A model generated the notes under the pieces. That model did no database searches and had not been told where the DNA came from. It saw nothing but the letters and a program-made list of their open reading frames with translations. The position numbers and the translations under genes are program-made. From a virus (lineage: Duplodnaviria; Heunggongvirae; Uroviricota; Caudoviricetes): DNA of 42,238 nucleotides. This document shows positions 1-42,238 of the stretch, one piece after another. Positions within the stretch are counted from its first letter, which is position 1, and every line of letters starts with the position of its first letter. The DNA lies in IMG/VR virus record IMGVR_UViG_2703718851_000004, positions 1 to 42,238 of that record. One strand, written 5' to 3'.

Positions 1-90
1 TCACTCTGCCAGATGGCGCAATGCCATCTGGTATCACTTAAAGGTATTAAAAACAACTTTTTGTCTTTTTACCTTCCCGTTTCGCTCAAG

Positions 91-105
91 TTAGTATAAA
101 AAAGC
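91..105. repeat. attR: att core repeat at int-distal junction (attR-type)
   Basis: TTAGTATAAAAAAGC, reverse complement of lambda core GCTTTTTTATACTAA; identical copy at 40894..40908; host-like flank at 1..90. Confidence 0.9.
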
Positions 106-251
106 TGAACGTGAAACATTAAAAATCATTAATATCAATGCATTACAATATCTTTAGTCTAAAAAATAGACTACATAATGCGACAAAACACAACATATCC
201 AGTCACTATGAATCAACCACTTAGATGGTATTAGTGACCTGTAACAGAGCA

Positions 252-290
252 TTAGCGCAAGGTGATTTTTGTCTTCTTGCGCTAATTTTT
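252..290 (+). terminator. Hairpin plus T-run, terminator-like element between att arm and gtrA
   Basis: Perfect 10-bp stem TTAGCGCAAG/CTTGCGCTAA with 14-nt loop followed by TTTTT. Confidence 0.4.
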
Positions 291-549
291 TGTCAACATA
301 CTGGGTTATCTGAATTTACAACCATGCTCAGTATCTCGATAAGCGCAGAGAAATGATGCAGTGGTGGGCGGACTGGATTGATGAAAAGGTGGAGTGAGGA
401 AACTTAAACACCATCGGATAGCACAAAGCCTTGCAATCCAGTGCAAAGCTTTGTGTGTCTCAGTGTTGTCTCATCAACCACAGCAAGTATCGATCGATTG
501 AGACTTGGATGATAGACTTCATGCCTTTGATTATTAGCTGATAGAAGAA

Positions 550-912
550 ATGTTAAAACTATTTGCAAAGTACACCTCTATTGGCGTGCTGAACACCCTT
601 ATACACTGGGTGGTTTTTGGTGTATGTATCTATGCCGCGCATACCAATCAGGCTCTGGCAAACTTCGCAGGTTTTGTTGTGGCTGTGAGTTTTAGCTTCT
701 TCGCGAATGCAAAATTCACATTCAAAGCATCAACTACAACGATGCGCTACATGTTATATGTCGGGTTCATGGGAACACTGAGTGCTACTGTTGGATGGGC
801 TGCTGATAGATGTTCACTTCCTCCAATTGTCACTCTTGTCACCTTCTCCGCCATCAGCCTGGTGTGCGGTTTCGTCTATTCAAAGTTCATTGTCTTTAGG
901 GATGCGAAATGA
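550..912 (+). CDS. gtrA: GtrA-family bactoprenol-glucose flippase
   Basis: 120-aa hydrophobic ORF with GtrA-like sequence; first gene of three-gene cassette; stop overlaps gtrB start. Confidence 0.85.
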
Positions 913-1838
913 AGATATCTCTGGTCGTTCCTGTCTTCAATGAAGAAGAAGCGATACCAATTTTTTATAAAACGGTACGTGAATTCGAAGAATTGAAGTC
1001 ATATGAAGTGGAAATTGTTTTCATAAATGACGGCAGCAAAGACGCTACGGAGTCAATTATTAATGCTCTGGCTGTGGCCGATCCGCTTGTCGTTCCTCTT
1101 TCCTTCACCCGTAATTTCGGTAAAGAGCCCGCTCTGTTCGCCGGGCTTGACCACGCAACAGGTGATGCGGTTATCCCGATTGATGTTGACCTGCAGGACC
1201 CGATTGAAGTCATTCCTTATCTCATCGAGAAGTGGCAGGCAGGCGCTGACATGGTCCTGGCTAAGCGTTCTGATCGCTCCACCGACAGCAGACTAAAGCG
1301 CAAATCCGCTGAGTGGTTTTATAAGCTGCATAACAAAATAAGCAATCCGCAGATCGAGGAGAACGTCGGTGACTTCCGCCTGATGTCCCGTGCCGTGGTT
1401 GAGAACATCAAACTGTTGCCGGAGCGCAACCTCTTCATGAAGGGCGTTCTGAGTTGGGTTGGAGGGCGTACTGATGTTGTCGAGTATGCTCGCGCTGGGC
1501 GTGTCGCCGGAGACTCAAAATTCAATGGCTGGAAGCTCTGGAACTTGGCACTTGAGGGCATTACTAGCTTCTCAACCTTCCCTCTTCGCATGTGGACTTA
1601 TATTGGCCTGATGGTCGCCGGCCTGTCGTTTCTTTACGGCGCCTGGATGATTATCGACACGTTGGCTTTCGGTAATGCGGTACGTGGTTATCCTTCACTG
1701 TTAGTATCTATTTTGTTTCTGGGCGGAATCCAGTTAATAGGGATAGGTGTTCTTGGTGAGTACATCGGCAGAATTTACACTGAAGTTAAGCAGCGTCCTA
1801 GGTATATTTTGAAGGGCATTAAAAATGAAAAAAAATAA
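909..1838 (+). CDS. gtrB: GtrB bactoprenol glucosyltransferase (GT2 family)
   Basis: 309 aa; N-terminal GT2 motifs ([22 protein letters not shown]) and C-terminal TM helices. Confidence 0.88.
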
Positions 1839-3279
1839 TACTTATCACATCCCATTTATATTAATAGGGTTGTTTTATTTGCCATTCATCATAAACAATC
1901 AACTTTACGTTGATGATATTTTTAGGGCGCAGAATGGTTTTGATGGGTGGTCTCAAAACGGAAGGCCTTTAGCAGATTTGCTGATGCATCTGCTAATGAT
2001 ATCCTCATCCAAGTTACCTGGTTATGGAATATTTGGACAGGTATTATCAGTAGCAGTAATGTCAATGACAGCAATTTTCTATACTCGTCACATACTTGGT
2101 TCGACAAGCGTGGCAGCGTTAATTTGCGCGTCAGGCTTCGCGCTAAGTCCATTTTATATAGAAAACATGCTCTATCAGTACGATAACCTGCCAATGACGC
2201 TTTCACTTTGTGGTGCGGTTGTTGCTTCTGTCTACGCACTTAAAGAAGACAAAATCTACTTTATTGCATCTTTTATTATCATTGCTTTTAGCGCGGCTTT
2301 ATATCAGACATCAATAAATTCATACATAGCTCTTGTGGCAGTAAACTTAATTGTGAAATTAAAAAAATCTAATGACTGCGCAAAGGAAGTTATTATTTTA
2401 GCTTTAAAAGCAATGGCATCTCTCGCCATTGGCATGATTCTTTATTATTTTATAATAAAGGTTGCTTTCCCGATGACTGGAACAAGAGACCAGGCAATAT
2501 CGTTAGATGCGTCACTTATTGATTACTTTGTAAAAAGAATGGTTAGATTTTATACTTTATTAGAATCAAGTCTATCTATCTATTATGTGGCAATATATTT
2601 ATTGACTTTAGCGTTACTGGTAACAACAACCAAACCAAGAGTTTCGTTTTTAAATATCGCGATAATCATAATCTGTATTTCCGTGGTTGCCATATCACCA
2701 ATAGGAATGCTGGCGATTTTCGGTGAATCAGCCATTGCAGCGAGAATGATGATGGGGGCTGTAGGATTAACAGCTTTAATTTTCACCATGATATCCATAA
2801 GCGAAATTAGTAATAATAAAAAATATTTTGCAATCGCTGTCATCGCAATACCTTTATATGTAATTTCATATGGCTTTTCCTTTGCTATCAAAGAGCAGAG
2901 AATTTATGACAAGTCAATTTTATACCTGTCAATTAATGACATCAGAAATAGCTCAGATTACAATATAAATTCGTACATTGTATATTCTGGCAGGGCGCCA
3001 ATAGCTCCCTTATCGATAAATACTGTAAAAGCATATCCATTAATCTCTACAATGTTGGTTCCAACATATGATTGGACGTCTAGCATGGCTGCCCAGTCAA
3101 TCGACATCCCAAATGTAAAATTCAATTTTGCTAGAGAAGAACAGAAAAAGATAATATCCAATGTATGTGCATCTATAACCAAGCCAATAAAATCCACCAA
3201 TTCTTATTCGATATATTTCAACCAAGAAAACAATGGCTTTTTAATATGGTTAAAAGGAGGAGGCAACACCCCGTGCTGA
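1825..3279 (+). CDS. gtrC: GtrC-type serotype-specific O-antigen glucosyltransferase (polytopic membrane protein)
   Basis: 484-aa multi-TM ORF directly after gtrB, start overlaps gtrB stop; markedly AT-rich relative to flanks. Confidence 0.7.
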
Positions 3280-3312
3280 AGTAATTTGGGCGGCATCGCC
3301 GCCCATTAGTGC

Positions 3313-5472
3313 TTACGTCGAGTAGGTAAATGGCGGCTGCTCCTCCAGTGGAACAACTTTTAACCTATTAAGTGAGTAATATGCAGAGTTTCCGGTAAAG
3401 GTGAGAGTCAACACCCCCGTTGTTGAATTAAAGCTTGCAGATGGTGCTGGTATGGTAGATGTTCCAACTAAGCTTCTGCCTTGATATCCAGTAACGCTGC
3501 AAACATTACCCACCAAAACATTAAATCTTAAATCTTGCTGTAATGTTACAGCCACATTTTTCATTAGAAGCCTGCATGAGTATTCTCCCCCTGCCACACA
3601 ATTGCTTACCTGTATATCGAATGTGTTTGCTCCTTGAGCGATTGAAGGTGAACGCATGGTGTACACATCAAGAAGCCCTTTAAATTGGACTGTATAACCT
3701 CTCAACGGCGCTAAAGTATCAGCTATATTTTCTGTAATTGGATGCTCGCAATTTATTTTGATTCCATAACGCCCGAAGCCAAGATCTTTGGTAATCAATT
3801 TAAATGGTGATCCAATCTTCATGTCGTGAACATTGATCTGTGAGATATCAGTCTTGACTACCGCCCCACTTGACAGTGTGTTTCCAGATTGAACAGCAAA
3901 ATCTTTTATATCATGGTTGCAGAAAACACCGAACGTATTAATAGTTGACCCCACGCACTGACACCAAACTCGGTGACCAGTCTCGCTGGCGGCTACATTT
4001 ACACTCTCACTATAACCTCCGAAAACATTAACGTTACCACTATAAAAGAGGGCGAAATCTCGATTGTACCCCTCCCATGTTACTCCGTGCATATTTATGT
4101 CGACACAGTCGTGGGCATAGAGAAAAGTGGTGACATAGGCAATATTTGGTCTATTTGATACATCTCCGGATCTGTGGAACCATTGTGCCGTGCCTTTATC
4201 CCATGTTTGCGATAAATTACCAGTATAATATCCTCCTACCAAGTTTAGTGCCGTAGTGTGGGGTGTTAAAAATGTTGCATATTTAGCGCCTTGTGCAAAG
4301 CAATTCTCTACCGCAGTCCCCCAAGAACCACTTATCCAAAAGCTAACCTTACAGTCATACACTGCAACTCCAATCAGTTTGGCATCCGGAGTCCTCCAGA
4401 TTCTAATTCCCGCCTGCGTATCTGGACGGCCCAATAAAACAATATTCTCTATATATGGTCCATAATATCCAGCACTCAAATACAGCCCATTTTCCACACT
4501 GTTTGTCACTGTATATCTTGCAGTGCCGTCTGATAGCCATGGAGCGGTATCTAGAAGCAATTTATTTACATCCATGGACGTCATAGCAATAATAATTGAG
4601 CATCCTGCGCGTGAATATCTAAAGCCAGACGTTCCTCCCGTGCCAATTACCCTTACATTTGGAGAGAGATAAATAGTGTCATTAATGAAGTATTGAGCAG
4701 TTGGAAAAACAACATCCCCGCCTTGATGTGAGTCATATGAGGCATCAAGGTAAGGGTTTAGATATGAAATCGCAGCATTGATAGCTGGCGCGCAGTCGAA
4801 GGTACTATCGTTAATTTTTGCCCCAAACTCCAACGGACTCACCGTCCTTGCGACATACGCAGAGGATATCTCTCGCTTCCAGCGTCCTGTTCCAGTATTG
4901 CCAGTTGGGTTAATGGTATAGCCTCCGTCATCAGTATCAGTGCTGGTTGAATTCCAGCGGAAATATCCTCCGCCATAACCAGTTCCAAGGTGATAAGAAT
5001 CAACATAGACTCTTCCATTTTCCTTAACTGATGAGTATGCAGTAAATGCTCGTAGATCTGCTATTGATGAGAATGTACCAAATAATGCATAAGAATCAGG
5101 CGCAGACATCTTGGCAAGCCATTCTGCAGAAAACTGATCCGGGTCATACTTCAGCACATTAGGAAAATAGAACTGCTGCACACCGTATGCATCATAAACA
5201 GCCATCGAATGGCCTTGCACAGTTACGAACTTGGCAATCTGTCCGTTATATACCGGGTAACCAGCAGCGTTAATGATGATTGGTTGCGAAACAGGAACGT
5301 GAGATCCGTCTTCATTCTCTACATAAACCTGAATCTGGTTTTCAGTATTTACCGGGTCAGTGTCAATTTTTCCGATATAAATTTTGCCATTGGCTACGGC
5401 TTTAAAAGAACGAGCCATAGTGAAGAGTTGCGAAGGCATCGATACAATCACATTAGCTGTAATATCTGTCAT
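3313..5472 (-). CDS. Tailspike protein; P22-type N-terminal head-binding domain with divergent receptor-binding domain
   Basis: 719 aa; first ~110 residues match P22 gp9 head-binding domain from memory (MTDITANV...[11 protein letters not shown]...LKYDPDQ); last gene of virion module. Confidence 0.88.
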
Positions 5473-5530
5473 TTAATTTGCTCCAGATACAAGGAATCGC
5501 CGCAGCATGGCTACGGTGAATTTTGGGCAT

Positions 5531-5553
5531 AAAAAAACCCAGCCGAAGCTGGG
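5531..5553 (-). terminator. Intrinsic terminator (minus strand) upstream of tailspike gene
   Basis: Stem CCCAGC/GCTGGG with loop CGAA, followed on minus strand by TTTTTTT. Confidence 0.6.
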
Positions 5554-5605
5554 TCGTTGCGTTGGTTATCTGTCAGTAGTTATGTACTGGCTGAAGGATT
5601 TGTAC

Positions 5606-5636
5606 AAAAAACCCACCTGAAGGTGGGTTAATTTTT
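5606..5636. terminator. Bidirectional intrinsic terminator
   Basis: Stem CCCACC/GGTGGG with loop TGAA, flanked by A-run on one side and T-run on the other. Confidence 0.6.
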
Positions 5637-5719
5637 GCATTTACCTGGGCCATATTGACTACTTATAAAATGAGATCAATATTTAATCGCCCAATAACGG
5701 GTGTATGTTGAGGTATATC

Positions 5720-5899
5720 ATGGCGAAAAAACCAGGTGAAAACACAGGAAAAAACGGCGGAATATACCAAGAGGTTGGCCCACGCGGCGGTAAGAAAGAC
5801 AATTTTGCCACCGTCAAGGACAACGAAAGGCTTCCGCCAACAACAAAGCCAGGTCATGGCTGGGTATTGGATAAGCGAACTCCAGACAGCAAAAAGTAA
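5720..5899 (+). CDS. Small basic K/G-rich hypothetical protein (59 aa; alternative start 5705)
   Basis: ORF with GAGG RBS 8 nt upstream of ATG 5720; candidate TTGACT -35 at 5655..5660; terminator immediately downstream. Confidence 0.5.
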   Translation: MAKKPGENTGKNGGIYQEVGPRGGKKDNFATVKDNERLPPTTKPGHGWVLDKRTPDSKK

Positions 5900-5905
5900 T
5901 ACTCA

Positions 5906-5927
5906 AGCCGGGTCACTCCGGCTTTTT
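5906..5927 (+). terminator. Intrinsic terminator after small ORF
   Basis: Stem AGCCGG/CCGGCT with loop GTCACT followed by TTTTT; overlaps the stop of the convergent 5913..6278 gene. Confidence 0.55.
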
Positions 5928-6278
5928 GATATGTCGCTCGCAGAACTCAACAAGCCTGCTCATTAAGTAGCAGTAAGTCTCGTTGGCTCTTCCTGGTTCA
6001 ACATCAACACCTACCCTTGAGCAGATATCGAATGCCATGTGAGCACACTCATGGGCAATAGTAGATAGTTTGCCATTGAACACGCCTATCACATGCAAAA
6101 CACCATTCTCGCTGCTCATTGTATGAGACGCTCCGTTGGCATCCGAGTCCTGCACGTCCACACCAAGTTTTTGATGCAGGCGTTGCCATTCTGGAAAGTC
6201 TCTACAAAACACAATTGTACCGCTCTCAAAGAGCGGAACGAGCATCTTTGGTACGTTTCCAATGTTAACTTTTTTCAT
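5913..6278 (-). CDS. Hypothetical 121-aa protein with HExxH zinc-metallopeptidase motif (mini-zincin-like)
   Basis: ORF with AGGA RBS; motif [11 protein letters not shown] (H76-E77-x-x-H80) with glutamates 14-20 residues downstream. Confidence 0.55.
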
Positions 6279-6308
6279 GGTATCCTGCGTAAAACTAAGG
6301 AGGTTGGT

Positions 6309-6803
6309 GTGTCTGATTCTATGAGTTACGCTGTGCTAGTTGCCGCAACTCTATTTCTGGGGATAGGGTTGCAGATTGCGTGGTTCTTTTTTTCTAGTTT
6401 TATTAAACGTAAAAGAATTGAATCAAGGATATCTGAGATTTCTATTGCTATAGGGAAAAATGCTGAAAATCCAGAGAATGAGGCCTGCGCACTGAATTAC
6501 CTTAAAGAAAAGTTTTCCCCTGAAAAATTTGAAAACAGAATTACTGATGCTCTTGGATTGGTAATATCAGTAATTCATATGCCACTAAGTTTACTGATAA
6601 CAGTGTGGTACTTCGCCATGATCGCCGGAAGAATATTTGGTTTCATGAATATAGATCCTGTAGTTCTTTGGGTTCCAATGATACTGCAATTGTTGTTAAG
6701 CGTTGCTATCTTTATTTTTTCTGTTTTTATAAAAATTGTCTTTGGAAGATACCCCGGAGAAGCGAAGGGATTTAATAAAGAATTCATAAAAACTATAAAA
6801 TAA
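6309..6803 (+). CDS. Hypothetical AT-rich integral membrane protein (about 4 TM segments); start GTG 6309 or ATG 6321
   Basis: AAGGAGG RBS at 6296..6302; four long hydrophobic stretches; AT-rich; divergent from the HExxH gene. The 6093 upstream extension of the ORF is judged non-coding. Confidence 0.6.
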
Positions 6804-6825
6804 ATGCCGTCCCTGGCTTACAGTG

Positions 6826-8700
6826 CTACTGCCGGGTAGCTTCGTTAACTAAGAGCGGGCGCACGGCAGTAGCCGCCTGATTTAGCGCTCTTTCATAGGC
6901 TGGTGTTCCTGCTTTGGTGTTTGCCAAGCGTAAGAGAGCATTCCTTGCTGCTTTGGATTCATACAAGCGCATCATTGCACCGAAACCAGCCTCAAGCCCC
7001 ATTGATACGCCAAGAGTCGCAGTTGCGCCAATCGTCCTTATCCTGTTGGCTTGCGATTGCCCCGTCTGAGTTACTACATTTGCGGTGTCTGACCTTGCTG
7101 TTTGCTGTAGAACTTCATGAAGAGCATCAAGTTCTTTCATGTGCTTTCCAGAAAAAATAGTGTTGTAAATTTCACCGCCTGACTGAGATTTCAGCTTATT
7201 AACTTCAGTGATGAACTTGGCTGGAGAGTCACCTGCCTTTTCCGCTATTTTGCTGACGTAAGCTGCACGCATAGCATCTTTCCCTTTATCATCCAATGCG
7301 CTCCAGATTCGTTTCACGTCAGATGGTTTTCTACTTAATACAACGGTATTTATAAGTTCAGGACTGGCTTCACTGCTTGCCTTGTTGAGCTTGTTAGCAA
7401 TGTTTTTATTAAGCACCTTATTATAAACGTTTGCATAATCGGAATTTGCTTTAAGGTATTTTGCTGCGTCTGATGCACCTAGGTTTTTAGCAACTGCGTT
7501 ACGAAGGTCTTTTGACATTGCATTCTCTACCATATTGGTAGCTGCTTTTGCCTGGTTGGGGAAGACCATAGCATCTCCCTGAACATTAGATCTAAATGCT
7601 GTTCTGTGCTGGCGCAAGAGATCAAACGTAACATCCAAATCAGTTGCAGGGTTTGCTAATTCTTCACGTAGGTTACGCAAGGATGTAAGCAGGCTTTGAT
7701 TGGCAGACGTCCCAAGCCGTTCCTGTCTTGCGATCGCTGTATTCAGAGCATTCATGGTATTTGTGGTATCAACTGCGGCATTACCCATTTTATTGGTGAC
7801 GTCATTGATAACAGCGCCAGCGGCATCCTTCCGCCCCCTTAACGTGGTGGTCAGAGATTTCACCACATCATCAGGGTTGTACTCACCAAAACGGTCAAAA
7901 TAATTGCTTACCAGCTTACTACGCGTTGCATATTGCTCCGCTCTCTTTGAGCCTGTCCCGAGCAAAGCCCCCTCGGCATCCTGAGTAAGGCCGCGAGTGA
8001 AAGCATTTTTCGGCGGGATAACATCAGATGTCATTGGTGTCACGCCCATCGATTCTGATGTGGCAATTTTCTTCGCCACTTCTGGCGCAATATCACCTTT
8101 TATAGCCGTTATTCCACGCCCTATTCCCTTTGCTGCTGCGGAAAGAACCCCCTGAGCGGCAAGGTTAACTCCGGCATTTTTAGCTGCATTTTGTGCGAAA
8201 TCGCCTTTCTGATTTGCGGCCTCTGCCAGTGATCCAATAGCCATGCTTCCTGCCGTTCCAACTCCTGGAACTAAATACCCACCAATTGTTTCACCGGCTT
8301 GCGCGTAGGGGTCTGTCGGTCTGTCTACTGGACGATAAACATCATCCAAAACCTTGGGTCCACCAAGCCCCTGACTGATTGCATTAATCAGACTTGCGCC
8401 ACCCTGCAATACGTCAAATGGTATGTTTACCAGACCACGACCAGCCTGTTCTGCAATTTGCCCTGCACTTTGACCACCAGTGAGCCAATCGCCAGCTTGT
8501 TGCATCAATGATGGTTCTTCTTTCTGCTGCTGAGTCGGAGGGTATGCTGCATAAAACTGATCTCTTGCTTCAGCCCATTTGTCACCAGCCTTAGGGGCAA
8601 CAACCTCATCAAAATATTGCGCTTGAGCCTGTGCTTTCTGTTCTTCAGTTAACGCCTGATACTGTGGAGAGGCGATAACATCTTTCCATGCTTTAGCCAT
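6826..8700 (-). CDS. Ejection (injection) protein, P22 gp16-like
   Basis: 624 aa; last of three ejection-protein genes in P22-type order (7, 20, 16). Confidence 0.75.
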
Positions 8701-10088
8701 TAATCACCCCATAGTGAAGAAAAGTTACTGCTGGCTGCTGGCTGTGATACCTGTGCAGGTTGAGATTGCTGCCGCTGAGATTTACCAACATTAACGTTAT
8801 ATTGTTGGTTGTAATTGTTGGTGTATTCCTGAATCTCACGAATCGACTGCTGCATAGCCTCCGGGCTTGAATAGTCAACCTGCGGCATCCCCTGAAAATA
8901 CATCTTCGCTTCTGCAACGGTGTTAATACCACTGGCACCCATGTCCCTTGCTGCCGCCACACCCTGATTCTGCATTCTGCCCTGAATACGTTGTGCTGAG
9001 TTATATAACTGGCGCTGCTCTTTTCCTGTTAATCGGCTGCGAACATCAGCACCAATTGCTGGATTACCTGCACCGCCTGTCATTCCTGTCATGAAATCGA
9101 GAGCAGAAGCGTCTGCATTTGCGATCGCGTCGATATCCTTCTTCATGGCATAGTTTTGTGCTGATGCAGACGATGTTGCAGGCGCTGCGATTGAACTGGC
9201 AGGAACGCGAACCATATTCCCCTCGTTGTCGATGCCTTCGTAGAACGCATTAGCCCCAGCGCCGTGAAGCTTCCCGCCTACCGTTACAGTTCTGCCATCT
9301 GATAACTGAACTGTACGCTCATCATTCCCAGCGATTCGTCTTGTTGACGCTCGCTGCATTGCCAAATCCTGACCTCGTCGCGCAGTAGAAGCAGATAAGT
9401 CCTGACCGCGCATCGTGATGTTCTGACCTCGTGATGTTAGTGCCTCTCCTGCCTGATTGCTGCGGATTGTCTCTGCCAGTCTGCCTCGGTCAATCTCACG
9501 ACCAGCCATCTTGTCCTGAACATTGAAGTAATCAATCGGACCAAGAGCAGCCATTCCAAGGTGATCAACAAACTCACCAAATCCTGAAGGGTTCTGCTGA
9601 TACATCTGAGCAACGCTGTTAGGGTCAACACCGACGCGAGTCAGTTCCTTGGCGTTGTTTTGCAGCCATGATTGCATTGCTTCTGGAGACGATGACGCAA
9701 GGCGTGCACCAGCCGCTAAGGTGCCGATAGAATTACGCTGGTCTTCATCAATGAATCCCATGCCTTTACGAACGGATTCAATCTGGTCTGGATATTGAGT
9801 AGCCAACTGACGCAAAGCACCGCGATCACCAGACGCATAAGCATTAGCGTACGCCTGCTGAAATTCTTTCTGCCGCTGAGCCTGCTTTTCCTGCTGAAAC
9901 ACCCCCGCAATACCTGAAAGGCCTTGCAAAGCAGTCAGCCCAACATTGTTAGCGCCTGAACGCTCAATATCATTGTTCTGCCTGATAAGCTGAAGCGTAT
10001 TGCCGATGTCATTTACGCTCGGAGCGTTTGAGTTGACGCCGCCGATACCAGCCAACAATCCGCCGTTTGTTCCTTGCCAAGTAGCCAT
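8700..10088 (-). CDS. Ejection protein, P22 gp20-like
   Basis: 462 aa; synteny between gp7-like and gp16-like genes. Confidence 0.75.
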
Positions 10089-10097
10089 GATTACCCC

Positions 10098-10790
10098 TTA
10101 AAACAACGAGCCAAGCAATCCGATACCAGCACCAATGCCAGCGCCCCAAGGCGTTGATGTTCCCAAAAGGCTGGCAAGACCTGCACCGGCAATCGCACCA
10201 GACGTGCCACCGCTAATTGCAGTCTGAAGACTTGATGGTTTATTGGCATTAGCAGCGGCAAGTGCTGCGCTTTGCTGTGCAATGCTGCTCATGTTGTTGG
10301 CGTATGTCTGCCCGGCGTTTGCCTGACCTTGCAGCGCACCAAGCCCAACGTTTGCCAGATTGTTGTAATTGCTCATCTGGTTTGATAACCAAGACTGACC
10401 GAGAGTCGGCGCGATCGTAGCCAGTTGATTGCTTGTGGCTGTCGAACCAAGTCCCCCCGTCGCCTCCGCAGCAGTAAGACTCTGGTAACGAGCCTGACCT
10501 GCAAGGTCTTTATACTGCTGAGAGTTGTAATACTGATTAAGTGCCTGCCCCTGACCTTCTAAACTGGAAAGGTTCTGAAGCTGGTTAACATACTGCTCCG
10601 CAAGAGGCGTGAACAGAGCAAGGTTTTTCATGATCGTCTGCCACTGCTGATTTTGCAGGTCTGCGGCATACTTCTGAGCTTCTGCTGCATACTTTGCGCT
10701 TTTATCAGAGCTGCCACCTTTCCCGCCTTTTTCAGGGCAATAAGGTTCCTCGCCGCGCAGTTTTCTGCCCAGCTTAAATGCATATAACAT
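10098..10790 (-). CDS. Ejection protein, P22 gp7-like
   Basis: 230 aa, Q/A/G-rich with C-terminal hydrophobic segment; synteny. Confidence 0.7.
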   Translation of the reverse strand: MLYAFKLGRKLRGEEPYCPEKGGKGGSSDKSAKYAAEAQKYAADLQNQQWQTIMKNLALFTPLAEQYVNQLQNLSSLEGQGQALNQYYNSQQYKDLAGQARYQSLTAAEATGGLGSTATSNQLATIAPTLGQSWLSNQMSNYNNLANVGLGALQGQANAGQTYANNMSSIAQQSAALAAANANKPSSLQTAISGGTSGAIAGAGLASLLGTSTPWGAGIGAGIGLLGSLF

Positions 10791-10792
10791 GG

Positions 10793-11248
10793 CTATCTCC
10801 CGTGATTCAGGAAGTCGATTAGTTCTTCGCGTGTAGCACTGTAAAATGTCACGTCATCCACGCCTTTGAAGTATTTCTTGATGGTTCCTACACGCTTAAG
10901 GCCAATCATTGCGCAGTACATCTGACCGTGGCGGAATTTGCGTGCAGCGAACGATGTGACGCACTGAACGGTGGTGTTAGTCAGAATGTATCGCCAGAAC
11001 GCAAGCCCGATTTCCTTGCTGAAGCCGCGAACCTCTGGCAGGTACATGGCGTGGCAATCGAATGTCAGCGGCTGAATCTCCTGATAGTAAACAATGCCGC
11101 CGAACTGCCCGTGCACGTTCACCTCAAAGTAACGGCAATCATGTTTATAGTCGTATCCATCACCGTTGTTGCTCCCGGCAATAATGTCAGGGTGATTTCC
11201 GACTGCTTCGATCAAGTCGATGTTTCGCGTTGGTTTGAATGTAATCAT
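10793..11248 (-). CDS. Head assembly/ejection-associated protein, P22 gp14-like
   Basis: 151 aa; position between tail needle and ejection proteins. Confidence 0.65.
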   Translation of the reverse strand: MITFKPTRNIDLIEAVGNHPDIIAGSNNGDGYDYKHDCRYFEVNVHGQFGGIVYYQEIQPLTFDCHAMYLPEVRGFSKEIGLAFWRYILTNTTVQCVTSFAARKFRHGQMYCAMIGLKRVGTIKKYFKGVDDVTFYSATREELIDFLNHGR

Positions 11249-11949
11249 CAGTCAATCAGCCCATGTAATCTAAGTGCTGTTTCAAGCGCCAGAATACGCT
11301 GCCGCGCCTGCTGCAAACCTGTAGCGAGAGCCGCGACTTCGGATTGTGTGTACGTAGTGCCGACCGTGTATGACTGGTTAGCGTTGAATGAGCCAAGAAG
11401 AGGTGTACCTGTGGCTGCAGTCCATCCGGTATTTCTTGCTCCAACAACCTGAATTCCATCAACTGAATATGATGTTTTTACATCCAGCGGTGACGCAAGA
11501 GACTGCGATTCGGTTACGGTTTTCGATACGTAATCACTCTTAATGTCAGATACATCGCTTTCTACGCCATCCAGTCTTTGGTCAACAGTGACCAGATGCG
11601 CCTGAATATCGATAACCTCATCCAGCAAGTAATCAACATCGCTACGCAGTACGACTATCTTCCCTTCGGCGGTTGTTAACCTGACCTCAAGGAGATTTAT
11701 CGCTTTTGTGTTTGCGGTGATTCTTGCATCGTGGTCAGCCAGTTCGACATCCTGCTCATCGTTCCTGACCTGTGCATCATAAGCGCCCTGTCCGGCCTCG
11801 TTGGCCTTGTTAGCCACGTTACCAACATCAGTGCCCTGTGCGATAACGTAAAGCAGATACGACTGCGAGAAGATATTGCGTGGAAGGACTGATGTGTCGA
11901 GCCGTGTAGCCTGAATGATTACCGGCACATTGAGATTCGAATCCGCCAT
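11248..11949 (-). CDS. Tail needle protein, P22 gp26-like
   Basis: 233 aa; N-terminal [16 protein letters not shown] and C-terminal LRLHGLID resemble P22 gp26 from memory; central coiled coil. Confidence 0.85.
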
Positions 11950-13367
11950 TACTCAATCCTTATCTGAGCGCCAGACAGAGTGACAGGTGACTTCGTGATA
12001 ACGCGCAATTTGAAACCAATGTTTTTCCTGATGCGCCCTACTTTCTTCCACAAAACGCGTTTGTCGTAAACGAACGGTTCATTCTGCTCAATCATCTGCT
12101 CACGACCGTAATTTATGCCGTCAGTGGTTGCAGAGAGGAACAGGCGGTCGGCGTACTGAGCTACGCCAGTGGATGATTCCACCTCCAGATCGAAGCATCT
12201 GGCGTTATCCGCTTTGAACAGTGGAGTAAACAGCAGGTGTTCCTGTTGAAGCCCATACTGACTGCTGATATCGAACTGCAATTTCCCGGTCACCGATTCC
12301 AGCTTATCGCCGCACGTTATCTGATTTCCTTCGTAAATGAAATCGATAGCGCGGTACACATCGTCATACAGGCCTGTTTTCAGCACACACCATTGCGGAC
12401 CATTGGCACTTGAAGATGCGTCGTACACGAGTACATGGCGCGGAAGGTGGATAATCAGCAGCTCATGAGCATCAAACCGCAGCGATTCCATCACACCATC
12501 AGCCAGTTCATCAGCAGTGTAGGAGCGGAGAATTTTCTCAATGCTCGCGATGGCGATTGGTGACACCTGACCGGAGCCGATGATATATACAGACGGTGCA
12601 CCTGTTGCCGGATTGCTGATGAAAGCATAGGAATCAGCAAACGGCGTTTTGCAGTAAGTCCCGGCGATGCCTTTTTGCACCATCAGTGATGGCTGCGCGA
12701 CATACAAAGCAGCACCAACGGTGGTTGCGCCAGTCAGGGAGAAATATTCAATAGTCGATGAACCAAAGCAGACGATGAAGTCTCGCCATGTTCCGATGCC
12801 GAGGATACCGTCCGGCTGCGATTCTGCGCGATATTGTGCGCTGTAACGGTCAGGATGCGATTCGTCTTCAAGGTCAGTGATAAACCATGAATCAGAGCCG
12901 TCTTTTGACCACGCATAACGCCCACGTAAGCGCGTAATGTCACGAACAGAACCTAACTCATACTGAGTGAATCCGCTGTCTGTAGGCCAGTTTGAGACGG
13001 TTTTAACCGTACCATCATAGCGATACTCGACCAGTTGACCATTAACGCCTACCGCCTGTGATGTTCGACCATGCGCCATTGATACGCGACCACTTCCGGC
13101 AACATTACCGACTTCGCTTTCTCCTTTGTACAGCTTGCCACCACACACGCGATAAACAGCATTCTGCGCCATGTTGTACTCGACGCCGCGCGATACACCG
13201 TTCACATCAGAGCGTTTGGCAATGCCCGGGAATGAGCGAAGATATCCGCTGCTGTTGAGGATTTCTTTGGGTGTAGCCAGCATATTCACTGGCAGATAGT
13301 CGATATAGTCGGCGTTTCGAAAGTCTTTGCCGACACCTTTCATAAGCGGAAGTTGCTGAATCGGCAT
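11949..13367 (-). CDS. Tail accessory (head-completion) protein, P22 gp10-like
   Basis: 472 aa; synteny between gp4 and gp26. Confidence 0.8.
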
Positions 13368-13375
13368 TTATTCAC

Positions 13376-13858
13376 CTATGCGTTTGGGATATCGCCATCA
13401 ATCATAGGGAGATCGCCTGGATAATATCGGTCAGATGTAAACACGTCATATTTATTACCCTGTCCTACAGGAAAATCTCCACGTCGTCGCATTGAAGGAA
13501 CAACCAGAGTGTCGGTCATCAAGGCATCATATGAGCGTTGGGCGTTACTGAGAACTTGCGGAGTTGGCTCAAGGCTGTAATCAGATAGCATTCTCAGCAA
13601 TAACTGATAGCCTACTGCGTGTTTGTATTTTCTTGGAAGACCTGACTCATCATCTGGTAATGGCTGCTCATCTCCAGTTGCGAAAGCGTAACCAATGTCG
13701 CCGGGGTTAATCATCCACTCGGACATCATATCTTCCAGATCATTTACACCATCTTCAATTGATTGCGGCTCAACATCAGTCAGCGATGCATTAGAAGCAA
13801 TAGCAAACTTACGAAGCGCAAAAAGGACGATCTCACCCTTTGTCAGTACTGTTGCCAT
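13376..13858 (-). CDS. Tail accessory protein, P22 gp4-like
   Basis: 160 aa; first gene after coat in P22-type order 5-4-10-26. Confidence 0.8.
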   Translation of the reverse strand: MATVLTKGEIVLFALRKFAIASNASLTDVEPQSIEDGVNDLEDMMSEWMINPGDIGYAFATGDEQPLPDDESGLPRKYKHAVGYQLLLRMLSDYSLEPTPQVLSNAQRSYDALMTDTLVVPSMRRRGDFPVGQGNKYDVFTSDRYYPGDLPMIDGDIPNA

Positions 13859-14018
13859 TGTCCGCCGCCTTACGACATCGCTTACTGGTCGGTTTCAATT
13901 CATCAACTGAGGCAACAAAGCCCAACCTTTCGAAAAACTGGAAGTCTTTTTCTGCGATAACGGCCTGTACATGCCCGGATTCGTTATCTGCGGCAAGGAA
14001 TACACTCATCCGATCCAT
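13833..14018 (-). CDS. Small hypothetical protein between coat terminator and gp4
   Basis: 61-aa ORF with AAGGAA RBS 6 nt upstream of ATG; overlaps gp4 start. Confidence 0.4.
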   Translation of the reverse strand: MDRMSVFLAADNESGHVQAVIAEKDFQFFERLGFVASVDELKPTSKRCRKAADNGNSTDKG

Positions 14019-14036
14019 ATTGTTTCCTTAAAACAT

Positions 14037-14058
14037 AAAAGGGGCGTAAGCCCCTTGT
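14037..14058 (-). terminator. Intrinsic terminator/attenuator after coat gene
   Basis: Stem AAGGGGC/GCCCCTT with loop GTAA, followed on minus strand by TTTTATGTTTT. Confidence 0.6.
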
Positions 14059-14060
14059 TA

Positions 14061-15332
14061 TTACGGATTACCGAAGAACTGACCGCCCATGTGAGGGTTA
14101 AAGCACACATATGCAGGCAGTAAGTCGAAGCGCATTTTTTGCACGTTGGCATCGCCATCTGCGTATTTATGTACGCGGATGGAGAAACCTTCATATGTTG
14201 CAACAGCAGAATCAATACTGTGCAGTTTCGGCAGTGGGATAGAGCCAAGTCCACAGAAGAACTTGTTATAGAACAGGTTTGGCTTCATTGTCTGGCTAGC
14301 AGTGCCTACTACAGATACGGCATCGCCTGCCTCTACCTGACGACTTACAGAGTTGTACTGCGGGTTTGTAGTGTCATAAATCGGAACACCAGAAAGCGTA
14401 ACCGTCACATCGCCACTGCTGTCTGAATTAGCATCAGCAGTAACCGTTGCAGTGAAGCTAATTGGTGTGGCTCCGTTATACAACGCCTGTTTGGTCTGCT
14501 GTTGCAGCCAGTAGGTATTGGTGAATTTGACCTGATCACCAGCTTTCAGAAAACCTGTAACGCTGGCTGTCGCTCCGGTCAATGTTACAGTGAACTGGTA
14601 TGAGTCTTTAACTGCGTTATAGGTAACAGTTGGCTGTGTTTTGACTGTCAGTGTTCCGCCAAATGCCCCCTGCGTACGAGAGGCAAGCCCATTAGACATC
14701 AGTGCGCGAATGCCGCCAAAATTGGTTGGGATCTGTGCGTTCTCCCATGCAGTACGAACCAATTGATCTGAAGCATGCAAACCAGTCTGCGCATCAGCAA
14801 GTCGCTGTGCAGACCATGGATCCATTACAGCATAGTTTTCACCTTCATTAACGCCGAGGTCTTTCAGGAAAGATGCCGTCTGCGCAACATCAGACCATTT
14901 GGTGATTGGAGTATTGGGGCTACCAAGTGACAACGCACCGTTATTCATCATGAAGTGAGCAAGCTCTGTTTCAAGGTCGGTAACGATTCGCTGGCGAACC
15001 GGCGCGAGAATTTCTTCCAGCTGGTTAAGCTTGATCGCTTCCTCCAGTTGCTGATATTCAACAGCAACAGTGATGTAGTTACCTACACGCCCCGTAGCTT
15101 TACCTGAGATCAGGTTGTTTTTATTTTGCCCTGAAATATCACCAGTGGGAGTACGGAGGGATGAGAATTGATGCGGACGTTTAAAGCTAACGCTATCGCC
15201 AGTGCTGGAGTTGATTTCACCTGCCAGCAACTGACGGTCTACGGTTTTCGCCAGAACTAAATCTGACATAAAACCCGGAAGGAATTTTTTCAGAACGATT
15301 TGACTGACGTTACTGTCGAGATTGTTAGGCAT
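14061..15332 (-). CDS. Major coat protein, P22/Sf6 gp5-like
   Basis: 423 aa; follows scaffold gene; followed by terminator. Confidence 0.88.
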   Translation of the reverse strand: MPNNLDSNVSQIVLKKFLPGFMSDLVLAKTVDRQLLAGEINSSTGDSVSFKRPHQFSSLRTPTGDISGQNKNNLISGKATGRVGNYITVAVEYQQLEEAIKLNQLEEILAPVRQRIVTDLETELAHFMMNNGALSLGSPNTPITKWSDVAQTASFLKDLGVNEGENYAVMDPWSAQRLADAQTGLHASDQLVRTAWENAQIPTNFGGIRALMSNGLASRTQGAFGGTLTVKTQPTVTYNAVKDSYQFTVTLTGATASVTGFLKAGDQVKFTNTYWLQQQTKQALYNGATPISFTATVTADANSDSSGDVTVTLSGVPIYDTTNPQYNSVSRQVEAGDAVSVVGTASQTMKPNLFYNKFFCGLGSIPLPKLHSIDSAVATYEGFSIRVHKYADGDANVQKMRFDLLPAYVCFNPHMGGQFFGNP

Positions 15333-15343
15333 TTATCTTTTCC

Positions 15344-16228
15344 TTATTCGATTTTTGCGCCGGGGCATAATTTGTTGAATTCGTCTTGTTTCGCATCAGC
15401 ACCGCCACCACGTACTTCCGGCTCTGGCTTGATGGCTTTCTTTGGTTTTGGAGCAAGGCTTACCTGTTTGCTAATCTGCCCCAAGAGGAATGCTGCGCGA
15501 ATTGGATCTGTCTCAGCGGCTACACGCTGGCGTAATTGCTGACTCTTACCTAAGCCATAGGCGAGTAGTTCAGAGCCTTCGTCTGCACAGTGAATGATGA
15601 TTTCCTGCTGAATTGGTGGTAGCTCACTAAGAACAATGGCTTCCATTTCCTGATAATCTTTCACAGGAAGTTTGGCTGCCCGTTGTTTATGCGCTTCTAC
15701 CCTTTGCTGGAAACGCTGTTGGTATTCCTGTTGCTGACGTAGTTTTTGTTGCTGCTGCTGTTCGACACGGCCTTTTTTCTCATGCCAATCAGTCAATGCC
15801 TGTTCAAACGCCTGTTCGTCATAATCACACGACTCAAGAGTCGGTTTTGGTGGAATAGCGTCTGGTTGTGGTTGCTGATGTTCCGCAGGCTTGGCTAATG
15901 CTTCCTCAAGCTGGCGGCGCAACTCACGGTTTTCTTTCTGTGTTTCTTTGAAGCCTTTGCGAAGATCTTTCACCCATTGCGGTGCAGGTTGCCCGTCAAT
16001 GTGATCATCATCGTCAGCGTTAAGCTGAATTTCTTCATCACCAATACGCAAGGCGTAATCTTCTGGTGTCTCTTCGGTTTTTTCAGGCTCAGTTGCCACC
16101 TCTTTACCGTTGTCATCCTGGCTTTCATTCTCAGGCTGTGACTCTGTTTGGATGATGGTTTCTTCTGCATTTTCCTGTGTTTCAGACAGGCCAATAACCT
16201 GACCGTCGATGATCAGTTCGTTTTCCAT
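15344..16228 (-). CDS. Scaffolding protein
   Basis: 294 aa, acidic and Q-rich helical protein between portal and coat. Confidence 0.8.
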   Translation of the reverse strand: MENELIIDGQVIGLSETQENAEETIIQTESQPENESQDDNGKEVATEPEKTEETPEDYALRIGDEEIQLNADDDDHIDGQPAPQWVKDLRKGFKETQKENRELRRQLEEALAKPAEHQQPQPDAIPPKPTLESCDYDEQAFEQALTDWHEKKGRVEQQQQQKLRQQQEYQQRFQQRVEAHKQRAAKLPVKDYQEMEAIVLSELPPIQQEIIIHCADEGSELLAYGLGKSQQLRQRVAAETDPIRAAFLLGQISKQVSLAPKPKKAIKPEPEVRGGGADAKQDEFNKLCPGAKIE

Positions 16229-16241
16229 TGATTACTCCTGG

Positions 16242-18377
16242 TTAACTCGGCATTAAGTCTGCCGGAGACTGTGGTGGTGACTGGAATTGCTGTTGTTGTG
16301 ACTCGGCGACATCTTTCAGAAGGCGTATTGCCTCCATCACTGCTTTGTCATCGATGTTTCTGGCTTGGGCCAGTTTATAGACAGTGTTTGCCTGACTCTC
16401 CATCGCATCCTGCTGGGCAGTAAATGCTTTGATTTGAGTTTGAGCAGTTTCGTTAGTTGCTTTTTGCGCTTCTGCCTGCGCTGCTACCATTTGCGCCTGA
16501 GCGAGAACCATTTCAGGATTTGGCTGGCTTTGTGCTGCCATTTGCGCCTGTTGAACAATCTGCTGCTCTTTCTCATTGCGTGGTTTTGCAATACCAGATA
16601 TCAGCAGTTGGTTTCGGTTGTACTCTTTGAAGTCATCAAGGCCTTCGCCATCGATATTGTCCAGAATAATACCCTGAATTGCCGGGCGCATTGGGTCTGT
16701 TGGAAGCATAGAGCTAAGGACATTTGTCAGTACAGAAACCGTTGCATCACGTCGTGCTGTGTAGCTTGGTCCAACATCAACCGTCACATCGTATCGACCG
16801 ACAGAAAGGTCATTTAACGCAACAACAGCCCCTGTTTGCCTGTCAACAACCTGTGCGCTCAGGACAGCGATATCATCACTTCCATCTTCGTTAACGATGC
16901 GCACTTCACGTTCTGAACCGTACACTTCACGCGCCATTGACAGCCATACTTCACCAGCGCGTTTAAGACTTTTCGCCATATTGTCCAGATAGATAAACGA
17001 AGCCATATCTGCTCTGTTCATCAAGTTGTTAACCGTTTCCTGAGCAATATTACTTGGCATCTGCTGCATGGCCTGACTGCCGCCTGTAACCTCCTGAATA
17101 TCAGCACTGGTTTGCTGTAGTAATGCAGCCAATGCCTGATTCATAACCGCAGGCTGTGTATATCCTGCCGGGGTAGCTCCAGCGATGATGTTGCCAGATT
17201 TATCTCTCACTTCGCGCAACGGCAAGAACGCTGGTCGTTTCTTGTTGCGAGCCTCCCAGTGCTTCTCAAGTCCACGTATTTGCTCCATGCCAACTATAGG
17301 GATCTGACCGGGGTCTTGCGCTGCAGTATCAGCCAGCATTGATACCTGAAGGTTGTACAAACGCTGTGGATCCATTGCTTTTGCAATATGTCCTTCGACA
17401 CGCTCAATGTCATCAATGAACCAGCGTTTTCCATAAACCGGGATGAGGGGGATATGCTCACCAGGAATACGTCGAGGTTTCTCAAGGAAATCATCACCAT
17501 CCACTACGGATACATACACACGACGGCGCTTCACTGAGCGCCTTGCCACTTCCTGAAATCCAGCTATTGCCAGTTCATCTTCAATATCTTCGACCTGATC
17601 ACTGTCGTATGTTGCAATCTCTCCAGTGATTGGATGTCGATAACTGATGACGTCAACAGACTCTTTACGAACTTCGTAATACTTCGCTATGTAAATAACA
17701 TCTGCATCAAACCAGTCATATTCCCAACTGGTCATAGACGTTACATCCAGAGAAGCAGGAGGTTTCTTTCCGTATTCAGCCTCATATTTTTCAGGTGACA
17801 ACGAATACATGCAGAACGCCCACAACGCGTCAGATTTGTCGTACTTCTTAGCGTCAGGGTCAAACCACACAGAGCGCGACGGGTCGTATATTGGTTCAAT
17901 AGCAATACGCTGACGATCGTCCATGGGGTCGTATTCATTGACCAGCATCGACGTCAAACGGAAGCAACCGAAACCACCAGTAGCAGCGTCGTCAAATGCA
18001 TTATCGCAAGCCTCACCGCCATCAGTTTCTTCGTAGTCAGCACGGAACAGACCATTTAATTTATTGGCTAACTCTTCGCTTGCCTCTCTGTCACCAGGAC
18101 GAAACTTAACGGTGATTCTGTTATTGCGGTATTCTGCAATGATGCGGTTAAGTTCAGTTGCTACCTTATTGATTTCAAACTTAGGATACTTCTCGAACTG
18201 CTCATCAAGCTTAGTTCCAGCCGCCGTTGCTCCTTCCCATTGACCTCCGGGGACACGAGCAAACCTCGTAGCTTCAATGCACTTTTCGCGCACTTCCTGC
18301 TGTGGAGAATAGGCGCGGTCAAACCTGAGCATGATCCGCTCATGTTTTTTCTCTAATGTCTCTGCCATGTTTACCAA
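16242..18377 (-). CDS. Portal protein
   Basis: 711 aa; follows terL; size and position as P22 gp1/Sf6 gp3. Confidence 0.88.
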   Translation of the reverse strand: MVNMAETLEKKHERIMLRFDRAYSPQQEVREKCIEATRFARVPGGQWEGATAAGTKLDEQFEKYPKFEINKVATELNRIIAEYRNNRITVKFRPGDREASEELANKLNGLFRADYEETDGGEACDNAFDDAATGGFGCFRLTSMLVNEYDPMDDRQRIAIEPIYDPSRSVWFDPDAKKYDKSDALWAFCMYSLSPEKYEAEYGKKPPASLDVTSMTSWEYDWFDADVIYIAKYYEVRKESVDVISYRHPITGEIATYDSDQVEDIEDELAIAGFQEVARRSVKRRRVYVSVVDGDDFLEKPRRIPGEHIPLIPVYGKRWFIDDIERVEGHIAKAMDPQRLYNLQVSMLADTAAQDPGQIPIVGMEQIRGLEKHWEARNKKRPAFLPLREVRDKSGNIIAGATPAGYTQPAVMNQALAALLQQTSADIQEVTGGSQAMQQMPSNIAQETVNNLMNRADMASFIYLDNMAKSLKRAGEVWLSMAREVYGSEREVRIVNEDGSDDIAVLSAQVVDRQTGAVVALNDLSVGRYDVTVDVGPSYTARRDATVSVLTNVLSSMLPTDPMRPAIQGIILDNIDGEGLDDFKEYNRNQLLISGIAKPRNEKEQQIVQQAQMAAQSQPNPEMVLAQAQMVAAQAEAQKATNETAQTQIKAFTAQQDAMESQANTVYKLAQARNIDDKAVMEAIRLLKDVAESQQQQFQSPPQSPADLMPS

Positions 18378-19783
18378 CCGGAGGATGAGGGAACGTATAT
18401 TTCAGTTTCTTCGCGGACCAATGCCGGGCAATGCATACACATCATCAGCGCATCAGCCAGGTTAGGAGATGGAATACCGAGCTTCTGCTTCATTTCGACC
18501 TTAGTCATAAGCTCCAGCTTCCCGTTATTATTGAATTTGCGCTGAATCTGCGTCAGTTCTGCAAACAGCTTCTCCAGCATCTTCTCGCCTATCGCTTCTT
18601 TGTCGAAACTCAGCATGTCGTCGGGGTCTGCATACTCACCGTGGACAACCGCCCGATATGTCAGATACAGCCTGTCAGCCAGCGCGTAATAGAATTGCGC
18701 TCGCTTATTGCGGAATACATCGCCAATAGTGCGAACGTTGTCGCCCTGTACGACTTCATCAGCCCATGCTCCGGCCTGATAAGGCGCATCTTCATCGAAT
18801 GGCGATTCGCTGCCCTTGAACATCGTAGCGGTAATTTTCTTGCCGGAGAACGCTTCCGTTGTCTGTCTGCGTAGCCCGGCACCAACACCATCACCATCCC
18901 ACAGGTAGTGGTCAGAGCCGTCTTCAATCGCCAGCGAAGTAGCCCAGTCAGCACCCTCGTTGATGTCCATCAGCAGACCTTCGGCAATGCGCTTAACTAC
19001 CGAACCGTGACGCGATGCATAACCTTTAGCATCTGGCCCTGTATCTGATGGGTCATGCGCAGAGACAACAGCACCTTTCGCTTTCCATCCGAGTTTCTTG
19101 TGCGCATCGGTTGCGGCTTCAAGCCATTCACGTTTGATGATTGCCATATCACTTGCGCTTACTGGCTCACCAAGCCAGATGTGACGATACAGTGTCGGAT
19201 TTCTGCGTTTACACTCTTCCATCTCCAGACGGAGAACTTCAGGAAAGTGCGGGTTGTCGGTGTAGTTCACCGTCAGTAGGCAAATATCATCGGGAGGATT
19301 TACGACGAACCGCTGATAGGTATCGTCGAGTATGTTTTTCGGGTTGAAGCTTACCCATATTTCAGAGAACGGCTTACGGATGGTTGGTATCAGGATATCC
19401 CACGATTCCTTCGTTACCGCTTCCGCTTCTTCCACCCAGCAGATATCAATGCCTTCGAGCGATTTAATCTTCGTCGGGTTGTTTTTGATGCCGTAGAACA
19501 TGAATTCAGCATTCGTTCCGAGATGACGAATCATGGAACGCTGAATTTCAAACTCGGCCGAATACCCTTCCCGCTCGATGGTGTCTTCAAGCAACCGGAT
19601 TACCGAATCGCTGATACTGTTTTGCAGTTCACGAGCGCAGAGAATACGCACAGGCTGCCGACGTGCCGCCTCAACAAGCAGCCTCGCAATTGCCCATGAT
19701 TTACCGCTACCTCGACCGCCTTTGGCGACTTTGTAGCGATGCGCCTCAATGAACGGTTCAAAGATAGGATTAATCGAGGTCAT
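18371..19783 (-). CDS. Terminase large subunit
   Basis: 470 aa; Walker A-like KGGRGSGKS near N terminus and C-terminal nuclease region; overlaps terS stop. Confidence 0.9.
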   Translation of the reverse strand: MTSINPIFEPFIEAHRYKVAKGGRGSGKSWAIARLLVEAARRQPVRILCARELQNSISDSVIRLLEDTIEREGYSAEFEIQRSMIRHLGTNAEFMFYGIKNNPTKIKSLEGIDICWVEEAEAVTKESWDILIPTIRKPFSEIWVSFNPKNILDDTYQRFVVNPPDDICLLTVNYTDNPHFPEVLRLEMEECKRRNPTLYRHIWLGEPVSASDMAIIKREWLEAATDAHKKLGWKAKGAVVSAHDPSDTGPDAKGYASRHGSVVKRIAEGLLMDINEGADWATSLAIEDGSDHYLWDGDGVGAGLRRQTTEAFSGKKITATMFKGSESPFDEDAPYQAGAWADEVVQGDNVRTIGDVFRNKRAQFYYALADRLYLTYRAVVHGEYADPDDMLSFDKEAIGEKMLEKLFAELTQIQRKFNNNGKLELMTKVEMKQKLGIPSPNLADALMMCMHCPALVREETEIYVPSSSGW

Positions 19784-20220
19784 TTTCCGAATAGAGTGCT
19801 CATCGGTGATGTTTCAATCTGAATTGCGCCGCCGTCTTTGCCTGTTAGCTCGTGATCAACCTTGTCGCGCCATTTATCCTTCTGTCGGTTCTTAAGCCAG
19901 AAGATGGCGGCGGTTGTATCAGGCGGGTAATACTTCTCAAGCGGAGTTTCGACAATTCTGTTTTCAATAACACGAATATCGATGTCTGGAGCCACGAAGC
20001 CCATAGCGCGTTGATAAAGACGGTCACTAACTTCTGCATCAGCGACGGCCTTACCCTTTTTTATGGACTCCGAAAACTTAGGATAATCAAGCTTCCACTT
20101 GTTAATAGTTGACTCACTGACTTCAAAGAAATCAGCAAGTTCTGCGTCTGTATAGCCCAGCAAGCACAGTTTGCGTGCCTGTTCGGCATACGCCTCTTGA
20201 TACTTTGTTGGGCGCGCCAT
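19780..20220 (-). CDS. Terminase small subunit
   Basis: 146 aa; N-terminal HTH-like segment (DAELADFFEVSESTINKWK); directly upstream of terL. Confidence 0.8.
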   Translation of the reverse strand: MARPTKYQEAYAEQARKLCLLGYTDAELADFFEVSESTINKWKLDYPKFSESIKKGKAVADAEVSDRLYQRAMGFVAPDIDIRVIENRIVETPLEKYYPPDTTAAIFWLKNRQKDKWRDKVDHELTGKDGGAIQIETSPMSTLFGK

Positions 20221-20222
20221 GT

Positions 20223-20465
20223 TTATGCTCCGGTAGTGAACAGGTCTAACGCTTCCTTCGATTTACGCACCGCTTCGATAGTGCGGGTCGTGATATCTGA
20301 ATTAGCGCCACCTGACTGGAAGTGAATTTTGAATAGCTCAAGCTTCAGCTCGTCAGTGCCAATGAACTGAAATGCTTCTTCTGCAGCTGCGTTCTGGTTC
20401 ATGACCAGTTTGTAAATCTCTAACTGGAATTTCTGTTCTTCAGTCATGGGAATAATCTCTGCCAT
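20223..20465 (-). CDS. Hypothetical protein upstream of terS
   Basis: 80-aa ORF, 2-nt spacing to terS start. Confidence 0.45.
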   Translation of the reverse strand: MAEIIPMTEEQKFQLEIYKLVMNQNAAAEEAFQFIGTDELKLELFKIHFQSGGANSDITTRTIEAVRKSKEALDLFTTGA

Positions 20466-20568
20466 TGTTGGCTCCGTTTATCCGTTAAAAGGGATATCAG
20501 TTAAGTTATCCCGTGTAGGGTATAAGCCATTATCAAAGCCACTCTGTAGGGAATGGCTTTTGTAATAA

Positions 20569-20949
20569 CTACTGTTCGCTTAGCTTCTGCTTCAGCAAGT
20601 AACCTTCGAGCATCCAGATTTTGTTTACAGCATTCTGCCGGGCAATCTTCCGACCAATTTCTGCATCAAAGTTTTCCGGGCTTGCACAGGCACTCTCTCC
20701 GGTGACGGTGAAGCCATTCTTCAGCACCAGTACGCAGAAAGTGAGCAACTTCAATGGTGATAAATCACGATCGCCTTCTTCTGGTTTTTCCCTGCCACAA
20801 TATTCGTTGCTGGAAATGGCACCATTTCGTCCATCATAAGCAGTAAAGTAATGCTCGCTTTTAATCACGTCTTCGATGTGCTGCGGGGTGATTCGCGGTG
20901 CCGTTTTGCCTTTCTCAACGATTTCTTTTTCGATTTGCTGGTCGTTCAT
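20569..20949 (-). CDS. Conserved phage protein of unknown function (possibly Gp49/Sf6-gp66-type family)
   Basis: 126-aa ORF between lysis cassette and terminase genes; family assignment from memory only. Confidence 0.5.
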   Translation of the reverse strand: MNDQQIEKEIVEKGKTAPRITPQHIEDVIKSEHYFTAYDGRNGAISSNEYCGREKPEEGDRDLSPLKLLTFCVLVLKNGFTVTGESACASPENFDAEIGRKIARQNAVNKIWMLEGYLLKQKLSEQ

Positions 20950-21327
20950 AATTATGACCCTGTAGAGTGGTTGCTTGATTAGGATGTCTTTCCATCAGTC
21001 CGCCACCACAAAGAATCTTTTTTGCCATAAGGCTGGAGGTTCATCTTTCAGTGGCTGCCAGTGTTATTTCCCCACTTACTGGCTTGGGTTGTTTCGCTGT
21101 ACTGCCGTAACTGGTTGCCCAGAATAAATTCCGGTTTCATTATCAAGCCCACCCGTAGATAGGCTTTGTAATGAACTGGCCCTTATCTCAACGCAGCCCC
21201 TTACCGCGCGCCAGATGCTCAACTTCAAGCATCAGCAATGAGATGTTTAATCTGGATTTACTCCAGAAGTGATCACCACCCTGTCTACAGAGCCAGATGT
21301 GAAGGATGATGAGTAAAATTATCGCTA

Positions 21328-21795
21328 TCATCGAAGGCATTGCGTCCTAATGTATTCCTGAAGCGTTCTCAGTGCTGTTTGGTCGCGGATAACTCCGTCC
21401 CGGATATCGAGAACGTTTCGTCCAGCAACTGGAGAGAGTTCGACGGTGGCATCATTGCCCATGCCGGAGGCGCTGGAGGTTTCGGCTGAGGATGGCACAG
21501 GGCATTTTCCTTTGACGAGCACCCTGCCACCATTATCAAGCTTCCGCAGAAGAGCATCATTTTCAGCTTTCGCATCAGCTAACTCCTTCGTGTATTTTGC
21601 ATCGAGCGCAGCAACATCACGCTGACGCATCTGCATGTCAGCGATGGTGGCGTTCGCCTTCTCCAGTTCACTGGCCTTGTTATCGCGCTGCTCTTTGTAG
21701 GCGATTGCGTTATCACGGTAATGATTAACAGCCCATAACAGGCAGACGATGATGCAGATAACCAGAGCGGAGATAATCGCGGTTACTCTGCTCAT
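21328..21795 (-). CDS. Rz: Rz i-spanin
   Basis: N-terminal [21 protein letters not shown] anchor and coiled coil, lambda Rz-like; start overlaps endolysin stop (ATGA). Confidence 0.88.
21369..21575 (-). CDS. Rz1: Rz1 o-spanin lipoprotein embedded in Rz (+1 frame)
   Basis: 68 aa; lipobox MVAGC and proline-rich segment [11 protein letters not shown]. Confidence 0.8.
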
Positions 21796-22295
21796 TGCTG
21801 CCCCCACAAACAGACTTCACGCTCAATCTCACGACGAGTCATGAGACCTTTCCATTGCTTACCGCCAGCATATGTCCAGCGACGTAGCTGATCACATGCG
21901 CCTTTGATATCGCCCTGGTTTATTTTGCGAAGAAGCGTCGATGTTCTGAAATTGCCAGCGCCCACGTTGTAAACGAACGAGTAAAGAGCGCCGCGCGTTG
22001 TTTCCGGTATATCAACTTTTATGTACGGGTTAATTTGTCTGGCGACCGTGGCAAGGTCTTTATTCAGGAGGGCTTTGCATTCTGCTTTGGTATACGTTTT
22101 ACCGAGCATGATGTCTTTTCCTGTATGCCCGTGACATACAGTCCATACACCAACAATATCTTTGTATGGTATGTAGCTGACACCTTCCAGACCATCGTTA
22201 CCACTTGGCCCAGTGATTAACACAGATGCTATAGCAATAGCCCCGCCACTTATCGCCGCTATTACGCTATTTCGTAGTGCCGGTGACATTGCCAT
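21792..22295 (-). CDS. SAR endolysin (lysozyme, phage-21 R-type)
   Basis: 167 aa; Gly/Ala-rich N-terminal signal-anchor-release segment ([13 protein letters not shown]) followed by lysozyme domain. Confidence 0.88.
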
Positions 22296-22470
22296 TCAAT
22301 CTGTCCTCGCGCTCTTTGCGCTTGTAGTACCAGTTGATGCCAAATGTGCCGACAGTACAAAGAATACCAATGATGACAGCCCAGTCATTCAGGGAGAGAA
22401 TGCCACCCATCGCAGTCAGTCCTCCGAAGCTGTAACTGAACCATTCTCTGATTTTGTCCATACGGTACAT
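22267..22470 (-). CDS. Pinholin (class II holin) with dual-start motif
   Basis: 67 aa; two hydrophobic segments and charged C terminus; Met1/Met4 dual start (MYRMDK); overlaps endolysin start. Confidence 0.75.
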
Positions 22471-22714
22471 GCTCTACCCCTTCATTGAGGGGATTTGCTC
22501 TATTTAATTAGGAATAAGGTCGATTACTGATAGAACAAATCCAGGCTACTGTGTTTAGTAATCAGATTTGTTCGTGACCGATATGCACGGGCAAAACGGC
22601 ATGAGGTTGTTAGCGCAACCTCCTGCCACCCGCTTTCACGAAGATCATGTGTAGAAGGCCGCAGCGTAACTATCACTGATGAATTCAGGATAGTCAGTGG
22701 CTACGGCTCAGTTA

Positions 22715-22790
22715 TGGTGCTGGTTAACGGACTTGAACCGCTACCCATTCGCTTACAAGGCGACTGCTCTACCATTGGAGCTAAACCAGC
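22715..22790 (-). tRNA. tRNA-Thr (anticodon UGU)
   Basis: 76-nt cloverleaf: 7-bp acceptor GCTGGTT/AACCAGC, D-stem GCTC/GAGC, anticodon loop CTTGTAA, T-loop TTCAAGT, encoded CCA; one G-A mismatch at top of anticodon stem. Confidence 0.65.
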
Positions 22791-22795
22791 ATGTT

Positions 22796-22869
22796 TGGCG
22801 GGACAGCGTGGACTCGAACCACGATAAGAAGTTAACAGCCTTCCGTAATGACCTTTATACGACTGACCC
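22796..22869 (-). tRNA. tRNA-like element with Asn-type anticodon loop (possibly degenerate)
   Basis: T-arm CGTGG-TTCGAGT-CCACG, encoded CCA, loop CTGTTAA (GUU); but T-T mismatch in acceptor stem, weak anticodon stem and 3-nt variable region. Confidence 0.35.
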
Positions 22870-22873
22870 AAAT

Positions 22874-22915
22874 AAAAAAAGCCACCGTTGCAACTTAAGA
22901 GTCACTAACGGCAGC
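22874..22915 (-). terminator. Intrinsic terminator downstream of candidate late promoter (tR'-like)
   Basis: Minus strand: imperfect stem GCTGCCGTT/AACGGTGGC followed by TTTTTTT. Confidence 0.45.
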
Positions 22916-22925
22916 TTACCTTCTA

Positions 22926-22955
22926 ATTATGGCTAAATGGATAATTGCATGTCAA
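22926..22955 (-). promoter_or_regulatory. Candidate late promoter pR' (Q-utilisation region)
   Basis: Minus strand TTGACA (22950..22955), 18-nt spacer, CATAAT (22926..22931), overlapping the 3' end of the Q-like gene. Confidence 0.45.
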
Positions 22956-23451
22956 GGCCTTTAACAGCAACATGCTTAACTTTCTCAACACGTTTACGCA
23001 TTTTGAAAGCATTTTGCATTGGCTGGTACAAAACAAATAACGACGCTTTCAGGATGTCGTCAATTTCGTTTCTACAGGTTGCCATTGAAGGTTTTCTCCA
23101 TCCCTCGCCACCACGTCCACACATCTTGCGTGGCTTTGCAGTCGCGTGATAGTAGGATGCAATTGCTCGCTTAGATGAACCATGAGCGTAGTAGCTGAGG
23201 AGGATGCCAAAGGCTTTCTTGTCAATGTACATGACGGAATCGACGACCTGAGAAATCAACATTCCATCATCATCATTACACATTGGCCTTGTCATAACTC
23301 TTCCCGGCTCTACGCTCTCCATGAACTTCGCTATTACGCTGCTCATGCGCTTTTCCAGGCGGCCTGAATAAACCCATGCGCCCCACAGTTCAAGCCAGCC
23401 ATTCAGCCACTCATGCTGTTCTTTGGTGAGGTTTAGTTCTCTTATGCCCAC
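22933..23451 (-). CDS. Late-gene antiterminator Q-like protein
   Basis: 172 aa; WGAW and CNDDD motifs resembling P22 gp23-type Q (from memory); position between nin region and lysis cassette. Confidence 0.75.
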
Positions 23452-24113
23452 GCGCCTTCTCCCTGTGCCTGAATCAATGTGAGGTTTCCGCAGAACACTG
23501 CGCCGGTATCGATATACATCTGGTTGGCAAATTTGAGTGGTTTCACTGCTGGCGTATGACCAAAGATGAACGTGTCCGCGCCTTTGATTTCTTTCACGAT
23601 CCCGTCTTGTGAGTTGCTGATTCGTTCGCGGTTCCAGATTACCTGCTGATGATCAACTGGCTTTCCAAACTCGTATTCGTCACAAGGATAATCGGCGTGG
23701 CAGATGACATATTTTTTATCTTTGCTCACCAGTTCGATGATTAACGGAAGTTCATCTGCTTTATGGGCAAGAGCTTTAGCCAGAATTTCTTTGTCGTAAT
23801 CGAGATTAAAGAACCAGCCACCGCCATTAAGCATCCAGTGATTGACGTTTCCGCGCTCTGATAAGCCATCAATCATCATTTGCTCATGGTTTCCACGTAC
23901 AGCTCTGAACCAGGGGAATGTGATTAATTCCAGGCATTCGACGTTCTCTGTACCGCGATCGACCAAATCGCCAACCGAGATAAGCAGGTCTTTTTTGGTG
24001 TCGAATCCTATCGTCTCCAGTTTTTTCATCAGGTTCGTGTAGCATCCGTGCAGATCGCCAACTACCCAAACATTTCGGTATTTGCTGCCATCAATTCTTT
24101 CGTAATAGCGCAT
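23442..24113 (-). CDS. Ser/Thr protein phosphatase (lambda orf221/NinI-like)
   Basis: Metallophosphatase motifs GDLHG, GDLVDRG, GNHE; start at MRYYERIDG with GGAG RBS. Confidence 0.88.
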
Positions 24114-24297
24114 CTCTTTCACTCCATCCGCGATGAACCATGAGAACGTCGTTGACGATGGCGTGCATTTTCCCGTCTTTATCATCAACGTATTTTCTTA
24201 CCGTGCCGCGACTACATTTCAGTCTGCGTGCTACTTCTGTCTGGTTTCCGTATGCTTCAACGAGCATGTCTGGAATGGTTTTTACTGAGAACGTCAT
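24091..24297 (-). CDS. ninH: NinH
   Basis: 68 aa, matches lambda NinH from memory ([27 protein letters not shown]...). Confidence 0.85.
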
Positions 24298-24905
24298 GCG
24301 GCCTCACTTCTGCTATTTCGCAGGTCTTTGAGTTTCTGTTGGTACTCTGCCTTGATCGCCTTGCACTCTTCGATAGTCCAGCGATGGCGGCTATGGTTTG
24401 ATTCGATTTCGTCTACTGCTTCCTGCCCGATGCGGTTAATCAGTTCGACGCGATACGGAACTAGATTTCCGCTTTTGTGCTGGTTGCACACCACGCATTG
24501 CTTGTGAATATTGCGTTCATCAAATCGGAGTTGAGGTGCCGCAGCAGTTGTCCGGTAATGCCCGGCATCCCACTGAGCAGACGTGAGCGTTCCGCACGAG
24601 ATACATGGTAAGTCGCGGTCTCTTTCTCTGATGAAGGCGTTTACGGCTTGTTGGGCTTGTTTAATCCAGTAACTGCGGGGCTTTAAGGCGAGTTTTCGAA
24701 TCTTAAGTTTATCTTTCTGTTTCTGCTCCTCTCGTCGCCGTTTCTTCTCTGCTGCTTTTTCCGCTTTTTCGCGTTCTTTGCTTCGTCGTTCGAGTGCTAT
24801 CTTTGTTCCACACTCTGGAGAGCACCACCACTGATTAGCGAATGCAGGGTGAAACCATTCCCGACATTCTTCGTTTTTACATCGTCTTCGCGCTGGTTTA
24901 GCCAT
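24294..24905 (-). CDS. ninG: NinG (Rap) recombination-associated protein
   Basis: 203 aa; lambda NinG-like with Cys-rich motifs ([14 protein letters not shown]). Confidence 0.85.
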
Positions 24906-25074
24906 CGTATTCTTCCTCGTACATTGAGCTATTCGGATCGCTCATCAGTTCTGCGCAGCAGTGCTCACACACGTGAACTTCCAGCACATGCAGCTTCTGA
25001 CCGCAGTTAGCGCACGTTAAAGCCCGCTCGACGCTTTCTTTCTGGTATTGAATTGATTGGGATGGGCTAAGCAT
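24898..25074 (-). CDS. ninF: NinF
   Basis: 58-aa ORF translated by hand ([40 protein letters not shown]...); overlaps ninG start. Confidence 0.7.
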
Positions 25075-25441
25075 TATTGGCGTCCTGCATCATGAGAAAT
25101 ACAATCATGGCGGCGCGGAGTGGGTTATTGTCTATGGTAATAAATTCACAAAATCTATCCGCCTCCCACCAATATTCATTCTTCATTCCAGGATTATTTC
25201 TTTCGTATGCACATATGCTGATCTGATGTTTTGCGATTACAGGCCATGCAGCTCTCGGATCATTGCAGTAGTCAGGTAAAGGGTTTAATGGCTCAAGACT
25301 TGTATCAGCATTTCCGTAATACCATTTATTTGTGTTATTCCCTGATGTTTCAGGCTTACATGCCCAAAGGCCCTTAAAAATTATGTCTCCTACCATTCTG
25401 TTAATTTCAAAATCACTTAACTGTGAATAATCCATTGTCAT
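25067..25441 (-). CDS. Nin-region protein (NinX/DUF-like), AT-rich
   Basis: ORF starting [15 protein letters not shown] with ATGA overlap to ninE stop; family name from memory, low certainty. Confidence 0.55.
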
Positions 25442-25620
25442 TTCCTCGCACGATGTCTTAGCCACCGGATATCCCACAGGTGAGCCGTGTAGTTGAAGGT
25501 TTTTACGTCAGATTCTTTTGGGATTGGCTTGCGTTTATTTCTGGAGCGTTTCGTTGGAAGGTATTTGCAGTTTTCGCAGATGATGTCGGTGAAACCTCGC
25601 CGCTTGCTCTGCTGGTTCAA
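25438..25620 (-). CDS. ninE: NinE-like protein (TTG start)
   Basis: 60 aa; core [15 protein letters not shown]...[21 protein letters not shown] resembles lambda NinE; only start codon available is TTG. Confidence 0.65.
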
Positions 25621-25804
25621 TGGAAATAACCAGGTCTTTGTCGCCTAACTGCCAGATAATTCCCTGCTCTTCTTCGCCCCCTGTCATTGCCTCCACATAA
25701 GCCATAAGGTAATTCATCATGATGTTTATGCCGTCGACTCCTTCGCTTTCTGCATCTTCCATGAGGTCAGAGAAACGCTCGATGTAGTCTTCTTCTGCGC
25801 TCAT
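25535..25804 (-). CDS. NinD-like acidic protein (3' end overlaps ninE by ~86 nt)
   Basis: ORF starting [11 protein letters not shown] with GAGGAA RBS; continues in another frame across the ninE start. Confidence 0.5.
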
Positions 25805-25814
25805 AGCTATTTCC

Positions 25815-26651
25815 TCAGGTTGAACATTCGCAAGGTAATGCGTCGTCATCGGCAAACATGTCTATTTGCAGAGCTCGCTCAGCAACTGCTTGCTTAGCAA
25901 TACTCCAGAATTTTCCAGATGGGACGTGTTCATTTGGCTGAATTCCAAGTCTTTCCATTTCGGCAAATAACCCCTCCCTTTCCTCCAAATAAACTGCGCC
26001 AGTTTCATCCTTGTGAATTGCATATCCGATTTCCTCTTCCGCAGCTTTCGCCTCATTCCAGATGTCTTTACGAAGCACATAAACGCAGTACCAGTGTTGC
26101 CATCCTGCCTTTAAACAGCCAATGCAATTTGCGTGCTTAAATCTCGAATAAGCCATTGGGCGGTTAATGCCAATTTCTTCCGTAGAGTGGATTGTTCTTT
26201 GCGGCCATAGGGCAATCGGATAGTCAGTTTTATAACCTCGTTCAGCCATAACACCCACGCGGCGCTGAACTCGATGCATTTCATTTCTGTCAAATCCGTA
26301 GTAGTAGATATTTTCCTTTTGGCTATCATTACGCTCCAGCCACAGATCAAACGGTCCTGTCTTAAGCCTGTTGGTGCATAGAATTTGACCTGATCCAACT
26401 TTCCATGCCCTCGCGTCAAGGCAAACAGATATTGGAGTAGCGTCTTTCCACCTTTCATGGTTGGCATACGTAACATCTATCCCTAAATAACTTGATATCT
26501 CATCCTTAAATCTCTTGATGTCCTCGTCTTCTACTGTGCTACTGATGTCGTGGTTAAGCAGGATGACATTTTCTCTTCCATATTTTCTGACCACCTCTAT
26601 CGCGACAATTGCCGAGGAGTGGCCTCCGCTATACAAAACTACGTGCTTCAT
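25815..26651 (-). CDS. NinC-like PP-loop/PAPS-reductase family protein
   Basis: N-terminal PP-loop motif VLYSGGHSS; ATGA overlap with upstream ORF. Confidence 0.7.
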   Translation of the reverse strand: MKHVVLYSGGHSSAIVAIEVVRKYGRENVILLNHDISSTVEDEDIKRFKDEISSYLGIDVTYANHERWKDATPISVCLDARAWKVGSGQILCTNRLKTGPFDLWLERNDSQKENIYYYGFDRNEMHRVQRRVGVMAERGYKTDYPIALWPQRTIHSTEEIGINRPMAYSRFKHANCIGCLKAGWQHWYCVYVLRKDIWNEAKAAEEEIGYAIHKDETGAVYLEEREGLFAEMERLGIQPNEHVPSGKFWSIAKQAVAERALQIDMFADDDALPCECST

Positions 26652-26848
26652 GCCCATACCCTCTGTTGATACTTACTCCTACCCTTTGGCTCGCTGGCGT
26701 ATTCTGGAAGCAACGCGGAAACCACCCATAACCGAGGGTCTGCGCTTAGCGTTCGTTGAGTTTTTACGTTGCGGGATTGGTAGGCGGTGATTAACTGAGT
26801 TGCTTCTTCGTTGGTGAGGTCGTGATGGTGAAACCATGTGAGCTTCAA
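26648..26848 (-). CDS. Hypothetical 66-aa protein (TTG start, translationally coupled to Dam)
   Basis: Strong GGAGG 6 nt upstream of TTG; start overlaps Dam stop, stop overlaps ninC-like start. Confidence 0.4.
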   Translation of the reverse strand: MKLTWFHHHDLTNEEATQLITAYQSRNVKTQRTLSADPRLWVVSALLPEYASEPKGRSKYQQRVWA

Positions 26849-27384
26849 TCGTACCTCCTGTCAGTGAACCTGACGCTCTGACCGATAGCCATCAATGCCG
26901 CTTTGGATACGGTAGTAAACATCCGTCGAGGACTGATGAACGGTCGCCAAATCAGCAGCATGGAGCCTTTGCTGTTTCCCTTCTTCTCCAACCCTGTCGA
27001 TGGTTCGATAAAATTAATCCGTCCATCAGTGATAATGCGAACTTCGTCGACACTCTCCAGAGCCTTGCTGAACCATCCGACTGACATATCCTCTGGCACA
27101 AGCATAACTACCGTCTGTCGCTGTTGTATGCACTGCTCAGCGGCTTTTTCCACCCACGGCCTGATATTGCTGTACGGTGGGTTATTCCAGATTGCACCGT
27201 GGCTTACCCACTCAGAATTGAGCGCGTCGTCGGCCTCAGTTAGCCAGTGAGCACACAGAGCATTTTTGTCGCTCGCTGCCGAATCCAGCCAGAATCCAAA
27301 CTCAATATCCAGTGCATCAAAAAGCCAAAGCGGCGTTTGCCAGCAGTCCTTGTCGTGTGCTGGCGTATTTGATTTGATAGTCAT
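26845..27384 (-). CDS. Phage DNA N6-adenine methyltransferase (Dam family)
   Basis: Catalytic NPPY motif (WNNPPYS) and sequence typical of phage Dam; start overlaps ninB stop (ATGA). Confidence 0.85.
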   Translation of the reverse strand: MTIKSNTPAHDKDCWQTPLWLFDALDIEFGFWLDSAASDKNALCAHWLTEADDALNSEWVSHGAIWNNPPYSNIRPWVEKAAEQCIQQRQTVVMLVPEDMSVGWFSKALESVDEVRIITDGRINFIEPSTGLEKKGNSKGSMLLIWRPFISPRRMFTTVSKAALMAIGQSVRFTDRRYD

Positions 27385-27821
27385 GCAGCCCGATCTCCCC
27401 ATCTCGCTTTCCACTCCAGAGCCAGTCTCGCTTCGTCTGACCACTTAACGCCACGCTCTGTACCGAATGCCTGTATAAGCTCTAATAGCTCCGCAAATTC
27501 GCCTACACGCATCCTGCTGGTTGACTGGCCTATTACCACAAAGCCATTCCCGGCAAGGTTAGGAACAACATCCTGCTGCTTTAATGCTGCGGTAAACACA
27601 CACTTCCAGCTTTCTGCATCCAGCCAGCGACCATGCCATTCAACCTGACGAGAGACGTCACCTAAGCAGGCCCATAGCTTCCTGTTTTGGTCTAAGCTGC
27701 GGTTGCGTTCCTGAATGGTTACTACGATTGGTTTGGTTGGGTCTGGAAGGATTTGCTGTACTGCGTGAATAGCGTTTTGCTGATGTGCTGGAGATCGAAT
27801 TTCAAAGGTTAGTTTTTTCAT
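27381..27821 (-). CDS. ninB: NinB (Orf) recombination mediator
   Basis: 146 aa from MKKLTFEIRSPAHQQNAIHAV..., matches lambda NinB from memory; GGGAGAGGG RBS. Confidence 0.88.
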   Translation of the reverse strand: MKKLTFEIRSPAHQQNAIHAVQQILPDPTKPIVVTIQERNRSLDQNRKLWACLGDVSRQVEWHGRWLDAESWKCVFTAALKQQDVVPNLAGNGFVVIGQSTSRMRVGEFAELLELIQAFGTERGVKWSDEARLALEWKARWGDRAA

Positions 27822-27840
27822 GACTTCCCTCTCCCCCAAA

Positions 27841-27869
27841 TAAAAAGGCCTGCGATTACCAGCAGGCCT
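27841..27869 (-). terminator. Intrinsic terminator between replication genes and nin region (tR2-like)
   Basis: Stem AGGCCTGC/GCAGGCCT with 8-nt loop, followed on minus strand by TTTTTATTT. Confidence 0.7.
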
Positions 27870-27898
27870 GTTATTAGCTCAGTAATGTAGATGGTCAT

Positions 27899-29779
27899 TT
27901 AATACTCCGTCACGTTTTCCTGTCGCCACGCCTCGTCATATTCCGATTTCGGCATATTGGCGATGTAGCTATATGGCGATCCTGATTCAAGTTGCAGGAA
28001 CTGGTGCGATTGCTCGTCAAGGAACAACGGGACACCACCTTCCCAACCTTCGCCGTTACGTTGTTTTTCAAGCATCAAAACAGATGCCGGAGATGCCAGT
28101 AGCTGTTCGTCCTTCTCTGACATCTTTTCACCACTCTGAACTCTCTGTAACGCTCTCTCGCGAGCCTTGTTACGCCAGATGATGAAAAGGTTGTCTGTCA
28201 GGTCTGTTATCGCTCCAGAGCCTTTTACGTCCATTTTCCCGGTTGGTTTTTCTTCGCTGTCTCCTTTTCGCGAGTGAGTAACGAGAATGACGTGGGAGTT
28301 TGTTTTGTTTTTGAAGTCGCAAATCGAGTCAACAAACGCCTTCTGCCCGTTATAGTCATCGTCGCCTATGCCACATTTCATCAGGCTGTCGATGATGAAT
28401 AACTGGATCCCGTATCGGCGGCGAGCGTAGTCGAATATTTCGATCAGCCTGTCGGCTTTCGCCGTTCCGGTCAGACCAAACACCCAAAGTCTTTCGTCAT
28501 AAAATTTAAATGCAGAGTCAATTTCCAGCACTGGCGGCATCTTGCAGCACGTCGCCTGACGGGTAAGGCGCTTAAGGAGAATACCAGGCTTCAGCTCAAG
28601 TGACGCGATGCACGTCTTCACACCCTGACGCATTGCCTCAAGTGCCATATGCCCGACAACCTCCGTTTTTCCGTGACCGTTCACACCATTGACCAGCGTC
28701 AACTCTGCCTCACGGAACTGGAATTTATCTGCCAGAGATTCCCACGGTGGATTAAACAGATACTGCTGCTTGCCGTAGAAAGCGTTGATAGTGTCCTGGT
28801 AAAACTCTCGCGCACTGTAGAGTTCTTCAGGATCGAAGTAGGATGCCGTGCCGATGTACTGCCAGATTTCATCCTCGGTAACACCGTTCATCAGGCATTC
28901 GTTGATGTCTTTGTACGGCAGAGTAACAAGACGGCAACGATGTTCACCGAGTCGGCTTGCGATTTCCCTTGCGGCTTCACGACCAACATCATCAACGTCC
29001 ATCGAGATGAATATTTCCTCAAACCTGTCGAGGTTGTGGTACTCAAACTCAATCCACTGTTGCTTAGCGCCTTTCCCTCCACCAAACGGCACGGATAACG
29101 CCGAGATGCCGTATTGCGCATAGCTCATACAATCAATTTCGCCTTCGCAAAGCACAACCGCCCTCACGCCAGCGTCCAGAGCCTGCCATCCGAACAGACA
29201 AGGTTCGCAATCACCTTCTGCCATAATGACTTTCTTCCCGTCCGGGCGCTCAGTGCTGATTCGCTTGACCTGCAACAACTCACCATCGCGTTTGTACGGA
29301 AGCACCAGTGCATCAAGTTCTCGTTCTCCCTTCCACACCTTGCCGCTGACAACCTCGTAGCGCTTTACGACTTCTGGCGATATGCCACGCGATTGCAGGT
29401 ACTCAAGATGGGATTCTGTTCTGGTAACGTAGCGGGCGATTTTCTTGCGGTCAGGTCTGGAGAATTTCTTCTCACGTTTGGCATCGAAATGGTGATCGTC
29501 ATCCTTGATTCCGAGAAAGGCTTTCGCTTCCTGCATAGCCTGATGCAGGTTAATTCCACGACATGCCATCCACAAATCAAGCATGTCACCGCCGTCTCCC
29601 TCAGCGAAATCAGCCCATTTTTTCTTGCCGCTAAGGTTGACCTTAAGGCTGTTTCCCTTGTCACCGTTGACGTTACCGGCAACCCACTCATGCCCCTCTT
29701 TCTTGCCGTTTGGCAACAGGTGCGGAGCCACCCTGTCAACCTGCGCCCAAAGCAGGTCGCTAAGTTCACTTGGCGTCAT
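27899..29779 (-). CDS. Bifunctional DNA primase/helicase (TOPRIM primase domain + DnaB-like helicase domain)
   Basis: 626 aa; acidic TOPRIM-like region and Walker A GVNGHGKT in C-terminal half. Confidence 0.8.
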   Translation of the reverse strand: MTPSELSDLLWAQVDRVAPHLLPNGKKEGHEWVAGNVNGDKGNSLKVNLSGKKKWADFAEGDGGDMLDLWMACRGINLHQAMQEAKAFLGIKDDDHHFDAKREKKFSRPDRKKIARYVTRTESHLEYLQSRGISPEVVKRYEVVSGKVWKGERELDALVLPYKRDGELLQVKRISTERPDGKKVIMAEGDCEPCLFGWQALDAGVRAVVLCEGEIDCMSYAQYGISALSVPFGGGKGAKQQWIEFEYHNLDRFEEIFISMDVDDVGREAAREIASRLGEHRCRLVTLPYKDINECLMNGVTEDEIWQYIGTASYFDPEELYSAREFYQDTINAFYGKQQYLFNPPWESLADKFQFREAELTLVNGVNGHGKTEVVGHMALEAMRQGVKTCIASLELKPGILLKRLTRQATCCKMPPVLEIDSAFKFYDERLWVFGLTGTAKADRLIEIFDYARRRYGIQLFIIDSLMKCGIGDDDYNGQKAFVDSICDFKNKTNSHVILVTHSRKGDSEEKPTGKMDVKGSGAITDLTDNLFIIWRNKARERALQRVQSGEKMSEKDEQLLASPASVLMLEKQRNGEGWEGGVPLFLDEQSHQFLQLESGSPYSYIANMPKSEYDEAWRQENVTEY

Positions 29780-29886
29780 GATTCCCTCAGATTGAGATTT
29801 TTAAACCAGAAATCGACAAACGAAATACTTAACCAGCCGTGGTTATAACCAGCGACCAGTAGCGATTTGATTTTTGATTTCATGGT

Positions 29887-30747
29887 TCACCTGTCGAAAA
29901 ACACGTAGCCAGTTTTCGATACGGTGATTGCGGATGATGGTTTGGATTGTGGTTGAATAGTTTCTGGCTTCTCGTCGTTCCAGCGTTGACCGTTCAGGTA
30001 GCTCGATGGTAACAACCTGTCGAATCCGAACTGCTTACCATTCCTGCATGCGATGTCTTCTGCCAGCATCGTGGCAAACTCGCTTGCCGTACCCCTGGTA
30101 GTTTTACGCCATTCCCTGAACTGTGTTCTGAATGCCGAAGCCGCGTTTTTCTTCCCGGCTTTCCGCATGCCTGCACACCAGAATATTTCCTCGAATGCCT
30201 TGTCGGTTTCTTCGTGACGGTCAGATGATTTTTCACACTCCGTCCGAACACTTTCGGACATAGTGTTTTTATTATTTCTTTTTTCTTTTGTAATAGTTTC
30301 TTTTGTGTGTCCCTGTTTTGGTGACAGCGCTGTCACCGTTTTGGTGACACTTTTTGTCACCAATGCAGTGACATTATCACCAGAGTAGTGACACCCTTCG
30401 ATTTGCCATTCTTCGATGTTCTTGTTAGGCCCGATTTGCTGGCCTTCGCGAAGGATAACCTTCATCGCGATAAGCTCATTCTTGGCCTTGTTTACCTTCT
30501 GTCTTGGCAGCCTGGTAATTTGAGCTAACTGACTATCAGAAATGCGATCCATCTTTTTACCGTAGCCGTATGTTTTACGGCATATGGCGTGGGCAACCTT
30601 GCTCTGATTTTTCGTTAAATCTGCGCCGATAAGCTCTTCATACAGGGCATTTGCAAGACGGGTATAACCATCTTCAACTTCTGCCACACGACGCTCCACA
30701 GGCCGTTGTGAAGGCCTTAAATGTGTTACGGTTGCAAGATTACTCAT
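29887..30747 (-). CDS. Replication initiator, phage O-like (N-terminal replisome-organiser domain)
   Basis: 286 aa; N-terminal region resembles phage O N-terminal domain; iterons and AT-rich tract inside the gene. Confidence 0.75.
30321..30394. repeat. Origin-like iteron cluster inside O-like gene
   Basis: Repeated GTGACA/TGTCAC units including perfect 16-bp palindrome GTGACAGCGCTGTCAC, adjacent to AT-rich tract ~30246..30310. Confidence 0.6.
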
Positions 30748-30886
30748 GACCTTTCTCCTTCTGCATCAGCTTCACTTTTTCCAACTCAGCCCGGAATCGA
30801 CCAGGCTGCTTGAAGCTGGACAGGAAGCGATCACGTAGTATGTGTTTGTGAATTTTGTCCTGGTAAGGACTGAGTTGTTTTGTCAT
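30740..30886 (-). CDS. Small hypothetical protein between cII and O-like gene
   Basis: 48-aa ORF translated by hand ([21 protein letters not shown]...), GGAG RBS, overlaps O-like start. Confidence 0.3.
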
Positions 30887-30898
30887 AATGACTCCTGT

Positions 30899-30972
30899 GG
30901 ATTGATCCAGTAATGACCTCAGAATTCCATCTGGATTTGTTCAGAACGCTCGGTTGCCTCCGGGCGTTTTTT
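30899..30972 (+). ncRNA. oop: oop-like antisense RNA overlapping 3' end of cII
   Basis: Sequence matches lambda oop RNA from memory; ends in hairpin plus TTTTTT; antisense to cII stop region. Confidence 0.65.
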
Positions 30973-31212
30973 ATTGGTGAGAATCGAAGCAACTTGTCGT
31001 GCCAATCGAGCCATATCGTCGTCGACGACGCCCCATTCAAGAACAGCAAGCAGCATTGAGAACTTTGGAATCCAATCCCTCTTCCACCTGCTGATCTGCG
31101 ACTTATCAACTCCCACAGCTTCCGCTGTCTTCTCAGTTCCAAGCATTGCGATTTTGTTAAGCAACGCACTCTCGATTCTTAGAGCCTCGTTGCGTTTGTT
31201 TGCACGAACCAT
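30919..31212 (-). CDS. cII: Transcriptional activator CII
   Basis: 97 aa from [35 protein letters not shown]..., matches lambda CII from memory. Confidence 0.92.
31190..31203 (+). promoter_or_regulatory. CII-binding site of pRE (TTGC-N6-TTGC)
   Basis: TTGCGTTTGTTTGC within cII 5' end, on the strand reading toward cI. Confidence 0.75.
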
Positions 31213-31291
31213 ATGTAAGTATTTCCTTAGATAACAATTGATTGAAGGTATGCAAATAAATGCATACACCATAGGTGTGGTTTAATTTGAT

Positions 31292-31323
31292 GCCCTTTTT
31301 CAGGGCTGGGATGTGTAAGAGCG
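31292..31323 (-). promoter_or_regulatory. nutR (boxA CGCTCTTACACA and boxB GCCCTGAAAAAGGGC)
   Basis: Minus-strand sequence CGCTCTTACACATCCCAGCCCTGAAAAAGGGC between cro and cII. Confidence 0.85.
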
Positions 31324-31331
31324 GGAATGTC

Positions 31332-31547
31332 TTAAGCGGCTTTGTGTTCCGGCGGGAACACGTCATCAAGACTGACTTTTGCGCCTAACTTGTTTAGGCA
31401 CTCAACAAGAGCACGGCATGTTTTAAGGTCTGGGAAGCGACGACCAGATTCCCAATGTCCGATAGCTCCCTGTGTGCATCCAACTGCCTTAGCAAGTGTT
31501 GTTTGAGAGATATTCAGTGACTCTCGATATTTTCGTAGGTTGCTCAT
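31332..31547 (-). CDS. cro: Cro-like repressor (XRE-family HTH), non-lambda
   Basis: 71 aa from MSNLRKYRESLNISQTTLAKAVG... with GGAGGG RBS; divergent from cI. Confidence 0.8.
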   Translation of the reverse strand: MSNLRKYRESLNISQTTLAKAVGCTQGAIGHWESGRRFPDLKTCRALVECLNKLGAKVSLDDVFPPEHKAA

Positions 31548-31575
31548 ATGCCCTCCATAGTAACCATGAAACAAT

Positions 31576-31649
31576 AATACGATATGTACTTTTAGAATGC
31601 AAACAAAAAATACATCTTGTGCATGGATGGTTTTAGTACAGAGCGTAAT
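31576..31649. promoter_or_regulatory. OR region with divergent pR/pRM and candidate operator sites
   Basis: Two 15-bp sites with dyad AGTAC-N5-GTACT character: AATACGATATGTACT (31576..31590) and AGTACAGAGCGTAAT (31635..31649). Confidence 0.5.
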
Positions 31650-31658
31650 AATAAGGGT

Positions 31659-32318
31659 ATGAAAATGAAATGGTATGAACTGGCTAGATCCAGAATGAAA
31701 GAGCTCGGCATAACTCAAGAGAAGTTAGCTGAAGAGCTTGGTATGACGCAGGGTGGAATTGGTCACTGGTTGCGCGGATCTCGTCATCCATCTCTTGACG
31801 AGATTGGTGTGGTGTTTAAATACCTTGGTATTGATAACGTCTCATTCAACCACGACGGTACATTTTCACCTGTTGGCGAATACTCATCTGCCCCCGTTAA
31901 AAAACAATATGAGTACCCTGTTTTTTCTCATGTTCAGGCCGGGATGTTCTCGCCTGAGCTTAGAACCTTTACCAAAGGTGATGCGGAGAGATGGGTCAGC
32001 ACAACCAAAAAAGCCAGTGATTGTGCGTTCTGGCTTGAAGTTGAAGGTAATTCCATGACCGCGCCAACAGGATCCAAGCCAAGCTTTCCTGACGGGATGT
32101 TAATTCTCGTTGACCCTGAGCAGGCTGTTGAGCCAGGTGATTTCTGCATAGCCAGACTTGGTGGTGACGAGTTTACCTTCAAGAAACTGATCAGGGATAG
32201 CGGTCAGGTGTTCCTACAGCCACTAAACCCGCAATATCCAATGATCCCATGCAATGATAGCTGTTCCGTTGTAGGGAAAGTTATCGCCAGCCAGTGGCCT
32301 GAAGAGACATTTAGTTAA
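31659..32318 (+). CDS. cI: CI prophage repressor; LexA-like S24 C-terminal domain, non-lambda N-terminal HTH domain
   Basis: C-terminal ~130 aa nearly identical to lambda CI from memory; N-terminal DNA-binding domain differs; start 31659 or 31665. Confidence 0.9.
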
Positions 32319-32350
32319 CAGCCTCACCACTCTAAAGCACACAACAATAA

Positions 32351-32378
32351 CCCGACCTTAGTGTCGGGTTTTCTTTTT
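32351..32378 (+). terminator. Intrinsic terminator after cI
   Basis: Stem CCCGAC/GTCGGG with loop CTTAGT followed by TTTTCTTTTT. Confidence 0.7.
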
Positions 32379-32443
32379 CCAAAATATAAACCCATTAAAT
32401 ACAAAGCGTTATAAAAAACCAATTATATTTAGAACATTTTGTA

Positions 32444-32472
32444 TTGACTCGATAAAGTACAAATCGTACTAT
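32444..32472 (+). promoter_or_regulatory. Candidate pL promoter with overlapping OL operator
   Basis: TTGACT, 17-nt spacer, TACTAT; dyad site AGTACAAATCGTACT (32456..32470) overlaps spacer and -10. Confidence 0.5.
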
Positions 32473-32512
32473 TTAGCCATCAGCAGGACGCACTAACCAC
32501 CATTGAAGGTGA

Positions 32513-32543
32513 GGCTCTTAAAAATTAAGCCCTGAAGAAGGGC
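32513..32543 (+). promoter_or_regulatory. nutL (boxA variant GGCTCTTA and boxB GCCCTGAAGAAGGGC)
   Basis: GGCTCTTAAAAATTAAGCCCTGAAGAAGGGC upstream of N. Confidence 0.85.
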
Positions 32544-32653
32544 AGCATTCAAAGCAGAAGGCTTTGAGTAGCGCGAAATGCAGCTGCAAGACAGCAACCG
32601 TGGAGATAAGCATCACGGCGCGTTACTCAAAGCTAACTGACAGGAGAATCCAG

Positions 32654-32986
32654 ATGGATGCACAAACACGCCGCCGCGAACGTCGCGCAGAGAAACAGGC
32701 TCAATGGAAAGCAGCAAATCCCCTGTTGGTTGGGGTAAGCGCAAAACCAGTTAACCGCCCTATTCTCTCGCTGAATCGCAAACCGAAATCACGAGTAGAA
32801 AGCGCACTGAATCCGATAGACCTTACGGTGCTGGCTGAATACCACGAACAGATTGAAAGCAACCTGCAACGTATTGAGCGCAAGAATCAGCGCACATGGT
32901 ACAGCAAGCCACGCAGTGAAATGGGTGTGACTTGTGTTGGTCGCCAGAAGCAACGCGGAAAATCAATTCCAGCTTATTACGATTGA
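32654..32986 (+). CDS. N: Antiterminator N
   Basis: From MDAQTRRRERRAEKQAQWKAANPLLVGV..., matches lambda N from memory; AGGAGA RBS. Confidence 0.9.
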   Translation: MDAQTRRRERRAEKQAQWKAANPLLVGVSAKPVNRPILSLNRKPKSRVESALNPIDLTVLAEYHEQIESNLQRIERKNQRTWYSKPRSEMGVTCVGRQKQRGKSIPAYYD

Positions 32987-33256
32987 GGTGAGCCATGCTC
33001 AAGAAAGTCAAACGCCGACTTTACAAAGAAGGTAGATATTCATGCCATTTGCCAAAATGCGACACAGCAAAATGGAGTGTCGACGATTGGTGTAACTGGA
33101 TAGATAGATACGGAACTTGGTGGGATAAATAACAGGTAACTTAAGCGGATTTATTTTCGCAGCAAACCACTTATTTGAGGTGATATATGGAAGAAGAATT
33201 TGAAGAGTTCGAAGAGCATCCGCAGGATGTGATGGAACAATACCAGGACTATCCGT

Positions 33257-33457
33257 ATGACTACGACTATTGATAAGAATCAATGGTGTGGACAATTCAA
33301 GCGATGCAATGGATGCAAGCTGCAATCGGAATGCATGGTTAAGCCTGAAGAAATGTTTCCTGTAATGGAGGATGGGAAATATGTCGATAAATGGGCAATA
33401 CGAACGACGGCAATGATTGCCAGAGAACTTGGTAAACAGAATAACAAGGCTGCCTGA
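33257..33457 (+). CDS. ral: Restriction alleviation protein Ral
   Basis: 66 aa MTTTIDKNQWCGQFKRCNGCKLQSECMVKPEEMF..., matches lambda Ral from memory. Confidence 0.85.
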   Translation: MTTTIDKNQWCGQFKRCNGCKLQSECMVKPEEMFPVMEDGKYVDKWAIRTTAMIARELGKQNNKAA

Positions 33458-33498
33458 TGGTGGCCTTTATTTTTGGCATAAACAACAGAATAAACACT

Positions 33499-33536
33499 GC
33501 TCCGTGTATTCATTCCAACGAGTGAATACACGGAGC
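33499..33536. repeat. Perfect 14-bp inverted repeat with 10-nt loop
   Basis: GCTCCGTGTATTCA ... TGAATACACGGAGC; no clean T-run on either side. Confidence 0.8.
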
Positions 33537-33633
33537 AATGTCGCTCGTAACTAAACAGGAGCCGACTTGTTCTGATTATTGGAAATCTTCTTTGCCCTCC
33601 AGTGTGAGGGCAATTTTTTTTGATGGAGGATAT

Positions 33634-34602
33634 ATGAGTGAAGTAACAGATTTAGTTGTTATTGAAAAAGCAAATGCAATGACTGTATTTCAGTCTGCCG
33701 ACCAGATTGAAGAAATTCTCCAAAAGGTTGAACGTGAAGTTATGTCCTTTGTGCCTGATATCACAACGGCAAAGGGCAGAAAGGAGATCGCTTCTCTGGC
33801 GTATAAAGTTGCGCAGACGAAAACATATCTCGATGGTCTTGGCAAAGACCTTGTTGCTGAACTGAAGGAAATTCCAAAGCTAATTGATGCCAACCGCAAG
33901 ACAGTGCGCGATCGCCTTGATGAACTGAAAGCCAAGGCGCGCCAGCCTCTTACTGATTATGAGGAGGAACAGGCACGGATTAAAGCCGAAGAAGAAGCTA
34001 AGGCAGCAGCTGAAGCTCTCGCAAAGCAAATTGAGTCTGACCATGAAATAGCGATTTTGATGGATCGCGAATTTGACCGCAAAAGAGAAGAGGCAAGACT
34101 CAAAGTGGAGCAGGAAAAGCGAGAGCATGAAGAACGCTTAAAAAGAGAAGCTGAAGAGAAAGCCAGAGCAGAAGCCGAAGCAAAGGCAAAAGCCGAAATT
34201 GAAGCAGCAGCAAGGCGAGAAGCAGAAGCTAAGGCAGCAGCGGAACGTGCAGAGCGTGAACGCATTGAAGCCGAGCAACGAGCACAGCGCGAAGCAAAAG
34301 AGGCAGCAGAACGAGCTGAAAGAGAAAAGCAGGCGGCAATTGAAGCAGAACGCCGAAAAGCACAGGAGGAGGCTGAACGAATCCGGCGCGAGGCTGAAGC
34401 AAAAGAGCAAGCCAGAATAGCAGAAGAAAAAAGAATCAAGGAAGAAGAAGAGCGTAGAGCAAAGGATAAAGCTCACCGGAAAGAAGTAAATAACAAAATA
34501 CTTGCTGACCTTATCAAGGTTGGTGCATCAGAAGATGTTGCTAAAAATATCATAACAGCCATCGTAAAAGGCGAAGTATTCGCAACAAAAATAACCTACT
34601 AA
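33634..34602 (+). CDS. Hypothetical protein with long A/E/K/R-rich coiled-coil segment
   Basis: GGAGGA RBS before ATG 33634; central ~170 aa of repetitive EAKA/ERAE-type sequence. Confidence 0.7.
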   Translation: MSEVTDLVVIEKANAMTVFQSADQIEEILQKVEREVMSFVPDITTAKGRKEIASLAYKVAQTKTYLDGLGKDLVAELKEIPKLIDANRKTVRDRLDELKAKARQPLTDYEEEQARIKAEEEAKAAAEALAKQIESDHEIAILMDREFDRKREEARLKVEQEKREHEERLKREAEEKARAEAEAKAKAEIEAAARREAEAKAAAERAERERIEAEQRAQREAKEAAERAEREKQAAIEAERRKAQEEAERIRREAEAKEQARIAEEKRIKEEEERRAKDKAHRKEVNNKILADLIKVGASEDVAKNIITAIVKGEVFATKITY

Positions 34603-34626
34603 TAAAACCAACATAAGGAACCACCC

Positions 34627-34758
34627 ATGATTTACGCAATCGCGGGAGGCGCTCGCATGGGTGCCTTCCAACTAAATGAATCTTTACTTGAACGAATCAC
34701 CCGCAAGTTACGTGACGGATGGAAAAGAGTTGAGGTCTTATTATGCGCAATGAAATAG
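34627..34758 (+). CDS. cIII: CIII-like FtsH inhibitor
   Basis: 43-aa ORF containing ESLLERITRKLRDGWKR core as in lambda CIII; AAGGAA RBS. Confidence 0.7.
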   Translation: MIYAIAGGARMGAFQLNESLLERITRKLRDGWKRVEVLLCAMK

Positions 34759-34895
34759 CCATTAATCACCAGATGCTTCGTGCGGCACAAAACAAAGCAG
34801 TAATAGCCAGATTTATTGGTGATTCCAAAATGTGGCTTGAAGCAAATAAAGCGATGAAATCAGCTATCAACCTTCCGTGGTATCGCAGGAAATGA
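34743..34895 (+). CDS. Small protein, possibly Kil-like
   Basis: 50-aa ORF overlapping cIII stop and next start; ...ARFIGDSKMW... weakly reminiscent of lambda Kil. Confidence 0.35.
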   Translation: MRNEIAINHQMLRAAQNKAVIARFIGDSKMWLEANKAMKSAINLPWYRRK

Positions 34896-35050
34896 GTTTC
34901 ACAGATAACTGGTCAGACGAAGAATTCATTCGTCAGATGAAAGAATTAATCGGTAACGAAGGAGATATTCATGTCACTTGCAACCACAGTGAAGGAGAGC
35001 AAGTTACAGAGACGCATGTACACGCAGAAAGCTCTCTGGTATCGCCATAA
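34892..35050 (+). CDS. Small acidic hypothetical protein
   Basis: 52-aa ORF coupled by ATGA overlap to the upstream ORF. Confidence 0.35.
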   Translation: MSFTDNWSDEEFIRQMKELIGNEGDIHVTCNHSEGEQVTETHVHAESSLVSP

Positions 35051-35151
35051 TGGTGACCGCGAAGGAATGCGGGTATGCCTTAATTTGTCCCGAGTCGAAG
35101 TATTAAATCAGCGTTATTTCCTTGGTCCATGTCCATTCTGAGAACAATCAT

Positions 35152-35757
35152 ATGAGCAAAGAATTTTACGCAAGACTGGCAGTTATTCAGGAGAATCTGA
35201 ACGCGCCAAAAAATCAGTACAACTCATTCGGCAAATATAAATACAGAAGCTGCGAAGACATTCTTGAAGGCGTTAAGCCGCTACTGAATGGCCTGTTTTT
35301 ATCAATCAGCGATGAAGTTGTGTTGATTGGTGATCGGTATTACGTGAAAGCCACGGCAACTATTACCGATGGCGAAAACAGTCATACGGCAACCGCCCTT
35401 GCACGAGAGGAAGAAAGCAAGAAAGGAATGGATTCTGCACAAGTTACTGGAGCTACAAGCTCTTATGCACGCAAGTATTGCCTCAATGGTTTGTTCGGCA
35501 TTGATGATGCGAAAGATGCAGATACAGACGAGCATAAACATCAGCAGAACGCAGCAGCAAAGCAATCAAAACCATCACCTACACCTGAACAGGTTCTAAA
35601 AGCATTCACTGACGCAGCAATGCAAAAAAACACCGTAGAAGAGCTTAAACAGGCGTTCGCCAAAGCGTGGAAGATGCTCGAAGGCACACTTGAGCAGCAC
35701 AAAGCGCAGGAAGTTTACAACATCAGACGAGACGAATTAGAAGGAGCGGCTGCTTAA
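35152..35757 (+). CDS. erf: Erf single-strand annealing recombinase
   Basis: From MSKEFYARLAVIQENLNAPKNQYNSFGKYKYRSCEDILEGVKPLL..., matches P22 Erf from memory. Confidence 0.85.
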   Translation: MSKEFYARLAVIQENLNAPKNQYNSFGKYKYRSCEDILEGVKPLLNGLFLSISDEVVLIGDRYYVKATATITDGENSHTATALAREEESKKGMDSAQVTGATSSYARKYCLNGLFGIDDAKDADTDEHKHQQNAAAKQSKPSPTPEQVLKAFTDAAMQKNTVEELKQAFAKAWKMLEGTLEQHKAQEVYNIRRDELEGAAA

Positions 35758-36140
35758 TGGCACATTCGATTACTGTAAGACTAAACAAACCTGCAAGAGA
35801 GTTTCAGGCCGGGGAAAATATCGGATTCAACATCCGTGCTGGCGTTCAGTATTACGATCGCCAGACAAAAAAGAAAGAATGGACAAACTACAGCGCCGTT
35901 GTATTTGCCAAGCCGGGAGCGCAAGCGGATTACTATCGTAGCGTTCTGGTTGAAGGAGGCATTGTAGAAATTACCGGAGAAAACATCAGGGTTGATGTTT
36001 ATCAGGGGCAAAATGGTCAATCAATCACTCTTGAATTACTGAATGCAAAGATTGGATTTGCAACTTCAGGAAACAGCCAACAGCAGCAAAGTAGCAATCA
36101 TCAAAATCATCCTGAATACGACGATTCAATTCCCTTCTAG
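35757..36140 (+). CDS. Short single-stranded-DNA-binding protein with SSB-type acidic C-terminal tail
   Basis: 127 aa; Q-rich linker and C-terminal EYDDSIPF; AAGGAG RBS; start overlaps erf stop. Confidence 0.65.
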   Translation: MAHSITVRLNKPAREFQAGENIGFNIRAGVQYYDRQTKKKEWTNYSAVVFAKPGAQADYYRSVLVEGGIVEITGENIRVDVYQGQNGQSITLELLNAKIGFATSGNSQQQQSSNHQNHPEYDDSIPF

Positions 36141-36163
36141 ATTAGCAAAATAAGGATTCCATT

Positions 36164-36457
36164 ATGCCAGCGCCTCTGTATGGTGCGGATGACCCGCGCC
36201 GCTGTTCCGGCAATTCCGTATCGGAGGTGCTGGATAAATTCAGGAAAAACTACGACCGGATAATGTCGCTACCGCAGGAAACGAAAGAGGAAAAGGAATT
36301 TCGCCATTGTATATGGCTTGCAGAGAAAGAAGAACGCGAGCGAATTTACCAGACATCAATCCGACCATTCCGCAAAGCCACATATACCCACTTCCCTGAA
36401 ATTGACCCGCGCCTGCGTAATTACCGCTCACGCTATGGCGCTATCAGTAATGACTGA
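36164..36457 (+). CDS. Hypothetical protein
   Basis: 97-aa ORF in coupled early-left gene string. Confidence 0.5.
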
Positions 36458-36632
36458 GGAATTTACCATGAGAGGACTTGCATACAATCCCGGCATTCTT
36501 CCGGCAGAAATGATTATTCGCCAACGCGTAAAGCCAATGCCATCGAGAGAGGAATTGCTAAAGAGAAATTCTTTTCCGTCAGTGAATCAAAACAAATATC
36601 TGAATGCGATGTGGCGGAGTGGGAAGAAATGA
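36450..36632 (+). CDS. Hypothetical protein
   Basis: 60-aa ORF from [15 protein letters not shown]...; ATGA overlaps with neighbours. Confidence 0.4.
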
Positions 36633-37111
36633 AACAAATGACACTAATTGAGATGGATGGATTTCTGAAAGGTAAATGCATCCCAAGTGATTTAAAGGTT
36701 AACGAAACAAACGCTGAATATCTGGTGCGTAAATTTGCTGAAGCGGAGGCCAAGTGCGCGGCGCTGGCAGCGGAGAATGCGGGGCTGAAGTCTGGCGCTA
36801 TGGGCGAAATCAAGGTTATCAACCGTGGAGGGCAGGCATATTGCGTAAAAGATGGAGTGCAAGTTAATCCCATGTATGCAAGAGGGTGGAATGACTATCG
36901 CGCAAAGTCTCTGCAATCAGACACCCCAGCCACCGATGCTTTCCTGGCTGAAGTACGGGCGCAGGGGGTAGAGATGTACGCAGATAACCTCGACAACGGA
37001 GCAGACGACGCAGAACGAGGTGGTTTTGATGATGCCGTTAAGTTTCTACGCAGTGAAGCGTCTGGTGTACGTTTGTTCGCCGACCAGCTTCGCAAAGGAG
37101 GCAACCAGTGA
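36629..37111 (+). CDS. Hypothetical protein
   Basis: ORF from [15 protein letters not shown]...; start overlaps previous stop. Confidence 0.55.
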
Positions 37112-37653
37112 GTGTAACGGTTGAAAAGATTGATGTGTTGTCATTCGTTATAACCGGTGCAGAGCGACTAGATCCGGTTCGAGTGATGATTGAAAACTAC
37201 GAACCTGGTAAGGGAAGAATCACCATCACCTGCTACGGAAAAGCGTGGACTGCGGCTTGGTTTGCTATGGGCGGTGATGATGTGCAGACGTTCATTAAGC
37301 GGGTCAGCAACGAGTATCTAATCGGCTATTTCGACCCTCAACTGCGAAGCACGGTCGACGATGACAACGATGCAAATCTGCTTTTCGTGAAGTCAGAAAT
37401 CATAAAGTTACGAAGAGAGAGAGAAATCGACGCGGTACAGGCTCGAGAAATGTGGGACGAGGCGGAAAACGCCGATGACGTAAAAGAAAGCTGCTGTTGT
37501 TTCGGTGTCGGTAACAAACTGCTGAATCTCTTTGGTGATGATCCGTGGTATGCCGACTGGCCAACGGCACCAAACCCGAAATACCAGTATCTGGAACGCG
37601 TACTTAATGCAGTGAGAGACGGTCTTAAGCAAATAGAGAAGGTGGAACCATGA
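37108..37653 (+). CDS. Hypothetical protein (GTG start)
   Basis: 181-aa ORF with acidic central region and CCC motif; GTGA overlap with upstream stop. Confidence 0.55.
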   Translation: MSVTVEKIDVLSFVITGAERLDPVRVMIENYEPGKGRITITCYGKAWTAAWFAMGGDDVQTFIKRVSNEYLIGYFDPQLRSTVDDDNDANLLFVKSEIIKLRREREIDAVQAREMWDEAENADDVKESCCCFGVGNKLLNLFGDDPWYADWPTAPNPKYQYLERVLNAVRDGLKQIEKVEP

Positions 37654-37949
37654 CTGTATGTCTTATTGATAAACGTCGACGTGGGCAACAAATACCATCT
37701 GTTGAAATGCCGAATCACACATGGTTTTGCGTACTTGATATCGATGGTATGGATGCGTTGGTTAACACTCGTCATTACTGCGATACCGCAACAGCTACTC
37801 CGGCGAAAGCAAAGAAAATGGCTGATCTGATAGAAAACTGGACTCCACCTGATGGTTGGTGCAATGGGAATGATCGAGATTGGCATGAAAAAATGAAGGG
37901 CTATATCTGCGATTTCTTACGTAAATGCAACGGATTCAGGGTGATGTGA
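37650..37949 (+). CDS. Hypothetical Cys-containing protein
   Basis: 99-aa ORF, ATGA overlap with upstream gene. Confidence 0.5.
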   Translation: MTVCLIDKRRRGQQIPSVEMPNHTWFCVLDIDGMDALVNTRHYCDTATATPAKAKKMADLIENWTPPDGWCNGNDRDWHEKMKGYICDFLRKCNGFRVM

Positions 37950-37950
37950 C

Positions 37951-38649
37951 ATGAACAAGATTGACTATCAGGCACTGCGTGAAGCGGCAGAGAAAGCCGG
38001 TGAAGATAAGTGGCAGGCTAAAAAAATAAATGGTGATTTTTTCGTTATTCGTCACGGTAGTTATACAAGACAGCATGGCTACACATCGTATCAACCCATT
38101 GCGGAGATTGATTGTAAGCCAGTCCGGGATTTTGTTGCCAAGGCTAATCCGGCTACCGTGCTGGCACTACTGGATGAACGGGAAAGGAACCAGCAATACA
38201 TCAAACGCCGCGACCAGGAGAACGAGGATATTGCGTTAACGGTAGGGAAGCTGCGTGTTGAGCTGGAAGGCAAAGACAGCAAAATAGCCAATCTTACCGC
38301 CGAACGCGATGCTCTTCGTGAAGGTGAGATGGGCGACGCTAGGCATAGCAACACACGGGCCGCAGCTGATATCTACTTCCAACTGGTCGAGGAGTGCGAA
38401 ATTCCTGCTGGCGGATCTCTGGTCGAGTACGTTGACGATATGCGCGAGAAGCTGGAAGCCGCAGAGAAGCGCATTGCTGAGCTGGAGTTGCGGGAGGTTG
38501 TGCTTCCGCAATGCTATAGCATGTTGCATCGCGTCGATTTTGACGAGCCTTACCACACTGAAATGGTTTACAGGCAGCATCAGGTTCTTGAGGCACTGCA
38601 CAACGCTGGAATAAACGTCACCGAATCAGGTAAAGGAGAGGCATCATGA
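37951..38649 (+). CDS. Ead/Ea22-like early protein
   Basis: 232 aa; N-terminal MNKIDYQALREAAEKA and central coiled coil typical of Ea22-like proteins (from memory). Confidence 0.55.
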   Translation: MNKIDYQALREAAEKAGEDKWQAKKINGDFFVIRHGSYTRQHGYTSYQPIAEIDCKPVRDFVAKANPATVLALLDERERNQQYIKRRDQENEDIALTVGKLRVELEGKDSKIANLTAERDALREGEMGDARHSNTRAAADIYFQLVEECEIPAGGSLVEYVDDMREKLEAAEKRIAELELREVVLPQCYSMLHRVDFDEPYHTEMVYRQHQVLEALHNAGINVTESGKGEAS

Positions 38650-39164
38650 GCACTATCACAAGAGAATGGCTGCAGCAGGCTATCAACGATTATGAAAGCG
38701 TTCGTGATGAGCTTCCTTTCGGGCTTGATGATTACCAGGGGAATATCCTGGCTGCCCTGCGTATCGCACTGGCATCGCTGGAAGCAGAGCCGGTGGCGTG
38801 GAAGGTAACATTCACGCAAATTGACCGTGAATATAACACGTTCACTGGTATGTATTCTGACAAAGCAGAAGTCGAACGGTGGGTGCGGCTGCATAAAGCA
38901 TGTAATTTTCGGGCAGATATAACACCGCTTTATACCGCCAAGCCAGTGCCGGTAACTCCGGGTGGTTGGATAAGCTGTAGTGATCGAATGCCGGAAGACA
39001 CCAAAATGTTACTGGCATTTAGTCAAGGTGAAATCGTGGCCGCATATTGGAACTGGGTTGTAAATCCAATTGATTACAAAAAATATAGAGCTTTCACGTA
39101 TTTATCAGGAAATATCTTGGATGACGTAACTCACTGGATGCCGCTACCAGAGCCTCCACTTTGA
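38646..39164 (+). CDS. DUF551-like phage protein
   Basis: 172 aa; C-terminal HWMPLPEPP motif characteristic of the DUF551 family (from memory). Confidence 0.6.
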   Translation: MSTITREWLQQAINDYESVRDELPFGLDDYQGNILAALRIALASLEAEPVAWKVTFTQIDREYNTFTGMYSDKAEVERWVRLHKACNFRADITPLYTAKPVPVTPGGWISCSDRMPEDTKMLLAFSQGEIVAAYWNWVVNPIDYKKYRAFTYLSGNILDDVTHWMPLPEPPL

Positions 39165-39260
39165 AAGCGAAGCTTATACATATCTTTTACATCAGCAATC
39201 TATTGTTAATCTCCAATCAATGTTACGTTGTCATCTCACTCATGCTTTGGAGGTAGTGAT

Positions 39261-39440
39261 ATGTCTTGTCCAAAATGCGGTTCTGGAAATATTGCAAAAG
39301 AAAAAACAATGCGTGGATGGTCTGGTGATTATGTGTGCTGCGATTGCGGATACAACGACTCTAAAGACGCATTTGGAGAGCGTGGTAAAAACGAGTTTGT
39401 TAAAATTAATAAAGAACGCGAAGGCAACGAAAAAAGCTAA
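39261..39440 (+). CDS. Small zinc-ribbon protein
   Basis: 59 aa with CPKCGSG ... CCDCGYN motifs; GGAGG RBS 7 nt upstream of ATG. Confidence 0.6.
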   Translation: MSCPKCGSGNIAKEKTMRGWSGDYVCCDCGYNDSKDAFGERGKNEFVKINKEREGNEKS

Positions 39441-39503
39441 TTTATTTATTCATATATGAAAACAATGTAACCAATATTCGAATTGAAGAACTGAAAGAAC
39501 ACC

Positions 39504-39527
39504 AAACCGCCTGATGGCGGTTTTTTC
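39504..39527 (+). terminator. Intrinsic terminator upstream of xis
   Basis: Stem ACCGCC/GGCGGT with loop TGAT followed by TTTTTT. Confidence 0.7.
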
Positions 39528-39541
39528 TTGCGTGTAATTGC
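39528..39541 (+). promoter_or_regulatory. CII-binding site of pI (TTGC-N6-TTGC)
   Basis: TTGCGTGTAATTGC just upstream of xis start, as in lambda pI. Confidence 0.75.
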
Positions 39542-39553
39542 GGAGACTTTGCG

Positions 39554-39772
39554 ATGTACTTGACACTTCAGGAGTGGAACGCTCGCCAGCGACGTCCAAG
39601 AAGCCTTGAAACAGTTCGTCGATGGGTACGCGAATGCAGGATATTCCCTCCTCCGGTTAAGGATGGAAGAGAGTATCTGTTCCACGAATCAGCGGTAAAG
39701 GTTGACTTAAATCGACCAGTAACAGGTAGCCTTTTGAAGAGGATCAGAAATGGGAAGAAGGCGAAGTCATGA
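39554..39772 (+). CDS. xis: Excisionase Xis
   Basis: 72 aa MYLTLQEWNARQRRPRSLETVRRWVRECRIFPPPVKDGREYLFHESAV..., matches lambda Xis from memory; overlaps int start. Confidence 0.95.
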   Translation: MYLTLQEWNARQRRPRSLETVRRWVRECRIFPPPVKDGREYLFHESAVKVDLNRPVTGSLLKRIRNGKKAKS

Positions 39773-40820
39773 GCGCCGGGATTTACCCCCTAACCTTTAT
39801 ATAAGAAACAATGGATATTACTGCTACAGGGACCCAAGGACTGGTAAAGAGTTCGGATTAGGCAGAGACAGGAGGATAGCAATTACTGAAGCAATACAGG
39901 CAAACATTGAGTTATTTTCAGGACACAAACACAAGCCTCTGACAGCGAGAATCAACAGTGATAATTCTGTTACGTTACATTCATGGCTTGATCGCTACGA
40001 AAAAATCCTCGCCAGCAGAGGAATCAAGCAGAAGACACTCATAAATTACATGAGCAAAATTAAAGCAATAAGGAGGTGCCTGCCTGATGCTCCACTTGAA
40101 GACATCACCACAAAAGAAATTGCGGCAATGCTCAATGGATACATAGACGAGGGCAAGGCGGCGTCAGCCAAGTTAATCAGATCAACACTGAGCGATGCAT
40201 TCCGAGAGGCAATAGCTGAAGGCCATATAACAACAAACCCGGTCGCTGCCACTCGCGCAGCAAAATCAGAGGTAAGGAGATCAAGACTTACAGCTGACGA
40301 ATACCTGAAAATTTATCAAGCAGCAGAATCATCACCATGTTGGCTCAGACTTGCAATGGAACTGGCTGTTGTTACCGGGCAGCGAGTTGGTGATTTATGC
40401 GAAATGAAGTGGTCTGATATCGTAGATGGATATCTTTATGTCGAGCAAAGCAAAACAGGCGTAAAAATTGCCATCCCTACAACATTGCATGTTGATGCTC
40501 TCGGGATATCAATGAAGGAAACACTTGATAAATGCAAAGAGATTCTTGGCGGAGAAACCATAATTGCATCTACTCGTCGTGAACCGCTTTCATCCGGCAC
40601 AGTATCAAGGTATTTTATGCGCGCACGAAAAGCATCAGGTCTTTCCTTCGAAGGGGATCCGCCAACCTTTCACGAGTTGCGCAGTTTGTCTGCAAGACTC
40701 TATGAGAAGCAGATAAGCGATAAGTTTGCTCAACATCTTCTCGGGCATAAGTCGGACACCATGGCATCACAGTATCGTGATGACAGAGGCAGGGAGTGGG
40801 ACAAAATTGAAATCAAATAA
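39750..40820 (+). CDS. int: Tyrosine integrase Int
   Basis: 356 aa, near-identical to lambda Int from memory (MGRRRSHERRDLPPNLYIRNNGYYCYRDPRTGKEF...). Confidence 0.97.
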   Translation: MGRRRSHERRDLPPNLYIRNNGYYCYRDPRTGKEFGLGRDRRIAITEAIQANIELFSGHKHKPLTARINSDNSVTLHSWLDRYEKILASRGIKQKTLINYMSKIKAIRRCLPDAPLEDITTKEIAAMLNGYIDEGKAASAKLIRSTLSDAFREAIAEGHITTNPVAATRAAKSEVRRSRLTADEYLKIYQAAESSPCWLRLAMELAVVTGQRVGDLCEMKWSDIVDGYLYVEQSKTGVKIAIPTTLHVDALGISMKETLDKCKEILGGETIIASTRREPLSSGTVSRYFMRARKASGLSFEGDPPTFHELRSLSARLYEKQISDKFAQHLLGHKSDTMASQYRDDRGREWDKIEIK

Positions 40821-40893
40821 TGATTTTATTTTGACTGATAGTGACCTGTTCGTTGCAACAAATTGATAAGCAATGCTTTTTTATAATGCCAAC

Positions 40894-40908
40894 TTAGTAT
40901 AAAAAAGC
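40894..40908. repeat. attL: att core repeat at int-proximal junction (attL-type)
   Basis: TTAGTATAAAAAAGC; phage side 40821..40893 matches the lambda P' arm from memory; identical core at 91..105. Confidence 0.9.
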
Positions 40909-40954
40909 AGGCTTCAACGGATTCATTTTTCTATTTCATAGCCCGGAGCAACCT

Positions 40955-42238
40955 GTGAACACATTTTCAGTTTCCCGTCTGGCGCTGGCATTGGCTTTTG
41001 GCGTGACGCTGACCGCCTGTAGCTCAACCCCGCCCGATCAACGTCCTTCTGATCAAACCGCGCCTGGTACCTCTTCTCGCCCGATTCTGTCGGCAAAAGA
41101 AGCGCAGAATTTCGATGCTCAACACTATTTTGCATCCCTGACACCAGGTGCTGCAGCGTGGAATCCTTCCCCGATTACCCTGCCTGCGCAACCTGACTTT
41201 GTTGTCGGCCCGGCGGGCACTCAAGGTGTAACGCATACCACGATTCAGGCGGCGGTAGATGCGGCAATTATCAAGCGTACCAACAAGCGCCAGTATATTG
41301 CCGTGATGCCTGGTGAGTATCAGGGAACGGTATATGTCCCTGCCGCTCCGGGTGGAATTACTCTGTACGGTACAGGTGAAAAACCGATTGATGTGAAGAT
41401 TGGGCTTTCCCTTGATGGTGGCATGAGCCCTGCCGACTGGCGTCACGACGTCAACCCGCGCGGCAAATATATGCCAGGTAAACCAGCGTGGTATATGTAC
41501 GATAGCTGCCAGAGCAAACGCAGCGACAGTATCGGTGTTCTCTGCTCTGCGGTCTTCTGGTCACAAAACAATGGCCTGCAACTGCAAAATCTGACCATCG
41601 AAAACACGCTGGGCGATAGCGTAGATGCAGGTAACCATCCGGCGGTGGCACTGCGTACTGATGGTGACCAGGTACAGATTAACAACGTTAACATTCTCGG
41701 TCGTCAGAACACCTTCTTTGTCACCAACAGCGGTGTGCAGAACCGTCTGGAAACGAATCGTCAGCCGCGTACGCTGGTGACCAACAGCTACATTGAAGGG
41801 GATGTGGATATCGTTTCTGGTCGCGGCGCAGTGGTGTTCGATAACACCGAATTCCGCGTGGTGAACTCACGTACTCAGCAAGAAGCGTATGTGTTTGCAC
41901 CGGCTACGCTGTCCAACATTTACTACGGTTTCCTCGCCGTAAACAGCCGTTTCAATGCTTTCGGTGATGGTGTGGCGCAACTGGGCCGCTCGCTGGATGT
42001 TGATGCCAATACCAACGGTCAGGTGGTGATCCGTGATAGCGCCATCAACGAAGGTTTTAACACGGCTAAACCGTGGGCCGATGCGGTGATCTCTAATCGT
42101 CCGTTTGCGGGTAATACCGGCAGCGTAGATGATAACGACGAAATACAGCGCAATCTGAATGACACTAACTACAACCGCATGTGGGAATACAATAACCGCG
42201 GCGTGGGTAGTAAAGTGGTTGCAGAGGCGAAGAAGTAA
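40955..42238 (+). CDS. ybhC: Host YbhC-type outer-membrane lipoprotein (pectinesterase-fold family), GTG start
   Basis: 427 aa; signal peptide with lipobox LTAC; GGAG RBS; lies beyond the att core, so chromosomal. Confidence 0.88.
   Translation: MNTFSVSRLALALAFGVTLTACSSTPPDQRPSDQTAPGTSSRPILSAKEAQNFDAQHYFASLTPGAAAWNPSPITLPAQPDFVVGPAGTQGVTHTTIQAAVDAAIIKRTNKRQYIAVMPGEYQGTVYVPAAPGGITLYGTGEKPIDVKIGLSLDGGMSPADWRHDVNPRGKYMPGKPAWYMYDSCQSKRSDSIGVLCSAVFWSQNNGLQLQNLTIENTLGDSVDAGNHPAVALRTDGDQVQINNVNILGRQNTFFVTNSGVQNRLETNRQPRTLVTNSYIEGDVDIVSGRGAVVFDNTEFRVVNSRTQQEAYVFAPATLSNIYYGFLAVNSRFNAFGDGVAQLGRSLDVDANTNGQVVIRDSAINEGFNTAKPWADAVISNRPFAGNTGSVDDNDEIQRNLNDTNYNRMWEYNNRGVGSKVVAEAKK

Follow-up and report, generated by a model that had tools for sequence, protein, structure and literature searches.

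Does the lambdoid prophage in this stretch of DNA (IMG/VR record IMGVR_UViG_2703718851_000004; 42,238 nucleotides, hereinafter the window) represent a recent cross between phages, or an ordinary member of a known group? A preliminary description presented it as a notable natural chimera, with the integration and early-control circuitry of lambda itself joined to a P22/Sf6-type virion and a phage 21-type lysis cassette. The comparisons reported here make it very likely that the window contains one complete, apparently functional P22-like prophage at attB-lambda, built of common lambdoid modules without a recent lambda cross; it would be a temperate podovirus of the genus Lederbergvirus with the Sf6/HK620 head type, in the lambda orientation.

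A single prophage at the lambda attachment site

The 15-bp lambda att core, GCTTTTTTATACTAA, is found exactly, and only twice, in the window, both times on the minus strand (91-105 and 40894-40908), against a chance expectation of 0 matches. The core-to-core spacing of 40,803 bp is the length of the prophage unit, which lies in the E. coli chromosome between ybhC and the bio side (ybhB/bioA), the same attachment site and orientation as those of lambda (Table 1). The window shows no differences from GCA_001576135.1 across the 15.5 kb compared; in that genome, ybhB (PBP family) and then bioA follow beyond the flank at 1-90. Positions 40-105 occur unchanged in many E. coli genomes, and the junction at attR, made up of flank, core, P arm and the IntS relic discussed below, is covered by at least 80% in 688 of the 5,426 complete E. 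coli genomes. The mosaic content alone might hint at an assembly artefact or at two neighboring prophage fragments joined in silico, with nothing specific to add to it; against this, exact direct-repeat cores bound one 40.8-kb unit in which the lambdoid functions follow the canonical order without redundancy, the identical sequence lies within a 433-kb contig, and all module boundaries examined are spanned by homology to independent genomes, so that the probability of such joining is negligible.

Table 1. Features of the window, by position
Feature	Position	Strand	Remarks
Host flank, bio/ybhB side (B' arm of attB)	1-90		Identical to GCA_001576135.1
attR core, 15 bp	91-105	-	Same as lambda core
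Lambda-type P arm	106-297	-	Includes tI/sib hairpin (~244-293; sib position from HK97 annotation)
IntS-type integrase relic	314-397	+	Last 27 codons and stop
Hairpin, probable terminator	420-457		Common to lambda 27473-27510 and phage 434/JEP4
gtrABC	550-3279	+	gtrA 550-912, gtrB 909-1838, gtrC 1825-3279; O-antigen glucosylation (serotype conversion) operon
Tailspike	3313-5472	-	719 aa; P22-type head-binding domain, rare beta-helix receptor-binding domain
immI-position genes	5913-6803		HkcC-like and SieA-like
HkcC-like protein	5913-6278	-	121 aa
SieA-like superinfection exclusion protein	6309-6803	+	PF26849 SIEA
Virion and packaging, P22-like	6826-20465	-	gp16, gp20, gp7, gp14, gp26, gp10, gp4, coat, scaffold, portal, TerL, TerS, DUF2560
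Sf6 gene 66-like protein	20569-20949	-	PF13876
Lysis genes	21328-22470	-
Rz with embedded Rz1	21328-21807	-
SAR-type endolysin	21792-22295	-
Class II holin	22267-22470	-
tRNA-Thr(TGT), tRNA-Asn(GTT)	22715-22869	-	Between Q/pR' and holin
Q antiterminator, phage 21 type	22933-23451	-	98% aa to Sf6/Huey Q
nin region	23448-27839	-	ninI, ninH, ninG, ninF, NinX/DUF2591, ninE, PAPS-reductase-like (280 aa), Dam methyltransferase, ninB
Replication	27899-30747	-	Primase/helicase, 626 aa (27899-29779); O-like initiator (29887-30747)
nutR, tR1, pRE, cII, oop	30879-31325	-	Lambda-like; cII 30919-31212, oop 30897-30973
Immunity region	31332-32480		cro 31332-31556 (-), OR, cI 31665-32318 (+), OL/pL
nutL and N	32478-32986	+	N 32654-32986
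Early-left operon	33257-39459	+	ral, Sf6 gp33-like, cIII, kil, erf, SSB-like, abc2, others
Sf6 gp33-like coiled-coil protein	33538-34602	+	Early-left operon
erf	35122-35757	+	Early-left operon
xis and int, lambda type	39554-40820	+	xis 39554-39772, int 39750-40820
attL	40820-40908	-	P' arm and core
Host ybhC	40955-42238	+	Continues to window end; 100% to ybhC of several complete E. coli genomes

The integration cassette

The int-xis-P' segment (39467-40908) is 98.1% identical to lambda at the nucleotide level, with 352 of 356 amino acids in Int, 71 of 72 in Xis and all 74 positions of the P' arm being the same. The segment is, however, found at a coverage of at least 80% in 56 phage records, 434, HK97, HK106, 2B8, JEP4, Huey and vB_EcoP-720R6 (hereinafter 720R6) among them, and its identity to these phages (98.3-98.8%) is slightly above that to lambda. 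By sequence, the int-xis-attP cassette is thus common (~98%) to lambda, 434, HK97 and the podoviruses JEP4, Huey and 720R6, and this widely distributed lambda/434/HK97-type cassette would drive integration and excision.

The divergence of the P arm from lambda, previously pointed out alongside the identity of the P' arm, is real: 136 of 160 positions of the P arm are identical, and the differences are mostly core-proximal (63 of 85 identical at 106-190 vs 104 of 107 at 191-297). It does not amount to a special lesion, however, because the core-proximal part matches JEP4 in 82 and HK97 in 80 of the 85 positions and is the HK97/JEP4/434-type allele. Beside the P arm lies the IntS relic, which translates as IYNHAQYLDKRREMMQWWADWIDEKVE*, the same residues that end Int in L016; 434, JEP4, Huey and 720R6 also carry this relic, whereas lambda does not. 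All three observations, namely, the affinity of the int module, the P-arm allele and the relic, argue against a recent natural hybrid in which a P22/Sf6-type phage would have received the integration and early-control genes of lambda and the lysis cassette of phage 21.

Early control, replication and the nin region

As originally noted, pI, N, nutL, nutR, cII, oop, ral and several nin genes (here ninB/F/G/H/I) are, like int, xis and the P' arm, lambda-like, with matches of 96-100%, and such similarity would fit a recent cross. Identical positions amount to 45/46 in the pI region, 90/92 in nutR/tR1, 46/46 in the pRE region, 73/77 in oop and, in amino acids, 95/97 in cII, 98/107 in N (the differences being confined to the C-terminal ~25 aa), 66/66 in Ral, 146/146 in NinB, 68/68 in NinH, 199/204 in NinG and 211/221 in NinI; boxB is exact in both nutL and nutR, and boxA is exact in nutR with one mismatch in nutL. 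Early transcription would involve lambda-type N/nut antitermination. One point in favor of a cross is the end of ren together with ninB (27381-27898), which is 99.6% identical to lambda vs 97.5% for the best of eight podovirus references, suggesting that some exchange with a lambda-like phage, at a time that cannot be dated, is possible.

The immunity, replication and recombination genes are non-lambda, also as initially described. The N-terminal domain of cI, cro and the operators are unlike those of lambda, the C-terminal domain of cI is lambda-like (94% at the nucleotide level), and the region as a whole is 99.1-99.4% identical to those of 720R6 (99.4%), Dewey, 683R2 and Louie. The repressor, with the non-lambda specificity found in these four phages, would maintain lysogeny, and given that it retains a lambda-type RecA-cleavable C-terminal domain, the prophage should be SOS-inducible. 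The replication module, with iteron-like repeats at 30308-30349 within the O-like initiator gene, shows 99% nucleotide identity to 720R6 and 95% to Sf101, and the recombination genes encode Erf, an SSB-like protein and Abc2. The early-left operon also holds Ea22-like/DUF551-type and unknown ORFs.

Late control and lysis

Q aligns across 162 residues with Q21 (PDB 6p18 and 6jnx, E ~1e-92), and the endolysin is identical in ~157 of 165 positions to R21 (3hde) and in ~159 of 165 to E. coli DLP12 RrrD (4zpu), the N-terminal hydrophobic signal-anchor-release segment included. The assignment of a phage 21-type lysis cassette, another point in favor of a cross, is therefore valid for Q and the endolysin but not for the holin, which matches the HP1 family (PF16080, 75 bits); an S21-type holin was rejected, the score for PF04971 (P21 holin S) being 19.5 bits, below the threshold of 26. 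Rz resembles that of lambda in its 5' part (91.8%). Furthermore, the block that extends from the end of Q to Rz, holin and endolysin included, shares ~95% nucleotide identity, over 98% of its length, with the Salmonella P22-like phages SPN9CC, 118970_sal4 and SPLA1b, which also speaks against donation by phage 21. The annotations of SPN9CC and SPLA1b include both tRNAs, and the pair is likewise found in Sf6 and 720R6; in the more distant ST104, 79% of the Q-tRNA-lysis block is matched at 92%. All four infect Salmonella and differ in their integration modules, and the comparison with them covered this block; 118970_sal4 also matches ~32% of window positions 1-25000 at 87%. Late transcription would depend on the Q21-type antiterminator, and lysis on the class II (HP1-family) holin, the R21-type signal-anchor-release endolysin and Rz/Rz1.

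Virion, conversion and exclusion genes

Morphogenesis is P22-like, in agreement with the preliminary description. None of the 13 virion and packaging genes is truncated, and P22-specific Pfam families are represented among them. The proteins from gp14 through TerL are 97-100% identical to Sf6/HK620/683R2 homologs, gp20 is 99% identical to that of 683R2, TerS 100% to that of 720R6 and gp16 77% to that of P22; for gp7, the 98-99% identity is limited to residues 1-167 of 230 (about three-quarters of the length). The receptor-binding domain of the tailspike has no match among 9 reference phages, and no close match to gtrC and this part of the tailspike was found in complete E. coli genomes. The gtrABC products match GtrA_DPMS_TM, Glycos_transf_2 and Glucos_trans_II in Pfam and the GtrC-like PHROG, with 79% and 88% amino acid identity to P22 for GtrA and GtrB, respectively. 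By homology, gtrABC would modify the O-antigen in the lysogen, and SieA would exclude superinfecting phages.

A cryptic prophage, complete in appearance but unable to excise or to form particles, was considered as well. A relative with a matching gtr-tailspike module (L011/L015) is decayed, its portal, coat and gp16 being cut down to 442, 145 and 223 aa, respectively, and the P arm departs from lambda where lambda binds Xis, Fis and IHF. Nevertheless, such a defect is unlikely: both cores, the P' arm, Int and Xis are intact; the P-arm allele occurs in the viable phages HK97, JEP4 and Huey; the structural, lysis, replication and regulatory ORFs are all full length compared with their homologs; neither an IS element nor a frameshift was seen in the window; and a 40.8-kb genome fits a P22-like headful (38.3-41.7 kb in the references). 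Judging by its full-length ORFs and intact att sites only, the prophage is apparently intact.

Relationships with known phages

Lambda matches only 15.5% of the prophage, in contrast to 47% matched by Sf6 (at 97%) and 47% by 683R2 (at 96.6%). Each of the 6,321 positions that match lambda has a counterpart in one or more of eight Lederbergvirus references, with an equal or higher identity in 5,765 cases (91%); the "lambda" N/nut/ral/nin/cII segments are already carried by Sf6, Sf101, Huey and 683R2. The reading of the prophage as a recent lambda x 21 x P22/Sf6 hybrid is thus largely refuted and has become very improbable; the lambda-like stretches would be modules from the gene pool common to lambdoid phages, and normal in E. 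coli P22-like phages.

Sf6 (NC_005344) and HK620 (NC_002730), both Lederbergviruses, share with the window the head, packaging and most tail-machine genes (96-98% at the nucleotide level), lambda-type N/nut, ral and nin genes and the overall gene order, and Sf6 also a Q21-type Q with tRNA-Asn/Thr; unlike the window, they encode an IntS-type integrase in place of the lambda cassette, their attP lying between int and xis (argW-type site), and they have a lambda-type S/R holin-endolysin pair, different immunity and replication genes and tailspike receptor domain, and oac or a polymerase as conversion genes instead of gtrABC. The P22-like prophage 720R6 (ON470605) occupies att-lambda with the same junction on the bioA/ybhB side and lambda-type xis-int at its opposite end, and has the immunity region, TerS, replication module and IntS relic in common with the window, but matches only 44.5% of the prophage, having another head type (no match in the coat/scaffold region), another tailspike, other lysis genes, a different nin content and no gtrABC. 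The free-living temperate Lederbergviruses Huey (PQ850609), temperate on K-12 (PMC11990801), and JEP4 (MT740315) are 98.5-98.6% identical to the window in int-xis-attP and share the P-arm allele and the relic; Huey is also 98-99% identical in the nin region, its 280-aa PAPS-reductase-like gene included, whereas head types, tailspikes, immunity and lysis genes of both phages differ. Thus, novelty of the combination at the lambda site is not supported. Lambda (NC_001416), beyond its similarities given above, has no virion genes homologous to those of the window and differs in the DNA-binding domain of cI, cro, operators, replication (O/P), recombination (Red), Q, holin, endolysin and core-proximal P arm.

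No single already characterized phage accounts for the prophage: neither half of this exact mosaic has a match of at least 80% in 50,697 phage records or in the complete E. coli genomes, although close variants of it are already sequenced. What stands of the earlier view is a lambdoid mosaic with a P22/Sf6-type virion at att-lambda, integrated through lambda-type Int/Xis/attP. Lederbergviruses typically combine lambda-like lysogeny control with high mosaicism (PMC11990801). The patchwork of lambda-like, phage 21-like and P22-like modules is real, yet normal for the P22-like group; every module checked against databases is already known, and the genome appears to be a new permutation of known modules.

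Prophage boundaries and the integration cassette

The 15-bp lambda core GCTTTTTTATACTAA occurs in exactly two perfect copies in the window (no chance copies are expected), separated by a core-to-core distance of 40,803 bp and flanked on both outer sides by E. coli sequence. To the right, ybhC has the same sequence as in several complete E. coli genomes (100% identity); to the left, the host flank runs on into ybhB and bioA on contig LOPG01000005.1 (GCA_001576135.1), which is 100% identical to the window over positions 1-15472 and therefore very probably its source. The insertion is located at the E. coli attB between ybhC and ybhB/bioA, the site of lambda-type integration, and has the orientation of lambda itself, with int on the gal/ybhC side and the P arm on the bio side. 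The two exact cores and their flanks bear out the preliminary description, whose coordinates enclose exactly one prophage at attB-lambda.

At the protein level, Int and Xis are identical to those of lambda (NC_001416) at 352 of 356 and 71 of 72 positions, respectively, and the P' arm with its arm-type sites at 74 of 74; by blastn, the int-xis-P' cassette as a whole is 98.1% identical. This cassette is covered at 80% or more in 56 phage records, with about 98% identity, including lambda, 434, HK97, HK106, HK629/630, 2B8, ev099, mEp332 and O276 as well as the P22-like podoviruses JEP4 (MT740315), Huey (PQ850609) and 720R6 (vB_EcoP-720R6, ON470605); the copy in the window has slightly higher identity to 2B8, JEP4, Huey, 434 and HK97 (98.5-98.8%) than to lambda. 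Thus, the 'lambda' integration cassette is used by siphoviruses (lambda, 434, HK97) and podoviruses alike. The stretch of host flank, core, P arm and adjoining junction (window 40-420) is covered at 80% or more in 688 of 5,426 complete E. coli genomes, so that att-lambda is occupied by phages with such a cassette in more than 10% of these genomes. 720R6, which was deposited with the flanks uvrB, bioDCFB, bioA and ybhB, is a P22-like prophage that occupies this same junction and has its xis-int genes at the far end.

Coordinates of features in the window
Feature	Position	Strand	Remarks
Prophage, core to core	91-40908
Core, left copy	91-105	-
Core, right copy	40894-40908	-
Core-proximal P arm (85 bp)	106-190
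Distal P arm with tI/sib hairpin	191-297
IntS-type integrase relic	314-397	+
Hairpin after the relic	420-457		equal to lambda 27473-27510
gtrABC	550-3279
Block shared with a different prophage type	649-4837		97.5%
HkcC-like protein (121 aa)	5913-6278	-
Region with gp16 and sieA	6000-8500
Holin	22267-22470	-
PAPS-reductase-like protein (280 aa)	25815-26657	-
Dam-type methyltransferase	26845-27444
End of ren and ninB	27381-27898
Immunity region (cro, operators, cI)	31300-32480
cI N-terminal half through cro	31326-31907
cI	31665-32318
Sf6 gp33 homologue (354 aa)	33538-34602	+
int-xis-P' cassette	39467-40908

Mosaic composition

By blastn, lambda matches the window in 16 segments which, besides the integration cassette, include part of N (98.9%), nutL (96.6%), the C-terminal half of cI (94.3%), nutR-cII-oop (96.9%), ral (96.2%), the end of ren with ninB (99.6%), ninE, ninF to ninI (97.4%), a stretch before the holin and the 5' part of Rz (91.8%). 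Among the proteins, Ral (66/66), NinB (146/146) and NinH (68/68) are identical to those of lambda, followed by CII (95/97), NinG (199/204), NinI (211/221) and N (98/107, with the differences in the last ~25 residues). Direct alignment with lambda yielded 73/77 identical positions for oop, 46/46 for the pRE region, 45/46 for the pI region and 90/92 for nutR/tR1; boxB is exact in both nut sites and boxA is exact in nutR, with one mismatch in nutL. The search of Rfam returned two tRNAs and nothing else, oop and the nut sites being covered by the direct alignment. With the arginine-rich N-terminus of N and the nut sites downstream of pL and pR, the early region has a predicted antitermination system of the lambda N/nut type. 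The lambda likenesses listed in the preliminary description, from int, xis, the P' arm and pI to N, nutL, nutR, cII, oop, ral and several nin genes, are therefore correct.

The prophage was mapped base by base against lambda and eight Lederbergviruses.

Portion of the prophage matched by reference phages
Reference	Prophage matched	Mean identity
Lambda	15.5%	96.6%
Sf6 (NC_005344)	47.4%	97.0%
Sf101	47.3%	92.3%
683R2	47.1%	96.6%
720R6	44.5%	92.2%
Huey	42.4%	94.0%
HK620 (NC_002730)	37.4%	95.7%
P22	32.4%	82.1%

Each of the 6,321 positions that match lambda is likewise matched by one or more of the podovirus references, and for 5,765 of these positions the identity is as high or higher; the one sizeable exception is the end of ren with ninB, where the podovirus match is 97.5%, against 99.6% for lambda. 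Lederbergviruses typically combine lambda-like lysogeny control with high mosaicism, and one of them, Huey, lysogenizes K-12 (PMC11990801). Given this description of the genus and the presence of 720R6 at the same junction, the combination of modules at att-lambda, which had been presented as a useful natural chimera, represents an established pattern. A match to one already characterised phage was sought as well: neither in the phage collection nor among the 5,426 complete E. coli genomes does any single sequence cover 80% or more of either half of the prophage. What is already known is thus the modules and not the phage as such: the prophage combines known lambdoid modules in a permutation that had not been catalogued before.

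P arm and integrase relic

The P arm is identical to that of lambda at 136 of 160 positions (87.4% by blastn over window 87-301). In an eight-way alignment, the core-proximal 85 bp match lambda at 63 positions, compared to 104 of 107 for the distal part (with sib placed according to the HK97 annotation), so that the reported contrast between a diverged P arm and an identical P' arm is real. The diverged patch occurs in other phages as well, with identities of 82/85 for JEP4 and 80/85 for HK97; Huey, 434 and 720R6 follow with 77, 73 and 66 of the 85 positions, respectively. Among phages in which Int, Xis, the P' arm and the distal P arm are 97-100% identical, the patch is only 74-96% identical and thus forms a hypervariable stretch in a cassette that is conserved elsewhere, the one mildly unusual trait of this prophage. 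We take it to correspond to the region that holds the Xis, Fis and IHF-H2 sites in lambda. The lambda arm-type site 'int 1' (lambda 27583-27602) is identical in the window and 'int 2' (27615-27634) carries one mismatch; within the patch, a TATCAA-N4-TTA motif of the IHF type is invariant in all 8 aligned sequences. Two TATGT-type repeats, presumably for Xis, are retained in the P arm, with the changes falling in what we assume to be Fis, spacer and H2-flank sequence. The P arm accordingly has predicted Int sites P1 and P2 together with predicted accessory-protein sites, as in lambda-type phages. That the different alleles tune the control of excision, through dependence on Xis, Fis or IHF, or the compatibility of co-resident prophages appears quite improbable to us compared with neutral mosaicism.

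Just beyond the P arm and the sib hairpin, and ahead of the gtrA promoter, lies a relic consisting of the last 27 codons and the stop codon of an IntS-type integrase gene, with an in-frame stop preceding it. The encoded peptide, IYNHAQYLDKRREMMQWWADWIDEKVE, agrees in every position with the C-terminal 27 residues of the IntS-type integrase in related prophages, and the homologous 3' end of Sf6 int is 96% identical in nucleotide sequence over 77 bp. Related prophages with an IntS-type integrase beside gtrA (loci L011 and L015-L017) share the window from position 314 to 7121 or 8520 at 99.9-100%, so the lambda-type cassette meets the IntS-type backbone exactly at the relic. One such relative (L011/L015, GCA_958328435.1), with an identical tailspike-gtr module, is visibly decaying, the portal, coat and gp16 being 442, 145 and 223 aa long.

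The relic might be taken as proof that the IntS module of just this podovirus was replaced. We rejected this reading because the relic is also found beside the P arm of the siphovirus 434 (77/84) and of JEP4, Huey and 720R6 (in the P-arm alignment, it is absent from lambda, HK97 and 2B8), and we do not regard it as a scar peculiar to this genome. Either the relic travels with the cassette or it is a recurrent crossover point. We infer that it marks a shared boundary at which integration modules are swapped by homologous recombination, and it may serve as the homologous crossover point for swaps between phages of the lambda and IntS types.

Virion module, tailspike and gtrABC

From gp16 to TerS, and including a small DUF2560 gene behind the latter, the genes for virion and packaging are full-length open reading frames in the P22 order, and most of the virion proteins are 97-100% identical to their homologues in Sf6, HK620, 683R2 or 720R6: scaffold (100%), coat and TerL (99.8% each), portal (99.7%), gp4 (99.4%), gp10 (98.5%), gp20 (99.4% to 683R2) and TerS (100% to 720R6). 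The match of gp7 is limited to residues 1-167 of 230, and gp16 and SieA are 77% and 94% identical to P22, respectively. On the identical contig, Pfam recognises P22_CoatProtein, P22_Tail-4, Phage_stabilise, P22_gp7, Inj_translocase and Phage_P22_gp16. The full gene set in P22 order and the P22-specific families confirm the assignment to podovirus morphogenesis of the P22 type, with a predicted virion module, known here from its genes, of portal, scaffold, coat, the tail-hub and needle proteins gp4/gp10/gp26 and the ejection proteins gp7/gp20/gp16.

The region with gp16 and sieA resembles Salmonella P22 (~81% in nucleotide sequence), whereas its neighbours are Sf6/683R2-like (95-98%); it is a Salmonella-type patch within a virion module of the E. 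coli type. In the former immI region, a protein 100% identical to HK620 HkcC, with no match in Pfam or PADLOC, contains an HEXXH motif (HECAH) that suggests a small metalloprotease-like protein.

The tailspike has the P22-type head-binding domain (PF09008, Head_binding), with residues 1-117 being 74-94% identical to the reference tailspikes, to which it is unrelated beyond residue 117; the receptor-binding part is unmatched in the nine reference phages. Between attR and the tailspike gene lies gtrABC, an arrangement shared with the circularised P22 genome. The products (PF04138, PF00535, PF14264) are identical to those of P22 at 79% for GtrA and 88% for GtrB but only 27% for GtrC, which matches the GtrC-like PHROG. 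A GtrA flippase-like protein, a GtrB bactoprenol glucosyltransferase and a serotype-specific GtrC make this a predicted operon for O-antigen glucosylation and serotype conversion beside attP. For GtrC and the receptor part of the tailspike, the search of the 5,426 complete E. coli genomes gave no close match, its best hit covering 50% at 90.6%, but the exact proteins occur on 3 and 9 contigs of a large collection. A block that starts in the 3' part of gtrA, spans gtrB and gtrC and reaches into the receptor-binding part of the tailspike is shared with a quite different type of prophage (L012/L014, positions 4825-9013), which is represented among these contigs and encodes an 811-aa tailspike that lacks the P22 head-binding domain, along with a GH19 endolysin and different holins; hence, this conversion-plus-receptor cassette moves between virion types. 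The rare pair of gtrC and tailspike genes probably defines an O-antigen specificity.

Late region and lysis

Q matches the structures 6p18 and 6jnx (E about 1e-92 over 162 aa), which we take to be Q21, their entry titles saying only 'Q protein', and is followed by genes for tRNA-Asn and tRNA-Thr, as in Sf6 and 720R6. The endolysin (PF00959) is identical at about 157 of 165 positions to 3hde (E=4.7e-107), presumably the R21 endolysin of phage 21 although titled only 'Lysozyme', and at about 159 of 165 to RrrD of DLP12; it is a predicted signal-anchor-release endolysin of the R21 type. The holin, in contrast to the phage-21 pinholin S21, belongs to the HP1 holin family (PF16080, 75.1 bits against a cut-off of 28.8), and its score for PF04971 (P21 holin S), 19.5 bits, is below the cut-off of 26. 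A phage-21 origin of the whole lysis cassette is thus rejected for the holin. Rz is a hybrid: its 5' part resembles lambda, and an Rz1 lipoprotein frame with a VAGC lipobox lies within it. The whole stretch that starts at the end of Q and takes in the tRNAs, holin, endolysin and Rz is shared with the P22-like Salmonella phages SPN9CC, 118970_sal4 and SPLA1b, at ~95% identity and over 98% of its length (for ST104, 79% is matched at 92%). With this similarity and the HP1-family holin, the label of a phage-21-type lysis cassette is half right, holding for Q and the endolysin. The holin, which is paired here with an R21-type endolysin, is small and class-II-like, with an M-Y-R-M dual start as in holin/antiholin pairs.

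Immunity and early region

The blastn match to lambda is absent from the N-terminal half of cI through cro and from the OL operators and resumes at nutL; the N-terminal ~95 aa of CI cannot be aligned to lambda, and the immunity determinants (the DNA-binding domain of CI, cro, OL/OR) are not those of lambda. Instead, the immunity region is 99.1-99.4% identical to 720R6 (99.4%), Dewey, 683R2 and Louie; several Stx phages reach ~93%. The cI gene is itself a mosaic: a DNA-binding domain of non-lambda specificity gives way near residue 95 to a C-terminal domain with 94% nucleotide identity to lambda cI. The latter, the only lambda-like part of CI, holds a VQAG|MF motif, which we take to be the counterpart of the lambda CI self-cleavage site, so that induction of the prophage would be RecA-dependent. 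The O-like initiator and the 626-aa primase/helicase share 99% identity with 720R6 and 95% with Sf101, and the recombination genes encode Erf, an SSB-like protein and Abc2. In agreement with the preliminary description, immunity, replication and recombination are non-lambda.

Several accessory genes accompany these modules. Between ral and cIII, a highly charged coiled-coil protein with EAK-rich repeats is the homologue of Sf6 gp33, often annotated as TolA-like. At the ninC position, a gene for a PAPS-reductase-like protein, unrelated in DNA to lambda ninC and 99% identical in nucleotide sequence to Huey, is followed by a Dam-type methyltransferase gene. Among the accessory genes, PADLOC recognised no defence system, only a weak SspD-like match of the PAPS-reductase-like protein (E=6e-8) and orphan-methyltransferase matches of Dam.

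Proposed life cycle and implications

From this gene content, a complete temperate cycle can be proposed. Int and IHF would insert the circular 40.8-kb genome at attB, after which CI would repress pL and pR while gtrABC and SieA would be expressed in the lysogen. SOS-induced cleavage of CI would derepress N-dependent early transcription, Xis with Int would excise the genome, and the O-like initiator with the primase/helicase would replicate it. Finally, Q21-type antitermination at pR' would switch on the holin, endolysin and Rz/Rz1 genes and those for assembly and P22-type headful packaging. At the level of the sequence, all genes and sites of this proposed cycle are intact.

Altogether, the observation of a hybrid prophage stands, and its interpretation holds in part. 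The importance of the finding beyond cataloguing is little. The natural series of P-arm alleles could serve to examine how much variation the lambda intasome tolerates, and the rare gtrC-tailspike pair would be useful for studies of serotype conversion or receptors. The prophage itself is an apparently intact example of the E. coli P22-like phages that draw on a common pool of lambdoid modules.

Follow-up and report, generated by a model that had tools for sequence, protein, structure and literature searches.

The window analysed here is a 42,238-nt stretch, positions 1 to 42,238 of a tailed-virus record in IMG/VR (IMGVR_UViG_2703718851_000004). The features of its left end are as follows, with strand where one applies and the basis of assignment:

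1 to 90: bacterial B' DNA, downstream of ybhB
91 to 105, minus strand: attR core, an exact match to the lambda att core GCTTTTTTATACTAA
106 to 243, plus strand: lambda-type attP P arm including the Int arm-binding region, by similarity to lambda, HK97, and 434
244 to 293, plus strand: sib/tI, an intrinsic terminator and retroregulator of the integrase gene, unchanged from lambda, HK97, and 434
314 to 397, plus strand: 3'-end remnant of an IntS/Hf4s-type (argW-type) integrase gene, by similarity to the IntS C-terminus
416 to 460, plus strand: second conserved hairpin upstream of gtrA, by fold and conservation
461 to 549, plus strand: conserved leader of gtrA, presumably with its promoter, by alignment; contains one GATC
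550 to 912, plus strand: gtrA, Und-P-glucose flippase subunit (120 aa; PF04138)
909 to 1838, plus strand: gtrB, bactoprenol (Und-P) glucosyltransferase of family GT2 (309 aa; PF00535)
1825 to 3279, plus strand: gtrC, predicted acceptor-specific glucosyltransferase of GT-C fold (484 aa; PF14264)
3287 to 3305, no strand: GC-rich hairpin (GGGCGGC atc GCCGCCC) between two convergent stop codons
3313 to 5472, minus strand: P22-type tailspike gene (719 aa), convergent with gtrC
1100 to 4760, no strand: recently exchanged block, from mismatch profiles and contexts
1830 to 5131, no strand: variable cassette of gtrC and the tailspike receptor-binding domain, from comparison of sibling prophages

By ORF calling, gtrA, gtrB, and gtrC form one overlapping plus-strand operon: gtrA and gtrB share an ATGA (909-912), and gtrB and gtrC overlap by 14 nt. 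GtrA matches PF04138 (GtrA_DPMS_TM, E 1.8e-13), and is 98% identical to its counterpart in phage Hf4s, 97% to K-12 YfdG, 91-92% to those of the Sf phages, and 79% to that of P22. GtrB matches PF00535 (Glycos_transf_2, E 3.5e-30), with 88-93% identity to the proteins of SfI, SfII, SfIV, SfV, K-12 (YfdH), P22, and Hf4s; since it is so near to experimentally tested GtrB proteins, the donor is predicted to be Und-P-Glc. Directly downstream of gtrB, gtrC encodes a polytopic inner-membrane GT-C glycosyltransferase, which matches Glucos_trans_II (PF14264, E 2.3e-32) and retains the family-invariant residues; by sequence, GtrC found no match in the PDB, and the GT-C fold comes from fold searches.

GC content is 0.446 in gtrA and 0.478 in gtrB, and drops to 0.352 in gtrC. 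A sequence-only reading of this DNA had proposed a gtrABC cassette in which a polytopic, AT-rich gtrC follows conserved gtrA and gtrB genes; the ORFs, Pfam matches, identities, and GC values confirm this. That reading had also taken the divergent base composition as consistent with a swapped gtrC. AT-richness is no evidence of novelty or of an unusual origin: the same drop is present in 11 other gtr operons examined, where every gtrC is AT-rich (GC 0.28-0.41). Low GC is a trait of the gtrC family and no peculiarity of the window copy.

The att core GCTTTTTTATACTAA has a second copy at 40894-40908 (chance expectation 0), and in the source contig bioA-ybhB lies directly to the left of window position 1, so that the left end of the window is attR. 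The integrase (39750-40820) is 99% identical to lambda Int, and the P arm is 87-96% identical to those of lambda, HK97, and 434; the lambda annotation beneath this match gives the "int 1/2/3" binding sites. The gtr operon is thereby placed inside a prophage that has a lambda-type Int and P22-like virion genes, adjoining attR and convergent with the tailspike gene, as had been read from the sequence alone. The best explanation of the locus as a whole, and one in which we have good confidence, is that gtrABC serves as the lysogenic-conversion module of a P22-like prophage, 40.8 kb long, that occupies attB-lambda in E. coli.

According to the general Gtr mechanism (PMC11194591; PMC2629481), GtrB would make Und-P-glucose from UDP-glucose at the cytoplasmic face of the inner membrane, GtrA would flip it to the periplasm, and GtrC would transfer the glucose onto one particular sugar of the host O-antigen repeat. 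We infer the same for the window operon from this established pathway and from the 88-98% identity of its GtrA and GtrB to those of tested systems. Glucosylation would change the serotype, and would probably block adsorption of phages using that O-antigen, including the prophage's own kind. In K-12, the Glc side chain of O16 is added by GtrABS, which also blocks phages (PMC11990801); lysogens of Hf4s are protected from that same phage by its gtr cluster (preprint 10.1101/2021.06.09.447823). The window prophage may likewise modify the receptor of its own tailspike, although the support for this is indirect: such a role agrees with the genetic linkage, and experiments have demonstrated it for the related phage Hf4s. 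More generally, prophage gtr operons alter the O-antigen with the O-antigen gene cluster unchanged, and can confound sequence-based serotyping, the prediction of host range for phage therapy, and estimates of glycoconjugate-vaccine coverage.

GtrC was compared one by one with seven characterised proteins: GtrI, GtrII, GtrIV, GtrV, K-12 GtrS/YfdI, and the GtrC of P22 and of Hf4s. The closest is P22 GtrC, with 24.8% (approximately 25%) identity over 467 aa (E 5e-26); the other six show no significant pairwise similarity to it. No copy was found in 50,697 phage records, where the best match has at most 28.5% identity, and 5,426 complete E. coli genomes yielded no gtrC either, even at blastn sensitivity. 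Two large protein collections hold no GtrC cluster above 77% identity besides its own (~99%), and no GtrC cluster whose name implies a known specificity. On these comparisons GtrC is a rare member of a small clade without a characterised member, and the specificity of the P22 enzyme is not transferable to it at 25% identity. The proposal of a novel specificity, also made in the sequence-only reading, is supported to the extent that no GtrC of known specificity in the set compared is close. The cassette is an ordinary Gtr system with a new GtrC and a useful mosaic anatomy; the clade may mark a variant of the E. coli O-antigen, one probably missing from the current structural catalogue.

The tailspike head-binding domain is encoded at ~5134-5472, with the neck and the beta-helix receptor-binding domain (RBD) from 3313 to ~5131. 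Residues 1-113 match the P22 Head_binding domain (PF09008, E 1.6e-65), and residues 1-117 are 94-97% identical to HK620 and CUS-3; matches to phage records are confined to residues 1 to ~310, and a match to the pectate-lyase-like PF12708 is sub-threshold (25.6 bits, with a 27-bit cut-off). The hairpin between the gtrC and tailspike stop codons (fold z -3.6 on the plus strand, -2.7 on the minus) has a T-run on neither strand; at its position, the P22 annotation has a terminator.

Block 1100-4760 comprises the 3' two-thirds of gtrB, all of gtrC, and tailspike residues ~238-719. Epsilon15-like prophages of E. coli carry it at 99.9% identity, and a long-tailed, tape-measure-bearing prophage type carries it from ~1350 onward at ~99%. 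Three sibling prophages that share the att site match the window only over 1-1829/1842 and 5132/5138-5487. These break points show gtrC and the RBD to have been replaced as a single unit in the siblings. The earlier idea of a "swapped" gtrC is strongly supported, and can be sharpened: the swapped unit is gtrC together with the tailspike RBD. Recombination in the conserved gtrB and the conserved tailspike neck moves this unit between phage types, and the cassette occurs at four chromosomal sites. Tailspike RBDs are known to be exchanged modularly between Lederbergvirus and Uetakevirus prophages (PMC10408124); the window block differs in adding gtrC and part of gtrB, at 99.9% identity, and in being carried by a third, tape-measure-bearing prophage type too.

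Relatives of GtrC allow the pairing to be followed further. At 77% GtrC identity, the adjoining tailspike has 55 of its last 58 residues identical to the window protein; GtrC relatives at 57, 51, and 49% adjoin RBDs that are 89, 59, and 60% identical, respectively, and one at 48%, from Yersinia kristensenii, adjoins an RBD at 58%. Every GtrC with at least 48% identity and a readable neighbor thus adjoins a homologous RBD, across three types of tailspike N-terminal anchor and two host genera; the RBD family comprises 35 clusters. At 29 and 25% (P22), the adjacent RBDs are unrelated, and on a short contig a 41% relative has an acyltransferase next to it. Looked up from the RBD side, a common E. 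coli tailspike with an RBD at ~60% adjoins a GtrC only 22.5% identical, and an RBD at 64% adjoins a 630-aa Acyl_transf_3/SGNH acetyltransferase, without gtrAB. A strict co-divergence of GtrC and RBD is weakened by these cases: it is good from the GtrC side, and the RBD-side look-ups disagree. Because gtrC and the RBD move as one block, finding one predicts the other, but this holds from the GtrC side and is not reciprocal. The linkage could help to match depolymerases to the modifications that defeat them.

One alternative follows directly from the RBD-side cases. As RBD homologues pair with other modification genes, the adjacency may be a matter of linkage rather than of a common substrate; GtrC would be active, but its acceptor would have nothing to do with the receptor that the neighboring tailspike recognises, and gtrC and the tailspike gene would travel together only as neighbors flanked by conserved gtrB and the conserved tailspike neck. 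The RBD homologues at 60-64% that have a GtrC from another clade or an O-acetyltransferase as their partner fit this alternative, as does the fact that the recombination end-points fall in conserved flanks. We nevertheless think it unlikely, since the GtrC relatives at 48% or more with a readable neighbor all adjoin the window RBD family, and since self-exclusion has experimental precedent in P22 and Hf4s.

A more ambitious form of the preferred reading, the lysogenic-conversion module, is that gtrC and the RBD form a portable "receptor cassette," one half cutting or binding the O-antigen and the other masking it, shuttled intact between P22-like, epsilon15-like, and long-tailed virions. This is put forward tentatively, with slightly less than even expectation of its being right; if true, one recombination event would re-programme both host range and self-exclusion. 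In Salmonella, the epsilon15 to epsilon34 series shows stepwise modification of the O-antigen, with adaptation of the tailspike following. Sequencing run ERR6160569, which contains two prophages with related RBDs and two different gtrC genes, hints at a similar sequence of events.

Among the known gtr systems closest to that of the window are those of Hf4s and of the cryptic K-12 prophage CPS-53 (yfdG-yfdH-yfdI), for both of which O-antigen modification and phage blocking have been shown by experiment. They share the order int-gtrA-gtrB-gtrC, convergent with a tail gene; their GtrA and GtrB are 97-98% and 89-93% identical to those of the window, which also keeps the last 84 nt of their type of integrase. 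They differ in that pairwise comparison detects no similarity between the window GtrC and YfdI/GtrS or Hf4s GtrC, and in that the window prophage integrates by a lambda Int at attB-lambda, theirs by IntS at argW. Salmonella phage P22 (gtrABC, O1 conversion) has the same arrangement of tailspike, gtrC-gtrB-gtrA, att site, and P22-like virion module, with a terminator-like hairpin between gtrC and the tailspike gene, but its RBD is unrelated, and it has a Dam/OxyR insert with four GATC sites that the window does not. The Shigella flexneri phages SfI, SfII, SfIV, and SfV share GtrA (91-92%) and GtrB (90-93%), a leader and hairpin upstream of gtrA (window 425-549), and an AT-rich gtr(type) gene in all cases. 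They integrate at thrW, however, and the far-side neighbors of their gtr(type) genes are annotated as tail-fibre or transposase genes, where the window has a tailspike.

The DNA upstream of gtrA contains parts of two integration modules. The 84-nt integrase remnant (314-397) consists of the last 27 codons and the stop codon, with an in-frame stop ahead of it; its translation, IYNHAQYLDKRREMMQWWADWIDEKVE*, is identical to the K-12 IntS C-terminus at 26 of 27 positions, and in sibling prophages PGAP annotates it as a partial pseudo-CDS. From position 314 on, three prophages at the IntS site share 99.9-100% identity with the window, and the mosaic joint between the lambda and IntS modules falls at ~301-313. 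The alignments on either side of this joint show the region to be a fossil of two integration modules. Beyond the remnant, the hairpin at 416-460 (dG -23.7, z -4.1) is kept in K-12 CPS-53, SfII, SfV, and P22; the SfII annotation has a putative rho-independent terminator there.

The gtr promoter should lie within the conserved 89 bp before gtrA. A sigma-70 consensus scan of the plus strand over 1-549 gave no match upstream of gtrA, inspection by eye yielded weak 7/12 candidates only, none of which is claimed, and no known RNA family was found in 1-3400. Phase variation of the P22 type depends on four GATC sites, arranged as two pairs that overlap OxyR half-sites, within ~115 bp upstream of gtrA (PMC2909390). 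The window has a single GATC in 1-1079 (492-495), and by alignment the 87-bp P22 insert that bears the four sites is absent from the gtrA upstream region. Salmonella-type Dam/OxyR phase variation was rejected on these grounds, and the gtr promoter is probably not of that type.

The lack of a consensus promoter, together with the two terminator-like hairpins that precede the operon and the occasional deletion or truncation of gtrA and gtrB in related prophages, might suggest that the gtr operon is silent or decaying cargo, with the cell surface unaffected. This seems improbable, as the three ORFs are intact and translationally coupled, the invariant residues of GtrC are retained, and the GtrC protein is 100% conserved over three contexts in which gtrA goes down to 75% nucleotide identity. 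The identical 484-aa GtrC recurs on 9 contigs, which represent three different contexts of chromosome and phage, and we count this as a sign of selection on the protein, favoring a working conversion module.

The first hairpin has a different origin. Its 12-bp stem pairs 251-262 with 275-286 and is followed by a U-run (TTTTTT, 286-291); an outer 6-bp extension pairs 244-249 with 288-293, using the U-tract, and would form only in RNA that has read through the terminator. The predicted fold (-23.7 kcal/mol, z = -5.7) was equalled by 0 of 200 shuffles. Window positions 244-294 are invariant in alignment with lambda, HK97, and 434, where sib lies downstream of int, across attP; the same site is annotated as "sib retroregulation site" in HK97 and as "terminator" in 434. 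The hairpin and T-run at 252-290, which the sequence-only reading had associated with gtrA, are thus base for base those of lambda sib/tI, and by this identity no gtr signal. An attenuator or terminator evolved for gtrA would fit a position 260 bp upstream of that gene in the same orientation, but is scarcely credible when the base-identical element stands in lambda, HK97, and 434 with no gtr genes at that locus, when IntS-site prophages carry an identical gtr operon without it (homology to the window beginning at 314), and when the epsilon15-like and long-tailed contexts lack it too (homology beginning at 544-549).

This sib/tI adjoins gtrA only because a lambda int-att module and an int-gtr module of the IntS type have been fused. 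After excision of the phage it would terminate and retroregulate int transcripts; in the prophage it could serve only as an insulator against read-through from ybhB. The hairpin and U-run have the lambda sequence, and are placed and oriented as in lambda with respect to P arm, att core, and Int. As in lambda, too, the prophage state parts the hairpin from int; the difference is in the far-side neighbor, which is the integrase stump and gtr operon here and the b region in lambda. The re-assignment advises caution, as regulatory-looking elements beside morons may belong to the adjacent integration module. Phage 434 has the identical joint into the integrase stump.

gtrA, gtrB and gtrC lie at the left end of the window as overlapping ORFs in one direction, convergent with a 719-aa ORF. 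The gtrABC gene calls of the sequence-only reading agree with the ORF and Pfam assignments:

550-912, + strand: gtrA (ORF call; Pfam GtrA_DPMS_TM)
909-1838, + strand: gtrB (ORF call; Pfam Glycos_transf_2)
1825-3279, + strand: gtrC (ORF call, 484 aa; Pfam Glucos_trans_II)
3313-5472, - strand: tailspike ORF, 719 aa (Pfam N-terminal P22 head-binding domain)

Judged by sequence, the operon is an intact Gtr-type serotype-conversion system with a rare, uncharacterised GtrC. GC content is 0.45-0.48 in gtrA and gtrB vs. 0.35 in gtrC, which had been taken as a mark of a swapped or novel gene; gtrC is AT-rich in 11 other gtr operons examined too (GC 0.28-0.41), so low GC is the rule for these genes and carries no weight as evidence. 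The convergent stop codons of gtrC and the tailspike gene flank a GC-rich hairpin of 7-8 bp that lacks a T-run (3287-3305); in P22 the corresponding position bears an annotated terminator.

GtrA shares 98% identity with Hf4s GtrA, 97% with K-12 YfdG and 91-92% with its Sf-phage counterparts, and GtrB is 88-93% identical to every comparator; this near-identity makes Und-P-glucose almost certainly the sugar donor. For GtrC, the only significant pairwise match among the comparators is to the P22 protein (24.8% over 467 aa), with none to GtrI, GtrII, GtrIV, GtrV, YfdI or Hf4s GtrC. No relative above 28.5% identity was found in 50,697 phage records, and the gene was not found in 5,426 complete E. 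coli genomes, even at blastn sensitivity. Beyond its own cluster, a search of 5.8 billion protein clusters gave relatives at 77, 57, 51, 49, and 48% and no others, and an exhaustive HMMER scan turned up 972 family members, with just two representative clusters above 30% identity. All seven residues invariant in a 90-sequence alignment (D30, D31, R34, P109, D120, Q161, and Y207) are kept, and AlphaFold gives a high-confidence model (pLDDT 93, pTM 0.93); from sequence and model, the protein looks functional. The DD motif lies in the first loop following TM1, where GT-C enzymes have their catalytic acid, and by analogy may be the catalytic site.

The identical 484-aa GtrC is found in nine contigs and three contexts, with a 98.8% copy in a fourth:

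Context 1: attB-lambda P22-like prophages (window)
Context 2: IntS-site P22-like prophages
Context 3: epsilon15-like prophages adjoining ppk-ppx (structural genes 83% nucleotide-identical to epsilon15)
Context 4: a prophage with a tape-measure gene, adjoining rsmF

From ~1100 to ~4760, the window and the epsilon15-like copy have near-zero mismatches (1 in gtrC, 8 in 1.5 kb of tailspike), whereas outside this block gtrA is 75% and the tailspike past 4760 is 67% identical. The tailspike proteins differ by only a handful of substitutions from ~aa 237 to the C-terminus, while their N-terminal anchors are unrelated; the long-tailed copy (context 4) has the same right-hand boundary as the epsilon15-like one. 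In sibling prophages at attB-lambda, seen in three complete E. coli genomes, homology to the window covers 1-1829/1842 and 5132/5138-5487, and unrelated gtrC and receptor-binding domain (RBD) sequences occupy the gap, so the earlier idea of a swapped gtrC stands. Because the block is near-identical across contexts and jointly replaced in these siblings, gtrC plus the tailspike RBD is the exchangeable cassette, with conserved gtrB and the tailspike neck or head-binding region as its recombination arms. Movement of gtr operons between phage types is already known in Salmonella (PMC2629481), as is RBD exchange between Lederberg- and Uetakeviruses (PMC10408124); the new detail is that gtrC and the RBD travel in one block.

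All GtrC relatives of at least 48% identity with a readable neighbour adjoin a homologous RBD:

GtrC relatives (identity to the window protein) and the adjacent tailspike.
77%: 55/58 last residues identical
57%: RBD 89% identical
51%: RBD 59% identical
49%: RBD 60% identical
48% (Yersinia kristensenii): RBD 58% identical
29%: RBD unrelated
25% (P22): RBD unrelated

The window's RBD family comprises 35 clusters. A common E. coli RBD with ~60% identity adjoins a GtrC only 22.5% identical to the window's, and in a sibling P22-like prophage at attB-lambda (L034) whose RBD is 64% identical, a 630-aa Acyl_transf_3 plus SGNH O-acetyltransferase-type gene (7198-9090) replaces gtrABC. Because of these pairings the linkage, while real in the sequences compared, is not exclusive. 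It is plausible that GtrC and RBD share a substrate, by analogy with P22, Hf4s (preprint 10.1101/2021.06.09.447823) and K-12 GtrABS (PMC11990801). Neither a search of 50,697 deposited phage genomes nor one of 5,426 complete E. coli genomes at megablast level gave a counterpart of the distal RBD (3313 to ~4540, aa ~310-719); among the source names of its homologues are GH55 and GH28-related.

Run ERR6160569 contains two relevant prophages. One (L004) is epsilon15-like and carries the window's gtrC and RBD cassette; the other (L031), P22-like at the IntS site, has a ~60% identical RBD and a different gtrC (22.5%). L031 lacks gtrA and has gtrB truncated to 139 aa, and its GtrC could therefore work only with GtrA and GtrB in trans.

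The lambda att core occurs in exactly two exact copies in the window (91-105 and 40894-40908), the integrase (39750-40820) shares 99% identity with lambda Int, contig L005, which is identical over the window's first 12 kb, has bioA-ybhB immediately to the left of that stretch, and the virion genes (gp16, gp7, injection proteins) are P22-like. On these grounds the window holds a P22-like prophage of 40.8 kb that sits in attB-lambda and has the integration module of lambda; attR is at its gtr end, as had been proposed. Past the tailspike is a SieA-family (PF26849) superinfection-exclusion gene (6309-6803, + strand, inside ORF 6093-6803), probably a second exclusion system independent of O-antigen. 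Adjacent tRNA-Thr(TGT) and tRNA-Asn(GTT) genes lie at 22715-22869 (- strand). GATC is scarce over 1-42238 (96 sites vs. 169 ± 13 expected; 100/100 dinucleotide-preserving shuffles were higher).

The hairpin noticed upstream of gtrA at 252-290 is present, with a 12-bp stem (251-262/275-286) and six T (-23.7 kcal/mol, z -5.7), but by homology it is lambda sib/tI, part of the integration module. Read in the direction of int transcription, window 95-301 matches the P-arm side of attP in lambda (87%), HK97 (96%), and 434 (91%), and 244-294 does not vary among the four sequences; the counterpart is labeled “sib retroregulation site” in the HK97 record and terminator in that of 434. The predicted fold has an inner terminator stem and an outer 6-bp stem which, because it draws on the U-tract, is possible only in read-through RNA. 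Lambda sib follows the same scheme, with RNase III-dependent decay of the read-through int mRNA. In the prophage the whole genome separates sib from int, and its sole possible role there would be stopping read-through from ybhB.

Immediately downstream, 314-397 encodes IYNHAQYLDKRREMMQWWADWIDEKVE and a stop codon, 26/27 identical to the K-12 IntS C-terminus and with an in-frame stop ahead. Three IntS-site prophages (L007-L009) have a complete 385-aa integrase directly upstream of gtrA and, starting at position 314, agree with the window at 99.9-100% identity over 7-8 kb. Since the stump and this identity coincide, the window's phage is evidently a recombinant in which a lambda int-att-sib module replaced the IntS integrase, the joint falling at ~301-313. 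The sib-to-stump joint (305-333) is also in phage 434 (about 1715-1745); the scar therefore predates the window's prophage and is spread among lambdoid phages. Matches in JEP4, ev099, Huey, and PhiR70_1 also run across it, and PGAP annotates the stump in sibling prophages as a partial CDS.

In the P22 gtr promoter region, four GATC sites are arranged as two pairs together with OxyR half-sites (PMC2909390). In alignment these fall in an 87-bp P22-specific insert that the window lacks, and the P22-type Dam/OxyR phase-variable class was rejected because 1-1079 contains only one GATC. No sigma-70 consensus promoter was detected upstream of gtrA; the gtr promoter presumably lies in the conserved stretch 461-549. 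Just before this is a second hairpin (416-460, z -4.1), conserved in CPS-53, SfII, SfV, and P22, whose SfII counterpart is annotated as a putative terminator.

Follow-up and report, generated by a model that had tools for sequence, protein, structure and literature searches.

The DNA between the tailspike gene and the gene 16 homologue of the window (the whole stretch of 42,238 nucleotides that was analysed) holds the well-studied sieA and two long-catalogued genes, hkcC and orf59a, and its content is already known. We read the region, with a probability of roughly 0.88 for the whole explanation including the hkcC/orf59a cassette, as the already-described 'ant moron' of a P22-like prophage, in which P22's sieA is joined to HK620's immI-deleted arrangement. 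The locus is ordinary, save for the unexplained co-travel of hkcC and orf59a between unrelated phages.

A P22-type locus with the HK620 deletion

The features of the region and of its flanks are as follows (positions in the window, strand, description and evidence).

3313..5472, minus strand: tailspike gene, the P22 gene 9 homologue and left flank (Pfam Head_binding over residues 1-113, E=1.6e-65, then a pectate-lyase-like domain; PHROG tail spike families)
5504..5589, minus strand: 3' remnant of ant, made of the last 17 nt of ant (5573..5589) and the tANT hairpin (5536..5555); 95.3% identity to P22 L001 1988..2073, the annotated ant terminator; fold z=-3.0; 'tANT, remnant of P22 ant' in HK620
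5590..5620, plus strand: mnt remnant, the last 31 nt with the stop codon (...LKDLYKKPT, stop); the P22 match begins 31 nt before the mnt stop, and the ORF 5507..5620 ends in the Mnt C-terminal residues
5610..5629, both strands: tMNT, a bidirectional hairpin directly after the mnt remnant (scan on both strands; -14.8 and -16.9 kcal/mol, z=-3.0 and -4.2; 'tMNT' in HK620)
5655..5683, plus strand: promoter-like TTGACT-17-AATATT upstream of orf59a (consensus scan only, 9/12 matches)
5720..5899, plus strand: orf59a (hkcD in HK620), coding for a 59-aa basic protein, probably of the YjzC family, pI 9.9 (P22/HK620 homology)
5905..5924, plus strand: tORF59A, the orf59a terminator (P22 'mnt terminator', annotated at L001 3816..3838; scan and fold; 'bidirectional terminator tORF59A' in HK620)
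5913..6278, minus strand: hkcC, coding for a 121-aa soluble, zincin-like protein with an HExxH...E motif (HK620 hkcC homologue; phrog_1365, E=1.4e-39)
6248..6278, plus strand: PsieA, putative sieA promoter inside the first hkcC codons (equivalent to the annotated P22 promoter, L001 4159..4189)
6309..6803, plus strand: sieA, type A, coding for a 164-aa superinfection-exclusion protein, predicted to lie in the inner membrane (phrog_7745, E=1.7e-108, residues 1-164 of 164)
6826..8700, minus strand: gene 16 homologue, ejection/DNA-transfer protein, SieA target and right flank (phrog_770 'DNA transfer protein', E=3.5e-277; P22 annotation)

Positions 5590..6823 share 96.9% DNA identity with phage P22, and the P22 annotations of sieA, orf59a, promoter and terminator map across. 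HK620 aligns with 5300..6316 at 96.3% identity, colinearly and without gaps, deletion junction included, and the alignment spans its annotated tANT, tMNT, tORF59A, hkcC and hkcD (NC_002730 annotation). This similarity stops at 6316, beyond which HK620 carries hkcB (109 aa, without a Pfam match) whereas the window carries sieA. The initial annotation had placed three ORFs at 5720..5899 (+), 5913..6278 (-) and 6309..6803 (+), exactly where we find them, and had been unable to place them in a described system. All three are P22/HK620 genes, with 92-100% amino-acid identity, and this clear homology to known P22 sieA/immI genes ends the claim of novelty. The description of the region as an AT-rich island holds for sieA (GC 0.349), but not for hkcC (0.462) or orf59a (0.483), which are both near the window average of 0.468.

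Relative to P22, a deletion of 1427 bp, with the junction seen in HK620, has removed mnt, arc, sar and ant, and an Rfam scan of 5200..7000 gave terminator-like matches, all below threshold, and detected no sar RNA. The loss of mnt-arc-ant left behind 31 nt of mnt and 17 nt of ant, together with tMNT and tANT, close to the tailspike gene on its upstream side. Because the P22 immI genes are deleted, there is no secondary immunity system here, and a residual immI function was rejected given that the mnt, arc and ant genes are missing and only these two short remnants are left. A terminator scan gave 5 sites, compared to 1.8 expected from shuffles, with fold z-scores of -3.0 to -4.2. The hairpins previously proposed as insulating intrinsic terminators do exist, at 5536-5555 (-), 5610-5629 (both strands) and 5905-5924 (+), but 'insulating' is not an apt description, since they correspond to immI leftovers and to the orf59a terminator, already annotated in HK620. 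With Pmnt deleted, expression of orf59a here would depend on the promoter-like site at 5655..5683, which is therefore a candidate for the gene's own promoter.

SieA and superinfection exclusion

Judged by its sequence, the product of 6309..6803 is P22-type SieA. It is identical to P22 SieA at 152 of 165 positions (stop codon counted; 92% amino-acid identity), the two genes differing by 13 non-synonymous codon changes (13 amino-acid substitutions) and 9 synonymous ones. The motif FxRYPxEAxxFNK is present near the C-terminus (residues 145-157), and the RefSeq name of the protein in E. coli is 'superinfection exclusion protein A'. Type-A sieA is rare in E. coli, being found in 7 of 5426 complete genomes at a coverage of at least 80%. 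The genomes with exactly the same arrangement as the window are E. coli.

P22 SieA has been characterised as a protein of the inner membrane that prevents the injection of DNA; it has three predicted transmembrane helices and the conserved cytoplasmic motif FxRYPxEAxxFNK (PMC10883804). A 19-residue Kyte-Doolittle scan, which is not a dedicated topology predictor, detected three hydrophobic regions in the protein of the window, centred at ~14-23, 87-104 and 121-141, rather than the four segments initially counted. The stated rule for type-A SieA is that its gene sits between genes 16 and 9 of a P22-like prophage and is read against the late genes (PMC10883804), and the sieA of the window lies between the homologues of these two genes, on the plus strand, with gene 16 and the tailspike gene both on the minus strand. 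The earlier remarks that the membrane gene runs antisense to late transcription, that this slot holds lysogen-expressed cargo and that an exclusion function was to be expected were correct, as was the prediction of a promoter overlapping coding sequence, PsieA lying within hkcC. Work on P22 has established that SieA is expressed in the lysogen from PsieA and is inserted in the inner membrane, where it disturbs the gp20/gp16 ejection-protein conduit, so that superinfecting P22-like phages fail to deliver their DNA; the allele of the window would act likewise. SieA escape mutants map to gp16/gp20 (PMC10883804).

The block of DNA injection by SieA alone has been demonstrated for P22 SieA and for type-B HS1 SieA (PMC10883804), and a sieA gene preceded by 85 bp of its upstream sequence is enough for full exclusion (Leavitt 2024, PMC10883804); exclusion needs no second phage gene. 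These data bear on the proposal that the divergent zincin and membrane genes form a functional unit, a novel two-component exclusion system made of SieA and of the HExxH protein. Such a system would fit the divergent start codons, which lie 30 bp apart (6278 for hkcC and 6309 for sieA, in line with the ~30 bp first reported), and the overlap of PsieA with the hkcC 5' end. It is nevertheless very improbable, given that sieA suffices, that HK620 keeps an identical hkcC beside the unrelated hkcB, and that siphovirus hkcC loci have no sieA. Moreover, in an IMG/VR locus search that gave near-identical P22-like loci only, and which serves for neighbour statistics and not for diversity, type-A sieA adjoins the near-identical hkcC in only 10 of 80 loci, compared to 69 of 80 for orf59a. 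As a two-component system for the exclusion of P22-like phages, the sieA-hkcC combination was already refuted by the sufficiency of sieA.

HkcC and Orf59a

hkcC is a real and constrained gene. Its product has the amino-acid sequence of HK620 HkcC (100% identity), as does that of an ORF which the reference P22 record (BK000583/NC_002371) leaves without annotation; between the window and P22 there are 2 synonymous and 0 non-synonymous changes. This omission would be accounted for if the 121-aa ORF were no gene and had arisen by chance opposite the sieA promoter region, a reading to which we give practically no credence. An AGGA Shine-Dalgarno lies 4 nt upstream of the hkcC ATG, homologues share 43-77% identity, reaching down to 23%, four catalytic-type residues are invariant, the AF2 fold is confident (pLDDT 88.6), the only changes are synonymous, and the gene is annotated in HK620 and in many other phage records; the candidate non-gene was hence rejected. 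The hkcC family comprises 526 clusters in the representative library. Neither HkcC nor Orf59a has a Pfam, NCBIfam or PADLOC match above threshold, and no informative domain fusion was found among the 10 longest family members.

The HExxH motif reported in the initial annotation corresponds to H76-E77-C78-A79-H80, that is, residues 76-80 of 121. Among 122 diverse family members, the only invariant residues are H76, E77, H80 and E100, a pattern that supports, at the motif level, the 'mini-zincin' reading of this protein. The AF2 model has a beta-beta-alpha-beta-beta-alpha-alpha topology, in which H76, E77 and H80 fall in a predicted helix (71-88), while E100, located 20 residues past H80 and immediately preceded by N99, marks the start of another (100-116), suggesting that E100 is the third metal ligand. 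SprT-like matches were obtained for 19 of the 122 relatives (best E=1e-4, below the gathering score), and a deep hkcC profile searched against PDB sequences gave weak matches to the metzincins myroilysin and BMP1 (E=0.014-0.1); both groups of weak matches centre on the HExxH motif of the family. Nothing was found in PDB sequences with a shallow profile, and no HkcC-family match to curated peptidase family models reached any curated threshold. We propose that HkcC is, most likely, a zinc metallopeptidase of minimal size, whose predicted metal site, HExxH-(19)-E, is thermolysin-like.

Orf59a scores 19.4 bits against PF14168, for a gathering cut-off of 25. By contrast with this direct score, phmmer ties it to the PF14168-annotated proteins P0259 and P0275-P0285 (E=4e-18 to 5e-4), with which it aligns along the signature KPG...GxYQEVGPRGG...LPPT...PG. 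Orf59a is thus probably a YjzC-family protein, small, basic and of beta structure; its gene is read from the prophage strand.

The hkcC-orf59a pair

The stable partner of hkcC is the convergent orf59a, and not sieA; this is new here. The pair is found in P22-like 16/9 slots (P22, HK620, Morganella and L093). In siphoviruses it occupies the tail-tube/tape-measure slot (Klebsiella, Rosenbergiella and two lineages from metagenomes); it also follows the lysis cassette in Xenorhabdus and is present in one further metagenome context. Across loci, the two genes are convergent, with 3' ends 4-30 bp apart. In the window, the 3' arm and the T-run of tORF59A are coded by the last hkcC codons (KKPE, stop), and an equivalent hairpin spans the hkcC stop in 9 of 9 other loci examined, with differing stem sequences. 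The Xenorhabdus pair combines a strongly diverged hkcC (profile E=1e-13) with an orf59a that is still 76% identical. This compact convergent cassette would move as one piece between unrelated phages. The two genes are not always paired: hkcC-like genes stand by themselves in epsilon34/L/ST64T, mEp044 and phCDa, the distant members of epsilon34/L/ST64T and mEp044 lying between lysis and terminase genes; another distant relative without orf59a is found in an N4-like Pseudomonas phage, these settings being late or early operons. Reciprocally, orf59a occurs without hkcC in S. bongori and in compost contigs.

hkcC has the orientation of the late genes that flank it, gene 16 and the tailspike gene, and is probably transcribed with the late operon. 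Its upstream gaps in late operons measure 30-85 bp for most loci, with 360 bp for L005, and a consensus scan found no promoter-like site on its strand. Because the hairpin is not followed by a U-run on the late strand, late transcription through hkcC would run antisense over orf59a. From strand and terminator geometry only, we therefore infer that the two genes are expressed in opposite phases, orf59a being on in the prophage and hkcC on late in lytic growth. The literature searched yielded no expression data on either gene, and a search on hkcC, orf59a, YjzC and SprT-like anti-defence proteins retrieved no functional study.

What the pair does can be read in several ways. Our own tentative proposal, which we hold as rather doubtful, is that it constitutes an unrecognised mobile cassette, composed of a minimal HExxH...E metallopeptidase and a YjzC-family protein with a shared built-in terminator, which enters late operons in temperate phages that are not related to each other (P22-like podoviruses, lambda-like siphoviruses, Xenorhabdus prophages) and serves as a conflict module with a phase switch. 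The prophage would produce Orf59a, and HkcC would be produced late, its transcription silencing orf59a by antisense read-through and the protease neutralising or processing Orf59a or its target.

It is also possible, though not probable, that hkcC is an independent late enzyme for host takeover or counter-defence, a minimal SprT/zincin-type protease cutting a host or rival-phage protein, and that orf59a is a hitch-hiking moron whose terminator is embedded in hkcC. The large and mostly stand-alone family (526 clusters), the distant members in late or early operons without orf59a (epsilon34/L/ST64T, mEp044, the N4-like Pseudomonas phage) and the constant co-directionality of hkcC with the surrounding structural or lysis genes all agree with an independent enzyme. 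By contrast, the persistence of the pairing where hkcC has strongly diverged, as in Xenorhabdus, argues against it.

Finally, the initial layout-based suggestion leaves room for a toxin-antidote or abortive-infection pair, in which an HkcC protease toxin is checked by Orf59a, or the reverse, and which shields lysogens, as a population, against other phages. A mobile cassette of two closely set genes that recurs in several unrelated phage backbones, with a conserved catalytic-type motif in one partner and a very small, highly conserved other partner, would be compatible with this hypothesis. We nonetheless consider it unlikely: the genes are convergent, whereas those of type II toxin-antitoxin operons are co-transcribed, hkcC sits tightly within late operons without a promoter-like site found on its strand, each gene also occurs singly, and searches gave no PADLOC match at E<=1 and no relevant NCBIfam or Pfam match. 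In addition, a high-copy plasmid with P22 sieA-orf59a-mnt (cited in PMC10883804) was tolerated, and would have carried hkcC.

Discussion

The finding as submitted opens nothing new, being the classical P22/HK620 'ant moron' with an exclusion factor that is already characterised. The addition made here is modest and consists of a testable lead on two P22 genes listed as of 'unknown function' for more than 20 years. New here are the orf59a terminator built into the last codons of hkcC and the invariant H76, E77, H80 and E100 with thermolysin-like spacing. Two leads emerge: the metalloprotease-type site of HkcC is strictly conserved in a family of hundreds of clusters, and hkcC and orf59a move together, as a compact cassette, among phages of different morphotypes. 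P22 being a premier genetic model, experiments on the pair are easy. Should the pair turn out to serve in defence or counter-defence, the 791 of 5426 complete E. coli genomes with a match would be directly concerned.

Compared with known systems, hkcC, orf59a and sieA all have counterparts at the P22 locus, and hkcC and orf59a also at that of HK620. P22 sieA (type A; Hofer 1995, Leavitt 2024, PMC10883804) is the same gene in the same slot between genes 16 and 9, with the same orientation and upstream promoter region; it differs from the allele of the window by its 13 amino-acid substitutions, and the exact window arrangement is carried by E. coli hosts. P22 immI (mnt-arc-sar-ant) occupies the same genomic slot, of which the 31 nt of mnt, the 17 nt of ant and the terminators survive here. 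The hkcB-hkcC-hkcD-tMNT-tANT region of HK620 has in common with the window an identical HkcC, an orf59a/hkcD homologue, the immI junction and the three terminators, with hkcB in the place that sieA has here. With the YjzC-like family (PF14168), Orf59a shares the signature and a length of ~60 aa, its direct score being below the gathering cut-off.

HkcC resembles gluzincins and minimal zincin peptidases (thermolysin-type, SprT-like PF10263, minigluzincins) in carrying HExxH on a long helix, with a beta sheet and a backing helix before it. In thermolysin, the metal site is spaced as H146...N165-E166, and HkcC matches this spacing, with an Asn-preceded Glu 20 residues after the second His, in the next helix. 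By contrast, the third ligand of SprT/SPRTN is a His and not a Glu, as is predicted for HkcC. Unlike zincin peptidases, HkcC, with its 121 aa, has no obvious substrate-binding domain.

The slot between gene 16 and the tailspike gene carries P22 and HK620 genes

When 5473..6825 was searched by megablast in phage records, 5590..6823 aligned with 96.9% identity to phage P22 and equally to dozens of P22-group phages. The curated P22 annotation (BK000583) was transferred to the window and combined with the ORF list, the raw sequence, and a terminator scan with folding.

Features of the slot and its late-gene flanks
3313..5472, (-), tailspike with P22 head-binding domain (late-gene flank, other side)
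5531..5554, ant terminator (P22 annotation mapped)
5536-5555, (-), hairpin terminator (scan and fold)
5610-5629, both strands, hairpin terminator (scan and fold)
5720..5899, (+), orf59a, 59 aa (ORF list, raw sequence; P22 annotation mapped)
5905-5924, (+), hairpin terminator (scan and fold)
5905..5927, P22 'mnt terminator' (P22 annotation mapped)
5913..6278, (-), hkcC, 121 aa, H76-E77-C78-A79-H80 (ORF list, raw sequence)
6248..6278, putative sieA promoter (P22 annotation mapped)
6309..6803, (+), sieA, 164 aa, hydrophobic, GTG start after a TAAGGAGGT Shine-Dalgarno (ORF list, raw sequence; P22 annotation mapped)
6826..8700, (-), gene 16-type DNA-transfer protein (late-gene flank)
8700..10088, (-), gene 20 (late-gene flank, same side as gene 16)

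The initial annotation had described a novel, AT-rich island of three unassignable ORFs. Its observations were largely accurate: the ORF list and raw sequence recovered all three ORFs, the HExxH motif, and the divergent start codons of hkcC and sieA, 30 bp apart. Its novelty interpretation is refuted, since sieA, orf59a, and hkcC are all P22/HK620 genes. The 121-aa hkcC ORF carries no annotation in the reference P22 record but is annotated in many others, and its product is 100% identical to HK620 HkcC. AT-richness holds for sieA (GC 0.349) and not for hkcC and orf59a (0.462 and 0.483), which lie near the window mean of 0.468. The three intrinsic terminators exist as well (5 sites in the scan versus 1.8 expected from shuffles; all three hairpins more stable than shuffled sequence by 3-4 standard deviations), but rather than insulating a new island they correspond to tANT, tMNT, and tORF59A of HK620. 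Among complete E. coli genomes, 791/5426 matched part of the region and only 7/5426 covered at least 80% of it, one with 99.0% identity over the full length; in some matching genomes the RefSeq name is 'superinfection exclusion protein A'.

The mnt, arc, sar, and ant genes of the P22 secondary immunity region (immI) are absent, removed by a clean 1427-bp deletion relative to P22 that left the final 31 nt of mnt (5590..5620) and the final 17 nt of ant (5573..5589). Since 5300..6316 aligns to HK620 without gaps (96.3%), the deletion junction is one already present in HK620, whose record labels the same elements 'tANT, remnant of P22 ant', 'tMNT, remnant of P22 mnt', and 'bidirectional terminator tORF59A'. 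These alignments indicate that the secondary immunity system was lost and that its two terminators persist immediately 5' of the tailspike gene; a role proposed for this region of P22 is to tune how much transcription continues into gene 9.

SieA probably accounts for superinfection exclusion

Across its whole length the sieA product matched PHROG 7745 ('superinfection exclusion SieA-like'; E=1.7e-108); it was identical to P22 SieA at 152/165 positions (stop codon counted), and retained the conserved motif FxRYPxEAxxFNK. A Kyte-Doolittle scan gives it three hydrophobic regions, not the four segments initially proposed; P22 SieA is likewise predicted to have three transmembrane helices (Leavitt et al. 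2024, PMC10883804). The same study located SieA exclusively in the inner membrane, found sieA genes always between genes 16 and 9 in P22-like prophages, mapped escape mutations to the C-terminal parts of the ejection proteins gp16 and gp20, and established that single-copy sieA with 85 bp of upstream DNA is enough for exclusion. Homology and these data assign a function to the largest of the slot's genes: SieA made by the prophage would stop the DNA of related phages at the inner membrane as it enters. Since sieA and its 85 bp suffice, the neighbouring HExxH gene hkcC is unneeded for exclusion. These 85 bp overlap the first hkcC codons, which confirms the initial proposal of a promoter overlapping coding sequence.

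The mechanical ORF list also contained a 236-aa ORF, 6093..6803 (+), in which sieA is extended upstream across hkcC on the opposite strand. A strong Shine-Dalgarno at 6296..6304, together with the P22 annotation, shows that sieA truly starts at GTG 6309; published work leaves the start uncertain, giving a length of either 162 or 164 aa. Relative to P22 (L001 4220..4714), sieA carries 13 non-synonymous and 9 synonymous codon changes, hkcC 0 and 2, and orf59a 1 and 5. These raw counts could mean that the exclusion protein is under relaxed or diversifying selection.

hkcC probably encodes a minimal zincin-like metalloprotein

A word-indexed search returned 32 hkcC homologues, down to 43% identity, in E. 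coli, Klebsiella, Rosenbergiella, and metagenomes, and an exhaustive profile search (E<=1e-3) extended the family to 526 clusters at 50% identity, nearly all of them stand-alone and 110-130 aa long. Across 122 aligned, diverse members, spanning 23-74% identity to the query, the sole invariant positions were H76, E77, H80, and E100. Thermolysin-type gluzincins are characterized by HExxH, 19 residues, and a Glu preceded by Asn, and HkcC has this very spacing. The AlphaFold2 model is confident (pLDDT 88.6), with a predicted order of beta-beta-alpha-beta-beta, a long HExxH helix, and a helix starting at E100, an order resembling the generic zincin topology. The window protein had no match among the curated families of Pfam, NCBIfam, and PADLOC. 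Nineteen of the 122 relatives matched Pfam SprT-like on the motif helix (best E=1e-4, below the gathering score), the deep profile weakly matched myroilysin and BMP1 in the PDB (E=0.014-0.1), and the best protease-like Foldseek match was SPRTN (E=0.14). We conclude that hkcC is a real gene, best read as encoding a minimal zincin-like metalloprotein, placed in no named peptidase family.

orf59a is the stable partner of hkcC

The orf59a product is basic (pI 9.9). A continuous homologue series and the shared signature KPG...GxYQEVGPRGG...LPPT...PG argue that it belongs to the YjzC-like family, its own Pfam score being 19.4 bits, under the cut-off of 25. In P22, mnt precedes orf59a and the 'mnt terminator' follows it. 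As the mnt promoter Pmnt is deleted in the window, orf59a expression would rely on a promoter-like consensus match from the scan (TTGACT-17-AATATT, 5655..5683 (+), 37 bp upstream), a candidate that could drive the gene after Pmnt loss. The sequence region of this site is also found in P22.

A convergent 59-61-aa gene, homologous to orf59a (76-78% identity), lies directly downstream of hkcC in every context examined at 43-65% identity. The pair occurs in siphovirus genomes of Klebsiella oxytoca and Rosenbergiella prophages and in two metagenome lineages, the siphovirus site being flanked by the tail tube/YdaY genes on one side and the tape-measure gene on the other; in a P22-like contig (L093) with a Rap1a-family gene in the sieA slot (209..562 (-), Pfam E=4.8e-15); in short metagenome contigs, next to a PhageMetallopep gene; in Morganella P22-like prophages, reached from orf59a homologues; and in Xenorhabdus prophages, straight after the lysis cassette, where hkcC has diverged much further (profile E=1e-13). 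Of 80 IMG/VR loci whose hkcC is near-identical, 69 carried a convergent orf59a within 60 bp, and the upstream gene was type-A (P22-type) sieA in 10, hkcB in 8, and something else in 62. The gene that stays with hkcC is thus orf59a rather than sieA. The linkage is non-obligate: hkcC-like genes occur solo (32-40% identity) in epsilon34, where the gene lies between the lysis and terminase genes, L, ST64T, ST104, mEp-type siphoviruses, and an N4-like Pseudomonas phage, and orf59a occurs solo in S. bongori prophages and compost contigs.

Several neighbours deserve mention. Pfam describes the Rap1a family as immunity proteins, further conflict-related cargo cycling through the sieA slot. The pair with the most divergent paired hkcC (43% identity) lies immediately upstream of the PhageMetallopep (PF18894) genes (L090 1330..1968 and L091 1229..1867, (+)), placing two putative metallopeptidases side by side. 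Near the lysis genes of the S. bongori prophages (L100..L102, 5878..7727), a GmrSD_N and HEPN (RiboL-PSP/MAE_28990) pair about 1.7 kb from the solo orf59a is probably an unrelated prophage defence locus.

The orf59a terminator is built into the 3' end of hkcC

In 10/10 contexts folded, 4-30 bp separate the 3' ends of hkcC and orf59a, and the hkcC stop codon is spanned by a GC-rich hairpin whose stem differs in sequence by lineage. A T-run comes after the hairpin on the orf59a strand and is encoded by the C-terminal Lys codons of hkcC (...KKPE*), so that hkcC physically contains the orf59a terminator; the hkcC strand has no U-run after the hairpin. The last hkcC codons (..KKPE* or ..KKPA*) form stem and T-run in the window (5900..5927) and in L003, L005, L089, L090, L093, L094, L096, L097, and L106, with stems AAGCCGG/CCGGCTT, AAACCGG/CCGGTTT, and AAGGCTAG/CTAGCCTT. 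Because these codons double as the terminator and the hairpin is kept in every lineage, part of the C-terminal HkcC 'conservation' may be an RNA/DNA constraint.

The arrangement suggests how the two genes might be deployed. hkcC would be part of the late message and yield a small metal-dependent hydrolase, its transcription running antisense across orf59a as far as the minus-strand tMNT and tANT; in the prophage, orf59a would be read from the other strand. Expression of the two genes would thus fall in opposite phases, late transcription silencing orf59a. A toxin-antitoxin pair, a rival reading of two such adjoining genes, is weakened by their convergence, by the solo occurrences of each, by the absence of PADLOC defence-model matches, and by a historical high-copy P22 sieA-orf59a-mnt plasmid (PMC10883804), which must, we infer, have carried hkcC. 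That hkcC-orf59a forms a mobile, phase-switched conflict cassette is itself a speculative reading, to which we assign roughly one chance in five.

Comparison with P22 and HK620

Next to the tailspike gene, on the side away from the slot, a gtrA/gtrB/gtrC-like O-antigen glucosylation cluster (550..3279 (+); GtrA_DPMS_TM, Glycos_transf_2, and an AT-rich GtrII gene, GC 0.352) is a second lysogenic-conversion/exclusion module of the window. The first 115 tailspike residues (3313..5472 (-)) form a head-binding domain 95% identical to that of HK620 and 75% to that of P22; the remainder is a pectate-lyase-like receptor-binding part whose best PHROG family is labelled 'colonic acid degradation activity'.

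The locus has been described before, in the annotations of P22 and HK620, by Villafane 2008, and by Leavitt 2024 (PMC10883804). As far as the searchable literature shows, neither the invariant HExxH...E site of HkcC nor the hkcC-orf59a cassette has been analysed, and these two constitute the modest, testable lead that remains. Compared with HK620, the sole difference is the gene beside gene 16, hkcB in HK620 and P22-type sieA in the window. Because an HK620-type immI deletion is combined with a P22-type sieA (5504..5636 junction, both terminators kept), the window is best read as a mosaic of the two reference phages.

Follow-up and report, generated by a model that had tools for sequence, protein, structure and literature searches.

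The window analysed here, a 42,238-nucleotide stretch of tailed-phage DNA (IMG/VR record IMGVR_UViG_2703718851_000004), carries a short, AT-rich open reading frame encoded against the late operon, and this locus raises the question of whether the gene belongs to a known system of superinfection exclusion. The initial annotation had noted that P22 encodes the membrane exclusion protein SieA at this genomic position, and had left homology undecided. Identity to P22 SieA along the whole protein, the match to PHROG 7745, the family motif, the genomic position and the conserved promoter PsieA together make that homology unambiguous. We conclude with high confidence that the reading frame is a type A sieA, the superinfection-exclusion gene known from P22-like phages, and that it resides in a P22-like prophage of E. 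coli at att-lambda. Type A of the SieA family is already known, in E. coli too, and the gain is mainly one of reliable annotation, with an E. coli allele added to a family that has already been surveyed in E. coli prophages.

Identity of the gene

The features on which the assignment depends are the following.

6309..6803, plus strand: coding sequence assigned to sieA (type A SieA), 164 aa with a GTG start, from the open reading frame and its translation and from matches to P22 SieA and PHROG 7745
6741..6779 (codons 145-157), plus strand: SieA family motif FxRYPxEAxxFNK, read in the translation and placed in the cytoplasm by prediction
6804..6825: convergent gap between the stops of sieA and gene 16, 22 bp, identical to P22 at 19 of 22 positions
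6826..8700, minus strand: gene 16 ejection protein, 624 aa, 77% identical to P22 gp16 over residues 64-624
3313..5472, minus strand: tailspike (gene 9 homologue), with a body that differs from that of P22

Direct comparison of the window protein with P22 SieA gives 151 identical residues out of 164 (92%) and 160/164 positives, with no gaps and an E-value of 7e-114. The curated P22 record BK000583 (BK000583.1 13336..13830) describes sieA as a 495-nt CDS with a GTG start and a sieA promoter upstream; length, start and Shine-Dalgarno sequence are the same in the window gene, and in P22 as well the gene 16 stop lies 22 bp beyond the end of sieA. When positions 5500-7000 of the window were compared with phage records by megablast, 78 records matched. 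P22 DNA is 95.9% identical over window positions 5590-6926, the feature that covers the reading frame there being ‘sieA: superinfection exclusion protein’, and the DNA of the gene itself is 95.6% identical in 41 phage records annotated as sieA or superinfection exclusion. All 41 records in the phage collection with this sieA are Salmonella phages. The window and P22 genes differ at 22 bases; of the resulting codon differences 13 are nonsynonymous and 9 synonymous, and the 13 amino acid substitutions are mostly conservative.

The evidence from the wider family agrees with the pairwise comparison. PHROG 7745, ‘superinfection exclusion SieA-like’, is spanned end to end (residues 1-164 of 164, E 1.7e-108), and all 49 invariant columns of the family alignment are retained in the window protein. 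Among the invariant residues are F145, G146, R147, Y148, P149, E151, A152, F155, N156 and K157, which lie within the FxRYPxEAxxFNK motif (P22 residues 145-157) that has been described as the hallmark common to the three SieA types (Leavitt et al. 2024, mBio, PMC10883804). Database relatives from Yersinia and Serratia are assigned to PF26849 and go under the name ‘superinfection exclusion protein A’. Searches of Pfam-A, NCBIfam and PADLOC returned no SieA model matching the window protein, so that family support comes from PHROGs, from the precomputed PF26849 assignments and from direct comparison. Weak library matches to Kri1, DUF6161, DUF485 and SLATT_5 fell well short of the respective cut-offs, and we discarded them.

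Position tells the same story, as the gene sits between the gene 16 homologue and the tailspike, opposite the late operon. The initial annotation had placed it on the strand opposite gp16 and the late transcript, and we find the same arrangement, with sieA on the plus strand and gene 16 on the minus strand converging on the 22-bp gap. The likeness to P22 SieA (type A; Hofer et al. 1995; Leavitt et al. 2024) takes in length, start codon, Shine-Dalgarno sequence, promoter sequence, three predicted transmembrane (TM) helices, motif and antisense site. Because the window protein has no N-terminal extension and is 92% identical to the P22 protein, we assign it to type A; judged from its sequence, it appears to have every feature of type A SieA that can be checked in silico.

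Start codon, promoter and base composition

Three further features lie at or just upstream of the start of the gene.

6297..6303, plus strand: Shine-Dalgarno sequence AAGGAGG, 5 nt before the GTG of sieA, identical in P22
6248..6278, plus strand: putative promoter PsieA, homologous to the 31 nt annotated in P22 BK000583 and identical at 31/31 positions
5913..6278, minus strand: 121-aa open reading frame (orf121), matching PHROG 1365 (E 1.4e-39), 98-100% identical to P22 in nucleotides, and called ‘hypothetical’ in E. coli RefSeq entries

Open reading frame calling and translation give 164 codons from the GTG followed by a TAA stop, and an alternative ATG at 6321 would give a product of 160 aa. 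The MSDS N-terminus encoded from the GTG is kept in an alignment of SieA homologues that are 55-83% identical, which supports the GTG as the start. The 85 bp upstream of the gene match P22 at 83 of 85 positions, the mismatches being at 6289-6290, and in P22 this length of upstream DNA is enough for sieA expression (PMC10883804). A simple generic sigma-70 scan of the region did not call PsieA, which overlaps the first codons of the 121-aa reading frame on the opposite strand.

A longer gene is conceivable on paper, since the frame is open from 6093 and an ATG there would give a 236-aa product (6093..6803), and some database entries have 188-209 aa. Such an extension would run antisense through the conserved 121-aa reading frame, and it has no Shine-Dalgarno sequence. 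The Yersinia and Serratia homologues are 164-165 aa long and begin with MSDS, and full activity is seen with a P22 construct in which just 85 bp precede sieA (PMC10883804). The homologue lengths and the activity of that construct led us to reject the start at 6093, to which we assign next to no probability.

The initial annotation had described the gene as strongly AT-rich and horizontally acquired. Its GC content is 0.349, against a mean of 0.468 for the window (sd 0.040, 495-nt windows) and 0.475, 0.506 and 0.462 for the neighbouring genes for gp16, gp20 and orf121, and its GC3 is 0.309. Only 1.4% of 495-nt windows are as low in GC, and all the others lie within gtrC (~2150-2800). Low GC, a putative promoter of its own and a patchy distribution, with sieA present in only 22 of 66 P22-like phages (PMC10883804), fit the reading of sieA as a horizontally acquired moron. 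The gtrC region, which has a GC content of 0.32-0.34 and is alone in the window in matching the AT-richness of sieA, belongs to a gtrA/gtrB/gtrC-like O-antigen glucosylation cassette (550..3279, plus strand; PF04138, PF00535, PF14264), which is a second lysogenic-conversion module in the window.

Prophage setting and occurrence in E. coli

In its backbone the window most resembles the E. coli and Shigella P22-like phages vB_EcoP-683R2, HK620, HF4s and Sf6 (96-97%), and it also holds a CI-like repressor, CII, N and Erf. E. coli ybhC is found at the right end at 100% identity. Together with the integrase listed below, these P22-like phage genes and ybhC identify the window as a prophage at att-lambda.

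39750..40820: lambda-type integrase, a prophage marker
5705..5899, plus strand: orf59a homologue, a 64-aa open reading frame matching PHROG 3202 (E 1.3e-31)
5905-5924: terminator-like hairpin after the orf59a homologue, the ‘mnt terminator’ of P22

In several respects the setting is unlike that of P22. The host is E. coli, not Salmonella; the mnt, arc and ant genes do not flank the locus; the tailspike body is different; and the ejection proteins are divergent, gp16 at 77% and gp20 at 69% identity. The P22 immI region is absent at window positions 5473..5704, and homology to P22 resumes within the last ~30 bp of mnt (~5590). Related E. coli prophages retain an Arc-family (mnt-like) gene at the immI site. 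A perfect 8-bp hairpin at 5610-5629 has T-runs on both strands and looks like a bidirectional terminator, and a second terminator-like hairpin lies just upstream of the tailspike start (5555-5536, minus strand). Elsewhere in the window, two adjacent phage-borne tRNA genes, tRNA-Thr (TGT) and tRNA-Asn (GTT), occupy 22715..22869 on the minus strand.

Among 5426 complete E. coli genomes, 35 have the sieA allele at 98-100% identity, and the copy in strain LSC52 is identical. PGAP has given the name ‘superinfection exclusion protein A’ to several E. coli copies of the same length, and many RefSeq copies are ‘hypothetical protein’. According to earlier work, sieA of type A or type B is present in E. 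coli prophages, where the homologues of genes 16 and 9 always flank it (PMC10883804).

The loss of immI bears on whether the gene still works. Since mnt, arc and ant have already gone from this prophage, apart from the end of mnt, sieA might be a decaying or neutralised relic within the variable stretch that separates gene 16 from gene 9, its reading frame intact and its exclusion function lost. Nonsynonymous differences from P22 outnumber synonymous ones in sieA (13 of the 22 differing codons), which would allow for relaxed constraint, while the adjacent orf121 is nearly unchanged. Against this, the reading frame is of full length with no frameshift or internal stop, the promoter and Shine-Dalgarno sequence are intact, all the invariant residues and the motif are kept, the substitutions are conservative (160/164 positives), and the allele is maintained at near identity across the 35 E. 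coli genomes. Moreover, exclusion of the same phages persists in SieA proteins with an identity of just 24% (PMC10883804). We therefore regard a relic as very unlikely, and continue with the reading of an intact type A sieA.

Predicted membrane topology and structure

The initial annotation had counted four TM segments, a number that we would revise. A Kyte-Doolittle profile shows three hydrophobic blocks, at residues ~6-32, 79-113 and 117-146. An AlphaFold2 model (pLDDT 79.9, pTM 0.63) contains continuous helices at 2-52, 55-68, 74-110, 117-145 and 151-163, of which 2-52, 74-110 and 117-145 would span the membrane. Both methods thus give three spans, which is also the TMHMM prediction for P22 SieA (PMC10883804).

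Basic residues are clustered, with ten K/R in the loop at 33-78 and five in the C-terminal tail, and by the positive-inside rule both segments would be cytoplasmic, in agreement with the published placement of the motif. The N-terminus and the 107-117 loop are accordingly predicted to face the periplasm, and the 33-78 loop and C-terminal helix the cytoplasm. The AlphaFold2 model found no close structural relative by Foldseek, where the best matches had E-values of 2.4 (BFVD) and 7.0 (PDB), and a sequence-profile search of the PDB gave a best E-value of 0.2.

Probable exclusion function

P22 SieA is already characterised, and alone is sufficient to block DNA injection by P22-like phages through the conduit formed by gp16 and gp20 (PMC10883804). 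A single chromosomal copy of P22 sieA with its own promoter lowers plating of P22 at least 10^7-fold and lysogenisation 10^5-fold, and the K+ release that goes with entry of the DNA is prevented by the protein (PMC10883804). It is found only in the inner membrane, and affects neither growth nor the phage yield after induction; transcription of the gene is low in the lysogen and rises on induction (PMC10883804). SieA acts on P22-like phages only and works in E. coli, where CUS-3 is excluded and HK620 weakly so (PMC10883804). Given the similarity described above, we infer that the window allele is expressed and active like the P22 protein.

In the mechanism that we propose by analogy, sieA would be transcribed in the lysogen from its own promoter, against the late operon, and the 164-aa protein would insert into the inner membrane with its three TM helices. 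On adsorption of another P22-like phage, SieA would disturb how the trans-envelope conduit made of ejected gp7, gp20 and gp16 is put together or works. The incoming DNA would then never enter the cytoplasm, allowing the cell to survive and the prophage to keep its host. The conduit might be blocked by direct contact with SieA or, in an alternative model, by occlusion of a host factor such as YajC.

Ejection proteins, the genetic targets of SieA in P22

The resident phage encodes its own versions of the two proteins on which escape from SieA depends, gene 16 as given above and gene 20 next to it.

8700..10088, minus strand: gene 20 ejection protein, 462 aa, 69% identical to P22 gp20

In P22, gp16 forms the inner-membrane end of the DNA conduit and gp20 its periplasmic part, and they are the two genetic targets of SieA; escape needs changes in gp16 (G532W, P546S) and gp20 (T338I, T341I, A348T, G350D) (PMC10883804). 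The first ~60 residues of the window gp16 are unrelated to P22 and resemble HK620. Further along, identity to P22 drops to 50-57% at P22 residues 526-570 (codons ~541-585 of the window gene), between flanks of 87-93%. This patch holds both escape positions, of which G532 is kept (as G547) and P546 is replaced by alanine (Ala561). The window gp20 has a single substitution in the stretch aligned to P22 residues 310-439, and T338, T341, A348 and G350 are all kept.

The 13 substitutions in SieA, alongside a divergent gp16 patch in which P546 has become alanine, could record an ongoing arms race between SieA and the ejection proteins, giving a shifted exclusion spectrum or a resident phage that partly escapes SieA. 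We consider this unlikely on present evidence. If it were true, natural variants would be at hand for mapping the contact between SieA and gp16. The natural variation of gp16 at a SieA-escape site is in any event a small lead for mapping how SieA interacts with the conduit.

Related systems and the wider family

To our knowledge, no system other than SieA has been characterised that prevents short-tailed phages from injecting their DNA. HK97 gp15, T4 Imm, Tuc2009 Sie2009 and TP-J34 Ltp share with it the logic of a small envelope protein, encoded by a prophage or phage, that keeps DNA from entering once adsorption has taken place, but these proteins either target long-tailed phages by way of the tape-measure protein or are lipoproteins. 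The window protein shows no similarity to other injection-blocking or defence proteins in Foldseek searches of BFVD and PDB (nothing below E = 2) or in PADLOC (no match).

Within the SieA family, types B (E. coli prophage HS1, EcHS_A0321) and C (Providencia, Proteus and Morganella) occupy the same genomic position as the window gene and have the same motif (PMC10883804). Types B and C are ~25% identical, and carry an N-terminal extension of 30-40 residues with an extra TM helix, making four, which the window SieA lacks (PMC10883804). The same exclusion spectrum has been shown for type B SieA (PMC10883804).

A profile search with type A SieA returned 85 clusters at E <= 1e-3, mostly of 160-180 aa, and 12 of the 84 profile matches that were checked have an [FL]xR[YFW]PxE (GRYPGEA-like) motif near residue 145. 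Two matches are fused to other domains, one to a trypsin-like/HtrA protease (P0049, 617 aa) and one to DnaJ (P0032, 337 aa), and neither has the motif. The profile matches suggest that a wider family of SieA-like membrane domains exists outside P22-like prophages.

Such fusions to protease and DnaJ domains in distant relatives would suit a protein with the SieA fold whose main role in E. coli lies elsewhere, for instance as an effector of abortive infection or pore formation, or as a holin-like protein. The window protein is indeed a small helical membrane protein, with a weak NCBIfam match to SLATT_5 (E 0.071). With 12.6 bits this match falls short of the cut-off of 60, and it spans just 19 TM residues, distant SieA-like proteins likewise have no SLATT match, and PADLOC returned nothing for the window protein at E <= 0.1. 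We give such a role even less credence than decay of the gene, and retain superinfection exclusion as the probable function of the window SieA.

Inverted repeats at the sieA-gene 16 junction and elsewhere

The initial annotation had drawn attention to an inverted repeat where sieA and gene 16 converge.

6825-6834 and 6864-6873: 10-bp inverted repeat with a 29-nt loop (GCTACTGCCG / CGGCAGTAGC), the arms matching exactly

The arms do match exactly and, as had been reported, the repeat overlaps the gene 16 stop, which it does with its left arm. Nearly the whole of the structure lies within the final 16 codons of that gene. A functional element is another matter, as repeats of this kind occur near chance level and no terminator accompanies it. 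Six distinct hairpin-type repeats of at least 10 nt (15 seeds) were found across the window, compared with a mean of ~3 seeds in first-order Markov simulations, and roughly half of the six would be expected by chance. Folding of the 6825-6873 region is no better than that of shuffled sequences (z -0.70 and +0.29 on the two strands), and the P22 counterpart folds differently. No T-run follows the repeat on either strand, and no intrinsic terminator was called downstream of sieA. An ectopic P22 sieA construct with full exclusion carried only 22 bp past the sieA stop (PMC10883804), which means that the repeat is absent from the DNA sufficient for SieA function. On the strength of its frequency, the z-scores, the missing T-run, the different fold of the P22 counterpart and the lack of the repeat in the functional construct, we rejected the repeat as a bidirectional terminator or regulatory hairpin, and we judge it to be incidental. 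An Rfam search of the region likewise returned no RNA family and no sar-like antisense RNA.

Two other inverted repeats may be recorded here. Within sieA, at codons ~77-90, lies a perfect 11-nt inverted repeat with a 17-nt loop (6538-6548 / 6566-6576; GAATTACTGAT / ATCAGTAATTC), both arms of which are the same in P22. The start of a 354-aa open reading frame that has no Pfam match (33538..34602, plus strand) is overlapped by the longest inverted repeat of the window, at 33494-33541, with 22-nt arms that are 91% complementary and a 4-nt loop.

Follow-up and report, generated by a model that had tools for sequence, protein, structure and literature searches.

The window, as we call the whole stretch of 42,238 nucleotides analysed here, contains exactly two tRNA genes as judged by ARAGORN, both on the minus strand, which also carries the other features of the late region described below. 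Upstream of them lies a Q-type late antiterminator gene encoding 172 aa (22933..23451; Pfam PF06530 Phage_antitermQ, E=1.2e-25), whose Sf6 homologue is annotated as 'similar to phage 21 Q'. The late promoter pR' (TTGACA-18-CATAAT, 22926..22955, 11/12 consensus matches) overlaps the 3' end of the Q gene and aligns with the annotated pR' of Sf6 and HK75. It is followed by an intrinsic terminator, tR' (22870..22917), named as such in the Sf6 and HK75 annotations and composed of a hairpin (22917..22879) and the tract UUUUUUUAUUU (22880..22870). The hairpin has a predicted folding energy of -21.5 kcal/mol (z=-4.72) and none of 200 shuffles folded equally well.

The tract directly adjoins G1, at 22869, of the first gene on the transcribed strand, a tRNA-Asn(GUU) of 74 nt (22796..22869; anticodon 22836..22834, G73 at 22799). 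A 5-nt spacer, AACAU, separates it from a tRNA-Thr(UGU) of 76 nt (22715..22790; anticodon 22757..22755). CCA is encoded in both genes. With Rfam RF00005, they scored 42.7 bits (E=6.6e-06) and 61.5 bits (E=4.6e-11), respectively, above the gathering score of 29 bits. Both elements are thus real tRNA genes, scoring far above chance. An untranslated late leader of 244 nt (22471..22714) leads from the tRNA cassette to the start of a class II holin gene (22267..22470; Pfam PF16080, E=4.4e-21), the first late protein gene, beyond which Pfam identifies a lysozyme gene and then Rz. This leader is conserved and nearly invariant across the window, Sf6, HK75 and CUS-3 despite their differing cassette content and holins; in CUS-3 its counterpart is annotated as 'boundary sequence bsq3'. 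An attP or integration-site remnant was also considered and ruled out, the genes being complete, with CCA encoded, and located in the late leader about 17 kb from int/xis (39554..40820).

An earlier note, made from the sequence alone, had described two tRNA-shaped elements on the late strand between Q and the holin gene. ARAGORN, Rfam and Pfam confirm this arrangement, together with the Thr(UGU) and Asn-type anticodons and the encoded CCA; the note had left the minus strand and the gene order implicit. The note had also proposed that a tRNA caller be run on the Asn element, which indeed scored as a tRNA. Its placement of the pair directly after tR', with a need for read-through, holds as well, since the terminator tract adjoins the Asn gene and no promoter-like site was found between tR' and the tRNA genes in a scan of the window. 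For the latter reason, the anatomy of the locus suggests that tRNA expression is late and Q-dependent. Transcription would start at pR' and, without Q, stop at tR', 3-5 nt short of tRNA-Asn. Q-modified polymerase would pass tR', and host RNase P and 3'-processing enzymes would free the tRNAs from the 5' end of the late transcript, so that tRNA production would coincide with translation of the ACA-rich lysis and virion genes.

The 600 bp around the pair matched 181 phage records at 90–99% identity, and the same tRNA pair occurs in at least 58 phage records. The full segment is present in about 260 complete E. coli genomes, in the order 'antiterminator Q / tRNA-Asn / tRNA-Thr'. In Sf6, pR', qut, tR', tRNA-Asn and tRNA-Thr are each annotated as 'similar to phage 21'. 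The pair is on record in the literature at this late-leader position for Sf6, ST64T/L, PS3, phage 21 and SfI (PMC3636060 for SfI). The comparison with the tRNA clusters of other lambdoid phages, which the earlier note had suggested, thus gave a clear match with the module of phage 21, Sf6, HK446, SfI and BTP1: the window has the same order of Q, pR', tR', Asn, 5-nt spacer, Thr, leader and holin. For BTP1, a literature search for expression data returned nothing usable. Compared with phage 21 (GenBank AJ237660), the window Thr gene is identical at 76/76 positions and the Asn gene at 74/75, one C being lost, while the promoter region upstream of the terminator hairpin differs. Both tRNA genes are present but unannotated in AJ237660, and the 50-nt 'aRNA' leader annotated there stops one base short of tRNA-Asn G1. 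tRNA-Asn is likewise unannotated in the HK446 record, and the HK446 tRNA has been termed 'single' (bioRxiv 10.64898/2026.07.10.737580).

On these comparisons, the pair very probably represents the late-leader tRNA cassette found in phage-21-type lambdoid and P22-like phages, with a private lesion in the Asn copy. The module is already known, and the aberrant member most likely arose by mutation of a family gene and does not define a novel class of RNA. The earlier reading missed both this described module (literature on Sf6, phage 21, SfI and phage L) and the counter-defence function of the Thr gene.

The cassette is of variable content. Among 152 informative loci, 131 have the Asn–Thr composition. 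In 8/152 loci, the cassette comprises Asn, a thrU-like Thr carrying G42U/U43C, and Gly(UCC); in others, the additional tRNA is Phe(GAA), Arg(UCU), Met/Ile(CAU) or Ser(GCU). In Stx phages (933W-type), the genes ileZ-argN-argO form a cluster that follows pR' and opens the Q-dependent late transcript; it is classically read as a supply of rare-codon tRNAs for late and toxin genes. Like the window pair, this cluster heads a lambdoid late transcript, but its anticodons and its Q/terminator module differ; in a few of the sampled cassettes, Thr is likewise accompanied by Arg(UCU) and Met/Ile(CAU).

The Thr gene of the window had been described as a clean, canonical tRNA. It is, however, not fully canonical: it carries a G27.A43 mismatch (22764/22748) and C14 instead of A14. 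The anticodon loop has the usual 7 nt, but only 4 stem positions are paired on account of G27.A43. Host Thr carries the CNG motifs C28-U-G30 / C40-A-G42, whereas the window gene reads U28-C-G30 / C40-G-A42. Thus U28 (22763) and A42 (22749) destroy both CNG motifs, and the mismatch shortens the stem. The established E. coli ThrRS identity set comprises G1-C72, C2-G71, G35 and U36. All are present in the window gene, with its acceptor stem GCUGGUU/AACCAGC and its anticodon UGU. Divergence from host thrU, a single-copy gene, is concentrated in the anticodon stem, where 2/10 positions match the host gene, against 23/32 for the remaining stems (Fisher p=0.0076). A compensatory G5U+C68A change was found in 5 loci.

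These deviations can be read against published work on P2 OLD, a Toprim tRNase and the effector of the classical P2-lambda interference (Govande et al. 2025, PMC12445682). Killing by OLD results from cleavage of host tRNA-ThrU after C28 and C40 of the paired CNG, and phage Thr(UGU) tRNAs, tRNAThr21 and tRNAThr6 among them, rescue from it (PMC12445682). Resistance of tRNAThr21 to cleavage (Site 1) results from C28U/G42A together with a shortened anticodon stem; the anticodon is needed for rescue, and the phage tRNA replaces the cleaved host tRNA and does not act as a decoy (PMC12445682). Strong rescue was also reported with HK446 Thr(UGU) (bioRxiv 10.64898/2026.07.10.737580). The window Thr gene is 76/76 identical to those of phage 21 and HK446 and differs in nothing from these OLD-resistant tRNAs. 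It thus matches, letter for letter, a tRNA that was recently found to overcome the 50-year-old P2-lambda interference, in assays with plasmid-expressed or in vitro transcribed tRNAs as distinct from the native late-leader setting. This identity justifies listing an anti-OLD tRNA in the annotation of the prophage. The 'clean' Thr tRNA is, then, purposefully non-canonical. The published rescue experiments also imply that a sequence identical to the window Thr decodes ACA. In the phage, tRNA-Thr(UGU) would read ACA and substitute for the host tRNA-ThrU destroyed by OLD.

OLD is reported to be triggered upon RecBCD compromise (bioRxiv 10.64898/2026.07.10.737580), and the window encodes a P22-type Abc2 anti-RecBCD protein, which we infer may act as a trigger of OLD. 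The thrU-like Thr found in 8 loci, with its altered CNG and shorter stem (G42U/U43C), appears from its sequence to be an independent arrival at the published two-factor solution. Gly(UCC), which accompanies it, is also depleted by OLD (bioRxiv 10.64898/2026.07.10.737580).

Historically, the pair has been interpreted as pure codon supplementation, with no role in defence: an A/T-rich phage would supply decoders for codons read by scarce host tRNAs. Codon usage provides some ground for this. ACA is used at 16.7 per 1000 codons in window genes and 18.5 in late genes, 2.3-2.6 times the published value of 7.1 for the Shigella host (PMC3636060). This high ACA use and the single-copy state of thrU suggest that the phage gains from extra ACA decoding and is especially vulnerable to loss of thrU. 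The rarer, expanded cassettes point in the same direction, since their additional tRNAs, Gly(UCC), Arg(UCU) and Met/Ile(CAU), read codons that are classically rare. However, supplementation fails for Asn(GUU), which has 4 gene copies in the host: AAC makes up 50% of the window Asn codons, Asn usage is only mildly raised, and the authors of the SfI study reported no Asn bias (PMC3636060). For Thr, supplying more host tRNA-ThrU protected from OLD hardly if at all, unlike the phage allele (PMC12445682; bioRxiv 10.64898/2026.07.10.737580), and supplementation does not predict the excess divergence of the Thr anticodon stem. As the sole explanation of the cassette it is therefore rather unlikely. 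The two roles, supplementation and counter-defence, are mutually compatible.

The Asn element had been singled out as aberrant, with a mismatched acceptor stem, a weak anticodon stem and a short variable region. All three features are real, but the first and the third turned out to be family traits. We compared 147 Asn genes from IMG/VR, collected with two independent anchors, one of them the Thr gene. They represent 25 alleles, and the consensus allele, found in 106/147 genes, is also that of phage 21, Sf6 and HK446. The acceptor-stem mismatch of the window is a single U4.U69 (22866/22803), and pair 4:69 is unpaired (U.U) in 22/24 aligned alleles; pair 13:22 is unpaired in 24/24. A third, far more divergent Asn type (loci L147, L148 and L151) differs in the D, anticodon and T arms and has the same acceptor stem, U4.U69 and G73 included. 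Since these mismatches recur throughout the family, and U4.U69 also in the third type, U4.U69 and U13.U22 should be regarded as conserved features.

The variable loop of 4 nt, in turn, has the length found in host tRNA-Gly(UCC). C9, the GUAU/UUAC D-stem, the 4-nt variable loop and the 75-nt length of the family all fit this host gene, glyT, with identities of 8/8 in the D-stem, 2/2 at positions 8-9 and 3/4 in the variable loop. The short variable region is thus normal for this body type.

Further evidence that the family gene is a genuine tRNA came from compensatory changes. Of all the Asn alleles, only that of the window departs from full pairing of the anticodon stem, which reached 100% of the cells with letters in an alignment of 24 alleles. 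Compensatory double substitutions occurred at 6:67, 7:66 and 28:42, and the covariation score was reached by none of 500 shuffles, with far lower values for controls in which the partner was slid. This covariation stems mainly from one divergent clade, so it reflects few independent compensatory events. The established E. coli AsnRS identity set is G34, U35, U36 and the discriminator G73; all four nucleotides are present in the window and family alleles. As far as sequence tells, the family tRNA-Asn(GUU) would therefore be a conserved and functional partner in the cassette.

What sets the window copy apart is a one-base deletion. One missing C is its sole difference from the alleles of phage 21, Sf6, HK446 and E. 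coli prophages. It maps to the 3' strand of the anticodon stem (22830..22832), where the family CC (positions 39-40) is reduced to a single C at 22831; blastn places the gap at 22830 or 22831, depending on the strand. The perfect 5-bp stem of the family, GAAGG-CUGUUAA-CCUUC, becomes GAAGG-CUGUUAA-CUUC. The intact family allele, as in Sf6, scored 55.3 bits with RF00005, so the deletion costs 12.6 bits. The family allele has the 5-bp anticodon stem and 7-nt loop with U33 and purine 37; for the window copy, minimum free energy prediction gives a cloverleaf in which the anticodon stem has 4 bp and its loop 8 nt. Even with the deletion, the window copy stays above the Rfam threshold and forms a cloverleaf in silico. 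The shortened arm may change the distance between the anticodon and the acceptor end, and from this model the deletion most likely impairs or inactivates the copy.

The deletion is private to the window. The extra C is present in 139/139 relatives spanning the site, and none of the 147 related Asn genes from IMG/VR carries the deletion, the sole other length variant among them being a one-base change in the D-loop. The deletion allele had no exact match in IMG/VR, in 185,579 GTDB species-representative genomes or in JGI metagenomes. None was found in INPHARED phages or in 5,426 complete E. coli genomes either, where the best matches all keep the extra C.

An allele seen nowhere else could result from a sequencing or assembly error, in which case the real phage would have an intact 75-nt tRNA-Asn; that the nearest copy differs from the window by the missing C alone over 261 nt would be in line with this. 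Several observations argue against it. Over the 11,057 nt covered by at least 5 relatives at 94% identity or more, the Asn deletion is the only window-private indel, and a generally indel-prone assembly was thereby ruled out. A CC dinucleotide is an atypical site for homopolymer errors. Moreover, singleton alleles are common in the family (16/147 genes), and several of them break pairs or universal bases. The frequency of such private variants and the absence of other private indels make a real lesion likelier a priori, and we consider a real private mutation much more likely than a sequencing error, an artefact being improbable on these comparisons. The window Asn copy is thus most likely a recently damaged gene and not a new kind of RNA, as judged from its alleles. 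The suggestion of a decaying gene made in the earlier note accordingly fits the window copy and does not extend to the family allele. The other suggestions, an inherently non-canonical tRNA or a tRNA-derived regulatory RNA, find no support in view of the score of the family allele, its 5-bp stem, its identity set and the compensatory changes.

The position of the cassette raises the question of a structural or processing role, in which RNase P/Z signals would serve mainly to detach the Q-loading leader and set the 5' end of the late mRNA, decoding being of lesser importance. The cassette always begins right after the terminator U-tract, behind 21-type and lambda-type Q modules alike, and in HK75 and CUS-3 the slot is filled by a highly structured, partly tRNA-like insert that is not a tRNA. 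In its 3' part, this insert adopts a tRNA-like multibranch fold that includes a canonical T-arm; against Rfam, the insert gave just a sub-threshold tmRNA-like T-arm match (20.2 bits, with a gathering score of 47), and with ARAGORN under relaxed settings only implausible intron-containing calls. Nevertheless, the anticodons, synthetase identity nucleotides and encoded CCA are conserved in the cassette, rescue requires the Thr anticodon, and the slot is empty in many lambdoid phages, so that such a role is quite unlikely to be the main one.

Least probable of all is that the 74-nt allele is a functional non-canonical tRNA, which might promote +1 frameshifting at AAY-N or confer added nuclease resistance on the anticodon stem. 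The frameshift suppressor tRNAs sufD and sufJ have an eight-nucleotide anticodon loop, as predicted for the window Asn, but they gain a nucleotide and keep a 5-bp stem, whereas the window Asn loses a stem nucleotide and is left with a 16-nt arm. The predicted fold does retain a cloverleaf, stem shortening is one of the two factors of OLD resistance (PMC12445682), and the deletion at 39/40 adjoins the AriB cut site and OLD Site 2, after C40; yet the allele, being unique to the window, gives no indication of having spread or been selected, the stem of known resistant tRNAs is shortened by a 27:43 mismatch while the loop stays at 7 nt, and the loss of 12.6 bits against the tRNA model also speaks against it.

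Having assigned the oddities of the window copy to a private lesion in a conserved family, we considered what the intact tRNA-Asn may do. One possibility, which we put forward tentatively and hold to be less likely than its opposite, is that the conserved Asn(GUU) serves as a cleavage-resistant stand-in for host tRNA-Asn, not as a codon supplement, and forms the second arm of a two-tRNA counter-defence cassette, being supplied alongside the OLD-resistant tRNA-Thr where the late operon begins. The AriB nuclease of PARIS targets Lys(UUU) and Thr(UGU), with Asn(GUU) as a secondary but relevant target (Belukhina et al., PMC12409363). It cuts between positions 40 and 41, beside U36AAU39; U39A abolishes cleavage, and A41C and U16C impair it (PMC12409363). 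Host Asn reads UAAUC|C at the cut site, with U16, U39 and C41, and carries CNG on both strands (C28-G-G30 / C40-C-G42). The family Asn reads UAACC|U, with A16, C39 and U41, and A28-A-G30 / C40-U-U42, with CNG on neither strand. It is thus devoid of the AriB determinants (U16, U39 and the host base at 41) and of the paired CNG of OLD substrates, and this absence is what fits a role as a resistant replacement. Phage Thr reads UAAGC|G, with A16. In such a role, U4.U69, the glyT-like D-arm, the 4-nt variable loop and C39/U41 would be part of the escape from the nuclease.

Other observations weaken this proposal. In contrast to Thr, the divergence of the Asn anticodon stem from the host is not in excess (3/10 vs 15/32, p=0.47), and the divergent Asn clade regains a paired CNG (C28-A-G30 / C40-U-G42). 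tRNA-Lys(UUU) was found in 0/152 cassettes. OLD depletes a number of tRNAs more than 2-fold, but Asn does not belong to this group (bioRxiv 10.64898/2026.07.10.737580). These four points leave the case for Asn in counter-defence weak. P2 OLD was assayed against host tRNA-Asn; a literature search found no published test of the phage family tRNA-Asn against AriB or OLD.

A similar comparison can be made with T5, whose Lys(UUU), Thr(UGU) and Asn(GUU) variants neutralise PARIS (PMC11464382, PMC12409363). The window covers 2/3 of these relevant AriB targets, with tRNAs just 57-61% identical to those of T5, of which tRNA-Lys is required for PARIS bypass (PMC11464382, PMC12409363). At the key AriB positions, both window tRNAs have no U39, no U16 and a changed position 41, which makes them candidates for AriB resistance. 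The invariant partner tRNA-Asn, which matches a proven PARIS target, has been overlooked; if the counter-defence reading were true, a second anti-tRNase tRNA would have gone unnoticed in phage 21, HK446 and hundreds of prophages. The natural one-base deletion allele of the window would provide a ready-made loss-of-function or altered-function control for the intact gene.

Comparison of 22918..22960 of the window with 820..870 of phage 21 (L162, AJ237660) showed that homology between the two begins at the tR′ terminator hairpin, precisely with its 5′ base. Upstream of this hairpin, the promoter/Q-binding region of the window is unlike that of AJ237660. With HK446 (L125, JQ086372), homology is observed only from the U-tract onward. 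On the other side of the tRNA pair, the 244-nt late leader located between the tRNAs and the holin gene (22471..22714, minus strand) shows almost no variation among phages which differ in Q type, cassette content and holin. It includes a 12-bp hairpin (about 22627..22598), where one internal pair varies, followed by GUUUUG; no Rfam family matched this leader. The terminator and the conserved leader are recombination boundaries flanking the tRNA cassette. The window itself is a temperate phage or prophage of P22/HK620-like type with a mosaic late region. It carries, all on the plus strand, a P22-type Abc2 anti-RecBCD gene (36164..36457; PF11043, 6e-64), an adjoining erf recombinase gene (35152..35757) and, at the right end, excisionase and integrase genes (39554..40820).

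In both HK446 and phage 21, the tRNA-Thr(UGU) tested for rescue from the P2 tRNase OLD is immediately preceded by an intact tRNA-Asn(GUU), located at 811..885 in HK446 and 917..991 in phage 21. Neither the tRNA-Asn nor the tRNA-Thr is annotated in JQ086372 and AJ237660. HK446 is presented as a phage with a single tRNA in the 2026 OLD preprint (bioRxiv 10.64898/2026.07.10.737580); the Asn partner has therefore been overlooked in the counter-defence literature.

Alternative cassettes, with a second tRNA resembling host thrU followed by tRNA-Gly(UCC), were found in L009, L027, L062, L063 and four more IMG/VR loci, and also in L089. This second tRNA, missed by ARAGORN, is a hybrid: its 5′ third is of the phage type and the rest is thrU-like. 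The thrU-like part carries G42U/U43C, which leaves 28:42 and 27:43 unpaired and alters CNG, the OLD cleavage motif, and the tRNA-Gly(UCC) located 3′ of it is glyT-like with A38G. In L089, the thrU-like arm is without modification, suggesting capture from the host thrU-tyrU-glyT operon, with escape mutations acquired later.

Expanded cassettes occupy the same slot in L128, L138, L153, L144, L156, L131 and L150, as Asn-Phe(GAA)-Thr(-Arg UCU), Ser(GCU)-Thr-Arg(UCU)-Met(CAU) or Met(CAU)-Arg(UCU)-Gly(UCC)-Thr. Their tRNAs mostly read codons that are rare or start with A; Lys(UUU) was found in none of these seven. In L130, an Asn-family gene carries U35A, giving the anticodon GAU (Ile), and its D-stem and T-stem are altered as well, reflecting either an anticodon switch or decay.

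In HK75 (L002, 532..738) and CUS-3 (L003, 531..825), the tRNA pair is replaced by an insert of 207 and 295 nt, respectively, bordered by the same tR′ U-tract and conserved leader. This insert is highly structured, with a long hairpin in its 5′ part and a tRNA-like multibranch in its 3′ part. The multibranch is closed by an acceptor-like stem (UGUGGUG/CGCCACA); it also displays a hairpin resembling a D-arm (GCUC..GAGC), a canonical T-arm (GCCGG-UUCGAUU-CCGGC) and a 3′ ACCC end. Its sole Rfam match was tmRNA-like and sub-threshold (20.2 bits). A ‘polyubiquitin-A’ ORF annotated within the insert in one phage record is spurious.

Finally, the intact Asn allele was also present in Segatella copri and Collinsella MAGs (L159, L161). 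The contigs bearing it are short and almost certainly represent enterobacterial prophage DNA mis-binned in gut metagenome bins.

Follow-up and report, generated by a model that had tools for sequence, protein, structure and literature searches.

The window, by which we mean the whole stretch of DNA analyzed (42,238 nucleotides; IMG/VR virus record IMGVR_UViG_2703718851_000004), carries at this locus a chain of four genes in the order ninB, dam, a 66-aa ORF (orf66) and a PP-loop gene, and all features of the locus lie on the minus strand. An intrinsic-terminator-like hairpin (27846-27869; an 8-bp stem with 6 G-C pairs, followed by TTTTATTT) separates the primase/helicase gene from ninB. Phage 434 has an annotated terminator at the same place just upstream of ninB, which corresponds to lambda tR2. 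The ninB gene (27381-27821) encodes the Orf recombination mediator (PF05772, E=2e-54; phrog_72) and is the lambda/434 allele; its product has 146 aa, as also called in the identical locus L111, and window positions 27381-27898 are 99.6% identical to lambda positions 40567-41084. The dam gene (26845-27384) starts with ATG and encodes 179 aa assigned by profile matches to the N6-adenine DNA methyltransferases (PF05869/TIGR01712, the T1/HP1/VT-2 Dam group). It is followed by orf66 (26648-26848; TTG start), placed in the nin-region family phrog_1212 by profile match, homologues and start alignment, and then by a gene for a PP-loop/PAPS-reductase-superfamily protein (25815-26651; 278 aa, SGGHSS motif; phrog_424, E=4e-28). 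Beyond these lies orf89 (25535-25804; phrog_38761), a small ORF of the Huey-type module with 89 aa as called in an identical locus, and ninE (25438-25620) takes the position after it.

The four genes had been described by the first-pass annotation as linked by overlapping stop and start codons, and this can be read directly in the sequence. The dam ATG overlaps the ninB TGA (ATGA, 27381-27384), the TTG of orf66 overlaps the dam TGA (TTGA, 26845-26848), and the ATG of the PP-loop gene (26651) overlaps the orf66 TGA (ATGA). Comparison with lambda also confirmed that ninB is there followed directly by ninC with a 4-nt overlap. Note that the PP-loop gene has an alternative in-frame ATG at 26657, which would give a 10-nt overlap with orf66, and that its product has 278 or 280 aa depending on the start. 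For orf89, use of an upstream TTG at 25855 would yield 106 aa. A GTG start for dam at 27444 (199 aa) was rejected, as homologues and gene callers take the ATG at 27384.

The assignment of dam to the Dam-family adenine methyltransferases, made at first from an NPPY motif, held when profiles were searched. The protein matches PF05869 with E=5e-65 and 218.6 bits (cut-off 28.1) over profile positions 1-168 of 169, and the equivalog TIGR01712 (phage_N6A_met) with 265.8 bits (cut-off 97.05). NPPY occupies residues 67-70 of the 179 within the motif IWNNPPYSN, and the catalytic motif IV, (D/N)PP(Y/F/W), is intact. The best matches in a PADLOC scan were orphan-methyltransferase models, and the flanking genes (ninB, orf66, the PP-loop gene, orf89 and ninE) include no restriction endonuclease gene. 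On these profile matches, and with the absence of an endonuclease judged from the flanking genes, the product is classed as an orphan N6-adenine methyltransferase of the Dam family.

The closest characterized relative is M.EcoVT2Dam of the Stx2 phage VT2-Sakai, which shares with the window protein the Pfam and TIGRFAM family, the site directly behind ninB (ATGA overlap) and orphan status. A GATC target is reported for this enzyme in PMC6602927, and its primary references, including Radlinska & Bujnicki 2001, are cited in PMC7556043 and PMC6602927. Between the window protein and the VT2-Sakai protein (NP_050531), 171 of 172 residues are identical over residues 1-172, and the 434 Dam is 98% identical. 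The two enzymes differ in length (179 aa in the window, 175 aa for M.EcoVT2Dam) and in their ends: the window protein closes with ...GQSVRFTDRRYD as opposed to ...GQGVRRAA, the latter read off the 434 alignment (VT2-Sakai aligned only to residue 172). The C-terminal 7 residues, which are unlike those of M.EcoVT2Dam, are not part of the Pfam and TIGRFAM domain. The genes that follow also differ, dam being followed by orf66 in the window and by ninE in VT2-Sakai. Homologues of the protein were found in 1,892 phage records, and the dam segment is present in ∼1,560 of 5,426 complete E. coli genomes; ninB-dam-ninE is a common order in lambdoid phages (434, VT2-Sakai, Sf101). By its sequence the methyltransferase is thus not new, and should be considered the textbook lambdoid/Stx-phage Dam, a phage GATC enzyme of an already characterized type.

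The junction between dam and orf66 was located by alignment to two kinds of phage. On one side, window positions 26869-27898 are 98% identical to phage 434, and ninB and dam of phages 434, HK140, mEp043 and Sf101 match the window DNA at 98% up to position 26869; in these phages dam leads directly to ninE, whereas in the window the two are set apart by a 1.3-kb module made up of orf66, the PP-loop gene and orf89. On the other side, positions 25400-26890 are 99.5% identical to phage Huey (PQ850609, with the order ninB'-CDS0049-PAPS-reductase) and to IMG/VR contig L022, a match that covers orf66 with its TTG and the linker ahead of it, as well as the PP-loop gene and orf89. Huey lacks dam, and in the place that dam has in the window it carries a divergent ninB allele (136 aa) directly ahead of orf66. 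The two matches share an imperfectly similar patch of 22 nt (26869-26890; minus strand GGCTATCGGTCAGAGCGTCAGG; from blastn end points and a three-way alignment), which dam and the Huey-type ninB allele both have at their 3' ends. The same three-way alignment shows that the C-terminus of Huey NinB, ...AIGQGVRFTDGRYD, supplies the new Dam tail, the last 7 codons of dam (FTDRRYD) coming from the Huey-type ninB. The joint is a crossover at 26869-26890, where a ninB-dam segment of the 434/VT2 type meets a Huey-type module comprising the ninB tail, orf66 and the PP-loop gene (and orf89). Dam adjoins orf66, then, only because recombination in the 22-nt patch linked the 3' end of dam to that of a different ninB allele, one that natively precedes orf66. 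The joint is not covered by any complete E. coli genome or phage record. That it is unique to the window was nevertheless rejected: an exact-protein look-up traced an identical 851-nt joint to at least three public contigs, of which two come from NCBI draft assemblies and one from a Logan read-set assembly; one of the three, GCA_001576135.1, is 100% identical over 5.8 kb.

The 66-aa ORF was noted at the outset for a strong Shine-Dalgarno sequence and a TTG start, and both are there (AGGAGG at 26854-26859, 5 nt upstream of the TTG). Since the start is not ATG, the ORF is short and no Pfam or NCBIfam family covers it, we considered whether the TTG and the Shine-Dalgarno sequence might be fortuitous and the interval an untranslated spacer, or one that encodes an alternative 52-aa ATG ORF (26679-26837) such as the annotators of phage Huey chose. 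The Huey call arises because a 1-nt deletion in that copy fuses two frames, giving what is annotated as a 62-aa hybrid-frame protein. Against a spurious ORF, dN/dS is 0.18 in the frame of orf66 and 1.4 and 1.9 in the other two. The product matches phrog_1212 with E=1.8e-26, residues 1-65 aligning with positions 1-65 of the 66-position profile, and full-length homologues of constant length occur across Enterobacterales. The start is kept at the aligned position: among 100 homologous loci the codon at residue 1 is ATG in 71, TTG in 6 and GTG in 4, that is, a start codon in 81. The linker TTCACTGACAGGAGGTACGA and the TTG recur in 6 loci, some of them with alleles of no more than 67% identity, and elsewhere this TTG linker is found behind ninB. 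Gene callers give exactly the 66-aa product in all 10 of the places listed, of 24 contigs. A spurious ORF is accordingly a very improbable reading, already largely refuted, and codon-level conservation identifies orf66 as a genuine protein-coding gene that is probably translationally coupled.

The family to which orf66 belongs falls into 369 clusters when a 90% identity limit is set and has 113 representatives at 50%, nearly all of ∼66 aa (homologues have 66-68 aa, or 90-92 aa in the Qin type); IMG/VR holds at least 586 loci. Its conserved residues W5, F6, H8, T12, A16, Y23, R26, L34, D37, W41, L47, P48 and W65 are all present in the window protein. An AF2 model (mean pLDDT 77) predicts a small, basic domain of beta-alpha-beta-beta type, followed by a C-terminal tail that is disordered and ends in a conserved QQ(R/K)xW motif; the product shows no catalytic signature. 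No match was found in Pfam, NCBIfam or PADLOC, a Foldseek search of BFVD gave nothing at E<=1e-3, and a profile search against PDB sequences gave at best E=0.03, with no stretch passing alone. A search of the literature on small nin-region proteins and ydfU found nothing on the phrog_1212 family. The earlier statement that the ORF has no assigned function therefore stands, the profile and fold searches having been uninformative. Apparent domain fusions in the family (P0150, with a Rep-O N-terminus; P0024, with an HTH; P0176; and others) look like deletion or recombination chimeras and were left unused.

Two relatives in well-known prophages share the nin-region setting of orf66 and, like it, tightly abut the next gene. 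Gifsy-2 STM1021.1n is 48% identical to orf66 over the full 66 residues and has DUF1367 and NinG as neighbors; a 92-aa ORF upstream of ydfU in the K-12 prophage Qin is 37% identical over the same 66 residues, carries a 26-residue N-terminal extension relative to the window protein and is followed by YdfU (DUF968/HNH). Neither stands beside a methyltransferase. The Qin copy of E. coli K-12 is intact and has no annotation in the RefSeq record. A homologue in phage vB_EcoS-640R1 is labeled a toxin to Rem. We rejected this label, as there is no Pfam, NCBIfam or PADLOC toxin or antitoxin match; the sole tblastn match of orf66 in the K-12 Qin region is the unannotated ORF beside ydfU, not rem, and the label appears to be an annotation transferred by position.

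The gene downstream of orf66 had been named ninC, a label that proved loose. Membership in phrog_424 and the PP-loop SGGHSS motif support it, as do a size and position similar to those of lambda NinC, which is also in phrog_424. The identity to lambda NinC, however, is only 22% (pairwise E=5e-5), and the protein has no match at E<=0.01 to PF01507, a profile that lambda NinC matches with E=7e-9; there is also a weak SspD-like match (E=5.7e-8). These comparisons make the product a NinC-type PP-loop protein, a distant analogue of NinC rather than a close member of PF01507/NinC. The PP-loop gene follows the window allele of orf66 in all 10 of the places listed, and in the window lineage orf66 travels with it.

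The first-pass annotation treated dam and the 66-aa ORF as inserted together, with the small ORF as partner of the methyltransferase, and this claim is not supported. Neighbors of orf66 homologues were counted in 53 distinct contexts. Upstream stand NinB, NinB-like or DUF1367 proteins in 19, NinD in 5, Dam in 3 and MT-A70 in 1; downstream stand NinX in 11, NinG in 11, orf106 in 7, YdfU in 5, the PP-loop protein in 3 and a C5-methyltransferase in 3. As a rule orf66 comes straight behind ninB or DUF1367, with highly variable neighbors; in 45 of the 53 contexts, including the abundant Gifsy (DUF1367-orf66-NinG) and Qin (orf-YdfU) types, no methyltransferase is adjacent. VT2-Sakai, 434, Sf101 and hundreds of further genomes carry this same Dam but no orf66. 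These gene contexts indicate separate modules: orf66 is not a dedicated partner of Dam, and Dam does not need orf66.

A functional pair, in which the small protein modulates, targets or regulates the methyltransferase or serves as its anti-restriction partner, nevertheless draws on real adjacency. Homologues of orf66 lie directly beside a methyltransferase in several independent lineages, with a PF05869 Dam upstream in the window, in loci L011/L039 and in L042, an MT-A70 enzyme upstream in L043, and a PF00145 C5-methyltransferase downstream in L025, L041, L045 and Erwinia phage vB_EhrS_59. Of the 11 distinct cases in which an orf66 homologue has a methyltransferase no more than 4 kb away, 8 show the two directly side by side, and these 8 involve three methyltransferase families, which leaves some room for a functional link. 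The methyltransferase families are, however, unrelated and located on either side of orf66, the joint in the window is a scar left by recombination within a ninB tail, and the adjacency is inflated because both cassettes favor the slot after ninB. We regard the pair as quite unlikely. In a broader form of the idea, the phrog_1212 protein would serve phage DNA-modification enzymes as a portable accessory factor, either by modulating minimal methyltransferases that have no target-recognition domain or helping their specificity, or as an anti-defense protein traveling with methyltransferase cassettes. This would account for the abutting PF05869 Dam, MT-A70 and C5 enzymes in about eight independent lineages, and we hold it to be just as doubtful. 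Somewhat less unlikely, though still improbable, is that the protein works as an accessory or regulatory subunit with its usual recombination and DNA-processing neighbors (NinB/DUF1367; NinG, YdfU, HNH and RusA nucleases; the PP-loop protein). The 19 contexts with NinB, NinB-like or DUF1367 upstream argue for it, as do the nucleases often found downstream with 4-nt overlaps (NinG, YdfU, HNH, RusA) and the presence of the 278-aa PP-loop protein after the exact window allele in all 10 of the places listed. No single neighbor is conserved, however, adjacency carries little information because nin regions consist largely of such genes, and the PP-loop link occurs only among near-identical sequences, i.e., reflects recent common descent.

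The reading we prefer, with a probability of roughly 0.85, is that we are dealing with an ordinary mosaic stretch in the nin region of an E. coli prophage of P22-like (HK620/Sf6/Sf101) type, into which have come two unrelated cassettes that both favor the slot right after ninB, dam being all but identical to M.EcoVT2Dam and orf66 being a genuine gene. In such an arrangement, dam would be transcribed as a delayed-early gene from pR, with N antitermination reading through the tR2-like terminator upstream of ninB, and its translation would be coupled to that of ninB through the ATGA overlap. GATC adenine methylation, as reported for the near-identical M.EcoVT2Dam, may be carried over to the window enzyme, which would act on fast-replicating phage DNA and on host DNA. 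There it could top up or replace the host Dam, so that progeny would be fully G6mATC-modified at any host Dam capacity, and DNA so modified would resist methylation-sensitive GATC enzymes of the MboI/DpnII type. Ribosomes ending at the dam TGA would reinitiate at the overlapping TTG of orf66, helped by the AGGAGG 5 nt upstream. The orf66 product most likely has its role in phage DNA metabolism and binds another protein or nucleic acid there, a proposal that we make with low confidence.

The dam-orf66 gene order is routine cassette shuffling of the nin region, and public assemblies already contain it base for base. The locus shows cleanly how a lambdoid mosaic forms at a 22-nt patch inside overlapping gene ends, the exchange swapping the C-terminal tail of an enzyme. 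It also draws attention to a very widespread, clearly selected and uncharacterized 66-aa family, present as hundreds of clusters in Enterobacterales prophages, which is a cheap target for functional work.

All of the genes concerned lie on the minus strand, and their order is given 5' to 3' on that strand. A Toprim primase/helicase gene (27899-29779 (-)) and ninB (27381-27821 (-); PF05772, E=2e-54) are separated by a strong terminator-like hairpin (27869-27846 (-)). There follow the 179-aa methyltransferase gene dam (26845-27384 (-)), orf66, a 66-aa ORF that begins with TTG (26648-26848 (-)), a gene for a 278-aa PP-loop protein (25815-26651 (-)), a small ORF (25535-25804 (-)) and, in order, ninE, a NinX-like gene, ninF and ninG (-). 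Overlaps are ATGA at ninB/dam, TTGA at dam/orf66 and ATGA at orf66/PP-loop gene, and a Shine-Dalgarno sequence, AGGAGG, lies 5 nt 5' of the orf66 TTG. The first-pass annotation, which had described overlap-linked genes, an NPPY-type Dam and a TTG ORF with a Shine-Dalgarno sequence, is borne out on these points, as is its statement that ninB directly abuts ninC in lambda, where the two genes overlap. By what is established for lambdoid phages, the genes belong to the nin region, downstream of tR2, and their expression is delayed-early, following antitermination by N. The nin region typically has overlaps of the ATGA type, as PMC8022706 also notes. Gene identities, overlaps, Shine-Dalgarno sequence, hairpin and the mosaic joint of dam with orf66 are all read from the DNA itself. 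Further 3', tRNA-Thr(TGT) and tRNA-Asn(GTT) (22715-22869 (-)) sit between two ORFs just 3' of ninG (22933-24188) and ORFs at 21328-22295.

The window Dam carries NPPY at residues 67-70, matches PF05869 (E=5e-65) and scores 266 bits against the NCBIfam equivalog TIGR01712, “phage N-6-adenine-methyltransferase” (cut-off 97); every testable defining feature of the family was found in it. It is identical to Dam of the Stx2 phage VT2-Sakai at 171/172 residues and shares 98% identity with the phage 434 enzyme. PMC6602927 describes M.EcoVT2Dam as an orphan GATC-specific enzyme, and PMC7556043 lists the papers in which the VT-2 and HP1 enzymes were first cloned. Both 434 and VT2-Sakai have the order ninB-dam-ninE with 4-nt overlaps; going by the annotations under sequence matches, so do Sf101, mEp043, HK140 and others. 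Of 5,426 complete E. coli genomes, ∼1,560 matched the dam portion of a 301-nt probe, and 1,892 phage records contained Dam homologues; a sequence-based search found no solved structure of the family. By these comparisons, dam is an already known enzyme of a characterised family in its usual place.

That the window Dam is specific for GATC is taken over from published work on its near-identical counterpart. Phage Dam may add to host Dam on fast-replicating phage DNA; virion DNA of lambda and P22 is reportedly undermethylated (PMC8022706). It would also free the phage from dependence on host Dam status, and could shield its DNA from methylation-blocked GATC enzymes. GATC is strongly under-represented across the whole window (96 observed versus 197 expected under a maximal-order Markov model, ratio 0.49), and among 4-bp palindromes only CTAG (0.32) falls below it; this scarcity occurs in a phage encoding its own GATC methyltransferase.

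The joint between dam and orf66 is mosaic. Window 26869-27898 (ninB and dam) is 98% identical to phage 434, and 25400-26890 is 99.5% identical to Escherichia phage Huey (PQ850609). Huey, unlike the window, has no dam: its ninB is a divergent allele of 136 aa, and orf66, the PP-loop gene and a small ORF (orf89) come straight after it. The two blocks share a 22-nt patch (26869-26890, GGCTATCGGTCAGAGCGTCAGG), where the 3' end of dam (...AIGQGVR) resembles that of the Huey-type ninB (...AIGQGVRFTDGRYD-stop). Past the patch the sequence is of Huey type, and Dam therefore gained an FTDRRYD-stop tail (last 7 codons, 26845-26868 (-)), which comes from the end of another ninB allele (Huey locus L001 3845-3890); 434-type Dam ends ...RRAA-stop and lambda-type NinB ...DRAA-stop. 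Dam also gained the AGGAGG-TACGA-TTG linker that natively couples orf66 to the Huey-type ninB allele. The identical linker and TTG follow ninB at other loci, with orf66 alleles down to 67% identity. Gene ends here seem to be swapped repeatedly, each taking the ribosome-binding site of the following gene with it. All complete E. coli genomes and phage records searched lacked the joint. Three contigs, two from NCBI draft assemblies and the third from a Logan read-set assembly, have an identical 851-nt joint, and each has a different replication module; in one of them, GCA_001576135.1 (LOPG01000005.1), 5,849 nt match the window at 100% identity. The arrangement is thus ordinary nin-region mosaicism, already present in public data. 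In the Logan contig (ERR12083824, L108 1-1950), the Toprim primase exceeds 968 aa. Together with its weak match to LAGLIDADG_3, this suggests an intein or homing-endonuclease insertion in the primase.

orf66 matches phrog_1212 end to end (E=1.8e-26); profile scans gave no Pfam, NCBIfam or PADLOC family. Its homologues are near-constant in length and occur in phages and prophages of many enterobacterial genera (Escherichia, Salmonella (Gifsy-1, Gifsy-2), Klebsiella, Enterobacter, Citrobacter, Erwinia, Pantoea, Edwardsiella, Hafnia). The family is compact, since only 113 clusters came back when 1.84 billion representatives were searched exhaustively by profile. At 100 loci, the codon aligning with residue 1 was ATG in 71, TTG in 6 and GTG in 4, and most of the remainder begin one codon 5'. 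Median pairwise dN/dS was 0.18 in the orf66 frame; the other two frames gave 1.4 and 1.9. Gene callers called the exact 66-aa product in 10 of 10 places listed (24 contigs read), and the protein is indexed in 70 blocks of the collection. On this evidence orf66 reads as a genuine gene, a member of a known, uncharacterised PHROG. A competing 52-aa ATG ORF was rejected. The Huey copy (L001 3649-3848) has a 1-nt deletion (AATCACGCCTAC versus AATCACCGCCTAC in the window), a genuine frameshift or else an error of sequencing, and because of it the annotated CDS0049 (62 aa) is a hybrid of the +1 frame, with an ATG start, and the true C-terminal 45 residues.

Prophage Qin of E. coli K-12 MG1655 contains an intact 92-aa family member with an ATG start between rem and ydfU (L004 3307-3585 (-); NC_000913.3 1644306-1644584 (-)). 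The annotated ydfU start is 1 nt beyond its end. RefSeq record NC_000913.3 has no feature annotated there, although hundreds of other E. coli genomes list the same protein as hypothetical (e.g. P0027).

The PP-loop protein has an SGGHSS motif. The first-pass name for its gene, ninC, holds as far as phrog_424 and the PP-loop; the protein is only a distant relative of lambda NinC (22% identical), and a Pfam scan gave no PF01507 match. The PADLOC SspD model matches weakly (E=5.7e-8, 200 residues covered). In the Ssp phosphorothioation system, SspD is the component that resembles PAPS reductase. The exact orf66 allele was followed by this gene in 10 of 10 places listed, which shows the module of orf66 in this lineage.

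The suggestion that orf66 is a partner of Dam was not upheld. After dereplication, 53 distinct orf66 contexts were counted. Upstream neighbours were NinB/NinB-like/DUF1367 (19), NinD (5), PF05869 Dam (3), MT-A70 (1) and assorted small ORFs; downstream neighbours were NinX (11), NinG (11), orf106 (7), YdfU (DUF968/HNH; 5), the PP-loop gene (3), a C5-methyltransferase (PF00145; 3), HNH, RusA and others. Most contexts therefore lack a methyltransferase, and the characterised Dam is found without orf66. A contrary sign is that, where a methyltransferase lies within 4 kb, it adjoins orf66 in 8 of 11 distinct loci, but we read this as both cassettes favouring the slot after ninB, and a functional link of orf66 to methyltransferases is very improbable. 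orf66 homologues are immediately 5' of a PF00145 C5-cytosine methyltransferase in four lineages (L025, L041 and L045, at ∼4190-5100 in each, and L122). In four further lineages, including L043, L042 and L011/L039, they directly follow an adenine methyltransferase (MT-A70 or PF05869). In Erwinia phage vB_EhrS_59 (L122 2501-3756) it lies directly 5' of a Dcm-type methyltransferase. Additional look-ups turned up the order NinB-orf66-small ORF and, in one case, MT-A70-x-orf66-NinG. Note that the Dam-orf66-NinX locus L011 (CACSKA010000001.1) is titled Chryseobacterium sp. (a Bacteroidota isolate) and the Qin-like orf-ydfU locus L018 (JAGZPX010000007.1) a Veillonella parvula MAG; both are typical enterobacterial lambdoid nin-region loci, and contamination or mis-binning is likely.

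We tentatively propose that orf66 encodes a non-catalytic binding protein in phage DNA metabolism. DUF1367 (PF07105; L003 2393-2995, L122 866-1315) is its commonest upstream neighbour in Gifsy-type prophages, and that of Erwinia phage 59 is annotated as NinB-like from its authors' HHpred result. If DUF1367 is NinB-like, the place most often taken by orf66 family members would be directly after a NinB-type gene.

Follow-up and report, generated by a model that had tools for sequence, protein, structure and literature searches.

The region from cro to N in the 42,238-bp stretch of phage DNA analyzed here (the window) very probably, judging from its sequence, serves a P22/HK620-like prophage as its immunity module (lysis/lysogeny switch), and the type is a known one, the VT2-Sakai immunity type (CI2c/Cro4). 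The type is ordinary and common; its first description, in the Shiga-toxin phage VT2-Sakai, dates from around 2000. The assignment rests on sequence identity to the known type, on the positions and conservation of the operator sites, and on promoter and terminator matches. The cro-OR-cI DNA is 93 to 94% identical to that of VT2-Sakai (Sp5), the Stx1-converting phage (AP005153), Stx2 II, Nil2, 2851, and 1717, with more than 60 phage records represented in all, and the type is also hosted by PA/PST1 phages. The same CI, Cro, and operators (the immunity-specific segment) occur in 63 phage records and in 773 of 5,426 complete Escherichia coli genomes, and the exact 1.4-kb arrangement of the window, in which a cargo slot behind cI stands empty, occurs in 203 of these genomes. 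The original prediction had described a chimeric immunity region with new operator dyads; every element of that anatomy was recovered where it had been placed, but the implied novelty did not hold.

Over the 1.4 kb from cro to N, the window is 98 to 100% identical to the Escherichia phages Dewey, Louie, vB_EcoP-720R6, vB_EcoP-683R2, and phi458 and to prophages in E. coli S163-2, TUM9754, and EC100. Dewey and the three chromosomes share both the empty slot and the lambda-type N, whereas 720R6 differs in its nutL-N spacer (219 bp versus 61 bp here) and phi458 carries a 348-amino-acid (aa) open reading frame (ORF) in the slot. The module of the window resides in a podovirus prophage and not in an Stx phage, with cII and N/nutL of the lambda type as its neighbors, whereas VT2-Sakai has an HK022-type cII and an H-19B/HK97-type N. 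DNA divergence from VT2-Sakai amounts to about 6 to 7%, mostly in the spacers between operators. With lambda, the module shares gene order and logic, and the flanking pRE, cII, nutL, and N are lambda alleles. Coordinates are collected in Table 1.

TABLE 1 Features of the immunity module and its flanks (positions in the window)
Feature	Position	Strand	Remarks
CII-binding repeat of pRE	31190..31203	+	TTGC-N6-TTGC, read directly
cro	31332..31547	-	71 aa; HTH_3 (all-helical, XRE-type) lytic repressor, VT2-Sakai type (Cro4)
pR	31574..31603	-	TTTGCA - 18 nt - TATTAT; promoter scan
OR1	31575..31591	.	TAATACGATATGTACTT; 15/17 versus VT2-Sakai OR1; mapped by alignment from putative operators in AP005153 and AP000422
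OR2	31608..31624	.	AAATACATCTTGTGCAT; mapped by alignment from annotated putative operators
pRM (inferred)	31624..31652	+	TGGATG - 17 nt - AATAAT, then 6 nt, ATG 31659
OR3	31634..31650	.	TAGTACAGAGCGTAATA; mapped by alignment from annotated putative operators
cI	31659..32318 (or from 31665)	+	219 aa (217 aa if ATG 31665)
CI domains			Residues 1-83, VT2-Sakai-type HTH_3 N-terminal domain; residues 84-219, linker and S24 peptidase domain
Lambda-like cI block	31908..32312	+	94.3% identical to lambda cI 37637..37233 (blastn)
Empty cargo slot	32319..32348	+	Between cI stop codon and terminator; position of rexAB in lambda
Intrinsic terminator of pRM/pRE cI transcript	32349..32379	+	AACCCGAC CTTAGT GTCGGGTT then TTCTTTTT
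OL3	32397..32413	.	AAATACAAAGCGTTATA; mapped by alignment from annotated putative operators
OL2	32430..32446	.	TAGAACATTTTGTATTG; abuts and overlaps pL -35 hexamer
pL	32444..32472	+	TTGACT - 17 nt - TACTAT; promoter scan; equivalent to annotated VT2-Sakai pL
OL1	32455..32471	.	AAGTACAAATCGTACTA; perfect dyad; overlaps pL spacer and -10
pL leader with nutL	32478..32566	+	Lambda-type; 96.6% identical to lambda 35583..35496
nutL boxA-like	32513..32521		GGCTCTTAA
nutL boxB	32529..32543		GCCCTGAAGAAGGGC (lambda nutL boxB); hairpin seen
N antiterminator	32654..32986	+	Lambda type; outer boundary of the finding; Pfam N36 1.6e-26

A mosaic repressor and its Cro

The start codon of cI is ambiguous (ATG 31659 or 31665). 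From residue 84 to the end, 133 of 136 residues (98%) are identical to those of lambda CI, with a sharp onset at Tyr84, and the junction between lambda and non-lambda DNA falls exactly at this codon (TATGAGTACCCT). The lambda-like block behind it (405 nt, 94% identity) carries 23 mostly synonymous differences from lambda, and the junction is therefore old. Residues 1 to 83, by comparison, show only weak similarity to lambda CI at the level of the helix-turn-helix (HTH); in a search of PDB sequences, chains of the lambda N-terminal domain were matched at E values of 7e-4 to 6e-3, and the best PDB chain reached 1.2e-4. Both parts of the earlier description of CI, a C-terminal domain that is essentially that of lambda and a different N-terminal HTH domain, are thus borne out.

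Pfam recognizes HTH_3 at residues 11 to 58 (8.3e-11) and Peptidase_S24 (8.9e-29) in CI. The linker and C-terminal domain retain the Ala-Gly cleavage site, within a QAGMF motif that starts at residue 93 (111 in lambda), as well as the nucleophilic Ser of GNSMT and the Lys of FTFKKL, and all three motifs are identical to those of lambda. By these domain and motif tests, CI is predicted to be a LexA/CI-family SOS-cleavable phage repressor, and its 98% identity to the lambda C-terminal domain suggests that it would undergo RecA-stimulated autocleavage leading to prophage induction.

Over its full length, CI belongs with the VT2-Sakai type. It is identical to the Stx1-phage protein at 210 of 216 positions (97%), and identity is 97% across the group of VT2-Sakai, Stx1-converting phage, Stx2 II, Nil2, and 2851. 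The next-nearest N-terminal domains are those of the c2/cI repressors of Salmonella phages L, epsilon34, g341c, and SPN9CC, which are about 54% identical over 67 to 83 aa and probably have a different operator specificity at that distance. An imm434 or P22 c2 identity of the CI N-terminal domain and Cro was rejected, as their PDB matches were marginal (for CI, 434 repressor, E = 0.28; P22 c2, E = 0.36).

Cro is likewise nearly identical (70 of 71 residues, 99%) to the “putative cro” product of the Stx1 phage and is recognized as HTH_3 by Pfam (1.4e-12). It gave no BLASTP alignment to lambda Cro and is of a different fold class, which agrees with the expectation that Cro would differ from that of lambda. 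Cro is 35% identical to the CI N-terminal domain, and the recognition helices of the two proteins are near-identical (TQGAIGHW in Cro versus TQGGIGHW in CI). The VT2-Sakai record describes its own Cro as similar to phage L C2.

The mosaic nature of this repressor is on record. Smith et al. (2012; PMC3430580) stated that a lambda-like C terminus is joined to a unique N terminus, and PMC10742460, as far as its account of the earlier work goes, credits this observation to Fattah et al. (2000). In the passages where PMC10742460 and PMC9803871 cite Fattah et al. (2000), the homology of the VT2-Sakai repressor to that of lambda is given as high C-terminally and low N-terminally.

Operators, promoters, and lambda-type flanks

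The GenBank records of VT2-Sakai and the Stx1 phage annotate six “putative” 17-bp operators, three in OR and three in OL, together with pR, pRM, and pL, and PMC10742460 and PMC9803871 treat VT2-Sakai as having six operator sites. Six operators lie at homologous positions in the window, each with 15 to 16 of 17 identities to the annotated ones, and the differences are at central or outermost positions save for one half-site change in OL3. The original prediction cited three dyads of the form AGTAC-N5-GTACT as candidate operators, at 31576..31590 (AATACGATATGTACT, 1 mismatch), 31635..31649 (AGTACAGAGCGTAAT, 1 mismatch), and 32456..32470 (AGTACAAATCGTACT, perfect). With one mismatch allowed, these three are the only matches in the 42,238 bp (0.47 expected), and none of 100 shuffles reached three. 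They coincide with putative operators in both OR and OL, but OR2, OL2, and OL3 had been missed, and they are not new, as records from about 2000 to 2003 already annotate the same sites; the immunity type is a known one, and its annotated operators agree with the cited dyads rather than differing from them.

A degenerate form of the dyad pattern has exact matches in the window at five of the six sites and nowhere else. Only exact matches are informative here, as with one mismatch the pattern has 13 matches versus 9.1 expected, no better than chance. The sites are also under constraint: in alignments of 8 to 10 relatives, 3 of the 60 columns of the half-site cores are variable, versus 38 of 105 columns in the surrounding intergenic DNA (Fisher P = 3.6e-6), and across 10 relatives the half-sites of OR2 are conserved, whereas its center varies. 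Operators of the lambda type (TATCACCGC-type 17-mers) were sought with up to 3 mismatches and rejected: there are none at OR or OL, and the one match elsewhere in the window (7809) is no more than chance would give. Tests of the cognate CI or Cro on these operators did not turn up in the literature searched, in which Fattah et al. (2000) was represented through citing papers only.

Relative to pRM, OR2 and OR3 are positioned about as in lambda, and so are OL1 and OL2 relative to pL. OR1 lies over the spacer and -10 hexamer of pR and is centered at about -16 relative to the pR start. OR2 is centered at about -43 relative to the putative pRM start and at about -49 relative to that of pR, and OR3 overlaps the spacer and -10 of pRM, with its center at -17 (lambda OR2 and OR3, -42 and -19 relative to pRM). 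On the other side, OL1 and OL2 are centered at -16 and -41 relative to pL (-17 and -41 in lambda). The half-sites, A(A/G)TAC here versus TATCACCGC in lambda, and the spacings set the two systems apart. OR1 and OR2 are separated by 33 bp, versus 24 bp in lambda and 32 bp in VT2-Sakai, which places OR1 one helical turn further from OR2 than in lambda. OL2 and OL3 are separated by 33 bp, versus 20 bp in lambda, so that OL3 lies 13 bp further out. The OR2-OR3 (26 bp), OL1-OL2 (25 bp), and OL2-OL3 spacings equal those of VT2-Sakai.

The layout of pR, pRM, and pL and the terminator design are also those of VT2-Sakai. The pR found here, which is predicted to drive cro, cII, and the replication genes, corresponds in position to the promoter that the VT2-Sakai and Stx1-phage records label “putative major rightward promoter,” and pRM is the counterpart of what VT2-Sakai lists as “putative maintenance promoter for cI.” A consensus promoter scan missed pRM, as expected of an activator-dependent promoter. 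In lambda, pRM has the geometry TAGATT, 6 nt, ATG, which is mirrored here and suggests a leaderless cI mRNA. The cI terminator, a hairpin at 32349..32370 followed by a T tract (-12.1 kcal/mol, z = -2.85), resembles the one annotated in VT2-Sakai as “terminator for pRM transcript”; a compensatory change of one stem pair separates the two. pR and pL, by promoter scanning, and the terminator were each recovered independently.

Lambda-type DNA borders the module on both sides. The block at 30879..31325 is 96.9% identical to lambda cII/nutR and contains the CII-binding repeat, which we take to be a lambda-type pRE, with establishment transcription running through antisense cro towards cI. Lambda homology resumes at the pL transcription start, and 32628..32910 is 98.9% identical to lambda N DNA. 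The terminator, pL, and nutL follow cI directly, as originally described.

The interval between cI and N

The interval from the cI stop codon to the N start (32319..32653) measures 335 bp. No gene lies in it; its ORFs are mechanical, at most 39 aa long, and mostly antisense, and a 38-aa “hypothetical protein” annotated in the same gap of phage Dewey is probably spurious. When lambda RexA and RexB were run by tblastn against the whole 42,238-bp window, the best E value was 1.5; rexA-rexB are absent from the interval, as originally described, and no rex-like gene was found elsewhere in the window either. Outside lambda, absence of rexAB is the norm. In place of rexAB, the window has a variable cargo slot, which is situated between cI and the terminator and is empty here. 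In phi458, 1,087 bp containing the 348-aa ORF replace window positions 32313..32348, and 2B8/E212, PhiR57_1, and VT2-Sakai carry other genes in the slot after cI; the distance from cI to OL is 78 bp here versus about 1.5 kb, with H0093/H0092, in VT2-Sakai. The cargo ORFs of phi458 and the Stx1 phage had no match in Pfam or PADLOC scans. PDC-M24-like and NYN-domain cargos are among those that fill the slot in relatives.

The compactness of this interval might instead mean that a lambda-like ancestor recently lost rexAB or other cargo by deletion. Same-immunity relatives do carry 0.9 to 1.5 kb of cargo at exactly the slot position, and the terminator design shared with VT2-Sakai implies that cargo loss or gain by recombination at the slot clearly happens. 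Such an origin is nevertheless unlikely, as neither a rex remnant nor lambda homology was found between 32313 and 32477, the empty form is itself common (the 203 genomes noted above), and the cargo genes of the relatives are related neither to each other nor to rexAB, which argues for independent insertions into the slot rather than one ancestral rexAB. We therefore retain the reading of an intrinsically compact module with an empty slot.

Two further alternatives concern what the module recognizes. That it represents a new immunity specificity, in which a foreign DNA-binding domain with previously unseen operators was joined recently, and in this lineage only, to the C-terminal domain of lambda CI, is extremely improbable: relative to lambda alone, identity is indeed sharp from codon 84 and absent before it, but the same CI, Cro, and operators are widespread in phages and E. 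coli, the VT2-Sakai and Stx1-phage annotations are two decades old, the chimeric nature is already in the literature (PMC3430580, PMC10742460), and the junction is old. It is also very unlikely, although less so, that the module is functionally imm-lambda or cross-immune with lambda, possibly with a contribution from mixed oligomers formed through the shared C-terminal domain. Heterodimers are physically plausible given C-terminal domains that are 98% identical, and the first Q of the recognition helix and the acidic residues of helix 2 align with what we take to be Q44, E34, and D38 in lambda CI numbering; against this, the N-terminal domains are related at a weak HTH level, and OR and OL lack lambda-type operators with 3 mismatches allowed. 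PMC10742460 reports, in its account of Fattah et al. (2000), that cross-immunity between VT2-Sakai and lambda was observed, and it gives apparent KD values of 3.7 to 6.4 µM for lambda CI on VT2-Sakai operators. Those published electrophoretic mobility shift assays used lambda CI and not VT2-Sakai CI, however, and the affinities, measured on single sites, are more than 10-fold weaker than those of lambda CI on its own best sites in the same assay (0.2 to 0.35 µM). Smith et al. (PMC3430580) moreover treated CI2a (lambda) and CI2c as binding DNA differently. An immunity specificity of the VT2-Sakai type, distinct from that of lambda, remains the preferred reading.

A possible wiring of the switch and its meaning

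As a switch of the VT2-Sakai type, the module is proposed to work as follows. CI, a LexA-family repressor, would recognize through its XRE-type HTH domain the 17-bp dyads with half-site A(A/G)TAC and core AC-N5-GT, three in OR (31575-31650) and three in OL (32397-32471). Bound at OR1 and OL1, over the -10 and spacer of pR and pL, it would shut off the lytic transcripts; OR2, centered some 43 bp ahead of the putative pRM start, has the lambda position from which cI transcription would be activated, and OR3, over pRM, would mediate negative autoregulation of cI. The lambda-like linker and C-terminal domain would provide dimerization, dimer-dimer cooperativity, and RecA-stimulated self-cleavage (Ala-Gly, Ser/Lys dyad). 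Cro, an HTH paralog whose recognition helix is almost the same, would bind the same sites and lead to lytic growth. As the cargo slot is empty here, cI would form a single-gene operon, with its terminator 30 bp after the stop codon. The lambda-type DNA on either side (cII/pRE/nutR on one, pL +1/nutL/N on the other) gives the whole the mosaic look of a classic immunity substitution.

Because the operator spacing differs from that in lambda, lambda-style pairwise cooperativity between OR1 and OR2 is an assumption of this scheme. We speculate that the VT2-Sakai-type switch is wired differently from that of lambda despite carrying lambda's cooperativity domain, an idea that we regard as rather doubtful. 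The close operator pairs are OR2-OR3 and OL1-OL2, and the third sites, OR1 and OL3, lie at distances of 32 to 33 bp and 33 bp, respectively. If pairwise cooperativity through the lambda C-terminal domain is limited to about 23 to 26 bp, CI would pair OR2-OR3 and not OR1-OR2, which would leave repression of pR to OR1 alone or to OL-OR looping. If this is true, induction thresholds would differ, and the module concerned is present in about 14% of sequenced E. coli genomes and in the Sakai Stx2 phage.

As a discovery the module carries little weight, since it represents a lambdoid type that is well sampled and whose mosaic CI, Cro, and putative operators are documented from about 2000 onward. It is nonetheless a clean natural module exchange at classic boundaries (the end of cro, cI codon 84, and the pL start), and the slot after cI is an exchangeable cargo site, occupied by candidate defense genes in relatives and by rexAB in lambda. 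Its practical value lies in the immunity group. CI and Cro are near-identical over their full lengths to those of the VT2-Sakai type, recognition helices included, and the prophage is predicted to be homoimmune with VT2-Sakai/Sp5-type Stx phages, a relationship that would bear on superinfection and Stx-phage lysogeny in the strains that carry it.

Immunity type and mosaic setting

The window is oriented as the reverse of the lambda map, and the block limits in its immunity region are the classic ones for an immunity substitution (see table). As originally predicted, cI is followed by a terminator, pL, and nutL, all of which were recovered (by folding, promoter scan, and boxB, respectively), and the gap between cI and N, estimated at about 335 bp, measures 335 bp (32319..32653). 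The claim that the C-terminal part of CI is essentially that of lambda also holds, with 133 of 136 residues matching from Tyr84 to the end (94% of 405 nt) and, in comparison with lambda CI, an intact Ala-Gly cleavage site and intact Ser and Lys catalytic motifs. The DNA-binding parts differ from those of lambda, as had been proposed: CI residues 1 to 83 have generic HTH similarity only, and BLASTP gives no alignment between Cro and lambda Cro, the fold class of which also differs because the window's Cro is an HTH_3 protein.

Features of the immunity region, with identities to lambda for the lambda-like blocks
Feature	Position	Strand	Details
Lambda-like block	30879..31325		cII, nutR; 96.9%
cII	30919..31215	-	Pfam Phage_CII, 2.5e-48
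Non-lambda block	31326..31907		cro, OR, cI N-terminal domain
cro	31332..31547	-	71 aa, HTH_3
Control region	between cro and cI		111 bp
pR	31603..31574	-	TTTGCA-18-TATTAT; consensus promoter scan
OR1	31575-31591		TAATACGATATGTACTT
OR2	31608-31624		AAATACATCTTGTGCAT
OR3	31634-31650		TAGTACAGAGCGTAATA
cI	31659 or 31665 to 32318	+
Lambda-like block	31908..32312		cI from codon 84; 94.3%
Non-lambda block	32313..32477		terminator, OL
Terminator hairpin	32349..32370 (with T tract to 32379)	+	-12.1 kcal/mol, z = -2.85
Second control region (OL)	between terminator and nutL
OL3	32397-32413		AAATACAAAGCGTTATA
OL2	32430-32446		TAGAACATTTTGTATTG
pL	32444..32472	+	TTGACT-17-TACTAT; consensus promoter scan
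OL1	32455-32471		AAGTACAAATCGTACTA
Lambda-like block	32478..32566		pL start through nutL; 96.6%
nutL boxB, lambda type	32529..32543		GCCCTGAAGAAGGGC
Non-lambda block	32567-32627		nutL-N spacer
Lambda-like block	32628..32910		N; 98.9%
N	32654..32986	+	Pfam N36, 1.6e-26

The original prediction implied that the chimera and its operators were novel. As judged from sequence comparison, however, the region is an already known and very common immunity type, annotated in GenBank and described in PMC3430580. A 1.4-kb stretch occurs at 99 to 100% identity in phage Dewey and several Escherichia coli chromosomes (megablast), and a large group of Shiga-toxin phages shares cro-OR-cI at 93 to 94% identity (VT2-Sakai, the Stx1-converting phage of Morioka V526, Stx2 II, Nil2, 2851, 1717, and the PA series); CI and Cro are identical to Stx1-phage proteins at 210 of 216 and 70 of 71 residues. 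The records AP005153 (Stx1-converting phage) and AP000422 (VT2-Sakai) annotate pR, pRM, pL, the terminator of the pRM transcript, and six 17-bp “putative operators,” three each in OR and OL. The immunity-specific segment (31326..31907, at least 80% coverage) was found in 63 phage records and 773 of 5,426 complete E. coli genomes, and 203 genomes have the complete 1.4-kb arrangement, in which the gap is empty and N is of lambda type.

In the literature, CI2c is the repressor of VT2-Sa, Stx2 II, YYZ-2008, and 1717, with Cro4 as Cro; the carboxy terminus is common to lambda CI (CI2a) and CI2c, and the amino terminus of CI2a is unique (Smith et al. 2012, PMC3430580). The Sakai phage is taken to have OR1 to OR3 and OL1 to OL3 (PMC9803871, PMC4587872), Nil2 is among eight reference lambdoid regulatory regions (PMC2903704), and Fattah et al. 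2000 is summarized in PMC10742460. Comparison with other immunity types placed the N-terminal domain apart from lambda, 434, and P22; beyond the VT2-Sakai group, it is closest to the repressors of the Salmonella phages SPN9CC, g341c, epsilon34, and L (~54% identity). A PDB sequence search returned no solved structure for this domain or Cro, the chain closest to Cro being an 82-aa “lambda repressor-like protein” (E = 2.4e-16).

Outside the immunity region, the window is a P22/HK620/Sf6-like podovirus. The module therefore circulates in three kinds of phage: Stx phages, lambda-like siphoviruses (2B8, PhiR57_1), and P22-like phages. In place of lambda O/P, the replication module (27899-30747) has an O-like initiator (Phage_rep_O, 1.1e-37) and, after it, a 626-aa Toprim and DnaB-like primase-helicase; relatives of the same immunity have lambda-type O/P, HK022-type O/P, or DnaC-like loaders. 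Within N, lambda identity ends at 32910, a further mosaic junction, and the last ~25 residues (32911-32986) are unlike lambda N. The nutL-N spacer is variable (61 bp in the window, 109 bp in lambda, 219 bp in vB_EcoP-720R6); the sequence to either side of it is 97 to 100% identical among the three. The boxA-like element of nutL (32513-32521) is GGCTCTTAA, that of lambda being CGCTCTTAA; the VT2-Sakai nutL annotation likewise starts GGCTCTTTAAA. Downstream of N and ral, a 354-aa ORF (33538-34602) with no Pfam family at E ≤ 0.001 carries a long stretch that is highly charged, rich in Glu, Ala, Lys, and Arg, and reminiscent of a coiled coil.

The cargo slot downstream of cI

As had been stated, the 335-bp gap leaves no room for rexAB; it contains no ORF longer than 39 aa, and lambda RexA and RexB queries matched nothing across the whole window (best E, 1.5). 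This absence is unremarkable: the 30 bp from the cI stop to the terminator (32319-32348) are an empty, exchangeable cargo slot, at the position equivalent to that of lambda rexAB. In phi458, 1,087 bp (L005:1514-2600) with a 348-aa ORF without hits replace window positions 32313..32348, and the slot holds a 285-aa NYN-domain protein in 2B8 and E212 (L008:4114-4971) and H0093 and H0092, upstream of the terminator, in VT2-Sakai (L007:4089-4906). Two ORFs in the PhiR57_1 slot (L009:4027-5333) match the PADLOC candidate defence pair PDC-M24A/PDC-M24B (A subunit, 4.8e-4; B subunit, 7.3e-10).

The window terminator (32349-32379) resembles the annotated VT2-Sakai pRM terminator (L007:4912-4940), from which it differs by one compensatory stem pair (CCCGAC/GTCGGG versus CCCGGC/GCCGGG), suggesting that the hairpin is under selection. 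In the Dewey record, a 38-aa “hypothetical protein” is placed on the strand opposite the pL leader and nutL (L003:4181-4297; approximately 32480-32596, minus strand, in the window); this ORF is probably spurious as a gene and is, in the window, one of several short mechanical ORFs.

Operators and the predicted switch

Across the 42,238 bp, only the three dyads cited in the original prediction fit AGTAC-N5-GTACT with no more than one mismatch (chance expectation, 0.47), and none of 100 shuffles gave three. Only the OL dyad is perfect, with one mismatch in each OR dyad. They correspond to OR1, OR3, and OL1; OR2, OL2, and OL3 had been overlooked. The six sites were placed by alignment to the annotated putative operators of AP005153 and AP000422, and each is identical to its VT2-Sakai counterpart at 15 to 16 of 17 positions. 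The consensus half-site reads A(A/G)TAC(A/G), and its AC is invariant in 12 of 12 half-sites. The -10 and spacer are covered by OR1 at pR, by OL1 at pL, and by OR3 at the annotated pRM. In a phylogenetic footprint of 8 to 10 relatives (~6% divergent), 3 of 60 core columns varied (ten half-site positions per operator), compared with 38 of 105 remaining intergenic columns (Fisher p = 3.6e-6); one core change moves to consensus (Dewey OR2, GTGCA to GTACA), and another swaps permitted half-sites (2B8 OR3, AGTAC to AATAC). Motif statistics, positions, and footprint support these putative sites as operators.

CI and Cro are 35% identical and their recognition helices are almost identical (TQGGIGHW and TQGAIGHW), so they would be expected to compete for the same sites, as the repressor and Cro of 434 do. 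Dimerization, cooperativity, and RecA-dependent cleavage would come from the linker and C-terminal domain, which are of lambda type. The pRM geometry is that of lambda, with OR3 and OR2 at approximately -17 and -43 from the inferred pRM start (computed values for lambda, -19 and -42), and acidic residues of CI align with E34 and D38, the positive-control residues of lambda CI. The pRM -10 (AATAAT) is followed after 6 nt by ATG 31659, exactly as lambda pRM has TAGATT, 6 nt, and ATG, which suggests that the cI mRNA from pRM is leaderless. A second in-frame ATG (31665), with AAGG 8 nt upstream, could serve pRE transcripts; pRE has the lambda sequence (TTGC-N6-TTGC, 31190..31203) and sits in a block 96.9% identical to lambda. 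Both ATGs are kept in 10 of 10 relatives (stretch 31647-31667), and database cI starts disagree (products of 217, 219, or 231 aa).

Operator spacing differs from that of lambda: OR1 to OR2 is 33 bp in the window (32 bp in the VT2-Sakai group, a 1-bp indel) versus 24 bp in lambda, OR2 to OR3 is 26 versus 23 bp, OL1 to OL2 is 25 versus 24 bp, and OL2 to OL3 is 33 versus 20 bp. In contrast to lambda, OR2 does not overlap the pR -35. The spacing is asymmetric, the tight pair being promoter-proximal at OL and promoter-distal with respect to pR at OR. The residual scientific interest of this immunity region is limited to this spacing, namely, whether a lambda C-terminal domain may couple OR1 with OR2 across three turns.
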